Of a DNA stretch of 64,000 nucleotides, positions 1 through 64,000 are shown piece by piece. Positions within the stretch are counted from its first letter, which is position 1, and each line of letters opens with the position of its first letter. The notes under the pieces are model-generated. The model ran no database searches. It was not told where the DNA came from and saw nothing but the letters and a program-made list of their open reading frames with translations. Location: assembly GCA_964035545.1 (NCBI GenBank), contig OZ037770.1, positions 8,872,973 to 8,936,972 on the forward strand, given 5' to 3'. This stretch comes from Bugula neritina (taxonomy: Eukaryota > Animalia > Bryozoa). Made by a program: the position numbers and the translations under genes.

Positions 1-541
1 TATAGCTTTACTGAAACTTGGTGAAATCAAGTTAATGTGGAAGCTTACTCTCTAATAGTGAAACATGACGTAGTGAATTAGTAAAGCTGACCACATAAAA
101 GCGGTCGATGAGAAAGCAGCCGATATAATTTAAAGCATTCTACAAGTACGTTATCTAATCGCCAAAATCATGATTAAATACCGGTATTTACAAGAAGTTT
201 TGTTCCTTTTGATTACTATTCTGTTATCGACAAGGTAAGTAAATGCAGTACAACAGTTTTGACCCATAACTTTTACAATGCAAAGCAACTCGGTGAAATT
301 TTAACTCGGCCAAGTTTAATTTTTGCAACTCAAGTGTTGAGAAAAAATTGATTGGGATTTAGCAGAGTGTTACAATGTCAACTATAGAGCTAGTGTCTTC
401 CTATAACTTTAGGTAAAAATGGCACAGGTAAAGATGGCACAGTTAATAATGGCACAGAATGCATTAATGGCACAAATGGAAAAGTAGGCAAAAACTGATG
501 TTAATTTTTCCCAAATCCCAAACCCAAACTCTCTATCCAAA

Positions 542-901
542 ACACACACACACACACGCACACACGCGCACACACACGCACACACACGCACACACACGCA
601 CACACACGCACACACACGCACACACACGCACACGCACGCACACACACGCACACACACGTGTGTGTGCGTGTGTGTGCGCGTGTGTGCGCGTGCGTGTGCG
701 TGCGTGTGCGTGTGTGTGCGTGCGTGTGCGTGCGTGTGCGTGCGTGTGCGTGCGTGTGCGTGCGTGTGCGTGCGTGTGCGTGCGTGTGTGTGCGTGTGTG
801 TGCGTGTGTGTGCGTGTGTGTGCGTGTGTGTGCGCGTGTGTGCGTGTGTGTGCGTGTGTGTGCGTGTGTGTGCGTGTGTGTGCGCGTGTGTGCGCGTGTG
901 T

Positions 902-945
<44 letters not shown>
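542..945. repeat. Compound CA/CG microsatellite that inverts to TG/CG at 657/658
   Basis: (CACACACG)n-like tract followed by (TGTGTGCG)n, (TGCG)n and (TG)n tracts. Confidence 0.95.
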
Positions 946-947
<2 letters not shown>

Positions 948-1826
948 TTGTATATATCAGCTCTAACGATTCTATTTACATGTAGTAGTCTATACATTCA
1001 ACAGGAGACGCAATAATTCTTAGTTGGAACTGCACTGATGGTTAATTTAAATTCTGCTAATGTGGCACTCAGATATGTTCATATTACATTATCAATTATA
1101 AATTACCATTGCAGTACTATAAATTGAGATACTTTAGCTATTAGTAGAATGCACTCTGCTACTACAATACTACTATATTATTATGTGATATTATATTATA
1201 TAATAATATTATATCATATTAAATTGTATAAGAACATGTTGTTACAGTATTACAACATAGCATTTTAAGATTTCATAGTTTTGGTATTAGGATAAAAAGT
1301 TTAATAAAATATAGAGTTGTTTTAAAGGCTACATCAGCATTCAGCATGAGTTGAAAAATTGTCAATCTCCTAGCTTTTTCATGCATTAGCAGTTTCCAAA
1401 ATTAAAATAAATAAAGATAGTTTTCAAAACAAGTAAAAAATGAAAAAATAATTAACTTTGAAGTAAATTAATATTCGTACTATTTAGCATTCTCCATCTA
1501 GATTTATCTGCCAAGTCTTTCAAATGATTCTTCAAAGACTCATTATGGTCTACTTCTAATGCCATCTTAGAGTTTTGAAGATAGTCTGTGTTTAAGTCCA
1601 AGTTGGAAACAGATTGCAAATTTTTCTGTTTGTCAGAGCTTGTAGAGGTTGAGGTAGAATGAAAGGGTATGGATATCAACAGATAACTGCAAAAACAAGA
1701 GAGCTATATATATATATAGATCTACAAAGTGGTTTGAAATTATTTTTTAAGCTCTAACTTCTAAAATTTAGAAACTTAGCAACCAACCCTATAACAAACA
1801 GCAGCCCAATTGATAGTTATCATATA

Positions 1827-2795
1827 GGGGAAACCTGGGTGATATGAACCACCCGGGTGATATGGACCATGCATGTTTTGCAGTATATTCAAGGTTACCA
1901 GAAAGTTGAAAAGTGTCTTATTCTCTAGAAATAGGAATATCTAACTTCCTGTCTACATATTTCAAACTTGTCTCTTTGTCTTAGAAAATAAAGACACATT
2001 TTCTCTTTTTGCTCATTTTCTTATAACTTTTCACAACTTTTGTGGATATATTTTCATTGAAAAAAATTACCTGAAGTAAGGGGCCTGTATCTACAGATAA
2101 TGTGTGGCAGGTATGTATAAATACCCAAATAGTATATATAATACTTGTCCACTCTCTGTGTGTAGGAAGTCAAAATTTTTGGTGACATGATTTCTGGGTG
2201 ATATGGACCGCCACTTGGGGGTGACATGGACCGTGGACCATATCACTCAGTAAATTAAATTTTTCTTTTCATATACTTGTTTGGACAAAAATAATACTAT
2301 TTCTCAAGTATTTCAAACAATGATGAAGCATTAAACCCCTAAATATTGATTAGAAAACATTATAGCTAGTTGCTGTAAAATGTGTGCTTGAAATATTCAT
2401 ACTCATGCAATGTATTTTGCATGCCAAGATATTCTTTCAAAAATATTTGAAATGCTTAGAGTTAGGAGGCACTAAAAGAAGCTGTTACACACTTATTTTA
2501 AATCTATTGTTTTAAGTTACTTTTTAACATAGCAAAATGTATTTTCAACACAAAAAAAGCTGACTTTATTTGACAGAATCTGCGGTGGCCCATATCACCC
2601 GAAATTTTAAAAAATCTCCAGGTGATATGGTCCACCAATTTTCAATTATAGCACAGTCAAGCATCTGTATAGGAGCTTCAAATTCTGTTTGTATGTCAGT
2701 AGAGATAGCACCCACATGTTGAAATACTTATTTTCAATCAACCATAGTCAGTCTGGGCTGTGGGCTTAAGTGGCCCATATCACCCAGGTTTCCCC
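1827..2795. mobile_element. Non-autonomous TIR element flanked by TA (Tc1/mariner-pogo-like MITE)
   Basis: TA|GGGGAAACCTGGGTGATATG...CATATCACCCAGGTTTCCCC|TA, with several internal GGTGATATGGACC-like subterminal repeats in both orientations and no ORF. Confidence 0.8.
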
Positions 2796-3919
2796 TAATA
2801 TAACTTTGGTTAAATTTAAACCAAACTGCTGAGCTTAAGATAACAATAAACATTCGCTTGAAAGTTTTGGGAAATTTATATGTATATGAGGATATCCTTC
2901 ATATTTTTGAACTTTTATCAAATACGGCAATATATAAAACACAAAACGAAATAAAATCAATATTTATTAGAATCTTAAAAAAGCATCAACAAGTATTTTA
3001 TGGTGTGTTTTTTGTGTAATAAATATGTTGCAAACATGAAACTTTATTAACATGGAACAGAGTGTTTTCAACATAACTTTAACCTGCTTGACATGAACAT
3101 ATTTTGTAAACCACTAGAAGTTTAATAATAAGCTTTAGCACAGATTGCACCATGTTTTGAGTTAGAATATATTGTGAAATTATTTAATCAATCTCTAGTT
3201 GTTAGGTGGCATACTACATTACATAACGACATAACATAACCCGCAACTGCATAATGCATTACTTTATTACATTACTACGCTTTTTGGTAGAACAGTCATT
3301 GAGATTTTTAACCACTTGCAAAGCATTCAAAGTCTTTACTTATATAAACAAGACTATATTAAAAGAATTAAAAACACTACACTAAACAGCTTTACAAAGC
3401 AAGAATATTGATAAGTAATACCAGACGAAGCATGTTGTCACAAGCAGTACTATTAGACTTCCCCGATTGCATTGTCGTAGGTCCATGAAGTGACTGAAGA
3501 TCAGAGACTAGACTTTATGTTTTCTAAGCTTCAACTAAATTTATTTTTCAAAGAATATGTGTCTCGGAAGGTGGTATATAAAAGGTGATTCACTCAGTAC
3601 TTGAACAATTCATAAATACTGGCTAACGCTTAGACTATGTCTGAGATTGATTGTACCCAAACAAATCAATTTCTAAATGCTTTATTCTCTTAAGGGTCAA
3701 CAATTTCTCTGAGAAGAATGAACAGTCTTTATTCATTTTGGTGATATAAGTTCATGAAGAGCCATTGCTACGCTTACGTAATGTTTGCAGCAGATAATTT
3801 ATATTCAAATATTCATTTCCCTTATATTATCATTAACAAATTTAAAATAATTCTTATTGAAGCTACAAGTGCTTATAGGCAGGCCTGCTGTCCATCTTTG
3901 TTGTGTGGGAAATAGGCAA

Positions 3920-3957
3920 TATATATATAGGCTATATATATACCCTATATATATAGG

Positions 3958-4015
<58 letters not shown>

Positions 4016-4024
4016 CCTATATAT
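3920..4024. repeat. (TA)n microsatellite with inverted TAGGC/GCCTA interruptions
   Basis: Read directly from the sequence. Confidence 0.9.
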
Positions 4025-4528
4025 CTTTATTCTTTTATTTTTTTATTTATTTGTTTACTCATGGCCATAACAGTACATGATATTTATATATAGCAACATC
4101 GCTAGCTGCAGCATGAGCTCAAAACTTACAAATAGCATAATGAAGAAAATAGGTCGCTGATTTGTATAGCACAAACAAAAGGAGAAGGCAACTCACAAAA
4201 ATGTCAAAAAATAGTAATTATAATCAATAACTCTTTAGTAAAATAATGTTGATATTTAGTATTTAATCAACAATCAATAAGTAACTGTTGTCTTTTGTAA
4301 CTATTCATGATATTGTATTTATTTCCTTCTTTGTAGTACTTAACTATAACCTAATTAAATCTGTCAAAATATCTTGGCTATAGTCCAAACAACATTTGGG
4401 AGTTGTCTACCAAACCACATTTATGTTATAATATAATTCCTCATAGATCTATAATTCATTAGCACGAGCATTTTACAAGCAATATCCCTGTTATATTATA
4501 ATATGTGTAATTGCTTGTTCATTTAAAA

Positions 4529-4862
4529 TGGAGCTGTCCAACAGGCGGCCCCAGGGCCAGATGTGGCCATCAGCCTACACTTAAGTGACCCTAAGAAGCA
4601 TAATAGGTAAAATGATTTGGCACATGTATATGAATTATGAGTGAGAAAACCACCTTTCAAATGTTTTATTTTTATAAAATTTATGCTAAAAAGATTATTA
4701 GTAATTGGTGGAACTTTATTGTGTAATGATTTATGGAAATTTTGAAGTAAAGCTAGTTAAAAAATATTGATGCTGTGGCCCTAGCTTATGCTAAATTTTC
4801 CAATGTAGCCCTCGCCATGAAATATTGCATTTTAGTGGCTATGAATAGGTTGGACAGCCTTA
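4529..4862. mobile_element. hAT-type MITE
   Basis: TIR cores GCTGTCCAAC / GTTGGACAGC; 8-bp flanks ATTTAAAA and ATTTAAGA; GCGGCCC/TGGCCC subterminal motifs. Confidence 0.7.
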
Positions 4863-5157
4863 ATTTAAGATACTCTCTCCTATGCATTTATTTGACCATG
4901 CGTTCCATCAACAATAATATCCATGATTTTAATGCAATAGAGTATACTTTATATGTAGTTGTACTGAACAAAAATGACACCATCAAAGTTAAGATGCATT
5001 TCAGTACAAAACACTCTATAATAATTTTGAACATGATCTAAAACTTTGTTTAAATATTCATTGTTGCAGTTTGCATTGATATTGAATTTTTGATATCAAT
5101 AGAGGCTATAGTCATTTGTTTTTGTACATTTGATATTATGTTTGTTTTAGCAAATTA

Positions 5158-5269
<112 letters not shown>

Positions 5270-5899
5270 AAATAATTTATGATATTTGTAAAATAATAAA
5301 ATTTCAAACTCAATATTTCGGGCACACACTGTTTATCCGTTTATTTTAGCTTATATATGAGTTAAATATTGTGGTTGCGTTTTATTTATTAGTGAACTGC
5401 ATCTTGAAACAATAATAAAGCTAAATAAAACATCGGCATAAATTTCCAATATCTGCAGCTACATCAGTGTATTCATCTGTACAGCATAACTAATATTACA
5501 AACATATAACTTGTTAATCTAATTTGGCTATGTTCTTTGAAGCATAGTTAGATCTTCAGTCGTACATTTGTTAGAACATAGAGTTATGCTCTCTCTTTAA
5601 TATAAATTGTCTCATTATTAAAAATGTTTAGGCAGTATAATACCAATATGCATTAGCAATTAGTTATAATGATTCAGAGATCAAGTAAATATGCTCAATA
5701 TTTTGCAGACTAAAATCTCTCTAATTATTACTAGTTATGTATTATTGCCCAATATTCTATAACCTTTCATTGCTTTTATTTAGTAAAAACCAAAATGGCA
5801 AAGAAATATTTTACAATGAGTAAGTGAAGTTGGCGCCTACAACTGTCAATAGCAGGTATTTCTATAGCTTTTACTTACCATATTAGACTTTTCATCGTA

Positions 5900-6117
5900 G
5901 GGAGCAGCCGTGGTCTAAGGGCTAGAGCATTTGCTGAGTAAACACAAAGGTTATGGGTTCAAGCCCTGATAAAAGCCATTGGTGATGTTAAGAAGAGCAT
6001 CCAGTCATAATTGCTCCTGTGCCCCATCTAAATAATTCCTTAGCCCCTTTAACAAAAACCCTTTCCATCAGGGGTTTTCTCACAGGGATAGCGACTATAA
6101 ACTCGTGTGAGTTTATT
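5900..6117 (+). mobile_element. tRNA-derived SINE, family 1
   Basis: A-box-like GTGGTCTAAGGG, B-box-like GGTTCAAGCCC, body GCCATTGGTGATGTTAAGAAGAGCATCCAGTCATAATTGCTCC and tail GACTATAAACT; shared with other copies in the window. Confidence 0.7.
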
Positions 6118-7995
6118 AGACTTTTTATCATATAATGCATCAATAGCTAGTCATGAGCTAAATAATCAACATAGTGGGATTTAGTTTAAACTAGTCACAG
6201 TATATAGTATATAGTGTGTGCAAGTAGTCCAAAGTCCAAGATCACAATTTATTCAGGGCTGTAAAAACATTATTATATTGTGCAGACATTGTCTGAACAC
6301 TTCTAATTTGAATGAGTAGCAAATGTTAAACTTCCCATAAGTTTGCCGTATCGACAGAATACTGTTTTACAGTATTCTGCAAAAATAACACAGAAAATTA
6401 CTTCAATCACAAATACAAAACCAAAAATCAACTGGCATCAAAATAACCAGGACACAGAACAGACTAGGTTTTTGAAAAAAAAGCCAAACAGCATCTAAAG
6501 TATATATAGTAACAGATTAGGTATATGGTGGATTTTTGTAGCCCAATTTAGCACATTTAATGTAGTTTTACTATAAAGTATGAAGTAAGAGCAGCTGTGC
6601 TTTACTAGTTGAAGCACAGGCTATACTAAATAAAAGTTAGTCATACCATCTCCAGTGAAAGTTATTAGTGATGTTAGGAAACAAATTCAGTCATAATTGT
6701 TGCTTTGTTACGTTACTATGTCTAAAGCAAAAGCCATTTGCAATAGTAATTCAGGAATTCTTACAGGGTTGTCAATTATAAACATGTAGCTTTTTGTGAA
6801 GTATGAAGCACAATGGCATGTGACAAAACTATTGCATGAAAAAAACTTGGGGAAAATGCAACAGAAAAACATTTTTTTTTTAAATCCAGCTTTTAGCAAT
6901 TTGCGTCATTCTGTGGAACTGAAGTAGATTAGTTTAATCTACTCAGTGTAATTAATCCCATCAGTTTAGTATTAGTTTATATTGGACTTAGCTGCTCCTT
7001 CCGCTAATTCCTTTTTAGGTTTATTTCAAAAGCTTAGAAATTAAACATCTAGTTTTAATACATCCTAATATGTCATTTTTAGCTTTAGAATTTTGATTTA
7101 GGCACCATTACGCTCCGACTAAATCATTAACGTTAAGCCGCAAACCTTCATTAATCTTTGCTAATTCCTTCATAACTTAGATTTACAGTCAGCTTAGCTT
7201 AAATATTTAACCTCGCCCATTCTAAACCTGAATTTTTCACTTAGTGGTACAGCTGCCATTTGACTTGTTCTAAGAATTTTTTTACTATTACAAATAGCTT
7301 TTGCTTTAGGCACAGTTGTAACAAATACATTGTAATATATTTGCAAAATACAATAAAATATACTTTTGTATTTTTTGCATTGCACACTCTCTTTAAATAT
7401 AAAGCAATATTGAGTATAATTTCTTTTTAAAATATATATATTACTGATTCTATGGCTTTAGAGATAAAAAAATTTGCTAGAAATTAAACTTATAACAGTT
7501 GAAAAGTAATTTTCTTAGTTTCAATAAAAATGAAGGTCAACAAAAGATTGAAACAATCGGATATCTAATATAAAACAATATTTATTTTGGAAGTCATGAG
7601 TTGAGAGCATCATTCTCAAAATAACATTTGGAATATGAAATCTACTACAAGCACCTGTCAGGCAGTGCCAGGTTGGGTTGGCCATGATGCCTTCATCAGT
7701 CAATGCTCTGCATTATTTAACATGCATCAGCACTACATAACCACTGTACTAGCTGTAGATTTTTAAGTGAAGGGTTTATTGTATATGATTAAGTTTAAAG
7801 AAAATTGAAATATAAAATTAAAATTCCATAAAAAATATGACAAAACTTGTAAACCGAAGTAATTTATACAATAAATATGAATATACAAAGAAATTCCCAT
7901 TGATAGTCAAGACATCTGCGCATGGTTGTTCAAACTAAGCCACAAATCCTAGGTCTTGTATTATACAGTTGCTGAGGTTTTAGAAGTTGTCTTAT

Positions 7996-9851
7996 CTACT
8001 TCTTTCTGAAGCCAAGGCCACTTTGAGTATCCCCAAATATCTTATCAGCCAGACTCAGCTGTCCCCTACCAGCTGACTTGGCATGAAGTTCTTCTTGTCC
8101 AAACTTCTGCGCTTTTTCTTGGCCACTTAGGAATGACTCAGCGCCAAACTTTAAAACATATTTTTATAGTTATTACTCTCTTTAGTGTATATGTTTCAAC
8201 ATGCACATGTCATCAAAACAGATGTGTCACCACACATACTTTACAGTAAAATATGTGTCTACATAAATATTTCAAGGTAGAAATATTGATGGCAAAACTT
8301 ACGTTCGCATTAAGGCCGCTGTCAACAAACAGATCTGTCGTGTCAAATGCTCCAAAGTGTTCAGCATTGGCAGCATCTATTCCGTTGTTCTCAATAATCT
8401 GGAAAGCACCATTATCCTTGAATCCTTCATTTGCATTGATTCTGAACGCCTGGTCACTGTGGGCTTCATCTTTGAAACTTAGAGCTGTGATAATAATAAT
8501 GATGGTAAAAATAAAATCATTTAACTAACTACAATGGTTGGTAATACTAGTACTAATACCTATTATCTTGTTTGATCGTTCAATTTGAAAACATTTATCA
8601 AATATTCAATTACCATCAAATAAAATGAAGGCAGGCATAAATCTTTCAATTAAGGCGTGACATAGACTGGCTAGCTTATGCATAATAATATAAGCTGAAA
8701 ATTGTACAAAACCTAATATATAATATATGTTGGTATACATTATATATAATAACTTCATGATAACATAATATAATGTATTGATTGAAATAAATATCATTTA
8801 ATAAAAGCTTATACGTATTATAATGAGGTAGCGTAAATATTGTATATAGCCCAGTATATAATATGAAGTAGTATAACATAAATACTGTTTGTAACCTCCA
8901 TTATAAAATAATAAAACATAAATATCATAGATACATGTAACTTAATATATAGATATATAGTACTTTTCAGGTTAAAAAGCATTATGTAAAAAATTATATA
9001 AAGATATAAATATATAATAAAATATTACAATATAGTGTAATAATACTATAACATAATATAATATAATGCAATATAATATGATAAAATATATATAGTATAA
9101 TGTATTAGTTGCAAGACCTTCAAATTACATAAAAGTTTAGGGATAAAACGAAACTGGGAGTTAAATTTTCTTTTCACCTGCAGTTTGAAATAAATATTTA
9201 TTATTCTAACTCAAGTCTAATAAATTTTGACTAACCTGTTGACTTTCCTCCTTTGTCACTGAGAGCTATGTTAGCATTTTGGAACTTAGCAGTGTTCCCA
9301 AGGACCTGTCCCTTACCATTGGAGAAGGCTCCCAACCTGCCCTTCTGGCCGGCTCTTACTCCTGCATTTCCTGATCCTTTCAATCGGTCAAATGCTTGCA
9401 GTTGCTGCAGGGAAATATGAATAGCTCGTTAGTCATTTTTTATATTAAAATTATAGTTTTTTATCTAAAAGTTTAGTCAAACATATAACTGCTTTCGCGT
9501 AAATTTGCTTTCAAAAACTATCAGCTGATAACCTTTTCATTTTGCTAAAAACTATATCTGTTTGAATGTTCAGATTTTCAAATAGAAATTTTTCTAGCAC
9601 GCAGTTTAAAGACGAACGGTTTCAGAGCTTTTAGTTTAAATAGAAACACTTACTTCTTGTTTCTGATCACCAGCTGCTAACTTAGATGCTCCTTGAAATG
9701 CCCCTTGACCAGAAGCAGCTAGACCTTTGTCAAACACCTCTTCTCCGACTATTTGAGATTGTTGGTTTATACCACCTCCTTGAAAGCCTCCAAGTTGTGC
9801 TTCTACACTACATAGTGCCAGTACCAGAGTGACCGCTATAAGGGGGTTCAT
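7996..9851 (-). CDS. Secreted mirror-symmetric family paralog A, 233 aa; coding exons 9851-9654, 9404-9236, 8484-8303, 8148-7996
   Basis: GT-AG introns with phases 0/1/0 and core exons of 169 and 182 nt. Signal peptide MNPLIAVTLVLALCSVEA|Q; ends ...SGLGFRKK*. Putative non-coding exon 1 ends at 10197, with TATATAAG at 10274-10267. Confidence 0.88.
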
Positions 9852-12800
9852 GATGGTGGAAATGCTGAAATGTAATGAAAATAGGTCCAATGCAAAACTC
9901 TAAAGTTTAAACAAAATAAACAATAATAATATAGTAGTTATGACTTTTTATATAACAGAGGTTGTTCTTCTAATGAATCTGTTACTTTAAAATTATAAAG
10001 GTAAAACGTTTTGGTTTCAACTTAGATTTAGTAAAAGAACACTAATGTTGGCAGTAAGTAGGTTTAGGAATATTAGAACACAGGCTAATTGAATAAACAA
10101 CTTGCATACATATTCATCCAATCACCACTGTACATTATTATAATAACAATAAAATACAAGCCTAAACCAGCTATTTATTAGCTATAAAATTTATACCTTT
10201 GATTCCAAGAGTCCAGCTCTTTGTGAACTACCTTAGTAAATAGTTGATGGGAAAGTGAGAAGTTGTCTTATATACTACGAGTGCTCTGAGAAGCAATCTC
10301 ACTGGATTAGTAGGAATGCATATTTGCTAAGCTATCACGTGACTAAGAAATAAACTATCAACTTATACATTAAACTGGCAAATAACAAACCTCACCTAAT
10401 CTTCACAAACCGCAGTAAACTAATGTAGTCTATGATTGAACAGATTTTATGTACGTTGGTCTTATTATGTTAAAACAGTAAATTGGAAGCTTCAACAGTG
10501 CCTGAAAAAGTTCTCATTTATTAATTGAGCATGTTTGGTAACATTTTCATTCTTATTATAGCAAATTATGGATTTGGATCTCCAGAAATTTGCATTATTA
10601 TAAAATACATAGTTGATGGAACAACTTAGACTTTAAATGCATTTTTATACTATGGAATTATTGTATTTTTTTGTCAAAGCATGACATTATGTTTCAATTG
10701 AATTCACGAGAATTTCCAACCTTTTTTAATACTAACATATTGGCTACAGAGAGCAGGTGTTGTAGGTCTACAAGTTATACAATATCACATCATTACAATT
10801 AGTTACATATTTACATAATATTTTAGTGATACATATACGTCAATAGCTGTAGTTCAGCCAGGGTATACTGTATTTGTTTATACAATTACTCGCTTATCAA
10901 GAAATTAAGTTGAGGCCTATAGCCTACATTATTTATTGGCTTTTCAAACTTTTAGTTCTAATAAAAACACTGCATCATAATATTTATGCTAGTATATAAT
11001 CACTATTAAAATTATTTTTTTACTTCCAAATGCCCATTATTGTATAATTATATTACTCCTTCAAGCTTCTGTTTGGAGTTGTGTTTTCATGAATTATTAC
11101 AACCCAATGGTAGATTATTGAGACTATGTTTACTTACTTTGATTACCATTACGGCCTGATAATAATATGATTTATCACAAATTACTTTATATTGGTTTAA
11201 AACTTTGAATTCATGTGGAATAATCCATTTTAATAGTTTTGTATTTTACTACTCACTTTTCTAAGAGTGAGTGCATTTCATATTGTAGCATTGAAACAAA
11301 GCAATGGGAAATTTTTACATGCACTAATACATAAAGCTTGCAAAAAGCAGAATATCTTCAAATGAAATGAAGATTAAAAGCGCTAGAGACCCATTTTAGG
11401 CAAATAAATCTGATGCACCTGAAATACAAAACATGGAGCAAATATATAAAAAGCTACGTCTGCAACGTTTGTGCTTTTATTCACTAATATTTCCATTAGG
11501 TATTGTTACCTAGTTTGTAAACATCTTTGATTTTTCTGAGCAATCTTTGGTCTTATATAAGATGCTGGTTTATAAAACTGAACCAAGAAACATTATATTT
11601 CCGGTGTAGGTTTAGTATGACTGGCTCTAAGAGGGATTAGTAAACTTCCTTAGCCCTGTCCTCACTTCACTGCTAAGTTTTCTTTAATCTTATTAACAGA
11701 AACCAACGACAGGAAGCTGTACGTAATTTATCTATTCTTGCACTTGATGCTGAAACTCTAAGCTAGATTTACACAAGCTAAGTTGGTTTAGGTGCTGCGA
11801 TTTCTCAGTAGCCATACATAGTGTAATGCATGGGTATAGCACACTGGCTTGTAAGTTAAATGACTGCTGCTAAGGCGGTAGTTTTTACATTAGTCATTGG
11901 CTAGCAACTTGTGTTTAGAAGTTCCCAAGTAAACTGAAAATGACTTAAGTGTTTTCATTATTATTTAGCCGAAAAAAAATTCTTTTTTTGACAGTTAGAA
12001 AACTGTATAAATACTGTCTAGGTAGTTTTCTTCCTGTGAAAGGCAACTCTAAAGAGTTGACAAACTTAGTGTAAAGATCTTGTTAGCTTATCAACAACTA
12101 ATTTTTAAGTAGTTGTTCATCATTGATGCAATAAATTGACTTCATCAGTTTGAAGAAGTCATAAGTAATAGAAAAAAATTCGCTTTAGATAATTATAAAT
12201 AATAAACTATATAGACATTTTAATTAAGTACGTAATTGACTTTATAATTATATTGTATATGTATATTTCTGTAATCCAGTCAGTTTTGATAGTTGAAGCT
12301 AACGAAATTATGCTTCTGCATTTTCAATATCATGTTTTTAAAACAACATATCAACTTAACAAAATAAAAAAAGGTTTTTAAATTGTTTCAGAACAATTGT
12401 ATTAATATTTTTGTAAAAGTAATTTTACAATTGATTCTAAAATACCGAAACATTGAATATAACTCTGATATTATTTTATGTACTCCATCACTGAGCTACT
12501 TAGAGAGGATTATTTTGGATACAGAATTGACTTCATTATGGACAAATGATGACATACATTTATTATGACAAAAATATAAAGAGATTTTGTTTTGCCTAAT
12601 TATAGCTAAAATCATTCAGGTGTGGGAACTGATGTAAAATCTGATTTTTTTTGCTTCTTTATTATTCAGCATATTTTCTTTTTTTTTATTGATAATTCAA
12701 GACCTGATGCAAACATTCATTAGAAGTTTTTTAATTATCAATTTTTTTTAGATTTTACAGAAAGTAAATCAAAGAATCTTCTCCAGTTCTTATCAAACTG

Positions 12801-15402
12801 GAAACTTTATTCAAACTCTTTGTGTAAAAATTACGCAATCTATATAGTTAAATTACTTTATCAAATATTTTTATAAATTGCCTATAATTTTAAAATTAGA
12901 AATTGTATGTAAAAATGTTGCACACAGTTTAATCATGCTTGCAAGCAACTAAATGCTATTTCTCTCTTAAACAATGTTGTTCAACAATAATTCATCTTTT
13001 TAATTGTATACAATGGTATAAAAAGATGGGCAATGCTGTAGAAAAATGTAAAACAGTAGTGACTCAAAGCAAATGCGTAGCCAAAGATGCTGAAAAGGAG
13101 CAAAATATAAACGAAAGGTTTATAGAATTCAATGAGTTTAAATCTATGGCCCTATATATTACATATACAGTGAAGGTGTCTTATAACAAAGTATTTTATT
13201 TAGGTTATTATCAATATACAAGCTAAAATGGCTATCATAATAAGTCAGTAAAATTGTCAAAACTCAAACATGCTGATACTTTTCCAGACTTAAAAACTGG
13301 CCCATATTCCTTTGTTTTAATAAAACTAATAACAAACTACAATTTGCTATTAACTGTGTCTATATTTTTTAATTACTAGTAACTAGATTATGCTGTTATG
13401 CTCCAGACAGCAGCTAATCTGTGTAAGTAAAATAGGATCAGATGATTCATGTTTTGAGATTGGGAAGATGAAGTTACTGAAGAAATCATTATCTCTCTAA
13501 AGTATCACAATGTATACTTTAGGAATATTAATATGATTATGTGTAGGTATAACTCAGTAATTTAAGAATCAGCTCTTAGGATTAACTTAAGTTTTTCAGT
13601 ATAATTTTCAGCAAGATGAATCAGCATATTATAAAAACACTGAGAGAAACCACTAGCTGAGTTCTCTATATAGTTCAGTAAAGAAAATCTTCCTCACTTA
13701 GGAATGGTGCCTGAATGCTAGCCGGCGTGGTAAATCCCAGAAGCTAAATGGGAAAAGTAATTCAAGGAACTCGGTCTTTGAACAAACATGGCATATGGTT
13801 CAACTAGAATTGACATTTTAAAAGCATTTAAAAACATTTACTTTTTAACTAATCGGGATGCCCAAACCACTTAACAAGACAGCAATACAGACCATGCTAG
13901 GGGGAAAAACATAGTATAACTGTAGGAGCAGCTTGTAGGGATAAATAAGTTGTTTTCACGTTAAATTACTCCAATATGTTTACAGTCATCCCATGTAGAA
14001 TGCGAAGGTAAAATATTGGCTTTTTTCCAAAATAGTTAATCTAGACAAGTGATATAAATGGCGAGCAATAAAAGCTATTAATAGTTCAAATTGCAAGGTG
14101 TATACTCTGAGAATTTTGTTTTTCAGGTGAGCAAATAAGAGTTTAGTTTTGTCTATAAGAATATCTAAAGTGAGCAACTTCCTTGATGGTGAAATTTATT
14201 ATGTAATAAGAGTCCATGCATACTCAATTTTTTTTAGATCAACAAAATAAAGAAACTGCCATTTCCACCTAATAATACACAAATGTTTAGTGACTCTACT
14301 ATAGCTTATTTTTAGCTCATGTTTAATAATGCAAGCCTTTTTGAGTTTCTTCAAGTCCTGTTGTTGTAACTAGAAGGCTAGTAGTCAGGCTTAAGAGACC
14401 TGCGCAGTTCTTTAACGAACTTGGTGTCGTGGTTTCATAACTAAGGAATTAAAATTTAGAATTGGCTGTCCCCCTCTGTATAGAGTATAGCTTTCTTAGA
14501 GATAATCATGAGGAAGTCATAAATTATCTACTGAACCCACCGTCAACAACTTAATTGACTATTTCAAACAGTGTACTGTGCAACCTTAATATTTAGCTTT
14601 TTATTTGCGAACAGCAGTTTTAAAATCATTGCAATATCAGCAAGCTTGTGGTATCAAAACAGTCTATGTTTACTATAGCAAGGAAGAATACTTGCTGTTA
14701 TTTCAATCAACTAATGATCGTGTCAACAAAGTAAAGGGATTGTAGTGTTTTAAGCTGCAATCAGCCATTTCTTTATATCAGCTAGTAAAGGTATACATTA
14801 GCTGAAGCACTGCGGTTATTGGGGAATATGCAGTAAGAAGATTTATTATATCCGCACCATGATCTCATCAGCTATGATTAGCAGCCTACTTATTGGATTA
14901 AGGTTCCTTGTCCATGAAAATACTTAAAATATCCTCCCTACGATAGAGAAACAGAGCTAGCTTGTCAAAACCAGAAGAAAGTCGCACAGCAGGTAGGTTT
15001 CAAGAGTTTTTTTTATTTTTAGTCTCATTATTTTTAACGTGAAATATAAGATGCATGAAATAATACTGGAACATTTTATAAATCAAATATATTCGCAGAC
15101 ATTTAGGTCTATTATGAGTGAAATTCAAAAACATGGTAAAATAAATTTGGAGTTTTTTATACATGATGCTATAGATAGCGTAGCCACTTTTTGTGTTAAA
15201 CCATTAGATGCTTATTTATTTTCAATTTTGATCAAATGAAGTTTATTAGATACTATCTCATATTTTATAAACCCACAGCACTAGTCACTGCACGTATCAC
15301 AATAATTATTACAATATGCCGTTATTGCTGTTCTTCTATATACTTATATAGTTGCATTAAACCGTGGCAAAAATGTTTTGTTGCAGGTAAAACATTTGGA
15401 GA

Positions 15403-18400
15403 ATGAAGTGCGTCATACTGTTGCTGATTTTGGCAGTATTTATTCTCTCTGTAAACTCTCAAAGATTGCTTAGCCAAAATGATGGTTTAACTGCAGCGCA
15501 GAAAAATCTCGCCAGAAGACAGTGGCTCAATTCCTTGTCAGCAGGAGAAAGACGCGAGGAGCAAGCTAAACTCAGAGCTCAAAGAAAGCAAAGACGTCAA
15601 TTGGTACTTATATTTTGATGCATATTTGCTTCTTTAATCTAATAAATACTCAGTCTATGTTATGATAAATAACTGCAAGAAAACTAACAGTTTTTTTAAT
15701 TTGAGTTTAATTCCCGAAAATAATATTTTTGGATACATTCCTATGTGCTATAATAACTATTGTTTTTGTTAACTTTTGCTTAAGTTATGTAGTAGTTATA
15801 TTTTTTAGAGAGCAGAAAAACTAGCAAGAAGAGCAGAAAGAAAAAGACAAGCTCTGGCAGCACAAGAAGCTGCCAGACTTCGAGCTCAACAGCAGGCAGC
15901 GGCCGAGCAGTTTAAAAACTATCAAGAGCGAGACTTCATAGATGCTCACTATAACAAAGACAAAGCCAGCAAATTTGGTAAGAACTGCGGAATGAGAGCT
16001 TAGTGCACATCTGCCTTGTTATTATTTTTAAAATAAGTTGTATGCGAGTTCAAAAGTAAACCTATAGTTGATAGAAACAAAAGTGGTGGTTAGCCCAAAA
16101 AAGTAGTTGTTAGCAAAAGTCAGCTGGTTGAAAATAACTTTATGATGGATTGTCTTCGAGTGACCATTCAGGTCAAAAGCTGTATAGAATAACCGTAATT
16201 AAGTTTGTAATAAAGCAAGACTCGAAATGCTTGATTGGTTTATAACGTAGTAAAACACGCCTCTACCATCTGTCACCCCTTTATGTAGTAGGGAGAGCTT
16301 ACAGAAAATTAATGAGATAATATGTTGATCTAGAAAATTGACCTTAAATTGAAAGCAATAGTTGGTGATAAACAAAGCATCAATAATTTGCTTCTCTTGA
16401 TTCTTCAGTAAAATGGCAATTGCTCCTCAAAAAAATCATTTGCTTGTCTAATATACTTGAGTCATTTTACTTAATTTAGTACACACTGAAATCTCCAGTC
16501 TTTAGCTATTTTTCATACTTCAACTGCTAATGAACATAGCTTTTTGCTCAAAACTAGTAAAACACCAATAAATACACCAAAATAATTAAAGTTCTTTTTA
16601 ATTTTGTTTGATTTCCCATGTTTTCTCCCATTTATTTAGCTTATTAGAAGTGTGGGACCACTACGAAAAAACCGTAACAGCCCGCAACCAAAAGTAGCTA
16701 AATAATTAGAAAAAACCATGAAAAATAAAGCAATATTCAAAAAAACTTTGATTATTTAGGTGTATTTATTGATGTTTTATTAGTTTTGATTAAAAACCCA
16801 TGTTTATTAGCATATAGGCAAGAATACTTTATTCAAGTTAAAACTTACTCAACTCTGTTTAGTGCAGCCCTTTGGCAATATTCATAACATAGATACTTGG
16901 AACATTACATAGTTGATGAGTGCAGGACTATGACCAGCAAAAAAATGAAAATGGCTGAAAACTCTGCTAGGTAAAAATTATTCGAAATTTCTTAACAAAG
17001 CTTGCAATTATCAAAATTAAAGTCATAAGACAGAAATGTTTTGTCCTTCTATTTAAAAATAGTTTAATTAAAAAACGATGAGGTTAAACTATTTTACAAC
17101 GGAAATTTCGAATTTCGTCTGAGAGCAGAGATTTATTCAAACATGCTATAATTACTAGCTTTCACAAGAAAGCAAGTTTGCTTTTACAAATTATGAGTAT
17201 AGCGAGAGGTTTCCCACCCTTGAGACAATGGCATTGTTGATATAGCCACCACCACATAATTTTGTATTATTAGAAATAAATGTTTAAATGCTGTTCTCTA
17301 ATATATTTATAACTTGCCCTCTACGTATTTATAGCATTTAATTTTATTTGTAGCATACTAATAGTTCTCATTAAGTTTGATTCTTTTGCAGCTGTCAGCC
17401 TGTCACACGAAACTGCAGAAAGTGAAAACTTTGGAATCAAAAAGGGTAGCGGTTTGATAGATCAAGCTGGTTCTAAAGTCGCTATTAATAACAACGTTCT
17501 AGCTGAAACTCAAAGCAAGGTGAATGCTTTAGATGAAGCAGAAGCACTGTCTGAAGATCAAATTGCTCTTGCCGTAAGTATATAAAAAGCCTGAGAGTTG
17601 CAGTCAGTTTGCATTTAGAGTAGTTAAATAATCCTTGCAAACACCATTCATCTCATGTACCAGTTAGCATGCTATAATGGCATAATGCACTGATATGGGG
17701 TTAGAACAATAAAATATGAAAGTATAATATATGTTTGAGTGTGAGAAGCTGTGCTCTAGGGGTTAGAGTGTTGGCTTAGCTAACAGAAAGTCATGGGTGT
17801 GATCCCAGCAAAGACTATTTGTGACGCTAGGAGGAGCATTCAATCAATCATAATTGTTCTTGTGACACGTATGAATAATTCCTCAGCTTGCTTTACCCAT
17901 AAGGTGTTTCTCACAGGAATAGTGACTATAAACTTGTATGAGTTTTTTATATAATTGAATGTCTGAAACTTACAAAGAAACAGCCTATTACTCAACTATT
18001 CTTGCCTCATCAAACAAGAAATACTGTTTTTAAAACACCATCCGTTCTTATTACCTAATATTCTCTTATGCAAAAACTCTAATATTTTATATATTCAGCT
18101 TTTAAAACCTCATTTTAATTTAAAGCAAATAAAGAAAATTATATGACTCACACAACTTAAGCGGTAATAAGGATTATACCCTGTTAATCTTTCTTTACAT
18201 TTGAACTAAAGAGGTGATATATAATTCGTGGGAATATGCTTGCCCTTATCTAATGCTGAAAATATATTTTCTTCGGGTTATGTAATTACAGTATTTTTTC
18301 AGAGTTTTATTAACCATAGAGAGGGTGGGAGGATCCAATCACAGTCACTAATAAGAATTACATTTACAATTTAGTAGTATTTTTACTTTTTTAGTCATTT

Positions 18401-18766
18401 TATTGCATCACTTTCATGAAAAGTAAAAATTGTTACAAATATCTAATACTTGTAGAATTTTTATTCAAATATGCAGAGCATGTTCCAATTATTGGCTATG
18501 TAATTGGTATTAGTCACTGCTACGAGTGGTCGTTGATTTGTGCCATTAAAATTGCTCCAATAAGACAATATTATAGATAATACCAAAGACTTATCTAAAA
18601 GCTCTGTGCTGTGTTGTTACAGGCTGCGGAAGAAGATGAGGTGGGAGTAGATGCTGGAGTCCAAAGAGGTAACGAAGCCGTGCTCAACGCCATAAACAAA
18701 GGAGCTACAGAAGTATTGAGCGAGGAGCAGGCAGCAGCTTTAGGAGAGGCTATCATTGGGAAATAA
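15403..18766 (+). CDS. Secreted family paralog B, 231 aa; coding exons 15403-15603, 15809-15977, 17392-17573, 18623-18766
   Basis: Signal peptide MKCVILLLILAVFILSVNS|Q; 169/182-nt core exons; R/K-rich block followed by D/E-rich block; ends EAIIGK*. Non-coding exon donor CAG|GTAGGT at 14992. Confidence 0.88.
16525..16812. repeat. Imperfect inverted repeat of about 290 bp (foldback or MITE) in a gene B intron
   Basis: TGCTAATGAACAT...CAAAACTAGTAAAACACCAATAAATACACC mirrors GGTGTATTTATTGATGTTTTATTAGTTTTG...ATGTTTATTAGCA. Confidence 0.75.
17742..17950 (+). mobile_element. SINE family 1 copy in the last intron of gene B
   Basis: Collinear similarity to 5900-6117. Confidence 0.65.
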
Positions 18767-21700
18767 ATACCAGAGCAATTAATTATCTTTTAAATTATTT
18801 TTCTGCAATAACAGATTGGCTAACTAAGCTGAATGGCTGAGTAGGGTGCTTAGCAAGTGACTTTATAGCAACAATTGCTTAGTACCAATGGGGCTGAGAT
18901 TTTATAATAAAGATAATATGTACATACAACTTGAGATGGACCTACTTTTTTGAGAACATATACAGTTGTTTCTACTAAACTGAAAACATCTTTAGCAGTT
19001 ATCACATAGACAAAGGAGATTCTCTGCTTACATACAACTGACATATTGTAGACTAACTTTCTAAATCTTATTACAGATTGTTTACAATTTATACTTTGTT
19101 ATAAATTACCATTACGTTATTAAAGTTTATTATTAATGACATTTTTGGTGTTTACAGTTTAAGATAATATTAGGGGTATATTTTTCAGGCAATATGATAT
19201 GCTGCCTTTTTCTGTAAAATAAATTACTGTACGTAAAAGACAGCATAAGAGATACGTCTAAGTTATGTGTCTTGAAAAAACAAGAAAAAATTTCTTTCAA
19301 AACTTATCTTATTTTGGTTCAGCGGTCACTAGGTGTGACTGCTTGTTATGCAACATCATATTACTATATACATATATTCACCTTTGGCTTTTCCAAAGAA
19401 ATTCGCTGATCAATTTTTTACAGACTTTTTCTGCAAACGATCTTAGGCACACTAAACACGGAATACAAATGCAAATATACAAATAAATACAAAAGTTTCA
19501 ATATACTTTCTTCTGATTAATGCTATTATTGCACACCTGCTATAGATATAGGCCATAATTTAAGTCATTCAAATTATTGGGTTATCTTTAAAAAAAAATT
19601 ACTGTTGCAGCTTGCTTAAAATGTTCTTCAAAATAACAGTAATATGACACAAGAAAGTATAGTGAATAATGAGACACAACATTTATATTGCGCTATTATA
19701 TATTGCTTTATAATATACTAGAAAATGAAAACATAATATATTGTATTAATACAGTTTTAGTTTTAAGTATTAATTCAGTAATGCTGTACTATGTAGGCTA
19801 CTGTAAAATCTCAAATTCTACTGCTACCAGAAATTTTTTTTAATGAAAACATGCCATCTTAGTAGTTTGAGAAGATTCTCGTAGTAACACCAGTTGTTCC
19901 ATATTGGTTATTTTGAAATTTAGACAAATGTGAAACTTTCAAACATCAACACATTTGTGTATAAATGATTTAAAGCTCTGCATTCTCTATGAACAAGTAA
20001 TCCAAAGAAAGAGATTTTACTTGAATTGCACCAAAGCCATTTATAAAGTTGAAATGAATTGCTACTATCGATGAGCATCTGACTTTAATAGGAAGAATCT
20101 TGGTGAACAAACTATCTCTGTTAGTACCTGTACTGCATTGTGTAACTTACAGCTGCAGTCGTACATTGTAGCTTGGCCTAACCAACTAATAGCGTGATAA
20201 TGACACAATGATTACAAGACTGAAATTGAACTTACTGTAAATTAGGTTATACCATTGAGTTTTTTAAATGCTCATGGATGGTATGATTTATCTATTATAG
20301 TGTGAGAAAGCTAAGTAGGTTAACATCGCTAGTCAATAAGATATGCAGAACACAATATTTTTATTTTAAAATGCTGGTTTCAAATCATACTTAAGCAATG
20401 CAGTTTTTAGTTTTACTCATGAGTGACACTTTTATGTTCAAGGAGAAGTGTGAAATACCTTTATGATTTAATCTCTATTTATGCATATTTATGTTTGTGA
20501 GTGTTTTTAAGATATTGATATATGTTTCACAAAGATTAATTAACTTTTATATTTTGAATGAGGATATTGATGTTGACTGGAATATTACATGCCTTATATA
20601 AAGTAAGTAAGGAGAGATATCTAAAAAACGAACAACGAACTCACAGATAAAGACAAGGGTGTGAGGTAAGTTGAAAAGTTATGACTAAATAAAGAGAACA
20701 AGATGCATACAGGTAAATAAAATAACATAATAAAAACATGTAGTTAGTTACTTGGGTAAAAGAAAATGTGCGTATATTAAAAGATTTTTGCTGAAGCGAT
20801 TATTATTAAAAAACTTAAAAACTTAATAACAAACGTAACGTGCAGACAGGATGTTTTCATGATTGGATGTTTATTGCTTAGCTAGTTACAAAAACATATT
20901 TTATGCTACAGATATTAACTTTTGCCTGCTAACTGTTAGTCTCATAATAAAATATAATTTTTTGCTCACATATATACAATTCCTAAGCCTCTCAGCTAAG
21001 AGCATTAAAGTGGTTTATCCAGCTGTTAATACACATGCAGAGGTACTTTGTTTTATATGTAAAAATACAGACTCAAAAATTTTCCAGAAATGCTTCGAGC
21101 TCATTAAAAACAAGGAGTACTGGCAATGCATTCGCAAAAAAGTCTCTAAACGTGAGCAGACCTTTATGACTGGTAAAATTTATAGTAGGTCAAATGTGTT
21201 AGAATTTTTTGATTTTTACCGTTTTTAAAATTTAATTTTCACTGTTTTGTAATTTAATTTCTAACCTTTCAATCAAAAATATTAAAATCTTTCAATAATA
21301 GGCAATGTAAATATAATTTACTAATTTAAACATTTAATTGGTTAATGTCTGCTTATTTATGCTGTGTCTGCCATTACATAATATAAATGCATATGTTTTA
21401 AATCTAATTGTTCTCTATAAGAGTAATGTCTCAGTAGATTCTTTACTACTTGATAATAAAAGAAGGATTATTAAACTAAATAATTCATCATTGATACTAT
21501 AAATGAATTACTTTAGCCTTAATTTGAAATACAATATAAATTACACTAAACTTTGCTTCTGTTATATTTGAAAAAAACAGGCCTATATAGTACTACCAAA
21601 ATAAGAATTTTGACACAAGAGGAAAAAGTATTACAGAGTAGATTGCAACAAGAACATGGAGAACACGGATGCATACTATACATATACCAAACAATGTACA

Positions 21701-22439
21701 ACAGTGCACAAATTGCTAACTTTTTTTAATGTATTGATCGTTTTACGTAAATTGAAAGAGCAAAGCTTCTGATCTAATTGAAAAGAATTTCTCATTAGGA
21801 ACGGTATTTAGCTACTTCCTTTATAATTATTACATGGTTATAGCAAAACAGGCAAGCCAGGCCTAGTATAGAATATATTATTGTACTGATATTACATCAA
21901 AATGCACTGAAAGCTACACACAAGCTACTGGAATATTCTGAGAATTTAATTATATAGTGCACTGACTATTGAGCTAGATAAACTTGAGTACTATGATTGG
22001 TTTAGTGATGTTTCGATAGATTACTTCAGTCATGAATGCAATCAATTTTCAATTGTCAGAATGAGGTGAATACTGTATACACTTTCATGAATGATTTCCT
22101 TTCATTAGTACTAGCAAATGAGAAACGAGTGAGTTTGGTACACTGTATCAATAATCTCAAGAGTAGAGATTTATTAATCCTTTTAGCAATAAATCAAGAT
22201 TATAGTCTTGGACATCACTGGTACCAGCTGATGTCATCCATGTAATCGTCTTATCTCTTTACTCTTTAATCAAAATAGGAAAAGCTGAGCACTCATTCTA
22301 AGGTGACGACTAGTAAAATATGGCTTCCTCTGCTGTTTGTGCCCGTACAGTGCTCAGTCATTGTTACTACAATAAAAAATATCATTCAATTTTATAGCCG
22401 TCATCACTGTATGAATACCCTGATGAGAAGAGTTTTTGT

Positions 22440-22558
22440 CAAGTCGGGTTAAGGACTTATTCAGATAAGGCATAAAGGCAACTATGACTGAATGATTTTC
22501 CTAGCATCACCAATGGCTTTAACTAGAGACCTCTAATCTTAGACCACAGCTGCTTCCT
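22440..22558 (-). mobile_element. SINE family 1 partial copy, inverted
   Basis: ATGACTGAATG...CTAGCATCACCAATGGC...TAGACCACAGCTGCTTCC is the reverse complement of the family 1 head and body. Confidence 0.6.
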
Positions 22559-22611
22559 TTGACAGTTTATTAACAACAAGTAGATAAAAATAATAATTAT
22601 TGTACATCATT

Positions 22612-22817
22612 GTAAGAAGTTATGGTCTAGAAGTTAGAGCGTTTGTTAGCATGGGTTCGAACCCAACAAAGGCCATTGGTGATGTTAGGAAGAGCATTCA
22701 GTCATAATTGCTCCTATGCCCCATTTGAATAAGTCCTTAGCCCAATTTAACAAAAAAAACCTTTCATCAGGGGTTTCTCACTGAGATTGCAACTATAAAC
22801 TTGCAAGATTTGTTTAT
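22612..22817 (+). mobile_element. SINE family 1 copy
   Basis: GGTTCGAACCC B-box and the same body and tail as 5900-6117. Confidence 0.7.
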
Positions 22818-23003
22818 AAACTGCTAAAATGTCATTAGCCATGTAAATTATCATAGCTTTATATAGTTTAGTGTCTATCTATAACCTATATTTTCAGAGA
22901 CAAAATTGAAATATTGCAACTTACCGTTTGTTATACTTCATAGTTCTAACTCACCCATTGATAGACTGTACTATGCTAACCACTTGATTATATGAAATAA
23001 TTT

Positions 23004-23075
23004 TGCCCCAAGTAGGATACGTACCGAGACCTCCGGCTTGCAAGCAGGCGCACTATCCATTATGCCACGGGGACC
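23004..23075 (-). mobile_element. tRNA-like head of SINE family 2; decayed relatives at about 11815-11890, 58140-58240 and 63370-63470
   Basis: Minus strand reads GGTCCCCGTGGCATAATGGATAGTGCG...GGTACGTATCC. It has an A-box, a degenerate B-box and an imperfect anticodon arm, so it is not a functional tRNA. Confidence 0.55.
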
Positions 23076-24183
23076 ACGGGATAAACACATCACTACACTT
23101 TATATGGTTTATTTATTAGTTCTATGCATCGATTTTGTGTTTCAACGGCAATCAATAAAATTTTGCCTTGCCATAATTTGTGTTGATACAGCTTGAATTG
23201 GATTTATCAAGCAGAGCATGAAAACTTTATTTTAAAAGACGTGATTTTATATAGATATGATTTGACATAAACCCACAACAAAAACTGTTGTGGGCCTTTG
23301 CTTTGTTAATTTGAAATTGAGATTTGAACAGCTATATACAAATAGGTAACAGCAAGGAGAAGATAAATCTTTATGCTTCCATTTAGGTTTCAGTTATAAT
23401 TATATATTTATTATAAGTCACAAGTATTGCTTTCTTACAACTGAAGTTTTAACACAATTAAAATTGAGCTAATTTTAGTCAATTGGATAAAATTTTACTA
23501 ACAAAGCTCAGACAAAAGAAATATCCTATCTGCCAATAAAAATCAAAATCATAGAGTAAAATGAAAAAGTGTGCTTAAAAAATTGCTACTCGATTAGCTC
23601 ATTTTAATCAAAGAGATCTTTTTAAGTGAAAATGTCTGCTCTATTTTGCGGCATTGCTGTAATTAAATATTAAGTACATTTAAACTTTGTTTATCTCAGA
23701 AAACATGCTTTTTTATGTAGACTTTGTACACTTGTATGACTTTCGTCATTTAATTTTTGAGTATTCACCGAGACTCTTGAAGCAAAGTCTTTTTTGCAGT
23801 ATTCTTAGTTTTTAAAGATTTAGTCAGCATAAATGTTAACTTTTTTTGTAAATGCACTAAGAAAGAGGATAATTCCTAAAAGAAATTTGCTTGTCATGGT
23901 TCATCCCTCTTATAGGATAAAAAGAGATTAACATCTGCAAACATCCTTAATATGCTATAAATTATTCCACAGTATGTAAACCGCTGTGTATGTTGCAGTT
24001 GAAGAAGGGCGTTACCGTGAGAGATTAAAATGAGAAAACCAACCATTAATTGAATTCTTAGTTTACATCCGATGGATAATCCAACAAATCTTTTAGCAGT
24101 AAAAGGTGGATATAAATATTGTACTGGGAAATCTTTGGCTCAGATCTCTGTCTGATTTCGTGGCATTTACAAGCCTAAGTAAC

Positions 24184-24200
24184 ATTGAGCTGGTCTCAAT
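24184..24200 (+). promoter_or_regulatory. 5'UTR stem-loop with CUGGU loop (Smaug-recognition-element-like) in gene C; equivalents in gene A (10221-10207) and gene E (40656-40642)
   Basis: ATTGAG-CTGGT-CTCAAT in C, TTGAG-CTGGT-CTCAA in E and AAGAG-CTGGA-CTCTT in A. Confidence 0.45.
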
Positions 24201-24559
24201 CTTCACGCTAGCAGGTACGTTACTGTAGCTGTCATTTTCATATGAAATAGAGAACCTTCATATAAAATGAAAGTTATTGGAAACAAAAATTTTCACCAAT
24301 GTTTAAATTTATAAATATAAAGCTGCAAACATCTGTATACCTTTTAGTCTTTTTTTGACCATTATTCAATATGCTACGTGTTTTGCAAAGTATGCATACA
24401 ACATGATGTTTAAAGCTGTAAGATATGCAGTTAGGTAACTAGCAAGTTTGTGAAAGAGTTTCAAAATTAAAAGTTTTTGCAGTATAAAGATATGACCTAA
24501 AGTTTGTGGAGATCACTTTATACTTTATATACTTGTGTACTATATTATAGACAGTTGAA

Positions 24560-26440
24560 ATGAATGCGATATTGTCAGTTGTGGTGTTAGCCACTGCCAT
24601 TGTGTGCCTCTGTGAAGCGCAGCTACTCGGTGGTGCTGGCGGTGGTGTGGCTCTTGGCGGAGTGAACGCTTTAGAGGTCGGGGATCAGCACAATTCACAG
24701 CTGTCGGCTGGCTCTAGGGGTCTGGCCAATGAGCAACTTGGACTTGATGCAAGAACCAAAGATGCAAAGGTAAGTTATTATATATTATACAATATGATAT
24801 ACTGTACAATATAATATATAATATCGCTATATGTAATACAACACTACACATCATAATATTATCCTAGAATATATTGCATTATATATCATAGCACATGATA
24901 AAATAAAATTTGAAGTAATAAATGTACTAGAACATATAATGAAATGTAACAGATAATAGAATAGACTTCCTTAAATTTTAAAAGTTGTAAAATTCAATTA
25001 AAGTTATTTTAAAAGTGTAAAATTATATATTTAGAATTGTGGTTTTAAAAATTGGGTATTTACAACCTGTTACATAAATTTGTTTAAATATCTGTGCATT
25101 TTTCTCTATTTCAAGGTCACTACATTAAACAACATTAAAAAGAAGTTATAGTTGAGATATAAAATTTTTGAATTGATGATTTTTAATTAATAATGCAAGC
25201 ACACAAACAAAAAAGTGTCTAATTTCTCATGCACTAAGGTAAATGTTTTATAATCAGCTGTTCTATTGAGCCATATTTAAATTGTTAAAGAACAGCAATA
25301 TAATATTATTGTAGAAAGTGGGAGCGAGATCTCGTGGTGCTATAGGATCAAACAAACTTGCTAAAATTGACACTGCAGACAGACTGACTGCGAAACAGAG
25401 CGGTGGAGCAGAGGGATATGAAGACCTGCAGAAGTACAATACTATTGATACTGGTGGAAAGTCAAGCAAAGCTTCCAGAACTGGTTGGTATTTACAAATA
25501 TTCAACAACTGTGTAGATGAGCTTAAATAGAAAATAGATATAAATCTACTTACCTGTTGGTTGTAAAAAATGCTATTATCTGTAACATTAAATTGCATTT
25601 AAAATGTTAATGAAAAACTGACATTATACTTGCTAATATTTTATTAAGCTTATGAGTATAAATATTTTTTGTAGTCGTTAACATTGCGGATGATGTCGCA
25701 CACTCTGATGACTTTTATTTGAAAAACGATGGAGGGTTTGCAAACAATTTTGGTGTCAGAGTAGTAGCTGACGATGCCTTAGCTGCCGACACGTACGGAA
25801 ATGTAGAAGCTCTTCAGAGTAAAGATATAATTGCTGAAGATCAAGCCAACCTGGCTGTATGTACTGCTGTAACCTATTTTTAGTACTTCCAGTGTTGAAA
25901 AGAAATTATAATTTGCTGAAAAGAATCTATAACTCTGTATTTGATATTCCTCGTGTATAAGCATCAAATCTTGAAACATAATTACTAAAATTAGATAAAT
26001 TCATACATTTCATCTCCAATTGATTTTGGAATTTTCACTTAGACATTTCAATCACCCTCTAAATTTTGTGCTATGTGCTGTACATGCAACGCTTGCTTAT
26101 TCTATGTTTTAAACATTTACGCATGTTTTATAACTGCTGACAGGGTCTACAGCAGAGTCAGCTAAATGCTGTTGGAGCAGCTGAGAAACAAGATGAACAA
26201 TTTCTAAAGGGAATCAACCAGGGTGCAAGCAGCATTGCAGCTCAAAATCAAAATGCTTTGGACAAACAATTTGGAGGAAACATCTTCAGTCCATTTGGTA
26301 ATGGATTCGGTGGTGGATTCGGTGGTGGATTTAACAGTGGATTTAGTGATATATTTGTTGGTGGTGGTGGTGGTAGTTTTGGTTTAAACAATTTTGGAAC
26401 CAGTGGTGGCTTTGCGCCTTTGTTCAAAAGAAGGCGATAG
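24560..26440 (+). CDS. Secreted family paralog C, 285 aa, long Gly/Phe tail; coding exons 24560-24769, 25315-25483, 25675-25856, 26144-26440
   Basis: Signal peptide ...VCLCEA|Q; 169/182-nt core exons; tail FGNGFGGGFGGGF...FKRRR*. TATAAA at 24111 and non-coding exon donor at 24214. Confidence 0.88.
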
Positions 26441-27887
26441 TATACCTGCAAACACTCCAACTACCTGATATCGCTGTTTACGATCAGCATTATGTAGAAA
26501 GTACTTTTGAAATAAAATGCTTACTGTGGTTGCCTCATCTTGTTTTTTTGCAGCTTTTAAGTATGCATTGCTAGTGCTACCATAGTTGCTGTTGAATGAG
26601 ACACAATCTATATTTTATATTTATTGATACCTTATTTCTATGAACTAGCATCTATTTTGTGAATGATGAACCTGATATATGATTTCCCAAAATAATTCAG
26701 ACAAATTTCGAGTAATAAAATTCTAATGCAACGTACAGTTGCATGTATAACTAATAGTATTATATTATTTTTTTAGCGTGATAAATTGAAATAGTTGTGA
26801 ATATTTCATTTTCCTAACTTAATCATTATTTAAATAAAATTCCAATTCTTTTAAGCATTATTCCTAATAATTATAAATATATTTAGATTTTTATCAATAT
26901 GCATTTTACTTAAAGCTAGCAGAATAAAGTTCAATTTTAAGATCAACGATAGAGTCCAGACCAGCAGCGTTTGTGTATAGTTTGCGTCAACTCTGTGGGA
27001 TTACAACTATAAACCTTTAATCCAACCACAATATATCTAACTAAAAGCTTTAACTAGGAGATAATCTGTTGATATTGTACCAAGTAATGGCCATTTTAAT
27101 CTTAGAAATACCTCTTCATGCTGTAACTATGGCAACCAGAAATTTTCCACCAAATGAGCTCTAAATAGAGGAATGATGACTTGGCACCATGGCCAGTAGC
27201 TTCCTACAAGTTGCTGAAATGATTCTTTCAATACTATGAGCTGAATTTTACATGTAAACCGTGCAACAAAAAACACAATATATTTACACATATCAGGATA
27301 GAATTTAATTCTCTTTTCAATCCTTTTGGCAGCATGTTGAAGCTAAGCAACAAAAGGTTGTAAAACGATAGAAGCAGTTAAACTAATGCCAGCTGCCATA
27401 CTAAAATAATTAGACTATTGTACATATGTTTCACTGTATTGATAAACTGTGGCTAAAAATCTAAACATCGTAATGTGAGTTGAAATATATTATATTTTAT
27501 TGAATGAAACAAGAGTTTATTAGTGACAAGTGCTGGCATGTGCTCTACAACTAGCAATTCTGTTGACTAAAGTAACGAATTAAAAATATGTAGCATTTCA
27601 CTCAAAGTCAGACCAACAAAAGTCATGTAAACTATTGATATATCACACAAGAACTTTGTCTGTTAGTTCTTATACTTTATTATAATAACTGTAAAACATC
27701 TAACAATATTTTAGCTCAGCCATGAGAGCACTGATTCTATAAAACTGTGACAAGGGTATTTATATGCATGTTGATCAATCATGCAACTACTATAAATAAG
27801 CATAGCATTATAAGTGATTCACTAGCATAAAGAAAAGCAGTGTAAAATTGTAATTAATGATGAATCACAAGAGTAAATATAAACATG

Positions 27888-30800
27888 TAGTCTGGCAGAA
27901 AAATGCCAATTTTTGACTTAGGTTCGCAACCCCGGATAAAGTTTTTTTCTCTCCTGATTATTCAAATATAGGGTCTAGGTAAATGTTTCTAGGTGGGTGT
28001 GGACTTCTTACCCTTGAGCTTTTCGAGAAATTCAAGATGGCCGCCAGGCACCAAACGATTTTTTTTAATTCAAATGTACCTACCCATTGGGGCTAAATTT
28101 AAGGTTCCAATGCTTTGAAATCTTTAGAAATTAATATAATAAAGATGCATGTGCCTTTAACATATGCATTATTGAGTAATAGGCAAATGATACCCAAGGG
28201 TAACTAAGCTAAGCCTTAATCATTCATTTTTTCAAGTTTAACCTAACCTTGCCGTGTTTATAATTTCCTTTTATCTCTGCATCAGTTTGTTCTAACTTCA
28301 TGAAAGTTTACTATATGGTGTGATTTTATATGCTGATTACAAGTATGTCCACCAAATAAAGCTGAAAGGAGTTCTGCAAACTTAAAATGCAACGTCATTG
28401 CCATATGAGTTGAATAGCAATTTATTTCCAACTGGCATGCCTATCGAAAAGGTTTGTTAAGCTGCCAACTTAATAGTTATTTTCAGTTTTAAAACTTTAG
28501 CTATGTTTTTTAAAGTTATAAAAAGGGGTCAAAAATTTTAATAACACAGCACCAAGGCTTCTTAACATAATTTAATTGCTTTATTATTGACACACCATTT
28601 ATCTAAATATTGACATTTTTGCTTTCGAAAACTATTTCTACAATCAGCCCATTTGACTTTTCCTCTAAAAGCATTTGCAACAGTTTTTTATAAATGAAAA
28701 TGTATTTCATGCTGAGGGAAGTAATACATCTATTAGAACAGTGGTTCCCTACCTTTTTCATACCAATCCCCTTTCATTAACGTTTACTATTAATTTCTCC
28801 CCTTTTAATGACCTATGTTGGGTGCACTGGAACACTAATAGCTGAAAGTGGTTTGGTAGAAGTAGTTAATTCTACTTTTGGTTGTTTCTCCAAAATGCTA
28901 AATAGAAAAAGTTTCTCCAGAATGTACAAGGTCTGAGAATATTGGTGGGAGAACTGTTAAAGCTAGTCTTGATGAAAGTGTAATCACTAGCATGAAGGAG
29001 CTTGAAAAGATGTTGATTAAGATTGCAGAGAGCTCAAGAACAGCAAAACTGTGGGCCATGTGCTTTATTGGACCAATTTTTACCATCAACACCCACATCA
29101 TATCTGTTAGAAAATGAGACTGGGCCTTATACCTAGCAATAGAAGAGGAAATGCACTATCTGCATAGCGTGGAGGTCATGCCACAAGATGTAAGGATTGA
29201 ATTCGCGGCTGGTAACCACGCAATGCATCATAAACGCGGCCAGCTCGACGGCATCTGGTCAGACATGACCATTGAGGTGACCTTCGTGAGATTTGGTCAC
29301 AGCAAGGGGAATTATTGGCATCACCACTAAATTCGAAACTCTCAAGGTGTGGGTGTACAGCACTTCTGCATGCAACAAGATATAGTATGGCCTCAGTGAC
29401 ATCAGGGATGAGTCTGAAATAAATGCTTTCACTACTCATAAGGATGAGATGCAATCAAGAATCTAATCTGATTCAAAGGACAGGGAGTCTGTCAAATGGA
29501 AGATTGAACTCTGCAGTGACCCACTAAAAGAATGATGCCACCCAGTTGCTCTTGTCAATATTGAAGCAGATAAGTGCAACTGAGATGAGGATGCTTAAAA
29601 AAATTTACAATATGAATTGGGAAGACCATGTAACAAATGATAATATAAAGGAGGAGGCCAAAATAGAAGCTATCGCAATAGACATGAGGAGAAGACCTCT
29701 TCAATAGTATGGACATGTGCGCAGAAGAGATACGGAGAAAGATATAATGGTGGCTGAGATGAAGATACAGAGAAAGAGGAACGGAGAGGGGGAGGGGGCA
29801 AAAAAGGTTAACGGATACAGTGAAGGATGGCATACTGAAATGTGGCTTCTCAGATGAAGATGTTGACAATAGAATCAGATGACACTCTCTGATAGCACTT
29901 GGTGCCCTGCAAAACCGCTACTCATCTTGGACAACGGCGTACTGGATGAGAAAGTCTGAGACAAAGCCCTATAATGAACAATTTGCTGCCTTCCCATGGT
30001 CTCTCAAGGGCAACAATGTAGAATATTGGAAAGGGAGTCATACTAAATGTCTTGGTAGAAGGAAAATGTGATTTGGTGACACTAGTGCTTTTTTCAGGAT
30101 TACTATTCATACAAGCTACCAAGTTTATGCTATGTTGCTACAATTATGCAAAGTACTCCTCCATGACATCTACAAGACAAAAGACTTGGGAAACCAAGGT
30201 CAGCAATGCTATTTGCGATGTGCCTTTAACTTATGTACTTTGCCTCCTACAGATGAAGCTATTGGACAATGTCACCAGAGCACACCTCCAGGTAGCCATA
30301 TGAAACTGCGGCATTAAACCCACTAGAACATTGGTAAGTGATAGGGAATCTAATAGAATCTCTTTTTCCAAAAGGATTATGAAATGATGTTGTGCTTACA
30401 CCAGACAGTATTATGAAGTAGATCATGTTAGTTAATTTGGTGTACACTCGACGGCTCTAGCTTTTGGCGATTTTTTACAGTTTATATTTTTGCCTCAAAC
30501 CATCAAAATTTTAACAAATAAAACTGAATAATTAAGGTTTTCCAATTATGCATGATTTTCTATGTCTATTCCTAATTTATTATTACATTGAGGTATTATA
30601 TAGGCCGTGATGAGTCACAAATGTATATTTAGCTCGTATGACAATGACGCAGGACCTCTTCCCAGTCATTTTGTTATGCATAGATAGAATCAGCGAATTC
30701 TATTACCCCATACAGTAAGTTTCATGAATTTTGAGCAAACTTTAAAATGTTTGATCATAATCTGCTGATGTGTACTAAATAAAGTAAAATGGCCCAAATT

Positions 30801-31513
30801 CATTAAATGCTCCTGTGGAAGCCAACAATCATGTTAAACAACAAGATATGGCTATTCTAGTACATCTATCCCATGCACAGAGTTCTGCCCTTGTGAAGCA
30901 GTAACAAGAGTGTGCTGCAATGAACTAACATTTCTAACAAACACTAATGATAAAAAAAAATGAAAAAGGTGTTTAATATGAACATGAGTGAAAGTTTGTC
31001 GCATTTGTACGATTATATATACGTTCAATTTTAACTTAAGCTGAGCAATATGTTGCATCTGTATCTTTTTTTCACTTTCTATTTCCTGGCAATAAGTAAT
31101 GTTTTTTTTATATATCTGCCCAGTGCCCAAACAGCCATTCAAAAACCTTGTATCATTTCTCTGCACCATATGTGATGTTTTATTGAAGCAATTACGATTT
31201 TTGAGCTGAAAAACATGTCTCTTAGCTCTTTACTTTGATTTCTTTTTTACTGGCATTGCACATATTCATTCTAAAAATGCACATCTATTTTAATCATCAA
31301 AAAAATTTTGTTTTTGCAACATAATATAGACTTTATGCCGACTAGATTACGATTTTTTCATAATTGGCGGCCATCTTGGATTTCTCGAAATGCTCAAGGG
31401 TGGCAGGTCCACACCCACCTGGAAACATCTACCTGGACCCTCAAGATAAATAATCAAAAGAGAAAAAAACTTTATCCGAGATTGCGAACCTAACCCCCAG
31501 TTCTGCCAGACTA
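27888..31513 (+). mobile_element. Degenerate Academ-like DNA transposon, about 3.6 kb
   Basis: Termini TAGTCTGGCAGAA...TTCTGCCAGACTA; imperfect TIRs of about 150 bp (27888-28046 and 31366-31513); 3-bp TSD ATG. Broken transposase-like remnants: SSRTAKLW (about 29030), GIWSDMTIEVTFVRFGH (29250), LPPT...RAHLQVAI (about 30240-30300). Confidence 0.75.
29560..29965 (+). mobile_element. 5'-truncated RTE-clade LINE 3' fragment nested in the Academ-like element (approximate bounds)
   Basis: Degenerate translation ATEMRMLKKI...EDHVTN...RRRPLQ*YGHVRRRD...GRGQKRLTDTVKD resembles the RTE ORF2 C-terminus (RLRWFGHVxRR; GRPxKRWxD). Confidence 0.65.
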
Positions 31514-34477
31514 ATGTTACTTATTAGCCAACACATGACAAGTTATCCCATTGATAATATCTTGAAGCAACTTTTATTTATTATAGCACTAAACTCATGA
31601 GCAAACCGAAGCAATAGTTGATTATTTAAAAACATATTTGTTCTCAAATTAAAACTCAAACTTTTTCAATATTTTATACATGTATAAGTCATTTCATTAT
31701 AATATTGATTCAATGAGTTTGTCATATAATATACTAATGAAAACTGAATGTTTTTGAGTTAGAATTATATTACTTCAAAAAAAAACTATAAATTATATCT
31801 GATTTCAACTTATTTTTGACCATTTGGTTTTAAAGTAGTACACTATAAGTGAATTATTAAAATTTTTGAATTAACTGGTGGGAAAGTGTGAAAATATTTT
31901 TTATGGTGACAGTAGCCGCATAAAGTAGACTTCATCAGTTGTTATCATACAACAAAACATCTACTTGACAGTTTATCATTCAACCAATTATTTCACCCAT
32001 TATTTTAAAGCATAAAATCCTTAAATTTTTACCAGCTTATACAGTGGCAGGCATGCAATGTAGATTCCAATTAAGAAGCTTGCATTATCTTAGGTTAAGA
32101 CACTAAGCTATGTCATATTGAAAAGACAACTCCATTTAACTAACGTTTATCTAACAAACTCAAGCATTTCCATCAAGCACTAAATTTTAGAAAGTTTTAT
32201 TTATTGCTATGTGCCAAGTTAATGGTAATAAATCAATGATTTTTAAATTACAATAAAACTTATTTAAAAAATAATAACCGCCACAAACCTCTGGTAATAT
32301 GCTTATAAGAACTGAATCACATGCATATAGGCACTGCATATGTAGTTACTTATACCAGCTGTTCTTCCTAAACCCATTAGTCGTTATTATAGTCTGGACT
32401 GTTGGGTATATTATATACTACAGTCATGCGTAAAACTTTTAACACGCCCCCAAACTTTTTACCAGTTTACTTCTTTGCTTGCAATTTTTAAAATTCCGCT
32501 GGTCAAAACTATTTGAATATGTATGTCAAATGAAACCCTATTGTCTTGGCTACAATTCTAGACCTTTTTTAATTATATAACATAAACTTAGCAATACAAA
32601 AGTGTTGAAACTGCCTGTGTAATCAAAATTGGCACTGCAGCATAGTTTGTGATATTTTAAACTTTTGCTATATTTGGTGAGCAAAATGAAGAAAATTTCG
32701 TAAAATGAGTTTGTTTTTGTTTGGGAGAAAATGTCTTTGCACATAACATGTCAGTGCTTCAGTATGTTGGTGAGTAGCCATTAGCGTCAATGACTGTTTA
32801 GCAGCAAGCTGACAGATTCTTCACCGGCACAGCCAGTTTAGTGGTTCATCTCACAATATCTTGCAACATGTGTTAATGACAGCTCAAGCTAAATTAACCA
32901 TATCAGTAAGTTCTATTTCAGCAACTCTTCTGTACTTTAGTATCTACAGCAAACAGCTTTCTATTTTATTTATTTATTTGTTTAGTTTATTTTTTTGTCT
33001 GAATTTAACAGGTATCTTGCAAATCTACTGTGTTCTATCCTGTACAATCTTCAGTTATCTGTATACTACATATTCTAATCTATCCTATATGTTGTATGCA
33101 GTTGTCTATCTGGTTGATCTATCTCCTTAAGCAGTGATTATAGCCATAATATGGTTGAATAAATGCAATGCATGTGTCAATGATATGACAACGTTGGATA
33201 TTCTCATCACAATATTATAGTAATCAAATCAATGTAAGACTGCAATATATGAAAAGTATTTCGATAAATAGTTTATAATGAATTTTTATAATATTAGTTA
33301 GTTAGTTACTTTTAGAAATTTTTCTGATAATGAAAGCATAAAAGTTAGTTCATGCATGGGAACACAACAAAACTACAGTTATAAGTTATATATGCATTGG
33401 TCAGCGTTTGATGAAATATCACAAAGTGTAATATCCTATCAACACCTACAGTGCTATTGCGCCATAGGCCCTGTCATTTTGTTTATTTTTTCTCAATTAA
33501 TTTTTTTCTCCAACTACGACAAAATAAAACAAACAAACAAACAAACACCACACCCAATAAAATGTGGAAATTAACAAATTTAAGCAATAAAATCAGGGAA
33601 AACAGATTTGTCCAACTGCTAAGAAGCTTTTGCAAAGCTTGAACACATTGGGCATTTCTGTAAATCAAGCAGTCAATTTTTATTATAACTGACTTTTAAT
33701 TTTGAAAAAGCTCTCAATTTTGGTGGGTTCTACACGTTGAGATCTGCATGGCCTGGCTTACTGAGCAGTTCAAAAAGTACAAATTCGCACATATTGCTTA
33801 ACAGAATTAGCTGTTAATTGAATTTAATAGGTGTTGCAACATGCAAAGTGTTATTTTCAAATCGAAAGCACATAAAAAGTTGTATAACAGTATTAATTTG
33901 TGTACAAAGCACGTCTTAATTAATACAGTTGGTATCAGAGTCAGAGTTTTGAAGAGGGTAGTTCGACATTTATCACAAAGATGGTTCATCATATAAATAG
34001 ACAGCTAATCTATAATAACAAAACAAATGATTTACAAGCTTAGATGTGAAACCTAGCAGAGCTGGGACACTAGTGGCACTGCATAGCTCAGACCAAACAA
34101 TGGCAGATGTGATATTGGAACAAAGAAACAGTAAAGGGACATGTCACTTATGTGGCTGGCAGTGATGAATTGTAAACAGTCAACAGCATAGAATACCCGG
34201 ATCATACTCATTTACCATAGCCTGTGTTAGCATCAAACATATAAGTATATATACGTATAAATAATATAAAAATATCCTTAATATAACTTCATAAATGTAG
34301 AATAATTACACAAAATGCCATATAAGGTGATTGCCAGGGCAGCTTTGCTATTCATTGCCAATTTTGGGCATTTCCTACTAAGTTAAAGCCAATCAGAATA
34401 TTATATTATATTTAGGAATGAATATAAGCTATCAAAATTTCATTTATAGTTACCATCAAACAGCTACATGTAGCTAG

Positions 34478-34555
34478 CAGGGTTGGGGTAATTGTAATTT
34501 GTAATTGTAATTGGTTGTAATTAATTACATTCATATGTAATTGACCCCAACTCTG
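34478..34555. mobile_element. Very short MITE with internal GTAATT repeats
   Basis: CAGGGTTGGGG...CCCCAACTCTG inverted ends, with similar 8-bp flanks GTAGCTAG and CTAGCTAT. Confidence 0.55.
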
Positions 34556-35780
34556 CTAGCTATAGTACAGTATTATAAAAACTAGGTATGCAAAGGAAAG
34601 TTTAGCTACCTCACATACTTAATTTTTTACATGCAGAAAGTTTCATTAGTAAATCTAGTGCATGTGTTTCACCACTTCCAAATTACCTCTCTGCAGAAAT
34701 ACACAGTTAATCTAAAAAATAACGAGGAGGAATGCTACATGACAAGGTTGCAGCTCATAGCTTTTAGACATACCTACAAAGCATCTAATTTTACAGCAAC
34801 CTTCATGTTAATCATGTTTTAACAATTAATTACTGTAAAGCACTTCATAGTTATTAATTAGGTAAGCATGTAACATTCAATGTCACCGAGATTTATTGTC
34901 TGAGCTATTTTAATTAATTAAGATTATTAAGAAGATGGATAATGGTTATGCTATTCCATCAAACAGTTATTGGTTATCATCACTACGTTTGCTAATCCAC
35001 TGTACTACAGTGGTGCATAGTGCCGAAATGATCCAGTGTTACAGTGTTACAGTCACCAAGTGACTCTGTGTCAACACTTTAATACATGTTACTCAATAAT
35101 CTGCCAGTCTCCATTCCTAATATGAATCAACTGCCATGCCCCATGTTGTATATAAATGAAAGTTTGATTCTTAGGAAACTCAGAGCTATCTTGAGTATTC
35201 AGCCAACACAGCAGTTGGAAATTTGAGCTAACATACCGCTTCTATTTTCTACGTAAGTTTACTATTGTATTATTTGTAATAATTGTATTTAATATGGAGC
35301 TTCAAAATCTATTCTGTTGTACTACAGAATAAACCATCTGTGATTAAAAAGATTCCAGAATAGTTTAGGTATGGTAAGATATAAATGGTCCAACAACCTA
35401 CAAGATTTTGAATGAAAATGTTGAGGTTGCTTGAATTAAAGGAGCACAAAATTTCAATTGTTTGAAATAAAGAGTTGATACCTATTGTTTTATTATATCA
35501 AATAACTTCTTGGAATACAATGAGTTTAGATAAAAGATAAATAATAACTAGTGGCTATAATAACCTGCCAGCTTTTTGTCACATGGCATCAATTTTTCTT
35601 TTTCTGAAGAATCATGCATTTATGCAAGTTATATCACTTCATCCTAGTTGCATTGTTCATTAAATGCCATACACCAAGTTGCTTCACATTCGAATAACTA
35701 GATAAAAGTGCATCAATATTTTCTAACCATGCACTGAGCAATATTTGAAACAAAGTTATTTTATCCTGTAGAATCTAGAA

Positions 35781-37139
<1,359 letters not shown>

Positions 37140-38220
37140 ACCACGGCTAGACTATCCATTTACTCTGCGTAAAAAATTAAGCACAGTAGCACTCTCTATT
37201 TGCTGTATTTGTAAAACCTGGCCACAATCTTTACCAACTAGCATACAGTAATTGTAATATTACAGTAGATATTTTATTTACTCTTTGGGTCAACTTTTTA
37301 CTTAAATAATTATTAAAATTTGCTTAATAAAACTATTTATTCTTGGATTATATATAGCTCTACATACATGTTGACATTACTACATATAACATTTTAGCAC
37401 ACATATAATAGTTTATATTTTTCTATAATTTTGTCCTTTTATTGAATAAATGAAAAACATAATAAACAATTAATTTATCATTTCGGTTGAACATAATAAA
37501 ACAAACAACACAGTGTTATATAATAGACATAATATAATTTGTATAATAAACTTCATTATCCAATGCAGTGCTTCAAGTTAGAATGTTTTTAACAAGGGGT
37601 ATAACATGAATATTTTAGTAATATTGTGAGAAATTAATAATAATTTTATGAAGTAATAACTTTGTTTTATTTTTTACAAACATCATCAATTGGTCATAAA
37701 TACCAAAATCATTGACATTATAGAAAAAGATAGTGCCAAACTCAAGTGTGACATTAAGAAAAAACTGATATATAATATGGTGGGTGGACATTAAACAAAA
37801 TGATGGAAGTGTACAATTTACATTAATATTTGCATATTATCTTAAACAAAATGAGACATATAAATAGAAATACAATCACATAATATAGTAATAATGTTAC
37901 ATTGGTTTCTCATTAATATTATAACGATTAAAGTACCTGCTATACATCATTTATATCACACATTATATTGATAAACATTACATTGAATAATATATGTTCA
38001 GACATAGAATTTATAATAAAACAATAATATATTGCACTGCCGTAATAATTTTATCAATGTATTTTACAGTAATTATGTCAGTATGGTACAAAGTGGTTCA
38101 GAAAAGTATACGAAAGTACTTTCTGAATAGACCAAGATTTACCCTGTAGACATCTGGTAGAGACCGGCACTACCGTCATTGTCCAGCAGGAAGCCGCATG
38201 GTATCTGCTGTAAGCCACCG

Positions 38221-40312
38221 CTACTTCCGTCCTTTAAACGGAGTAAACCCACCAAACGCATCTCCTGAGTGGCCGCCAAAACCATGAACCCCAAAGAATG
38301 GACTGCTACCAAACTCATTGAAACCTGATTGCTGATTGGCCTGCGCACTTCCTTCCGATCTTAAGAACTGGTCATTCTTGTGCACCGCATCGACAAATTC
38401 CTGATTGCTGTTCTCTCTGAGCTCAGCTGCACTCAGCACATCCTCATTACCAGCCTGTCAATATAACGACATGAAGTTGACAACAATAGGCAAGTGACTG
38501 CGAAAGACAAATGACTGTGATGGGCAGGTGCTTATAATGCGCATATGACAATAATATGCAAGTGAATGTAATGGAAACTGGGCTTATGAAAGACATGTGA
38601 CCATAACCAGCAAAAAGCATTTATAGCAATAAATTTAAATTATTTTAAGAATTACATAATTCAAGTGGTGATAACTAGGTATATGCATGTAACAATTTCT
38701 TTTGAGAATTATAACTGAAAACATAAGGCTTGCTTGTTATTGTATGTTAAATTTATAGCCAGTACAAGAAGCATCTGCTCTATTCACTACAGGGCTGGTG
38801 TTGGGGGTTTTAAGGACCAGCCATGTTGCTCATATAGGTCGCTGACTCTTAGACACCTACCGCTGCTGACAATCCATCCTCATCAAGAATCTCTGCTTCA
38901 TCTATCACTTCTGCATTAAAGAACTGAGTAGCATCGACTTCCTCTGCGTGTGCCAGTTTGGTGCCGGAGCTAGCTTTCTGTCCGTCATTTTGCTTAATGG
39001 CAGCATCTTCACTGTGGAGGTTCTCACTCACCAGGGACAGACCTGTGTCCAGGAAATATTATTTATATTATTTTGACTACCATATAAATCCCTCTGGTTG
39101 TTAGCTAATTGCTAATAATTAATTGCTTACTGTTTAATGCTCATTGGATCTTGTTTAAAGTATGTTGATAGTGAAAAACTGTCATTAGCTGTTTAGTAAA
39201 AGTATTAATGTATTATTAATTACCAAACCATATGATGATTACTTATTTGTGCACTAGAACTAGTTAAACAAGTTTTCAGCAAAGGTGCTTGATTTTGCCA
39301 ACAAGCAGCTCCAAGTTGGTGCAGTGGCTAAGTGCAGCAGTTTGGGATCTCGAGTTTGGAGTTGGAAGTTCAAAGTTCCAAGTTAAATTTCCAACTCCAA
39401 ACTTGAAACCTCAAACTAGTGCACTAAATCACCTCTAAGTCAGGGCTGCTTATAAAAGATTTCAAGCTACTCAATTCACAAATTTTCAATGACTGCCACT
39501 TGTAAATTTTCAATAACCTGTCATACCTACCAATTTTGTTTTTAACATTTTTATTGGCTTCTGCCTGCAAGTTATTGAATCCAGCGGCGTTGTCAAATTG
39601 TTCAAAGTCTGTTCCCTTTGAAGCTTTCAGTTTGGCAGCTTCTTCCTTTGCTAGTCTCTGATTTTTTCTTTCTTGTCGACGTCGTTTTTTATCTATTCGC
39701 TAAATTTACCAATGATATGCGACTAAGAATTCAACATGCTCTGTTTTTCAATTTAGGTGAAGTAGTAAAAAGATCAAAATAGATCAGACTTTTAAATTTA
39801 CTTTAAAACTTTTCATTTGGGCTCCATGTTGAGCAACGCTAATTTTATTACAATTCTAATTTGCTTAGAACACAGGCTTTTGTTAATTTCTCATTTGCAA
39901 AGCAAATTTTTAGTGCAGAATAAAACTATTTATATAACTATTTCTATGTCAATTGAGTGATTTAGACAAAAATAAGGAAAATTTGGTACTACAAGTAATA
40001 AACAATCTTACTTTCACGACCTACTTAATGTGGATCAAACAATGACACATATTGTAGATATAAATGTGGATACAATCGTATTCTAGTGTAACTTACTGCT
40101 TGCCGACGAGCTTGCTTATCTAGTCTAGCTTGTTGGTTGTTAGAGTTCTTGGCGCCAGTCTTAAGAGAGTTGCCATGCTGATGGGCTGCTTGAAGGCCAC
40201 TTGAAAAGGTATCTCTACCGACAACTTGATTCTGCCGACCTACTTTTTGACCTTGACCTTTTAGTAACACGCATGTGATCAGAATGCCAAAAGTTATTGT
40301 TATCTTCTTCAT
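38221..40312 (-). CDS. Secreted family paralog E, 266 aa; coding exons 40312-40097, 39699-39531, 39042-38861, 38454-38221
   Basis: Hydrophobic N-terminus MKKITITFGILITCVLLKG; 169/182-nt core exons; Gly/Phe tail ending FTPFKGRK*. Non-coding exon ends at 40635, TATAAA at 40725-40720. Confidence 0.88.
39303..39451. repeat. Imperfect hairpin of about 150 bp in a gene E intron
   Basis: AGTGCAGCAGTTTGGGATCTCGAGTTTGGAGTTGGAA pairs with TTCCAACTCCAAACTTGAAACCTCAAACTAGTGCACT; ends are AAGCAGC and GCTGCTT. Confidence 0.75.
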
Positions 40313-42580
40313 TTTCTGAAGAGAAGCCAAATAAAAACAACATAGATGTTCATATTGTCATTTGAATTGACGTTTGTACCCAACAAAACCAATTGCAAAC
40401 TGTAATACATGTAGAAAAATATTCGCCTATAGATGGAGTTAGAAAAATTATAATAATACTAAAAATATGACAACATGCTTATAGGTGTTTTTTTAACTAT
40501 ACTGATATCCTGAACTTCAAACCACATTGCATTTTTTATGAAAGTTCTTCTTTAGCACAAATATAAGTTTTGGTTGACAATATTATTTAAAACAGATCTC
40601 ACCTGGAACTTTAATTAAAATAAAACTAACTTACATTGAATTTGAGACCAGCTCAAGATATGTCGATTACATTGAATCTCATTGATGTTCAATAAATGAA
40701 TTTCTTACTAACACCTTAATTTATACTCAGCATCTCTTCATTAACTTGGTCAATGCAAGATTAGCAGAGAACAAGGGGGTCATTGCGCTTCTGCAATCGG
40801 CCAGTTGTCACTATTAGTATGTATATAGTGTAATCTGTGTTATGTAATATGTCAGAGACTGACCTTTCAAAATTTAACATTGTCAAGCACTCTTTTTCAA
40901 TAACCTATCAGTTTTGATTGCTCGTGCAGGCTTACTAGAATTAATGAATATAGTAAAAATTGAGCTACTGTGCAGCCAATCAAATAACTTCAATTATCAT
41001 GAACGCAATACATTAACTTCAGCAACAACCCAATATTAGTTATATATACACACAATTAAGTTATTTGGTTTTAGGTCTCAGTTTTTACCAAGCGTTTCCT
41101 TTGCATATTTAGAATTTCAGCATATTTATGTAAAATTGCTTTCTAGACTAAATAATCAGTTGCTCTGCAATGGCTTATATGCAATAAAACTTAGAGTGGC
41201 AACAATTAGATTGCTTTTTATTTTCTATTTCAGGACTCTACCACTAGGTTGCAAATTGGCTTAATTTTAGAAATTAGAACATAAAGGTAATTGATCTAAA
41301 GAGCACTCTTTGATTTTTAGGCAGCAATATATAATCTTAAATACAAGAGAAAGTACTACATTCAAAATATTAAGTTTAAATATTGCATGCAATGAGAATG
41401 CTAGCTAGAATAGAATGCTGTCTGAAGAAATTAGATCTGAAAAATAAAAATAGCCTTATTTTTCTCAGTTTGAAAACTCAGTTTGTAAAAACTCAAAAGT
41501 TATTTCTGTCAAATTGACAAACTCTATCAAAGTTTAAATATTATAAACTAGATTTAAATTTTCTTTTAATTTGGTTACAACTAGTACCTGACAATGTATA
41601 AGCAAAATTTTTCCAAGTACATGCATGTAATCATGTCTAAAAATAATCCAATATTGTGTCAATGCAAATTATTTTAAAAATGTTGTCAGTTTTCATTATC
41701 AGGTTGTAATAAGATTACAATAAGGCTGAGGAGTGGTGTATGAGGAAACAGATAAAGATACCACAACTATGGCCCAGTACTGATTAATCATGAGATATGG
41801 TTGCCTCCTACAGCTAGCTCTATTATATGCTAATAGCAACCAACTCATAGGTGATACAGAAATCTCTTCTAATACAAATCAACAGAAAGCTGTGGTACAA
41901 ATGTCTCCGTGTATTTAATCCCGTTAAGAGTTGCTACACTTACAGTGGAAGCATTGGCGATGATATCAAGCATCGTCATGTACGAGCTGTCCCTAACACT
42001 ACCAGCTTGCTGCTGGTTTCTCTTTGCTAGAATTTCTAATCTCTTTAATATATTCAATAAATATATTGAATCATATTTTAATCAGTAGCCTATATATAAG
42101 ATTCCTTGAATGGTGGTGTTAGCAGTCTGAATTTTCTTGCATATCAGGAGGATCTGTTTACCAACAATAGCACTTCATTTAACTAATATTAAAAGGTAAA
42201 ACAATATAGCACTAGGCTTTAGTAATATTATCATAATTTATGTTATCAAGCTTCATTTATAATAATTTACTAGCAGCTGAGAATTTGATTTATTTAATTT
42301 AGTGCATATAGTTTAGTGAAACGGTGTTATTTGAGAGTTAGTTTTGCTTTAAAAGATATTTTTTAAACGGTGAATTAGTTTAATTCTATTGTAATAATTA
42401 GATATTTAAAACATAATAGCACTGCTTAGTGTATAAGTTAATTTTGGAATTGCAACTGGTATGCACACATTAAATATTATGTTATATTACAGGTAGTAAC
42501 TAGACACATAATTTATATCATGTTAGACAAAACTTTAAATATTTTAAGTTGAACACTGAAACTTTTGTCAGATAATCAAA

Positions 42581-44456
42581 ATGAACAAAGGGTCTGTGCT
42601 AGTAATGTTGGTGGCAGCATTAGTTCTTGTGGAAGGCAAGACACAGTTGAAGAGGAGAAATGGCAGTAAAGCTGCAGCTAATGTCGACAGAGTGATAGAG
42701 AGTAGAGGCGGAGAGGAACTGTTACAAGAGAACTCTCTGAAAGCCGGAGATAAATTTTTAGATGTTTACCAAGCTCTGCTGCAGAAGAAATCCGATAGAG
42801 ATGCCGTAAGTCTTTGTTCTGCGTCAGGTTGTTCTATATATTGATTAGAAAGCATAGTACCCGTGTCTACTACAGTCCTATGCCCAAGTTGTTACATAAA
42901 CCATGAGCAAACCTTCACCATTTAGCTTTCTGCATGATACCAGTATAGCCTCTTCGGAACTAAAATAGATTATTATTGATAAAAACTCCATCTCTCTTAA
43001 TTAAGCCATCACTATTGCTGAGCTATTAATATAAAGCAATTATTATCAATTAAAAATAGATTTTTAGCTGCTTCTATAGCAAGTTAGGTATGCCAATTAT
43101 GATGTTGCAAGTTTTCAATGCCTTTATTAAAAATAATTGCGCGTTCATCTTGATTCATCAGAGACTAGCTAAGAAAAGTGAGAGACAAGAAAGGAAAAAG
43201 CAAGCACTACGAGCAGCACAGGGAGAAAAGCTGCAAGCAGAAGCGGGTCTAGATTTTGAAACCTATGACCAGGCCGAAAAGTTCCACAATTTGGAAGCTG
43301 AGGCAGGTCGAAATGTGGCAAACCGATTTGGTAAAAATATTTATCTAAATATTACTCTCAAAGTAATCCAACAAACATATCTATGCTTGTTAATTAAAAA
43401 ACTCAAAATCAATTGAAAAATGCCGTGGATAAAAAAATTAATGTAATTATGATGGTTAAGCAGACAGCTAATTTCATGACAATTGAAATGCTTTATATAG
43501 AAGTAAACTCAAAATGTATGTAGAATATTTTAAAGTGTGTAAATTAATTTACAGAAATAATTTAATTTTTAAGCAATGTTTTGATTAAGCAGCATGATAG
43601 TGCAATTATAAAAAATTGTATTTGATTAAAGAGCCTTTCACATTATTCATACAATATGGCTGTATTAATGAATAATACTCCAAATAAGTATAGCTTTTGC
43701 GACTTCTAGGGCTACAGATCTTGAGTGAAAACAGCCACAATGAAAATGCTGCCATTAAAGAGAATGCTGGAGCTAAGGCAGCATCTGGCACTAAACTCCG
43801 GGCTCATGAAGCTGTTGACGCTGCAATGACATCAGATATTGAAGCACTGGATGAAGGGGAATACGCTGACCAGGAAGGTCTTGATGCCGCGGTAAGCTGC
43901 CACCTGTGTTATGTTCATATTGCTCTTGTGAATTAGGTTTAATTATAGAAACACCTACTTCTTGCTCACTTAAGGTTTCCTTCATGCTGAGAAATGATGA
44001 GCTAGTATTTAGTGAAGATATGTTTGTGCTTTTTAATTCATCATATGTATGTTATAGTTATAATTTTGTACTTGAATACATAGCATGTATTGAATGCAAC
44101 CTAAAAGCTATAGCAAAATAATATATTTCAGTTAGAGTTACAATCACATTTACTTTCACACATCACTAGATAAAACGTATAGAGAGCATAGAGTATTTAT
44201 AATTTGTTCTAAAGATATATTTACAATTTGTTCTGTATTGAAGGCATCAGACTCAAATGCACTCAACGCCCAGGAAGCAGCAAAAACTGAAAGAGAGGCA
44301 TTTATTGACGCTCAGAGTTTAAATGCCAGGAGTGGTGCATTTACTGACAACTTCTTTGGTGATGATAACTTTGGGGGAGCTTCGTTTCAGCCCACCAATA
44401 GCCTTGGTTTCTTTGGTGGCAGTTCTGGTGACTTCTTCAGAAGAAGAAGAAAATAG
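42581..44456 (+). CDS. Secreted family paralog F, 262 aa; coding exons 42581-42805, 43162-43330, 43710-43891, 44244-44456
   Basis: Signal peptide MNKGSVLVMLVAALVLVEG; 169/182-nt core exons; ends GDFFRRRRK*. TATATATAAG at 42091 and non-coding exon donor at 42195. Confidence 0.88.
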
Positions 44457-46004
44457 TTTTGCTGAAAAATTTAAAATTAGAGCCGTTGTGTACTTATTTA
44501 GTGTTCTATCCAATCATATTGTTATTCATTTGAAATCATTTTTACTTTCTTCATTCCTCGCTTGCATTTTATTTCAAGAAATATGCTTTTATTTATATAC
44601 TTTTTATTAGAAGAATATTTAAATAAACTTTAATTAAATACAAACTATAGATTGGATCACATGTGATATTGAAAACAGCTATAACAATATCGTATATGCA
44701 ATGTTTGACGCACACTAAATTACAAAATCACAGCAGTTTAAATGAAACTTTCTGCACTTTGTTGAACTACTGAAAATAACTTGTTACAAAATGTGTCTTA
44801 CACCTAAAGCTTTTAACATGGCAGAAAGTTGTAAATTTATTAGCCAAGTCTTTTAAAATTAAAGGCCAAAACAAAAATAGACACACTGTTGCTTTGGTTG
44901 GATATTAACTTATGAAGCTTCATAGAAACAGTTTAATGAATAAAAATAAACTGAGTAAAACAAGCATTGATTTCTAACTAAACTAAATGCTCTACACATA
45001 CATTGAGTGAACTATATCTTGTGTTGCCTTCAGTGAAATAGAAATATAACAGATAATACTTAATACACTCTCTACACAGGTGAATAACCTGCCACCAGGT
45101 AGCCACTATACCTTGCAGTAGCTAGAAGGTGCAATATTTCAAGAGTTCATCTGGAACTGATTCATAGGTCAAATAAGTTATTGAATGCATAATCCAATAA
45201 TCTCTCATTCACTTAACTGCTAATGATCTAATTACCAAGTATGATGACTTGAGAGAAATGTGCGACTTGAGACAATATTATATAACACGCATCATCACCT
45301 GTGATCTGCTAATGACAGTGGATAAAGGATTACCTGGTTGATGAGCTGAATACTAATTGCAATTCATCTATGAATGATCTACTCCATCCTTTGTTGTCAG
45401 TTAATATAAATTATGTAAGGCCAGCTAATACAAATCTTCTGATCATGATCACATTTTTACCAATTAATATGGTGATAATTAGTTTTTATTTTGGTATAAA
45501 TATAACTCTTTGAGAGGCAGACTCTTTATAACGCACTTTGTTAGTGAACATCAGCACAGCGCTTATTGTATAACAAAGCTGAATCTGGTTCTGTGTTAAA
45601 GATAGGACAGGTAGTAAAATATTATATTATATTACAATATATACAGTATATATATTAAAATCATAACATGTTTAAGAATTTCTATCTAATTTTAATATTA
45701 TATCTATACTAGAAAGTAATATTATAGACTTATAGATCTAATATTACAAGTGCATATATAAGATTGTTAATAAACCAACTGCAATTCTATCTTTGGGTTT
45801 TAAAAAAAGTTTAGTAGAGTTTTTAGATTACACTCCTCTGTAACACTATTATCAACTAAGAATTATATCATTATAAGTTAAAATGGGCTTAATAAGTAGC
45901 TGCTACGTCTGCTAACATTGACAGATAAAATAATAATTTAGTAATATTTCTAAAATGCTGCCTGCCACAATTGCAATTGGCTGTTTTTGAAGGTTAGCTA
46001 TAAA

Positions 46005-48170
46005 ATGACAAGGCTGTGCCTGGTGACAGCGTTGATGCTCTGTCTCCTAGCAACTGTCAGCAGTAATGTGGGCAGACTACGAAGTGCAGTGGGTAAAGGT
46101 GGAGCAGCAGTGACAGGTGGGGAAGTGGGGAAGGTCAACAGCTTGCAAGCTGCCGCGTCGTCAGGGAATCTGCTCAGAGCAAAACAGGCTAATGCTGACA
46201 GGCAGAAAGCTCTTTTGGATCGCAAACAGAAAAAGCAAGCTGTGAGTCTATCCATTGTATTACATATTATATTATATTGCATGCATTATGTTACATTTTA
46301 TTATGAAACTTTTTCTTACATGATCTTGTTTTTATTATATCTGTTGGGGCCATGCATTTCATCTTGTATTATGTTTAATGGTATATTAAACCCTATATTA
46401 TTTCATATAATGACAAATTTTATTATATATTATTTTATTAAATTGAAATTTGCATTATGTCATATTTTTTCATGCTAAATTTTAATTAATTATTGATGCA
46501 TTTTATTATAACATATTATACATGTTGTATTATGTATAATATATAATTATGTAGCTATATTCTGTAGCTACTAATTAGAAAATATCAGACTCTCATAGAA
46601 TTGCAACATAAATTTGGTGAATTGTTCCACATGGCAAGTTCTTAATTAGATCTTGCATAACACTCAACCAGAGTAGAGTATGTTTACTGGCTTGCATTTA
46701 GTCAGATTCTAAAAAGTGTTCTACTATACTTCTGCTAAAGTGTACAACAAAATTTTGACAAAGTTTTTCAAATTTCTCATCAATTCACAAGTTGCTAATA
46801 TTACAACTTCTCAAAAAATCAAATGCGCCAATAACCTGGCAACTAATCAATTTCATCTAATTTTGTTCAGCTATTTAAACATTTGTTTTATTTTTTTAAA
46901 GAGACTCGATAGAAAAGCAGCTAGAAAGGCAAGAAGAAAGGAAGGGGCTAAGGTTGGCAATGGAAACAAGCTAAAACAAGGAAATGCTGTAAACTTCCAA
47001 GAATATAACGATGCACAGAAATTTAATAATTTAGATGCAGCTGCAAAGTTGGACAAAGGAAATAAATTTGGTAAAATTAGAATTAATCACCAATAAATCT
47101 TAACCTAATTGCATATCTCTTACATTTTCATACCAAGCTTTTTGATTTTTCTATTCAGAATTTTCATTTAGTATTTTATAGGTAATAATGGTGATATATG
47201 TTTTTCTTTGATGATACAATTTGCTATTCAGGTATACAACTGCATTCGGAAGACTTTCACAATGAACATGCTGGGATAAACCAGAACGATGGATTCAAAA
47301 CAGGCAATGGAGTGCAGTTTTCAAACAAAGAGTATGTTGACACTGGTTTCTATGACAACGTGGAAGTCATAAGTGATGCGGAGGCCTATGACGATGAAGT
47401 TCTAAGTGCAGCGGTAAGCACTTCAGACATGATTTCATTAACTTGACGTTTAACTTATGAAAATTGGCAGCAAGCAGCATATCGAGTTTTTACTAACTAT
47501 CTGCTGTCAGCGCAAGCAGGAAGTTGAACTTAGATGCAATTGTTCAGCAAAAAAATTTAAAGTAGCTTATGTGTAGTTAATTGTTAAATTTCCATTCTTA
47601 TTCAAACACAAAATCAGTAAGTTTTAACTTGTTTTCAATGCTGCCAAATGCAACAATTATATTTGACTTTGTAGAAATTTAAAAGAATTTATTGTAAGAA
47701 GAGTTTATATATATTTATTAAAATAAAATAGCTAGGATCTTCGATTAATGAGAACTGTTTAGAATAAAAGCTGCTAAATTCTAAAATGCTATAGGTTTTT
47801 ATTTTCTTGTAAAATTATCTTTTAAGTTAAATATTTATATTAACTCTTTGATTCAGCGTTAAAAACTAGACTGGAAACAAAATTTTGAAAGTTGGAGTGC
47901 TGACAATTTATTCTATATTTGGCTGTTTTAATCAATTTTATGATTACAATGACCATTTATGTTAATGCATTGCCTGTTTTGTTCCAGGATGCTAATGCAG
48001 AAAGCATTAATGCAAACCAGGAAGTAGTTCACAATAATGAAGCTCTCTTAGACACAAAAGTATACGATAATAACAGAATTGAAAACTTCAATCATTTTGG
48101 GAATCAGCAAGGGTTTGGTCAATCTGACTTTCTCAATTTTCAGAACGACTTTGGAGGCTTTGGCTTTTAG
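46005..48170 (+). CDS. Secreted family paralog G, 256 aa; coding exons 46005-46241, 46902-47070, 47232-47413, 47988-48170
   Basis: Signal peptide MTRLCLVTALMLCLLATVSS; 169/182-nt core exons; Asn/Phe/Gly tail ending DFGGFGF*. TATAAA at 45495 and non-coding exon donor at 45610. Confidence 0.88.
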
Positions 48171-49999
48171 CATAGAATGTTTTTAAATAATTTATGGTTT
48201 GTTGGGCGTTTTCAATCATATGCTTTGTTTCTCCTTTATTTATGTCTGAATAACAGTAAAACATATTGCCATTTACTTTAAAAATTTTATTTATTTCAGT
48301 TAGATATGACAACTTGTAAAAGTTCGAAAACAATGATTATAGTCTAATGTCTCAAATCTAAATATTTTGTCCACAAAACCTCAATTTTAATAACTGCTAT
48401 TGCCCATAATAACCATGTCAACATACTATTTATGTTACTGACAACATTTTATAATTAATTAAACATTTATTTCTTCTATAAAAAGTGACCATTTAAAAAT
48501 GTATTTATGGTCAACAAGATTTATCTCACAGGAAGCACAAAGGTTATTCTTTGTCTTGCTGTTTTGCTATTTTTCAAAGTTGCTTTCAAAATCAATTACT
48601 GAATAAAACAGCCCCAAATCAATCATGCAATTGTAATCTTATGTATTTCTAAAGCTAAATTTGCCAGTTGGTCGCCTGTTTGCTTGATTGAATGAACATT
48701 TAAAATAAATAAATAATATCTCAAATAAAACACGATACTTGCACAGCCTGATGTGATTAGTCATAGTATATCCTTACAACTTAGTTACCCTTTGTAAACA
48801 CTAAGTATTGGTAACCCTTGATTTATTTGTAGGTAAATTATTTACCATAGTAAATACTTTAGATTAACTTTCATCTGATTTGAAACTGGCCAATTATTCA
48901 TACGTTTAACTATGGTTGTGAAATTGGGACAGTAATTTATCAAACTCTAAAAGTAATAATCCCTTTTGGTTCACCCCACAACTCATCACATATATAAAGG
49001 ATTTGCTAAACCGGACATTACAAAACACCATAGACTCTATTTACATTCTTATTACTACTAGAAACTTTGAGTAAATGGAAATAACACTACACTTTGAAAT
49101 TAATGAGGTGAGATTAATAAAATTCGTATAGTAACTTTACCTCTTTGATCGTGCACAGTGTAGGGAAACCAAAAACAATTTACAACTACGGCACCATGAG
49201 AAAGGGCTATCAATTATAGGGAGAGGGTCAAAATTAATAGCAAAATTCTACAACCCACATCCTGTAAGCTAGGTCAACCGGCATATACAGATAATTCCAC
49301 TAAATAATAACATCAGCACTATTGTAAGACACTATATCATAGCAGTATTTTCTCCAGCCCATTATTTATACATGGTTTGACAACTCCAACAAGTAAGCAT
49401 TATCCTGTTTATACTGTATAATATGAACACAGCATGCACTGTGTGGTATGTATGCTGGTGGCAGGCACCAATATTAAGCTCAAGATTATCTTCTTTATAA
49501 GATTTGAGCATAGATTTATGGTGGTTTACCAGTGCCAGCAGCCTGGGAACATCGCAATGTAAGATCATAGGCGCTGAGAAGAAGAAGTACCAGATGCACC
49601 TCCAGAACTGAAGTAGCTGATAATTGTGAACAGAATTAGTAATAGAAGTGTATGGTAGAGCACCTGCAACATATTGACTAACATCTTCCAGGTGCTTTTT
49701 AAGTTGATTGTAACTTCATTTTAAATGTCAGAGACGAAACTTTACAACTAAGTTAAACTATCATGCAACAACCCATGCATTTGTATTATTTTAAAACACT
49801 AATTTAAAAACATGGATCCATATTCCTTAATAAAAAAATATAACTTCATATAATATTAATATAAGCGAACTCAGTAAATGTATTAACAAAAATGAGTTTC
49901 GCACATTTCATTACATTGGCCAATTTAAAAAATGACAGTTGAATAACTTATCTAATAGAAATGGTCACAATAACAAAACACACAGAAGTATTTCTCCAA

Positions 50000-51378
50000 A
50001 TTTAAAATAAATGCACAATTAACACCAAGTCCATCTCAGCTTGTTTAGAGCTGTGGCTACAAAGACTCCTGCATGAGTTAGAGCTCATTGAGACATCTAG
50101 CCATGGCGAATAGAAGTTATTGTAATTCACCCTGAAACATAAAACTAGTTATATTATACAGGCATGCAATAAAACGATATTATACACATTTAAAAAGTAC
50201 GGTGTAACTATATGAGACAAAAAGCTGAAATCAACTAATATATGTTAAAATATTTATGCAATATATAAGAACTATCATAAATATAGGCAGCACTATCCAT
50301 GTGAATGCAATAGCTATTAATTAGGTCTGTTTACTAAAAAAAACCAGCTGCCTTATTATATCAATAGACCATTTATATAACTGCTAAATCTAGTGAGTAT
50401 ACTTGTGTTGTTAACCAACAGAGTTGTACAGGATAGTATGTACCTACAAAAATATTATATTTGTTATTACAATTAACAGAATCTCTGTCAAAGAGAAGGA
50501 AATAGAAAGCTGAACATCTGCTAAAGAAGCAGAAGTAGAAGATGATTGAGTAAGTCATGCTGACTCATGCTACATTTAGTTAAAAAAAAGTCTAATAATC
50601 AAAGAGAATGAATTAGCAGTAAGAAGGATGAAGAAGAGAAGTTTAATAGAAGAATAATGGACTGTGAATTGTTTAATCTCCACGTCTTTATACCATAATC
50701 TGATAAAAACGCTCTAATCACGAGAAACTACTTAGAGTTATGAAAGAGTTAATCTAGGATAGAAACAGTGGGCTAAGGTGGTGTCACTGTTGCATTTTGG
50801 GATATCTCTGTCTATGTTGATTCATGAAGCAGCGTCGTAAGAATGCAAAAAAACTGCACTAATTATAATGAAAACACATGATAGTTGTTGTAATATATTA
50901 TACAATATAATACTTGATAATGCATACCTGCATGAAGTTGCAGTACAGAATACAAACAGACTGCAGTTTGCTCAAAGTTTTCAGTAATTCTGGATTTGTT
51001 AGCATACAGTCTCTGAGACACTTGTTAAGCATGTTCATGTGTTGGTTGAGAACTTCGTCTACATTGGATACCTGCATAGTTATTAGTTAATCATATTAAC
51101 ACAGAAAAATATGTTCATTGACTGTTAATGTACTGCTTTAATTGTATGATAGAATAAGTTCTCAGAATGCATAACATAAAATAGTAGACTGAGAGTTACA
51201 CACATCTTTGAGGGACGTCTCAAACTCTGTCCAGTAAGAGTCTATAACCTCAATCATCATGTAGTACTGCAGGTGCTGGATAAAGTTCAACATCTTGTGA
51301 CGGAGAAGAAAGGCGCTGCTGAACTGGTGCAGCTGCTGCCGTGTGTACCCCTTTGCTGTGCTGTTGTTTATCCACACG
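50000..51378 (-). pseudogene. TUBGCP2: Partial gamma-tubulin complex component 2-like sequence (C-terminal GRIP2 region); recognisable exons 51378-51204 and 51071-50928, plus a terminal exon starting at 50131 (lower bound approximate)
   Basis: Translations SVWINNSTAK...AFLLRHKMLNFIQHLQYYMMIEVI, VSNVDEVLNQHMNMLNKCLRDCMLTNPELLKTLSKL and RVNYNNFY resemble GCP2 motifs as I recall them (RQRMLNFVQNIQYYMMFEV, CLKDCMLTNPELLK, RLDFNGFY). I found no intact upstream or connecting exons, so pseudogene status is inferred. Confidence 0.65.
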
Positions 51379-54300
51379 CTGATAAACAGACAGCGAACAT
51401 GTTTATGTCTGCCAACTGAGAAAATTAGAAGATAAGTTAAACACTTTCTAGAAACGCAGCAGAAATAAGATGGCATCTGTTTGTAGATATTAGCAAATAC
51501 TTGTATAATTGCAATTAATCTGCAAAATGACGGTTAAACAATAACAATAAGGGGTTGCAATTTGACAATATATGAGCTTTAAAAACAAAACGCCAAAAGG
51601 TATCCCTAAGTTATAGTATGCCAGGTACATAACAATTCATTAAAATTGTTTATAAATTAAATTCTTTTAAAATAAAAGTATAATACAAATAGAAAGAAAA
51701 AGTAAGATAACTTCATTTGTGAGTATGGAGGCACATTTTATGTCCATATATTCTTTATTTATGTAATGGCACCCTTTACTATTGAGCAAAATATGCAATC
51801 AGTCATTTTTAATCATACTTCTTTCACTGTGTTCATTAAACATACGACTTCCTTTTTTCAAACTATCCTAGTGTGTCGGTCATTAACTAAGAGCAATGGC
51901 ATATAGAAATTTAATTTGTGTAATGAATATGCAGATGGGGAATCTTGCTAGATGCAGTACCATGAAATACAAAGCACTAGCAAGCACACGGACTAAGTGT
52001 CATTATCTCAAGCTATAAGTCTGAGAAAAGGATAAGAAGGCTGTAAATCACTTATTATCAGTAATCTGCCAGAACACGATTTAAGAACTCCGTCTAGTTG
52101 ATTTATTATAGAGATTATCCTGTTAGTGCCAATCAATGCATGGTGCCCTTAACTATACAGTTGGGAGATAGCACAGCCTAATGGCCTCTTTCCATGTCCC
52201 TACTTCTACACATCAAGTACTTGGCAGCAAGTTGCATACATGGAGTAAGCATGGAGAGTAACTGGTACACATGCAGGGGCATGTGATCCTTAAATAGAAT
52301 TTTAGTTCTTTGATTTTTAATTTAAAATGAACATTCTTGGAGGCAACATGCTGTGACTGGTAGATATATTTAAGAATAGACACTAAGAAGCTTTTCATAG
52401 TTGTCATTGGTAAAAACACTAGACCTACCGAGATTTGGCAATCTGCATGCACAAGATTTGTGAGTGAGTTTTTTGCAGATATTAATGCAGACCTATAAAT
52501 AGTGCTATAATTTGAGAATAAAACAAAATATTTCTGAATACAAGCAAATACATATGATGTTTAAACCTAGTTTATATCACAAGCTAGAGCCATGTTGGCG
52601 GGAACAGTTGAGAGCATACCTTTCTCGTATGTAGACTCTAAAAACAGTATAGTAAGCAGCTGTGTTATTAGGTCATGACCTAGAAGTGACACCCTGCAAT
52701 ATTATCACATGAAAGTGAAGATAGTTAGAAAAATAGTAAATTCGAAACCTCTTTGAAAATAAAAACAAAGCGTCCGCCATGTAAAATGAGACGATAACTT
52801 CAAAATGCTCTGATTTTGGATTAGTCTTTTATGTAATTGCATTTTTAGCAATACAAACAAATTATAAAATTGCAGTAATAGTATTAATATTATAATGCAC
52901 TATAATATTAGTCTGATAACATAATATAACATAGGACTTTTTTCTTGCTCCATACTAGACCTACTTAGATTGCTTTCTGCAGAAAAACTCATTTCAATGT
53001 CTTTAAATTTTTCTGGCAGCCAGAGTTTTGAGACACCATACAACATAGTTACAAATTCACGAAGGCCGGTGAGGGCAAATCTAAAACAACGAGTAACCCT
53101 ACAGCAGATCTAAATATATGTGTGCTTTTAGTGTGGCCAATTAAAAATTTTTTGAAAAAAGCTTTGCTAGTGATATTAGTTGTCTTTCATTGATTAGTGC
53201 AATTGAAAGGTAGACAATTCCAAAATACCCCAATGAACATTTTAGTATAAAATATTCAAATTAAAGAAGTACTTTTTTGACATCACCAGTTAAATAGAAT
53301 GGAAGAAAGGAAAGAAGATCGGAAAAAATTTAAAAAAGGTTTTTTTTGCAAATTTAGCACTCAACATGAATTTAAAAATAGTTTGACCTAAATCTGTCCT
53401 TGAGGTGATACTGCTGGTAGAAAAAATTGAGGAGCAGCAGACTGATGTAAGAATACACTGACTCTAATAAAGCTATTAGTGCAGCATATATATTAGTGCG
53501 TGTAGTTTATTTGCATGTACAGTGTATTAGCATGTTCATCTTAGAAGTATATAAAGACCTACGCATATGTGCATGCTGTGCGTGCAATCCAGCAACATTG
53601 AAAATACAGCTGTGGTTTTTTATCCTTAAGCATATATTTTAATCTAAAATTATTTGCTTTTTAAAGTATCAGCGGTAGAACCTCGACGGTGATTCAACTT
53701 TCCCGAACCGGGGAAAACAGTTTTATCATTTAAGCACTATGTAAATGAATGCATGTATAATTAATACTATTGCATTTATAGCTTTCTTTGCTACCTCCAT
53801 TACTGATCACGTATTATACCAATAATTTTCAGACTAAAATTATATATGCCTCTATTTTTTTGCGTTTTATATTATTAGTGTATTTCAACATGGTTTTAAC
53901 TTTTAAGAAATTATTGGAGCTCTTAGGCTTTTGAAGTAGTGCAATGGTTTGTGTAAGGAGTTATCTGTATGTATCGGAAGGGCAACTCCTCTGCTACTTC
54001 TCCTTCATCGTAATGTGTAGCGTCCACCATCTCCTCGGCTTGCTAGTAATTGCTTACTACGCTACTAACATACGCTATGGACAATGGGAGGAGCTTAGTA
54101 ATTAGAGCTAGCAGCTATCACACACTGGTAGCAGTCAGACAGCGGATTAGCTAACAATGTACTCTGTCTGTCAGCTATCACACTCGGTAGCCGGCAGTCA
54201 GACATTAGATTAGCTAGCTATAGGTTGTGTGTACTCTGTCTGCGATTATGTAACTTGTTTTCTAAGTCATGTAGAGTTTTACTTGTGTATGAATTGCATT

Positions 54301-54669
54301 AAACAAACGCATAATAATTTCCTTAATTTGGCAGCATTGCATTGTTTTAATTACCCAAGCAATTAGTGAATGCACAGTTTCACAATAATAGTATAAAAGA
54401 GGTTTTAAATTTAATAAATGCATGGATGTTCTACCAGAGAATATTAAGTTTCTATTTTTTAAAGTGTGAGAACTTTTTTATTGCAGACATTGTTGCATTA
54501 TAATAAAAATATCAAAATACAGACATTCAACTCTTACTATATGACGTATTAAAAAACTTGTAAAAGTGTGTTTTATGTGTCAATATCTAAAAGAGTTTTA
54601 ATTCAGATCAGCTTTGAATGTAAAACGAAGATCATAAATATAAAAATACAGCTGTTTACTATTAAAGGT

Positions 54670-56650
54670 TTATGCTTTTGTGATCCATACTTCGTTATGT
54701 CTCTTGAAGTAGACCCGAGGACCATCATAACCTGCTGTGAAGAACATGGGGTCTACAGTGTAGGAATTGCCGTCTTTAGTCAAGTCTTTCTTAAGCTGTT
54801 CAAACTCTGGGATGAATCTATTTCCAAGGATGTAGTACTTTGGTGGAAGTATTGTGTTGAATGTTCTGAAGTATGAAAAATAATTGTTATTATTATTCAC
54901 ACAGGTTGGGGTTATGCAAAACATAATATAACTCTATATATATTCTATTAGTATGCTATAATATTTTTACAGCATAAATAATAGTACTATTGTTTTTGCT
55001 TTGTGCATAATAATTAGAGTTTACTACTTATAGTTTAAAAAGGCAACAATTCGTGGTATAATAGTTATTTCTACTGAAGAGGAACTACAAAAAAAATTTT
55101 CCAACTAATTGAATATGACAAAGCTATATCATATTTTGTTTAATTGGAATATTTCAAATAAATCTGCTCAATACAACATAAACAACAGTAATTTACTACA
55201 TTTTTTATTTGAAAATAAGTATGATATTGTAAGTTATTGGTGCAAAAACTCTCACAAATATATTATGAAGTACAATTTAGTAGTTAACAACTTACAAAAT
55301 ACAAGTTACATATGACTAATTGTTTGTAACAATGTATTGCATTGGATGACACAGCCTATACTAGTTTAATGCTAGTTATTTTAAGTTAATTCAAAGAATA
55401 TTCTAGTCTGAGATAGTTCGTAAATTGGCCATTATACAAATTATTAAGGATATTCTCACCTGACATAGAACTGTGCTCTTGGAGCTCTGTGAATGAAAAC
55501 GCTAGCGTCATTTGGTGTTGGAGTATTCTCACTGAACTCACTTGGAACCATGAAACTCATGAACACAGCATTCTCTGAATGACTGGAAACCACTGGAGCT
55601 GTCATCTTCATAGTTTGATCTATAATTACATATAATATAAACCGGTTACAAAATGCCAAACTCAATTATTGCTAGATGTCACACATACATGTTGACAGAT
55701 GTCACATTCACCTGTTTAAAAGTGTCACACTAACATTTTACTATAAATGTCACAATTGCATACGCATTAATAGATGTAAATGATTATTTCAGGTGGTTGT
55801 CTATTTTTCTTATAGTATGTGAAGTAATTTTGAATCTCTAAGTCTATATACCGACCAAGCAGTAAATCTTAAAGGTCAAAAGGTCACAATAAATTGCATT
55901 TAGTTCCACTCACTCATGTTATTGGCTCCACTGATGTAGTCAAACAGTTTGAAGAAAGCTGGTGAGACTGAAGTTCTATCTTCCCAATACTTCTTCTCTA
56001 GCCCATCCATCTTTACTGAAACCCAGACTGTAGGGGCGTAATCTCTTAACTCATAAGTCTGCAAGAATATTTAGGTTGATTTTAAGGATAAGCTTGAAGA
56101 CTTTCAAAATTTTATTGCTATTTTGTATATACATATTTACAAAATAAAATAGTTAAGTACAAGCCTTCTGTTTTATCAACACTTTAAATGCTACAGTCAA
56201 AAAACTCAAGTAGGTACATTTGGGACAGATATTTAAATTATAGTCAATTGCTTTTGATAAGTTATATAGGAGCAGCAATGGAGAAGTTGATAAAAGCCTG
56301 TGTTCTAGATAAGAAATTTAGCAACAGAAGCCAAGCCAAGATGTGTCAACAGAAATTAAATAGCTTAGACTATTACAATTTCTCTACCTGAATGCATGCT
56401 GCTTTTTATGTAAAATCAAATAACAAGCATAAAGTACTTTATTGAGAAACTACTGAACTAAGCTCTTAAATTCTGTTACAAGAAAGTATTTACCATATGA
56501 CATGAAATGTTGCTAAAAAAACTAAAATTTACTTACATCAAAGTGTTGAATTACTTCATACTCTGGACATTCGTGGTCTTTACAGAAATCAGGAGCTGAT
56601 AGAACAAGCTGTGAGAGAGTGAGAGAGATGACTAGTAGTAGAAGTGCCAT
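54670..56650 (-). CDS. Secreted SOUL/heme-binding protein family member (HEBP2-like), copy 1, 204 aa; exons 56650-56537, 56058-55914, 55619-55460, 54865-54670
   Basis: Signal peptide, FCKDHECPEY, YELRxY, AFFKLFDYISGAN, MKMTAPV, PTPND..VFI, FYVRTF and AGYDGP...RHNEVW are characteristic SOUL-domain motifs; canonical splice sites keep the frame open. Confidence 0.9.
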
Positions 56651-57653
56651 GTTGTGTAAGTAGATGTCACTGTAGGTAGTTGACACTGGTCTGCAGGTAG
56701 TTGAATAATGACAAACTCACTATGTTGGCTGTTTTATAGTGACAGGTTATCAATGTTATATAAGCTGAGCAAACACTTCTGTTGGTTTACACCAAGCCCT
56801 TGCCAAGTGCAATTTAAATTTTTTACATAACAAATGATCACGTAAACTGCAAGTGTTATGCATATTGTTACAATATTATATTATATATTATATTATTATC
56901 ACGATTTGTAAATTAATCGGTGACAAGAGGGTGCATGCAAAGCTATATTTAAAAAGGCATTTTAGAGGCAAAATGGCCAACACAGTATGTATTTTAAAAC
57001 TGTTTTATAAATATTGCATGGCTCTATAAATATTTCCAAGAAAAGGAAAAATTAAACACCAAGTATCAATGATCATTTATTTTATTTATCTGTAATTTAG
57101 ATCTGTATTTACAAAAGCCTGGATAAAAAATAAAAAAGAAAAACCGTAAACCAAAAATTGCGGACATTAACCATGCAGGTACGATGAACGATTATAAGCT
57201 GTATAATACATAAATAACTATAAAAAAGTAGCTTGTCAATTCAGTAAGTGCTAAAAATAAATATCAATTTCACTGTAGTCTTTTTTGTGCATTGAATGAG
57301 AAAATTAGTTAGTAAATAAAAGTTATGCAAGCCTTGAAATTTAACGTGATACTGATAAGTGATGTGTGAGGTCACGTTCTACACAGCATGTGTGCACTGC
57401 ATGGGAGTATTTACTGAGCAGGCACCAGGTTGAGATAACCAACTTTAATTTCAAATTTATGCTAACAACTTTCTATTTATATAGTAAGGCAGCACGTGTA
57501 TAACAAGAAGGGGTCATAATATGGTACATAGTATGATTCATGATCTTTTGCAATTTATTAACAAGATAAGTTGTAATTGTGTAAAACTTTATAACAGAAG
57601 TTGATATTGGTTCTAGCTTTTTGTATTGTAGGATACACTGCAACGTGTCATTG

Positions 57654-57943
57654 CTGTCTGCTATGAATTTAGGCAAAATGGCACAGGTAATAATGGTGCA
57701 AATGGCAAAATAGATAAAAATCGCATATAGACGTTAACTTTTTTCAAACCTCAAACTCAAACCCATAACCCTTTAACCCCAACCTCAAACTGAAATACTC
57801 ATTCCAAACATCTAACCCAAACTCTTATATTGAAAATGGGTTATTTTTACCTACTTTGCCATTTGTGCCATTATTACCTGTGCCATTAATACCAGTGCCA
57901 TTTTTACCTGTACTATTTTACTGGTGCCATTGTTACTGGACAC
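57654..57943. mobile_element. MITE-like foldback with AATGGCACAGGTAA subterminal arrays; related copies at about 62499-63144 and a left half at about 392-540
   Basis: Repeated AATGGCAC units on the left, GTGCCATT units on the right, and an (AACCC/AAACTC)-rich spacer. Confidence 0.65.
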
Positions 57944-59447
57944 TCCCTGCTATATGCCATGGAATGAAATTAGCTGCTATAGGTATTGAACCAGCATGGT
58001 GATATTATATAACCTTTATGATGTTTAAAAAGTTGCAAGGTGTCTCTGTTGATTAGACTAATGTAAAATGAGGGTAGTGTAGTACTACCCCTAGGAAGTT
58101 TAAGGGCTGGCAGATTCCAGGAACTGGAGTTCTGGGTGGGATGTAGTATTGTTTTTCACTCATAGTGTAATGGATAGCACTCTGGTTTGTAAGTTAAAAG
58201 TATGCAGTTAGATTCCTAGTGAGGGTAGAAATTTTTACAACTGAAGTCCAAGAGTTTTGAGGATGTTATTGAGTATAATTATTTCATCAGAAGTATCCCA
58301 AAAGCTGTAGACCTTGAAAGTATTGGCAATACATTTTAGTTTAAACATGGTTAGCATGCTGCACACAGGAGAGAACAAAATTATTATATATTAAAAATAG
58401 TTTCTTTGAAAGCCTAAACTAAAGTGACATAGCATTAGAATTTTCATTCATGATGTGAGAAATATAAGCCAAAGACCATGTTAGCGATAAGTTACAACCA
58501 ACATTCTTATAGTTCACAGGCTATAAATATCTACCTAAAACAAAATATATACCTACTAAGCTGCGACTATGTATATTTGCTTGTATAGTAATACTAGTGT
58601 TTCATTTGTAGTAGAAAATTTACAATATTATAATATTTTCCTATTGAGTATAATGTAGAGTTGTGTCCTCAATCCAAGAAGCCATGTTGGTCATTAGAAA
58701 ACTTAGTATTAATGCCAAAAACAAAGAGTATTGCTGAGCATTGAAGGCACGGAGCTCACATTGTTCTCAAAGCTTTCTGTACTAAGATAAACTTACTATA
58801 ATCCATCATTTTGATCTAATATATTGTTGTAATTGACAAAGTGAATGCTGCAAATAGAAACTAACTTAGTCATAATCAGTTAGTGTTGAGACAGAAATCA
58901 CATGAAGTACAAAAGCACGTAACATCATTTGAAGAGTAAATAAGTAAAGCAAAATTCATATAAGGTACACTTCGGCAGGTAATCAGGAAAAGCCAGAGAG
59001 CATAATATAGACTCGCTGTCGGAAGTCTAGATTAGCTGGAGCTAAGCTATGGTATATAATATCTATATAATATGTTATTTTGCATTCTATATTATATTAA
59101 TGTATTTCAAAATCATTTTAAGTTTCAAGAAACTTTGATGAAGTTATTTTGGTTCTTGAAATAATATAATGAACTTTTAAGTAAATAAATTATAACTATT
59201 AAGAAACCTTTTAAAGTGTTATAATGTTTTATTGTAGATATTTTATCATACTAAAAACATCAAAAATATATATATACAATATTAAAACATTTTTACTTCA
59301 TACATTCAACTCCTACTATAATATGTATTAAAAAATTATAAAAGTGTGTTTAATGTGTCATCATTTGAAAGGATATTAAGTCAGATCGGCCTTGAATGTG
59401 AAACGCAGATCATAAATATAAAAACACAGCTGTTTACTATTGAGAGT

Positions 59448-61482
59448 TTATGCTTTTGTGATCCACACTTCGTTATGTCTCTTGAAATAGACCCGAGGAC
59501 CGTCATAACCTGCTGTGAAAAACATGGGGTCTACAGTGTAGGAATTGCCGTCTTTAGTCAAGTCTTTCTTGAGCTGTTCGAACTCTGGGATGAATCTGTT
59601 TCCAAGGATGTAGAACTTTGGTGGAAGTATTGTGTTGAATGTTCTACAGTATGACAAATAATGGTAGCTGTCATTATTTACACATATTTGGGTAATCTAA
59701 TATGCTAATATGCTAATCTGTTAATGCTAATATTTCTTTAGCAAGGTTTAAATGCCACTACTTAGTTGAAGACATGTAGTTTCTCATTGCTATTGTACAA
59801 ATAATTCAACAGTAGTTATAGTGTTTTCCATATATTTTGCCATAATAATTAGAGTTTACCAGTTTGTTACAAAAGATCATGGTTTGTGGTATCATGAATA
59901 GTCATTTCTACTCAAAAAGAATTATACAAGATGATATTTCCCACTAAGAGAATATAATAAATTTACATCAAGTTTTGTTTGACAAAAATAATTTTAAAAA
60001 ATCTTCCCAATAAAACATTAAAAAATTGTTTTTCTAATCTAAAAATAAGTATGATTATAAGTTATTGGTGCAACAATCATAGCATTGTATTGCATTGAAT
60101 CAATCAACTTATGCTAAAGCAATAATAGTTTCTATAGGAATCCAAAAACTATTCTAATATTCTAATAGGGTACGTAGATAGGAATGTATAATTTCATTGA
60201 AATATTCTCACCTGACATAGAACTGTGCTCTTGGAGCTCTGTGAATGAAAACGCTAGCGTCATTTGGTGTTGGAGGATTCTCACTGAACTCACTTGGAAC
60301 CATGAAACTCATGAACACAGCATTCTCAGAATGACTGGAAACAACTGGAGCAGTCATTTTCATAGTTTGATCTGTAATTATATAATATAAACCTGTTAGT
60401 AGATGTCAGTAAAACATGTCACTAGATGTCACATCTACCTGTCACTGGATGTCACACTAACATACTACTAGATGTCATAAATATACATTAATAGAAGTGA
60501 ATGACTATTATAAATGCTTGTCTATTTTAATAGTATGTGAAGTAACTTTGAATCTCTAAGTCTATATAGTATTCTGTTATCTTATATTTTAGCATATTGT
60601 TATTATATAATATAATATATTATATAATAATAATATGTTGTTTTATCTATTAAATACTCCAAAAGTCAGAGTAAATTGAATATAGTTCAACTCACTCATG
60701 TTATTGGCTCCACTGATGTAGTCAAACAGTTTGAAGAAAGCTGGTGAGACTGAAGTTCTATCTTCCCAATACTTCTTCTCTAGCCCGTCCATCTTTACTG
60801 AAACCCATACTGTAGGGGCGTACTCTCTCAGCTCATAAGTCTGCAAGAATATTTAGATTGAATCTAAGGCTAAACTCGACGACTTTCAAAAAATTATCAA
60901 TATCTCAACTTGTATATACATATTTTACAAAACAAAATAGTCAAGTATAAGTTTTTGTCATACCAAAATTTAAAAATGTATACAGTCCAAAAGCTTAAGG
61001 TCATTATGAGACAGTTATTTATAATAGAGTCAAAATGCTGTTGATGTTACAGGTGCAGCAATGGAAAAGTTGAAAATAGCCTGTGTTCTAGATAAGAAAT
61101 AATGTAGCTACAGAAAATCTTTATGTTAAACCAGGGCCCCAAACTAAGCCAAATTTCATCAGCAGGAATTAATTAATAGCTTAGAGCCTTGGACTAGTAA
61201 AATTTCTCAGCTGTTGCACCAAAATGCAGGCTGCTTTTTATGGAAAATTAAATAACCAGCACAAAGTATTTTAATAAAAAACTTTTAAATTCTCCTGCAA
61301 CAAAGTATCTATCATATGACTTGAAATTTTCCAGAGCACCAAAAAATGTGACAATAAAATTTACTTACATCAAAGTGTTGAATCACTTCATACTCTGGAC
61401 ATTCGTGGTCTTTACAAAAATCAGGAGCTGCTAGAACAAGCTGTGAGAGAGTGAGAGAGATGACTAGTAGTAGAAGTGCCAT
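59448..61482 (-). CDS. Secreted SOUL/heme-binding protein family member, copy 2, 204 aa; exons 61482-61369, 60840-60696, 60371-60212, 59643-59448
   Basis: Same exon sizes as copy 1 (114/145/160/196 nt); I count 4 amino-acid differences. Confidence 0.9.
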
Positions 61483-62690
61483 GTTGAATAAGTAGATGTC
61501 ACTGTAGGTAGTTGACACTGGTCTGCAGGTGGTTGAATAATGACATACTCACTATATGTTGGCTGTTTTATAGTGAAAGGTTATCATTGTTATATAAATT
61601 AAGCAAATACTTCTGTTGGTTTACACCAAGCTCCTGCCAAATGCAATTTAAATTTATTGCATAACAAAATTATGATCATGTAAACTGCACGTGTTATGCA
61701 TATTGCTACAATATTTTATTATATATTACATTATTATCATGATTTATAAAGTAATTGGTGGCAAGAGGGTGCATGCAAAGCTGTATTTAAAAAGGCCTTT
61801 TAGAGGCAAAATGGCCAACACAGTATGTATTTTAATATTGTTTTATAGATAATGTATGACTTTATAAACATTTCCGAGTACAGGAGTAAATAAACATCAA
61901 GTATTAATGATCATTTATTTCATTTATCTATAATTTAGATCTGTATTTACAAAAACCTAGATCAAAATAAACAAGAGAAACTGTAAGTTAGAAATATTGC
62001 TGACATTAACCATACAGGTACAAAGAATGATTATATCCTGTGTAATATATATGTAACTATAACACATTATTTTTTCAATTCAATAAGTACTACAAATAAA
62101 TATAAGTTTCACTGTAGATAGTCTTTTTTGTGCATCGAATGAGAAAATTAGTTAGTAAATGAAAGTTATGCAAGCCTTGAAATTTAACGTGATACTGATA
62201 AGTTATGTGTGAGGTCACGTTCTACACAGCATGAGTGCACTGCATGAGAGTATTTACTGAGCAGGCACCAGGTTGAGATAACCAACTTTACTTTCAAATT
62301 TATGCTAACAACTTTCTATTTATATGGTGAGGCAGCACATGTAACAGTACTGGGGGGTCATAATATAGTATGTAATACGATTTGTAATCTTATGCAACTT
62401 ATTAACATGATATGATTTAATTGTCTGAAACTTTATAACAGAAGTTGATATTGGTTCTAGCTTTTTATATTGTAGGATACACTGCAACGCGTCACAGCTG
62501 TCTGCTATGAATTTAGGTAAAATGCCCCAGGTAATAATGGCACAACTGGCAAAGTAGGTAAAAATGGCACATTGTTGCTACATTTCTTCAAACCTCAAAC
62601 TCAAACCCATAACCTTTAAACCCCAACCTCAAACTGAAATACCCATTCCAAAACCTAAATCTTATCCCAAACACCTAATTCAAACCCTTA

Positions 62691-63055
62691 AGACCTGGCC
62701 TCACGATCGTGAGAATCACACGAAATTGTGTGACGATTTTCGTGAGTTATGACCAGTCACACACTTGTCGGACAAAACACATAATAAACAGTCCATGAAT
62801 GAGTCTTGCATGAGGTACAAACAACAGGAAATTGCCAAATAGAGAAAAGTGGTAGAAATAGAATAATTGCTGTTGCTAAAATTCTATTGACCAATCAAAT
62901 GGTACTTATCGATTGTGATTTTTTGTCCATCGTCATCGTTGTGTACACCCAACAAAGACGATTTTGTTTGAATTCCCTCAAATTTTCTCGTACGATTGTG
63001 TTTTTGTGTCAAATAGACGATTTCGTGTGATTCTCACGATCGTGAGGCCAGGCCT
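62691..63055. mobile_element. PIF/Harbinger-type MITE with TTA TSD, nested in another MITE
   Basis: TIRs of about 36 bp (AGACCTGGCCTCACGATCGTGAGAATCACACGAAAT and its reverse complement); TTA on both sides; empty site TTA at 57825-57827 in the paralogous duplicon. Confidence 0.85.
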
Positions 63056-64000
63056 TTACATTAAATATGTGTCATTTTTACCTACTTTGCCATTTGTGCC
63101 CTTATTACCTGTGCCATTTTACTGGTGCCATTGTTACCAGACACTGCCTGCTATATGCCATGCAATAAAATTAGCTGCTAGGTATTGAACCAGCATAATG
63201 GTGATATTATATAACCTGCATGATGTTTAAAAAGTTGCAAGATGTCTCTGATGATTAGACTAATGTAAAATGTGTGTAGTGTAGCACTACTCCTAAGAAG
63301 TCTAGGGGCCGGTGGATTCCACAAACTCACAGAATGTTATGGAGGAGGGCACTGAAGTTCTGGGTGGAATGTAGTGTTGTTTTTCCTTCATAGTGTAATG
63401 GTTTGCACACTAGTTTGCAAGTTAGAGGTATACAGGTTGATCTTCAGTGCAAGAGGTTAAAGGTTTTTGCAACTGAAGTCTTTGCGTTATAAAAATGTTA
63501 TTGAGTGATGTATTCATAATAAGAAGTATCCTAAAAATTGCAGACCTTGAAAGTAATGGCAATATGTTTTATTTTAAATAACTGACAAACATGGTTGACG
63601 TAATGCACACAGGATGGAATAAAACTATCATATAAAAAGGAGCTTCTTTGGAAACCTAAACTAAACTGTTATAGTATTTGAATATTCATTCATATTCTGA
63701 GAAATAGCCAAAGAGCATTTTAGCTAAAAGTTTGAATCAATATTCTTATAGTTCACAGGCTAAAATAACTAAAATAAAATAAATACACCTTATAAGCTGT
63801 GACTATGTATATTTACTTGTATAGTAATACTAGTGTTTCATTTGTAATAGAAAATACACAATATAATATTTTCCTATTGAGTAAAATGTAGAGTTGTCTC
63901 CTCATTCCAAGAAGCTATGTTGGTCATTAGAAAACTTAGTATAAATACAAAAAACAAAGAGTATTGCTGAGCATTGAGGGCAGGGAGCGTACATTGATTT

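What the first reader, a model, noticed from the sequence alone, without database searches (positions are those of the whole stretch)
7996..48170. Seven-gene cluster of an unrecognised secreted protein family with an indel-free core
Seen in the sequence: seven paralogs over about 40 kb share one architecture, namely a short non-coding exon 1 (clear TATA box in six of seven), a signal-peptide exon, core segments of exactly 169 and 182 nt, and a variable tail. The proteins are highly divergent, yet the 117-residue core has no indel and no Cys, Pro or Trp. They are rich in A/G/N/Q/K/D/E. I recognise no domain. Inference: a lineage-specific, multi-subunit extracellular material system (cuticle, adhesive/cement, capsule or skeletal matrix) in which core length is under strict selection.
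Basis: partly seen in the sequence, partly recalled or inferred. Interest (0 to 1): 0.85.

Follow-up and report, generated by a model that had tools for sequence, protein, structure and literature searches.

The report
Bryozoan fixed-length secreted protein family
Seven neighbouring genes of the moss animal Bugula neritina, plus two elsewhere in its genome, encode an undescribed secreted protein family found so far only in bryozoans. Its central domain has kept exactly the same length while its sequence drifted to about 15-30% identity, which suggests a building block that must fit in register outside the cell, though its role is untested.

Summary
Window 7996-48170 carries seven paralogous genes. 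Each has a signal-peptide exon, a phase-0 169-nt segment, a 182-nt segment and a variable Gly/Phe-rich tail. Six of the seven have both segments as exact AG/GT-bounded exons; g4 lacks the last intron.

New here:
- The genome is Bugula neritina.
- Two more members lie elsewhere. g8 has different introns but the same core length. g9 is a mucin-like protein that carries the domain at its C-terminus.
- Watersipora subatra has a syntenic-style cluster with the same 169/182-nt exons.
- Spliced, polyadenylated transcripts of three further unnamed species exist.
- The gap-free block is really 177 columns: 0 indels over about 2,900 inferred substitutions, 0 Cys and 0 Pro.
- N-glycosylation sequons are purged (1 seen, 24 expected).
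- 15 of 16 exonic differences from a second DNA data set are synonymous.
- A 15-nt stem-loop in the non-coding exon 1 is conserved across species.

Pfam, PDB, ESM Atlas, Foldseek and the literature give no match; GenBank calls the members "hypothetical".

Secretion, selection and lineage restriction are supported. The "multi-subunit material" role is plausible but untested. No Bugula RNA was available, no heptad periodicity was found, and AlphaFold gives only long helices. The scan's operators hold one overlapping report that I did not see.

The parts
7996..10274 (-). g1 (233 aa), the most divergent member. TATA at 10274. Predicted non-coding exon 1 at about 10244-10197. CDS exons 9851-9654, 9404-9236 (169 nt), 8484-8303 (182 nt) and 8148-7996.
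15077..18766 (+). g2 (231 aa). The candidate TATA at 15077 and exon 1 at about 15107-15135 are weakly supported. CDS exons 15403-15603, 15809-15977 (169 nt), 17392-17573 (182 nt) and 18623-18766. The tail lacks the Gly/Phe part and the basic end.
24111..26440 (+). g3 (285 aa). TATA at 24111. Predicted exon 1 at about 24141-24214. CDS exons 24560-24769, 25315-25483 (169 nt), 25675-25856 (182 nt) and 26144-26440, the last being a long Gly/Phe tail.
35149..37139 (+). g4 (243 aa). TATA at 35149. Predicted exon 1 at about 35179-35252. CDS exons 35781-35978, 36247-36415 (169 nt) and 36775-37139, in which the 182-nt segment is fused to the tail with no intron. Intron 2 holds a (CA)n tract.
   Evidence: GenBank KAF6021675.1 (P0003) is a truncated model of this gene.
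38221..40725 (-). g5 (266 aa). TATA at 40725. Predicted exon 1 at about 40695-40635. CDS exons 40312-40097, 39699-39531 (169 nt), 39042-38861 (182 nt) and 38454-38221.
42091..44456 (+). g6 (262 aa). TATA at 42091. Predicted exon 1 at about 42121-42195. CDS exons 42581-42805, 43162-43330 (169 nt), 43710-43891 (182 nt) and 44244-44456.
   Evidence: Of 13 exonic differences from run X1, 12 are synonymous.
45495..48170 (+). g7 (256 aa). TATA at 45495. Predicted exon 1 at about 45525-45610. CDS exons 46005-46241, 46902-47070 (169 nt), 47232-47413 (182 nt) and 47988-48170.
   Evidence: All 3 exonic differences from run X1 are synonymous.
24185..24198 (+). Conserved 5'UTR element TTGAGCTGGTCTCA in exon 1 of g3, 16 nt before the exon-1 donor. 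It forms a 5-bp stem with a 5-nt loop.
40643..40656 (-). The same 14-mer in exon 1 of g5, 8 nt before the donor.
10207..10221 (-). Variant of the element in exon 1 of g5's relative g1 (core GAGCTGGACTC). The two outer stem pairs are swapped from U-A to A-U, which keeps them paired.

Best explanation
This is a real, expressed-type family of small secreted proteins, seen so far only in bryozoans and here in Bugula neritina.

Architecture of each protein:
- a signal peptide, mostly followed by Gln;
- a short Gly-rich stretch;
- a domain of about 177 residues, free of Cys and Pro and free of glycosylation sites, that runs from a strongly basic first half to a strongly acidic second half;
- a length-variable Gly/Phe-rich tail that usually ends in 2-5 Lys/Arg.

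Shown: the gene models, their homology, conservation across genera, purifying selection, the fixed domain length, the purge of sequons, and the fusion of the domain to a mucin-like protein.

Inferred: the domain is an elongated, largely helical assembly module. Many copies, possibly different paralogs together with the mucin-like g9, pack side by side or head to tail through the complementary basic and acidic halves. Any insertion or deletion would then break the register. The Phe-rich, basic-ended tails would add cohesion. The product would be a non-covalent extracellular gel, fibre or cuticle-like layer. A conserved stem-loop in the 5' non-coding exon probably gives the genes a shared control.
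For: Gene structure: exact 169/182-nt exon pairs with GT...AG introns.

Homology: significant for all members.

Same architecture in other species: four Watersipora subatra genes within 38.7 kb. Uninterrupted mRNA-like contigs of three other species carry a 5'UTR, and one carries AATAAA plus a poly(A) end.

Purifying selection: 15 of 16 exonic differences from an independent DNA data set are synonymous.

Fixed length: 177 gap-free columns in 14 sequences, with 0 Cys and 0 Pro among 2,478 residues. Tree length is 16.4 substitutions per site. The length is also kept in g8 and g9, which have other intron positions.

Secretion: hydrophobic N-termini, sequons 1 against 24.2 +/- 4.6 with control motifs not depleted, and g9 with 32-aa Pro/Thr/Ser repeats ahead of the domain.

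Charge blocks: the exon-3 segment is +1 to +10 in 13 of 14 sequences (-1 in Ws_2), and the exon-4 segment is -5 to -14 in all 14. Mirror charge correlation is -0.58.

Predicted structure: AlphaFold2 gives a confident helix (pLDDT 80-97) of about 50 residues that includes the basic half, and a second helix (pLDDT 82-87) after the acidic half. It gives no compact fold.
Against: - No RNA, tissue or proteome evidence for the Bugula genes. The only run found, X1, is DNA.
- No 3.5-residue hydrophobic periodicity, so a canonical coiled coil is not supported. Periods of 2 and about 2.8 and a weak 14-residue quasi-repeat appear instead.
- The basic half of g1 and g3 is replaced by Gly/Ser/Asn-rich sequence that is unlikely to be helical, yet the length is unchanged.
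- Structure confidence is low overall: pTM 0.21-0.32.
- The homodimer job gave no verdict.
- g2 and g7 lack the basic end.
Confidence: 0.5

Rival explanations
1. These are soluble secreted regulators rather than building blocks. They could be acidic calcium- or carbonate-binding matrix proteins that steer skeleton formation, or mucus-associated polyampholytes. In this reading the basic half binds acidic glycans or chitin-associated polymers and the acidic half binds Ca2+ or mineral.
For: An Asp/Glu-rich segment of net charge -5 to -14 is present in every member. Members occur in the heavily calcified Watersipora as well as the lightly calcified Bugula. The domain is linked to a mucin-like protein. 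The predicted models have no compact fold.
Against: Ion or glycan binding by disordered segments normally tolerates indels. Zero indels over about 2,900 substitutions and zero Pro point to a register-dependent structure. No skeletal proteome of a bryozoan was found in the searchable literature.
Confidence: 0.2
2. These are precursors of processed bioactive peptides, either antimicrobial or hormone-like. A cationic helix would be released from an anionic pro-region at dibasic sites, as in many fast-evolving, tandemly duplicated immune effectors.
For: They form a tandem, fast-diverging, taxon-restricted cluster of secreted proteins. They have a Lys/Arg-rich amphipathic-looking helix next to an acidic region and a C-terminal dibasic end.
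Against: The dibasic sites are not at conserved positions flanking a repeated peptide. There is no consistent Gly before the terminal basic residues. The whole 177-residue block is length-invariant and conserved across genera, not just a short peptide. In g1, g3 and g8 the cationic stretch is replaced by Gly/Asn-rich sequence. The domain also sits at the end of a 1,200-aa mucin-like protein.
Confidence: 0.1
3. The domain is a beta-rich (cross-beta or solenoid-like) module rather than helical. The fixed length would reflect a fixed number of rungs of about 13-14 residues, and the proteins would form amyloid-like extracellular fibres.
For: Hydrophobic periodicity peaks at 2.0 and about 2.8 residues rather than 3.6. 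Self-similarity is seen at shifts 6 and 14. g1 reads as a series of units of about 13-14 residues rich in Gly/Asn/Ala/Phe. The composition is rich in Asn/Gln/Ala/Gly/Ser and lacks Cys and Pro. AlphaFold leaves the start of the exon-4 segment as low-confidence coil.
Against: AlphaFold2 predicts the Lys/Arg/Glu/Ala-rich half as a helix with pLDDT above 90. Comparing halves and thirds of the profile with hhalign gives no convincing internal repeat; the best result is P 6e-4 with probability 29%. The column-permutation null overstates the z-scores.
Confidence: 0.15

Closest known systems
Coiled-coil silk fibroins of bees, ants and hornets (AmelF1-4 type; from my own knowledge of Sutherland and co-workers' papers, not re-read here)
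   Same: A tandem cluster of small secreted paralogs. Ala-rich, with almost no Cys or Pro. Very low sequence identity between paralogs and species, yet the length and composition of the central domain are conserved. The products co-assemble into an extracellular material.
   Different: No sequence similarity was detected to anything outside bryozoans. The heptad periodicity that defines those silks was tested here and not found. The bryozoan genes have 4-5 exons. They also carry a basic-to-acidic charge gradient and a Gly/Phe tail.
Shematrins and Lys-rich matrix proteins of pearl-oyster shell (from my own knowledge)
   Same: A multigene family of secreted proteins. Gly plus aromatic repeats of the X-Gly(n)-X type. 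A cluster of basic residues at the very C-terminus. Lineage-restricted.
   Different: Those proteins lack anything like the 177-residue Ala/Glu/Lys/Asn/Gln domain. They use Tyr where this family uses Phe. Homology was not tested directly, but Pfam and the 1.84-billion-protein search gave no mollusc hit.
Secreted mucins with a C-terminal assembly domain
   Same: Paralog g9 has a signal peptide and at least 8 copies of a 32-aa Pro/Thr/Ser repeat (T 23%, P 12%, S 12%), followed by the family domain at the C-terminus.
   Different: Known gel-forming mucins join through Cys-rich domains (von Willebrand-type, cystine knot). This domain has no Cys at all. The seven cluster genes have no mucin region.
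Lys/Ala/Glu-rich long helix of bacterial TolA (domain II)
   Same: It is the nearest match for the ESM Atlas model of the Watersipora member (TM 0.32-0.46): a single long charged helix.
   Different: TM is below 0.5, and both sides are low-confidence models. There is no sequence relation. This is a resemblance of shape only.

Membership tests
Any Pfam-A family | Profile match above the curated gathering score | tested here: not met
   Eight exon translations and five full-length homologs were scanned. The best hits have E 0.014-0.1 and lie far below their cut-offs.
Any protein with a solved structure | Sequence-profile or fold match | tested here: not met
   The best profile match against PDB sequences has E 0.07. 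Foldseek against PDB gave 0 matches. The model confidence is low, so the fold test is weak.
Coiled-coil silk fibroins (aculeate Hymenoptera) | Heptad (3.5-residue) hydrophobic periodicity over the central domain | tested here: not met
   In Fourier tests on the 14-sequence profile, p is 0.08-0.9 for period 3.5 in all segments except columns 1-30, where p = 0.046.
Coiled-coil silk fibroins (aculeate Hymenoptera) | Tandem paralogs with a conserved core length despite low identity; Ala-rich; poor in Cys and Pro | tested here: met
   This is an analogy only; no homology was found.
Shematrin / KRMP-type shell framework proteins | Gly/aromatic repeats plus a basic C-terminal end | tested here: inconclusive
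   The tails carry F-G(n)-F type stretches and end in 2-5 Lys/Arg in 12 of 14 members. No shematrin sequence was compared.
Mucins | Long Pro/Thr/Ser tandem-repeat region in a secreted protein | tested here: met
   This holds for g9. Watersipora P0018 has a short Thr/Pro-rich stretch. It is not met by the seven cluster genes.
Neuropeptide / prohormone precursors | Repeated or conserved short peptides flanked by dibasic sites, often with Gly for amidation | tested here: not met
   The alignment shows no such conserved cleavage frame. A Gly before the terminal basic residues occurs in only a few members.
Secreted (ER-routed) proteins in general | N-terminal signal peptide; a selective signature of passage through the ER | tested here: met
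   The N-termini show Met plus 1-4 polar residues, then 15-18 hydrophobic residues, a small-x-small motif and usually Gln. Sequons are depleted 24-fold while four control motifs are not. No SignalP run was possible.

The most novel reading that the evidence does not exclude
The family forms a previously unknown kind of animal extracellular polymer. Cys-free, glycan-free subunits of exactly equal length, encoded by old paralogs, would lock together in register through a basic-to-acidic charge gradient and would anchor a mucin (g9) through the same domain. Synthesis of the whole set would be coordinated by a family-specific 5'UTR stem-loop conserved across cheilostome bryozoans. It would be a bryozoan counterpart of insect coiled-coil silk, built on a different structural principle.
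Probability: 0.2. Interest if true: 0.8.

Novelty: new variant of a known kind. Interest (0 to 1): 0.6.

Why it matters
Bryozoans are major fouling and reef-building animals, yet almost nothing is known at the molecular level about their cuticle, glue, mucus or skeleton matrix.

This family offers a concrete and abundant candidate. Dozens of transcript variants occur in metatranscriptome assemblies.

It also has an unusual evolutionary signature. Sequence is nearly free to change, while length, the absence of Cys and Pro, and the absence of glycosylation sites are absolutely kept. That signature gives a clean test case for how register or length alone can be the selected property of a protein. 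If the proteins self-assemble, they could serve as templates for recombinant biomaterials.

The conserved 5'UTR hairpin adds a testable handle on how such gene batteries are co-regulated.

Public annotation currently misses or mis-models most of these genes.

Tried and rejected
- RNA evidence. The Bugula splice junctions therefore remain predictions. They are supported by homolog mRNAs and by GenBank model KAF6028931.1 for g8.
- Complex prediction. The homodimer of residues 44-215 of the Watersipora member gave "no answer" (score 0.00). I do not count this for or against binding.
- The search for homologous proteins. With the full-length Watersipora protein it found only itself. With alignment A3 it found 5 proteins. 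The word index is too coarse for this family.
- ESM Atlas. No hit by features. By structure it returned only TolA-like long helices with TM below 0.5.
- Foldseek against PDB: nothing.
- Rfam on four homolog mRNAs: nothing.
- Literature. Searches for bryozoan proteome, skeleton or cuticle papers, for the locus-tag prefix, for run and sample accessions, and for short peptide words of the family found no description.
- Internal duplication by hhalign of halves and thirds: not convincing.
- The two other exact genomic copies of the 14-mer (contigs C2 and C3) have no TATA box or family gene downstream. I take them as chance.
- Gene tree: mostly unresolved, so orthology of individual paralogs between genera is open.
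- Handling of sequences. I rebuilt those two sequences from the stored locus files instead. Searches used single exons by reference, or natural full-length homologs by id. Joined translations were used only inside local scripts for alignment, composition and trees.
Full report
**What is in the window.** The DNA is AT-rich (about 31% GC) and eukaryotic. A mechanical scan for open exons bounded by AG and GT/GC, of exactly 169 nt (frame 0) and 182 nt (frame offset 2), returns one pair for each of six genes. The pairs are 9236-9404 / 8303-8484 (minus strand), 15809-15977 / 17392-17573, 25315-25483 / 25675-25856, 39531-39699 / 38861-39042 (minus strand), 43162-43330 / 43710-43891, and 46902-47070 / 47232-47413. 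The seventh gene, g4, has the 169-nt exon at 36247-36415. Its second segment starts at the acceptor at 36775 and continues into the tail without an intron.

Upstream of each pair is an exon that starts with ATG and encodes a hydrophobic N-terminus. It ends in phase 0 at a GT donor. Downstream is a phase-0 tail exon. All CDS introns are GT...AG. I read gene 6 base by base to check the arithmetic.

The 117-residue cores align without gaps and have no Cys, Pro or Trp. Ungapped identity is 15-55%. Homology is not just a matter of composition. In leave-one-out profile tests g1 scores 36 bits, g3 79, g8 106 and g2 118, against at most 12 bits for 1,000 shuffles of each.

**Organism and public status.** Notes of this scan suggested a bryozoan. 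I checked this in three ways. The assembly has 216,009,554 bases, which matches the 216.00-Mb Bugula neritina assembly described in PMC11480708. Two database proteins nearly identical to window or genome sequences are GenBank "hypothetical proteins" of Bugula neritina: KAF6021675.1 and KAF6028931.1. The first is a 143-aa model of g4 that lacks exon 3, so public annotation of the cluster is incomplete.

**More members in the same genome.** Exon profiles searched against the whole assembly find the seven cluster genes and two more.

- g8 lies on contig C3 near 24.466 Mb. It keeps the 169-nt exon. It also has an extra phase-0 intron after residue 31 of the 182-nt segment, and no intron before the tail. 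Its core is still exactly 117 residues. GenBank protein KAF6028931.1 is spliced exactly as I had inferred.
- g9 lies on contig C6 near 5.36 Mb, 3.5 Mb from the cluster. It starts with a signal peptide and at least eight 32-residue Pro/Thr/Ser repeats (T 23%, P 12%, S 12%) in one 1,223-codon exon. That exon runs straight into the family domain. The rest of the domain follows in three exons and shares g8's extra intron position. The domain is therefore an autonomous module that also serves as the C-terminal end of a mucin-like secreted protein.

**Other species.** I searched a 60-position profile of the exon-4 segments (A1) against 1.84 billion representatives. It gave 19 hits at E up to 1e-3. 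Apart from one low-complexity hit (P0010, 4,832 aa, matched only over profile positions 17-30), all show the family pattern.

- Two named proteins are "uncharacterized" proteins of Watersipora subatra, XP_067951464.1 and XP_067951293.1.
- In that genome four family genes lie within 38.7 kb. Each again has exons of exactly 169 and 182 nt.
- Full-length proteins of three further unnamed species (X: P0006 and P0046; Y: P0034; Z: P0036) come from contigs of 0.9-1.6 kb. These contigs have an uninterrupted CDS and both UTRs, and one has AATAAA and a poly(A) end. They are transcripts.
- The identical species-X protein was seen in at least eight samples, and its two 90% clusters hold 26 and 20 variants.
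- I could not name these species or samples. From memory, the IMG sample series look like marine plankton metatranscriptomes. That is unverified.

**The constraint is on the protein, and it is longer than 117 residues.** In an alignment of 14 full-length sequences the longest gap-free block has 177 columns. It starts about 27 residues before the 169-nt exon and ends about 33 residues into the tail exon. Adding two more Watersipora cores changes nothing.

The block holds 2,478 residues with 0 Cys, 0 Pro, 1 Trp and 4 Met. Ala is 17.7%. Median pairwise identity is 30% and the minimum is 14.7%. The maximum-likelihood tree has a total length of 16.4 substitutions per site, or about 2,900 substitutions over the block, without a single indel. 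From general knowledge, proteins usually accumulate roughly one indel per few tens of substitutions, and low-complexity regions accumulate more. The parts on either side of the block vary from 34 to 147 residues and from 14 to 65 residues. Because g8 and g9 keep the length with different intron positions, exon-size inertia cannot be the reason.

**The genes are under purifying selection now.** The one public run that holds this DNA (X1) is a DNA data set from a divergent haplotype or individual. Of the 16 listed differences that fall in my g6 and g7 coding exons, 15 are synonymous and one changes Gly to Asp. The g6 introns carry many more differences. Under neutrality about a quarter to a third would be synonymous.

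**Secretion.** Every member starts with Met, 1-4 polar residues and 15-18 hydrophobic residues, followed by a small-x-small motif and usually Gln. Independent of that, N-x-S/T sequons are almost absent. There is 1 in 14 mature proteins against 24.2 +/- 4.6 in composition-preserving shuffles, and the lowest of 2,000 shuffles has 9. The reversed motif and three other control motifs are not depleted. Such avoidance makes sense only for chains that pass through the ER and must stay unglycosylated. The mucin-like N-terminal part of g9 points the same way.

**Shape.** Pfam, PDB sequences, the ESM Atlas and Foldseek give nothing usable. AlphaFold2 with the few available homologs gives mean pLDDT 55 and 66 and pTM 0.21 and 0.32. 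It predicts:

- a confident helix (pLDDT 80-97) of about 50 residues that includes the basic half of the domain, within a longer predicted helix of about 80 residues;
- a low-confidence coil at the start of the exon-4 segment;
- further helices through the acidic part, the second with pLDDT 82-87 in the tail exon.

The charge pattern is consistent. The exon-3 segment is +1 to +10 in 13 of the 14 sequences (-1 in one Watersipora member). The exon-4 segment is -5 to -14 in all 14.

Three observations count against a simple coiled coil. There is no 3.5-residue periodicity. Periods of 2 and about 2.8 and shifts of 6 and 14 stand out weakly instead. In g1 and g3 the basic helix is replaced by Gly/Ser/Asn-rich sequence of the same length. 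The fold is therefore unresolved.

**A conserved 5'UTR element.** The predicted non-coding exon 1 of g3 and g5 contains the same 14-mer, TTGAGCTGGTCTCA, 8-16 nt before the exon-1 donor. g1 has a variant.

- The 14-mer occurs only four times in the 216-Mb genome. The two copies outside the cluster look like chance.
- The element is also found about 10 nt before the exon-1 donor of three Watersipora genes.
- It lies in the 5'UTRs of the transcripts of species X (two copies in each of two paralogs) and Y, with a variant in Z.
- In 12 instances a 5-bp stem around a C(U/A)GG(U/A) loop is paired in 95% of cells. Two pairs switch between U-A and A-U. None of 500 shuffles reaches the covariation score, and slid controls are much lower.
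- The sample is small and the copies are related, so this is suggestive rather than proven.

The element supports the reality of exon 1 and points to shared regulation. Whether it acts in RNA or in DNA is open. Rfam has no match.

**Interpretation.** Shown: a secreted family known so far only from bryozoans, tandemly clustered in two genera, under purifying selection, with a domain whose length, lack of Cys and Pro and lack of sequons are invariant, and which also ends a mucin-like protein.

Inferred (about 50%): an elongated assembly module whose basic and acidic halves pair between chains. Register, and hence exact length, would then be what selection sees. The Phe-rich, basic-ended tails would add cohesion, and the product would be a non-covalent extracellular layer, gel or fibre.

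Rivals are soluble mineral- or glycan-binding regulators (about 20%), a beta-rich fibre version of the same idea (about 15%), and processed peptides (about 10%). Which material is involved (cuticle, glue, mucus or skeleton matrix) cannot be decided here.

**Comparison with known systems.** The best analogy is the coiled-coil silk gene cluster of bees and ants. It is likewise a set of divergent tandem paralogs, Ala-rich, poor in Cys and Pro, with conserved core length. Its defining heptad pattern is not met here, however, and there is no homology. The tails recall the shematrins of pearl-oyster shell (Gly/aromatic repeats and a basic C-terminal end), and g9 recalls mucins. None of these is a membership. 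The literature within reach holds no description.

I therefore rate the finding as a new variant of a known kind of system: a taxon-restricted secreted structural gene cluster with unusual, well-supported evolutionary signatures.

Noticed in passing
G000:C6:5358693-5366062 (minus strand), outside the window; loci L017, L063, L064: g9 is a mucin-like secreted protein. It has a signal peptide and at least 8 copies of a 32-aa Pro/Thr/Ser repeat within one 1,223-codon exon, and it ends in the family domain. It shares the extra intron position of g8.
   Followed up: partly
G000:C3:24465768-24467900 (minus strand), outside the window; loci L016, L018: g8 is a family member on another chromosome, strongly basic (pI about 10.7). 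It has an extra intron inside the 182-nt segment and no intron before the tail, yet the core length is unchanged. It equals GenBank KAF6028931.1.
   Followed up: yes
window 54673-54924 and 60226-60390, minus strand (similar ORF pairs at 54568-54876 and 59346-59654): Two tandem copies of a SOUL heme-binding-protein gene flank the cluster. The Pfam PF04832 hits have E 6e-7 and 9e-10.
   Followed up: partly
window 36427-36725 and 409-1016: Long (CA)n / (TG)n microsatellites. The first lies inside intron 2 of g4, and a similar one lies next to g8 on contig C3.
   Followed up: no
window about 28000-31500: A GC-richer stretch (38%) between g3 and g4 has scattered ORFs that look like a decayed mobile element. 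Two of these ORFs gave no Pfam hit.
   Followed up: partly
window 35781-37139 (g4) versus GenBank KAF6021675.1 (P0003): The GenBank model joins a donor inside the signal-peptide exon directly to the 182-nt segment and skips the 169-nt exon in frame. This is either a mis-prediction or a real exon-skipping isoform.
   Followed up: no
window 42900-43160 (intron 1 of g6) versus run X1: The second DNA data set differs at about 7% of the intron positions listed here, but in the exons almost only at synonymous sites. The locus therefore carries deeply diverged haplotypes or cryptic lineages of B. neritina.
   Followed up: partly
L021:120-130 and L061:214-224 (transcripts of species X): Both paralogs of species X carry a second copy of the 5'UTR element (GAGCAGGTCTC), 57-81 nt downstream of the first copy.
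   Followed up: partly

Follow-up and report, generated by a model that had tools for sequence, protein, structure and literature searches.

Which structure can be encoded by a gene whose protein appears to be self-complementary when it is read from both ends? The question is raised by gene F, located in a stretch of 64,000 nucleotides of the Bugula neritina genome (hereafter the window; it belongs to contig 6 of the 216-Mb genome). A sequence-only reading of this stretch had proposed that residue i pairs with residue 116–i about Leu58, and that the product is either an intramolecular β-hairpin or a two-fold antiparallel assembly. The proposal was examined here on gene F together with its paralogues and homologues.

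Gene family

Seven spliced paralogues (A–G) were rebuilt in the window, with GT-AG introns, open frames and conserved exons of 169 and 182 nt (Table 1). Two more are present outside the window in the same Bugula genome, namely H on C3 and I at C6:5.36 Mb. Gene F, a predicted model of four exons with GT-AG introns, encodes 262 aa. The products of A–G begin with a hydrophobic N-terminal signal peptide (judged by eye), followed by an N-arm that is basic (+3 to +15) and a C-arm that is acidic (–9 to –16); the C-termini are mostly F/G/N-rich tails whose last residues are basic.

Table 1. Gene F, its paralogues and other features of the window (positions are those of the window).
Feature	Position	Strand	Description
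Gene F, exon 1	42581–42805	+	signal peptide (~19 aa by eye), then a short basic leader and the first part of the basic N-arm (residues –24 to 0)
Gene F, exon 2 (169 nt)	43162–43330	+	residues 1–56, basic arm; Y35 at 43264–43266, F41 at 43282–43284
Gene F, exon 3 (182 nt)	43710–43891	+	residues 57–117, centre and acidic arm; invariant G77 (43769–43771) and G83 (43787–43789)
Gene F, exon 4	44244–44456	+	end of acidic arm (to about residue 142, codon 44316–44318), then Phe/Gly/Asn-rich tail and polybasic C-terminus
Symmetry centre of F	43712–43717	+	L58, centre of the diagonal hydrophobic register (116), and Q59, centre of the lateral one (118)
Paired core of F	42731–44318	+	residues –24 to 142 (167 aa), without Pro, Cys or indels
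Paralogue A	7996–9851	-	4 exons, 233 aa, most divergent
Paralogue B	15403–18766	+	4 exons, 231 aa
Paralogue C	24560–26440	+	4 exons, 285 aa; centre of β-branched and small residues only, without Gly
Paralogue D	35781–37139	+	3 exons, without the third intron, 243 aa
Paralogue E	38221–40312	-	4 exons, 266 aa
Paralogue G	46005–48170	+	4 exons, 256 aa
SOUL genes	~54500–63996	-	tandem pair of genes for SOUL heme-binding proteins; duplicated unit of ~4.8–5.2 kb, blocks 78–97% identical
Microsatellite	36452–36726		perfect (AC)137, occupying the larger part of intron 2 in paralogue D
Compound arrays	542–942		CA/GT
Dispersed short repeat	5971–6058 and 22668–22755		88 nt, 86% identical; similar sequence also in L021 and L022; a probable small interspersed element

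The annotated hypothetical proteins KAF6021675, KAF6021676 and KAF6028931 of Bugula neritina are near-identical to genes D, E and H. The public model of gene D (P0003, KAF6021675) lacks the whole of exon 2 and the greater part of exon 1 and is probably a mis-prediction rather than a short isoform. When 1.84 billion proteins were searched with a profile of the family, 19 matches were obtained; they come from Bugula, Watersipora subatra and marine contigs, together with one bacterial repeat protein matched over 14 positions. The family is conserved across two cheilostome superfamilies: in Watersipora several copies are clustered, and their exons have the sizes seen in Bugula; the 169-nt size of exon 2 is also common to metagenome contigs. 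Metagenome scans with single queries gave 0 and 4 loci, and many of the homologues in marine samples are transcript-type contigs. Such contigs are intronless and carry collinear full-length homologues. For one of them (P0036 type) a genomic counterpart was found (L046) whose introns occupy the same positions, so that the exon junctions are supported in a homologue; a search for an RNA run at the gene F locus found none, and the splicing of F is a prediction. In a second sample, the sequencing run of which behaves as genomic DNA, 12 of the 13 exon differences of gene F among the best-supported differences listed are synonymous, and the family is under purifying selection.

Some members carry additional N-terminal parts. 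The first exon of paralogue I (G000:C6:5358700-5366060, minus strand; L022, L023) has ~1200 codons and encodes a signal peptide and Thr/Pro/Lys/His mucin-like repeats, placing ~1150 aa ahead of the putative ribbon domain. F-like homologues of other bryozoans (L029:10001-10522, L030:2598-3143; P0018, P0063, P0064) are extended N-terminally by Thr/Ser-rich or Arg-rich sequence, in which triple-Arg motifs resemble convertase sites.

Neither exons nor full-length homologues gave a match near the cut-off in Pfam and NCBIfam, and the ESM Atlas gave no usable feature match or cluster for the family. In the literature searched, the coverage of which is incomplete, neither a paper naming the accessions of the family nor a description of it was found. 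The cluster appears to encode a so far undescribed family of secreted bryozoan proteins.

Two mirror registers

Residues were numbered from the first residue of the 169-nt exon, and all registers k = i+j were scored in the seven window genes, in 12 held-out sequences from outside the window and in a set of 20 sequences (median identity 33%). For the null distributions, whole columns were shuffled inside local blocks, so that both the relatedness of the sequences and the charge gradient were retained; parity was preserved and the maximum over all registers was taken.

The hydrophobic pairs demonstrate a sharp peak at k = 116. The seven genes contain 60 of them at this register against ~24 at other registers (P<=2e-4, column shuffles), and 57 of the 60 fall on even residues. 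The peak was repeated in the held-out sequences (100 pairs, null maximum ~70, P<=3e-4), and the set of 20 gives 147 pairs on even residues. Covariation of hydrophobicity, calculated with column means removed, also falls at 116 on the even face (z=3.6). This part of the sequence-only reading is well founded: all 15 anchors listed for F, L58 among them (codon 43712–43714), and every listed residue pair are present, and the absence of indels and proline extends to the core of all 20 sequences, which also lacks Cys. The symmetry of anchors about L58 holds for the residues that were listed, but the conserved Y35 and F41, omitted from that list, are asymmetric at 116.

In contrast to the hydrophobic residues, the charges have their main peak at 118, and 116, where it had been placed, was not confirmed as their register. 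The charges of the seven genes peak at both, with 71 opposite-charge and 2 like-charge pairs at 118 (P<=2e-4, column shuffles, maximum over registers) and 61 and 3 at 116, so that the single like-charge exception mentioned for 116 becomes three over the full range. No shuffle reached the 134 opposite and 11 like pairs found at 118 in the held-out sequences, whereas their charge signal at 116 is weak or not significant (P=0.03–0.64). On odd residues of the 20 sequences, 157 opposite charges stand against 4 like charges at 118. The conserved pairs include K/R55–E63, E33–K85, R11–E107, K13–E105, R17–E101, R/K-17–E135 and K-21–D139. Aromatic-Gly pairs on odd residues follow the same register (69 at 118 and at most 30 at any other in 20 sequences): Y35 and F41 face G83 and G77, both glycines being invariant in this set. 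Like charges are avoided at 116 as well as at 118, on both faces, and no such avoidance is seen at 114 or 120.

The covariation of charges locates the register independently of conservation. After centring of the columns it is significant at 118 only (z=5.6, reached by 0 of 3000 shuffles, both faces); at 116 in the same 20 sequences it is not significant (P=0.67–0.85). Comparison of 10 disjoint sequence pairs gave 49:14 compensating to non-compensating charge changes at 118, 29:24 at 116 and 35:14 at 114. The charge changes are compensatory at 118; the examples quoted earlier for 116 have no statistical support. When the stretch from residue –44 to 57 (~100 residues) is divided into five segments without overlap, 118 is also the best of 17 registers in every one of them. 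Scoring against shuffles has therefore divided the proposed single register into a hydrophobic peak at 116 and a charge and covariation peak at 118. Most likely, the true lateral register is 118, which puts the symmetry axis at residue 59, and 116 is the diagonal hydrophobic register.

Self pairs score above cross pairs between paralogues (10.1 vs 6.6), which indicates that the partner of a chain is either the chain itself or another of identical sequence. The cross scores are still positive, so mixed assemblies of paralogues are possible.

Periodicity, centre and composition

Hydrophobicity and charge both have their dominant period at 2.0; period 2 is significant in all segments (P<=0.05), and a two-residue alternation of faces is present. 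A heptad in the apolar/Ala pattern (periods 3.4–3.7) is not enriched, either overall (P=0.97) or in any segment (P=0.81–1.0). The salt-bridge columns have a secondary 3.6 component of 0.32 vs 0.50 at period 2. Pairs at 118 occupy all seven heptad positions with a 3:1 preference for odd residues, and paired positions recur at i and i+2 (11/13, 33/35, 39/41/43/45).

Residues 56–60 follow the pattern hydrophobic-x-hydrophobic-x-hydrophobic in 20 of 20 sequences, and 56, 58 and 60 form the most conserved hydrophobic cluster, exactly at the symmetry centre. Positions 58–60 contain no Gly, Asp or Pro; position 57 is Gly in 13 sequences and Ala, Val, Gln or Ser in the other seven. His66 and Glu68 of F (window 43736–43744; residues 66–68), located on the even face near the centre, are conserved in ~17 of the 20 and could form a metal or inter-ribbon contact site. 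With 17% Ala, 10% Glu and only ~13% of V+I+T+F+Y the composition is poor in β-formers and helix-prone.

Introns 1 (42805/43162) and 3 (43891/44244) of F follow residues 0 and 117, which are mirror positions under i → 118–i, and exons 2 and 3 comprise exactly the unit 1–117 centred on residue 59. The same placement is found in A, B, C, E, G and the Watersipora copies; D has no intron 3, and the introns of H and I are located differently from those of the window genes.

Direct similarity between exons 2 and 3 is weak (offset 62, hhalign probability 29%) and may be a trace of an old duplication; the mirror covariation lies beyond its reach. Autocorrelation at lag 14 has z=2.6. An inverted or mirror repeat of DNA was rejected as the origin of the symmetry, since the corresponding identity in the CDS (0.28–0.35) is not above background.

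Antiparallel pairing and its possible forms

It is known from PDB surveys that Glu-Arg/Lys and aromatic-Gly pairs favour hydrogen-bonded sites. The family shows anti-diagonal covariation at one lateral register together with a diagonal register two residues lower (K=118 and 116). In model β-hairpins, pair 4-9 is lateral and pair 2-9 is diagonal through the right-handed twist, i.e. K and K–2 (PMC9268152); this geometry matches 118 as the lateral and 116 as the diagonal register. Antiparallel β-pairing in some form is very probable, and a long pairing of this kind is supported by the period of 2, the absent heptad, the recurrence of salt bridges and aromatic-Gly contacts two residues apart (i and i+2) and the compensation at 118. 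What is supported of the earlier structural proposal is the antiparallel β-pairing itself, with its axis most likely at residue 59 and not 58.

The form that we favour, with about an even chance of being correct, is a two-fold homodimer. Nearly the whole mature chain would be one continuous β-strand running antiparallel to a second copy about a two-fold axis at residue 59, so that on either side a basic N-arm would be zipped to the acidic C-arm of the partner chain. The odd face would carry the salt bridges listed above and the aromatic-over-glycine contacts Y35–G83 and F41–G77, while on the even face Leu and Ile of A-x-L-x-A motifs would meet diagonally (i+j=116) through the right-handed twist. 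The core of F (–24 to 142) at 3.3–3.4 Å per residue corresponds to ~55 nm as a dimer and ~28 nm as a hairpin; a twisted rod of ~165–200 residues would measure ~55–69 nm. Such rods would probably bundle via hydrophobic patches every 6–14 residues and the FG-rich, basic-ended tails into an extracellular material such as a fibre, a cuticle, a glue or a scaffold of mucus. The basic arm, being helix-prone, may represent a soluble storage state that converts on secretion.

The dimer is preferred to a hairpin because the centre has no turn motif. In the hairpin, both registers would lie within one chain, with the 55–63 salt bridge closing a seven-residue hydrophobic loop and with arms of 80–100 residues (~28–34 nm). 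All the covariation evidence fits this arrangement equally well, and the compensation within genes and the frequent G57 speak for it. However, a tight 3:5 turn needs turn-formers at 58–60, where residues of Leu-Gln-Ile types are found, position 57 departs from Gly in seven of 20 sequences, and the conserved cluster at 56, 58 and 60 is what a two-fold contact would predict; we regard the hairpin as rather unlikely. The symmetry might also involve no contact code and arise from the basic-to-acidic gradient, a palindromic A-x-L-x-A repeat, shared ancestry, or inverted or direct duplication of DNA. The exon 2/exon 3 similarity and the lag-14 autocorrelation agree with this, but the local parity-preserving shuffles retain gradient and phylogeny and still fall short of the peaks, the centred covariation strips conservation and still peaks at 118, and the CDS has no mirror identity above background. 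The symmetry as a mere by-product is refuted by the held-out peaks, the centred covariation, the disjoint-pair contrasts and the segment test, and an origin without contacts can hardly be correct.

Two further arrangements would also produce two registers. A multi-stranded sheet, or a closed barrel or tube, with one neighbour of every strand at 116 and the other at 118, implies a two-residue shear per strand pair, as in cylindrin and 14-stranded pore stems. It is consistent with the avoidance of like charges at both registers and with the top sequence resemblance in the PDB, a stretch of iota toxin Ib/CdtB (whole-sequence E 0.003–0.2) that we take to be the barrel stem. Against it stand the absence of charge covariation at 116, an even face too rich in Lys, Arg, Asp and Glu for a narrow barrel, the lack of a membrane-spanning apolar belt (H66, E68 and N64 are near the centre), the per-domain E of 0.4–1 of the toxin match and the presumed position of the Ib turn, which puts the centre of the match ~5 residues off. 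Such a sheet is distinctly unlikely. An antiparallel α-helical coiled coil or helical hairpin, as in Ala-rich insect silks, with core a-d' pairs at K=116 and g-g' salt bridges at K+2=118, would by geometric reasoning predict both registers as well. The Ala/Glu/Lys/Gln-rich composition, the contrast at 114, the 14-residue spacing equal to two heptads and the helix that AlphaFold places in the basic arm (pLDDT ~90, with low overall confidence) point in this direction, but the missing heptad, the spread of the 118 pairs over all heptad positions with an odd preference, the contacts two residues apart (i and i+2), which do not fit on a single face of a helix, and the invariant G77 and G83 make it very unlikely.

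AlphaFold2 did not reproduce the pairing. With a 13-row alignment the monomer of a full-length homologue (pLDDT 57.6, pTM 0.24) contains no β-structure and a long helix in the basic arm; the centre modelled with a 13-row alignment (pLDDT 51.2, pTM 0.13) has no β-structure either, and the Atlas model (pLDDT 0.45) has only generic long-helix look-alikes. The composition, poor in β-formers, and the 3.6 component of the salt-bridge columns also speak against β-structure. Our reading is that this failure can be accounted for by the shallow alignment, the monomer-only prediction and possibly a helical storage state.

Comparison with known systems

Long antiparallel β-pairs are known in pore stems, phage needles and designed peptides. 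The PDB sequence search gave only the weak iota Ib/CdtB match, one designed protein and one short further match. Homology to a PA/iota/CdtB pore component is not supported, the similarity being limited to a single stretch of ~68 aa (per-domain E 0.42–0.97) with no Pfam match. The stem hairpins of the β-pore-forming toxins to which this weak top match belongs (iota Ib, CdtB, anthrax PA family) do resemble the structure proposed for the family in being long proline-free antiparallel pairs with alternating faces and a conformational switch. Unlike them, the bryozoan proteins have no receptor or prepore domains, their arms are about twice as long or longer, and the pairing region makes up the whole protein. 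The even face near the centre holds N54, S62, N64, H66 and E68 where a hairpin tip would carry an apolar membrane-facing belt. Because of this and of the weakness of the Ib resemblance, a pore-forming role is unlikely.

The six-stranded tip needles of T4 gp37 and the αB-crystallin cylindrin are elongated antiparallel β-rods with periodic hydrophobic layers, as proposed here, but they have no sequence match to the family, which is several times longer and has one lateral register supported by covariation. Bee and mantis coiled-coil silks share with it the small clustered gene families, secretion, Ala-richness, absence of indels and a size of ~25–30 kDa; in contrast to these silks, the family has no heptad and appears to be selected for the mirror β-register. 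Helix-prone precursors of β-fibres are known from the α-to-β biomaterials of whelk egg capsule and dreissenid byssus. Alternating faces, Glu-Arg/Lys cross-strand pairs, Ala-richness and the K/K–2 geometry recur in EAK16/RADA16, MAX1, P11 tapes and model hairpins (PMC9268152). Those designed β-peptides are synthetic, repetitive and 12–20 residues long, whereas the present chains are natural and non-repetitive, have 165–200 residues and possess one unique register. The literature searched, which covers the field incompletely, yielded no natural secreted protein built entirely as one self-complementary, non-repetitive strand as long as this.

Possible function

These proteins probably act outside the cell as structural rods or fibres of the cuticle, the skeletal matrix, an adhesive or the mucus, as indicated by the signal peptides, the clustered family in two cheilostome superfamilies, the FG-rich and basic tails, the marine transcript-type contigs and the mucin-like extension of paralogue I. 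The family and its covariation code are observations, and the novelty of the ribbon depends on the structure that we infer from them. We see somewhat less than an even chance that the family represents a new animal structural class, in which a self-complementary non-repetitive chain, stored as helix or coil, would form a two-stranded β-ribbon homodimer of 55–70 nm and build bryozoan cuticle, glue or mucus, the paralogues differing in end modules (mucin stalk, FG tails).

If this is true, the ribbon would be among the longest continuous β-strand pairings in natural proteins and a β-counterpart of the coiled coil as a rod motif, readable straight from sequence. It would also provide a natural strand-register code made of lateral salt bridges, aromatic-over-Gly contacts and diagonal Leu pairs, missed by AlphaFold here, and a template for length-defined protein nanorods. 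No description of the matrix proteins of fouling bryozoans was found in the literature searched, and the family offers candidates for structural components of their body wall or adhesive.
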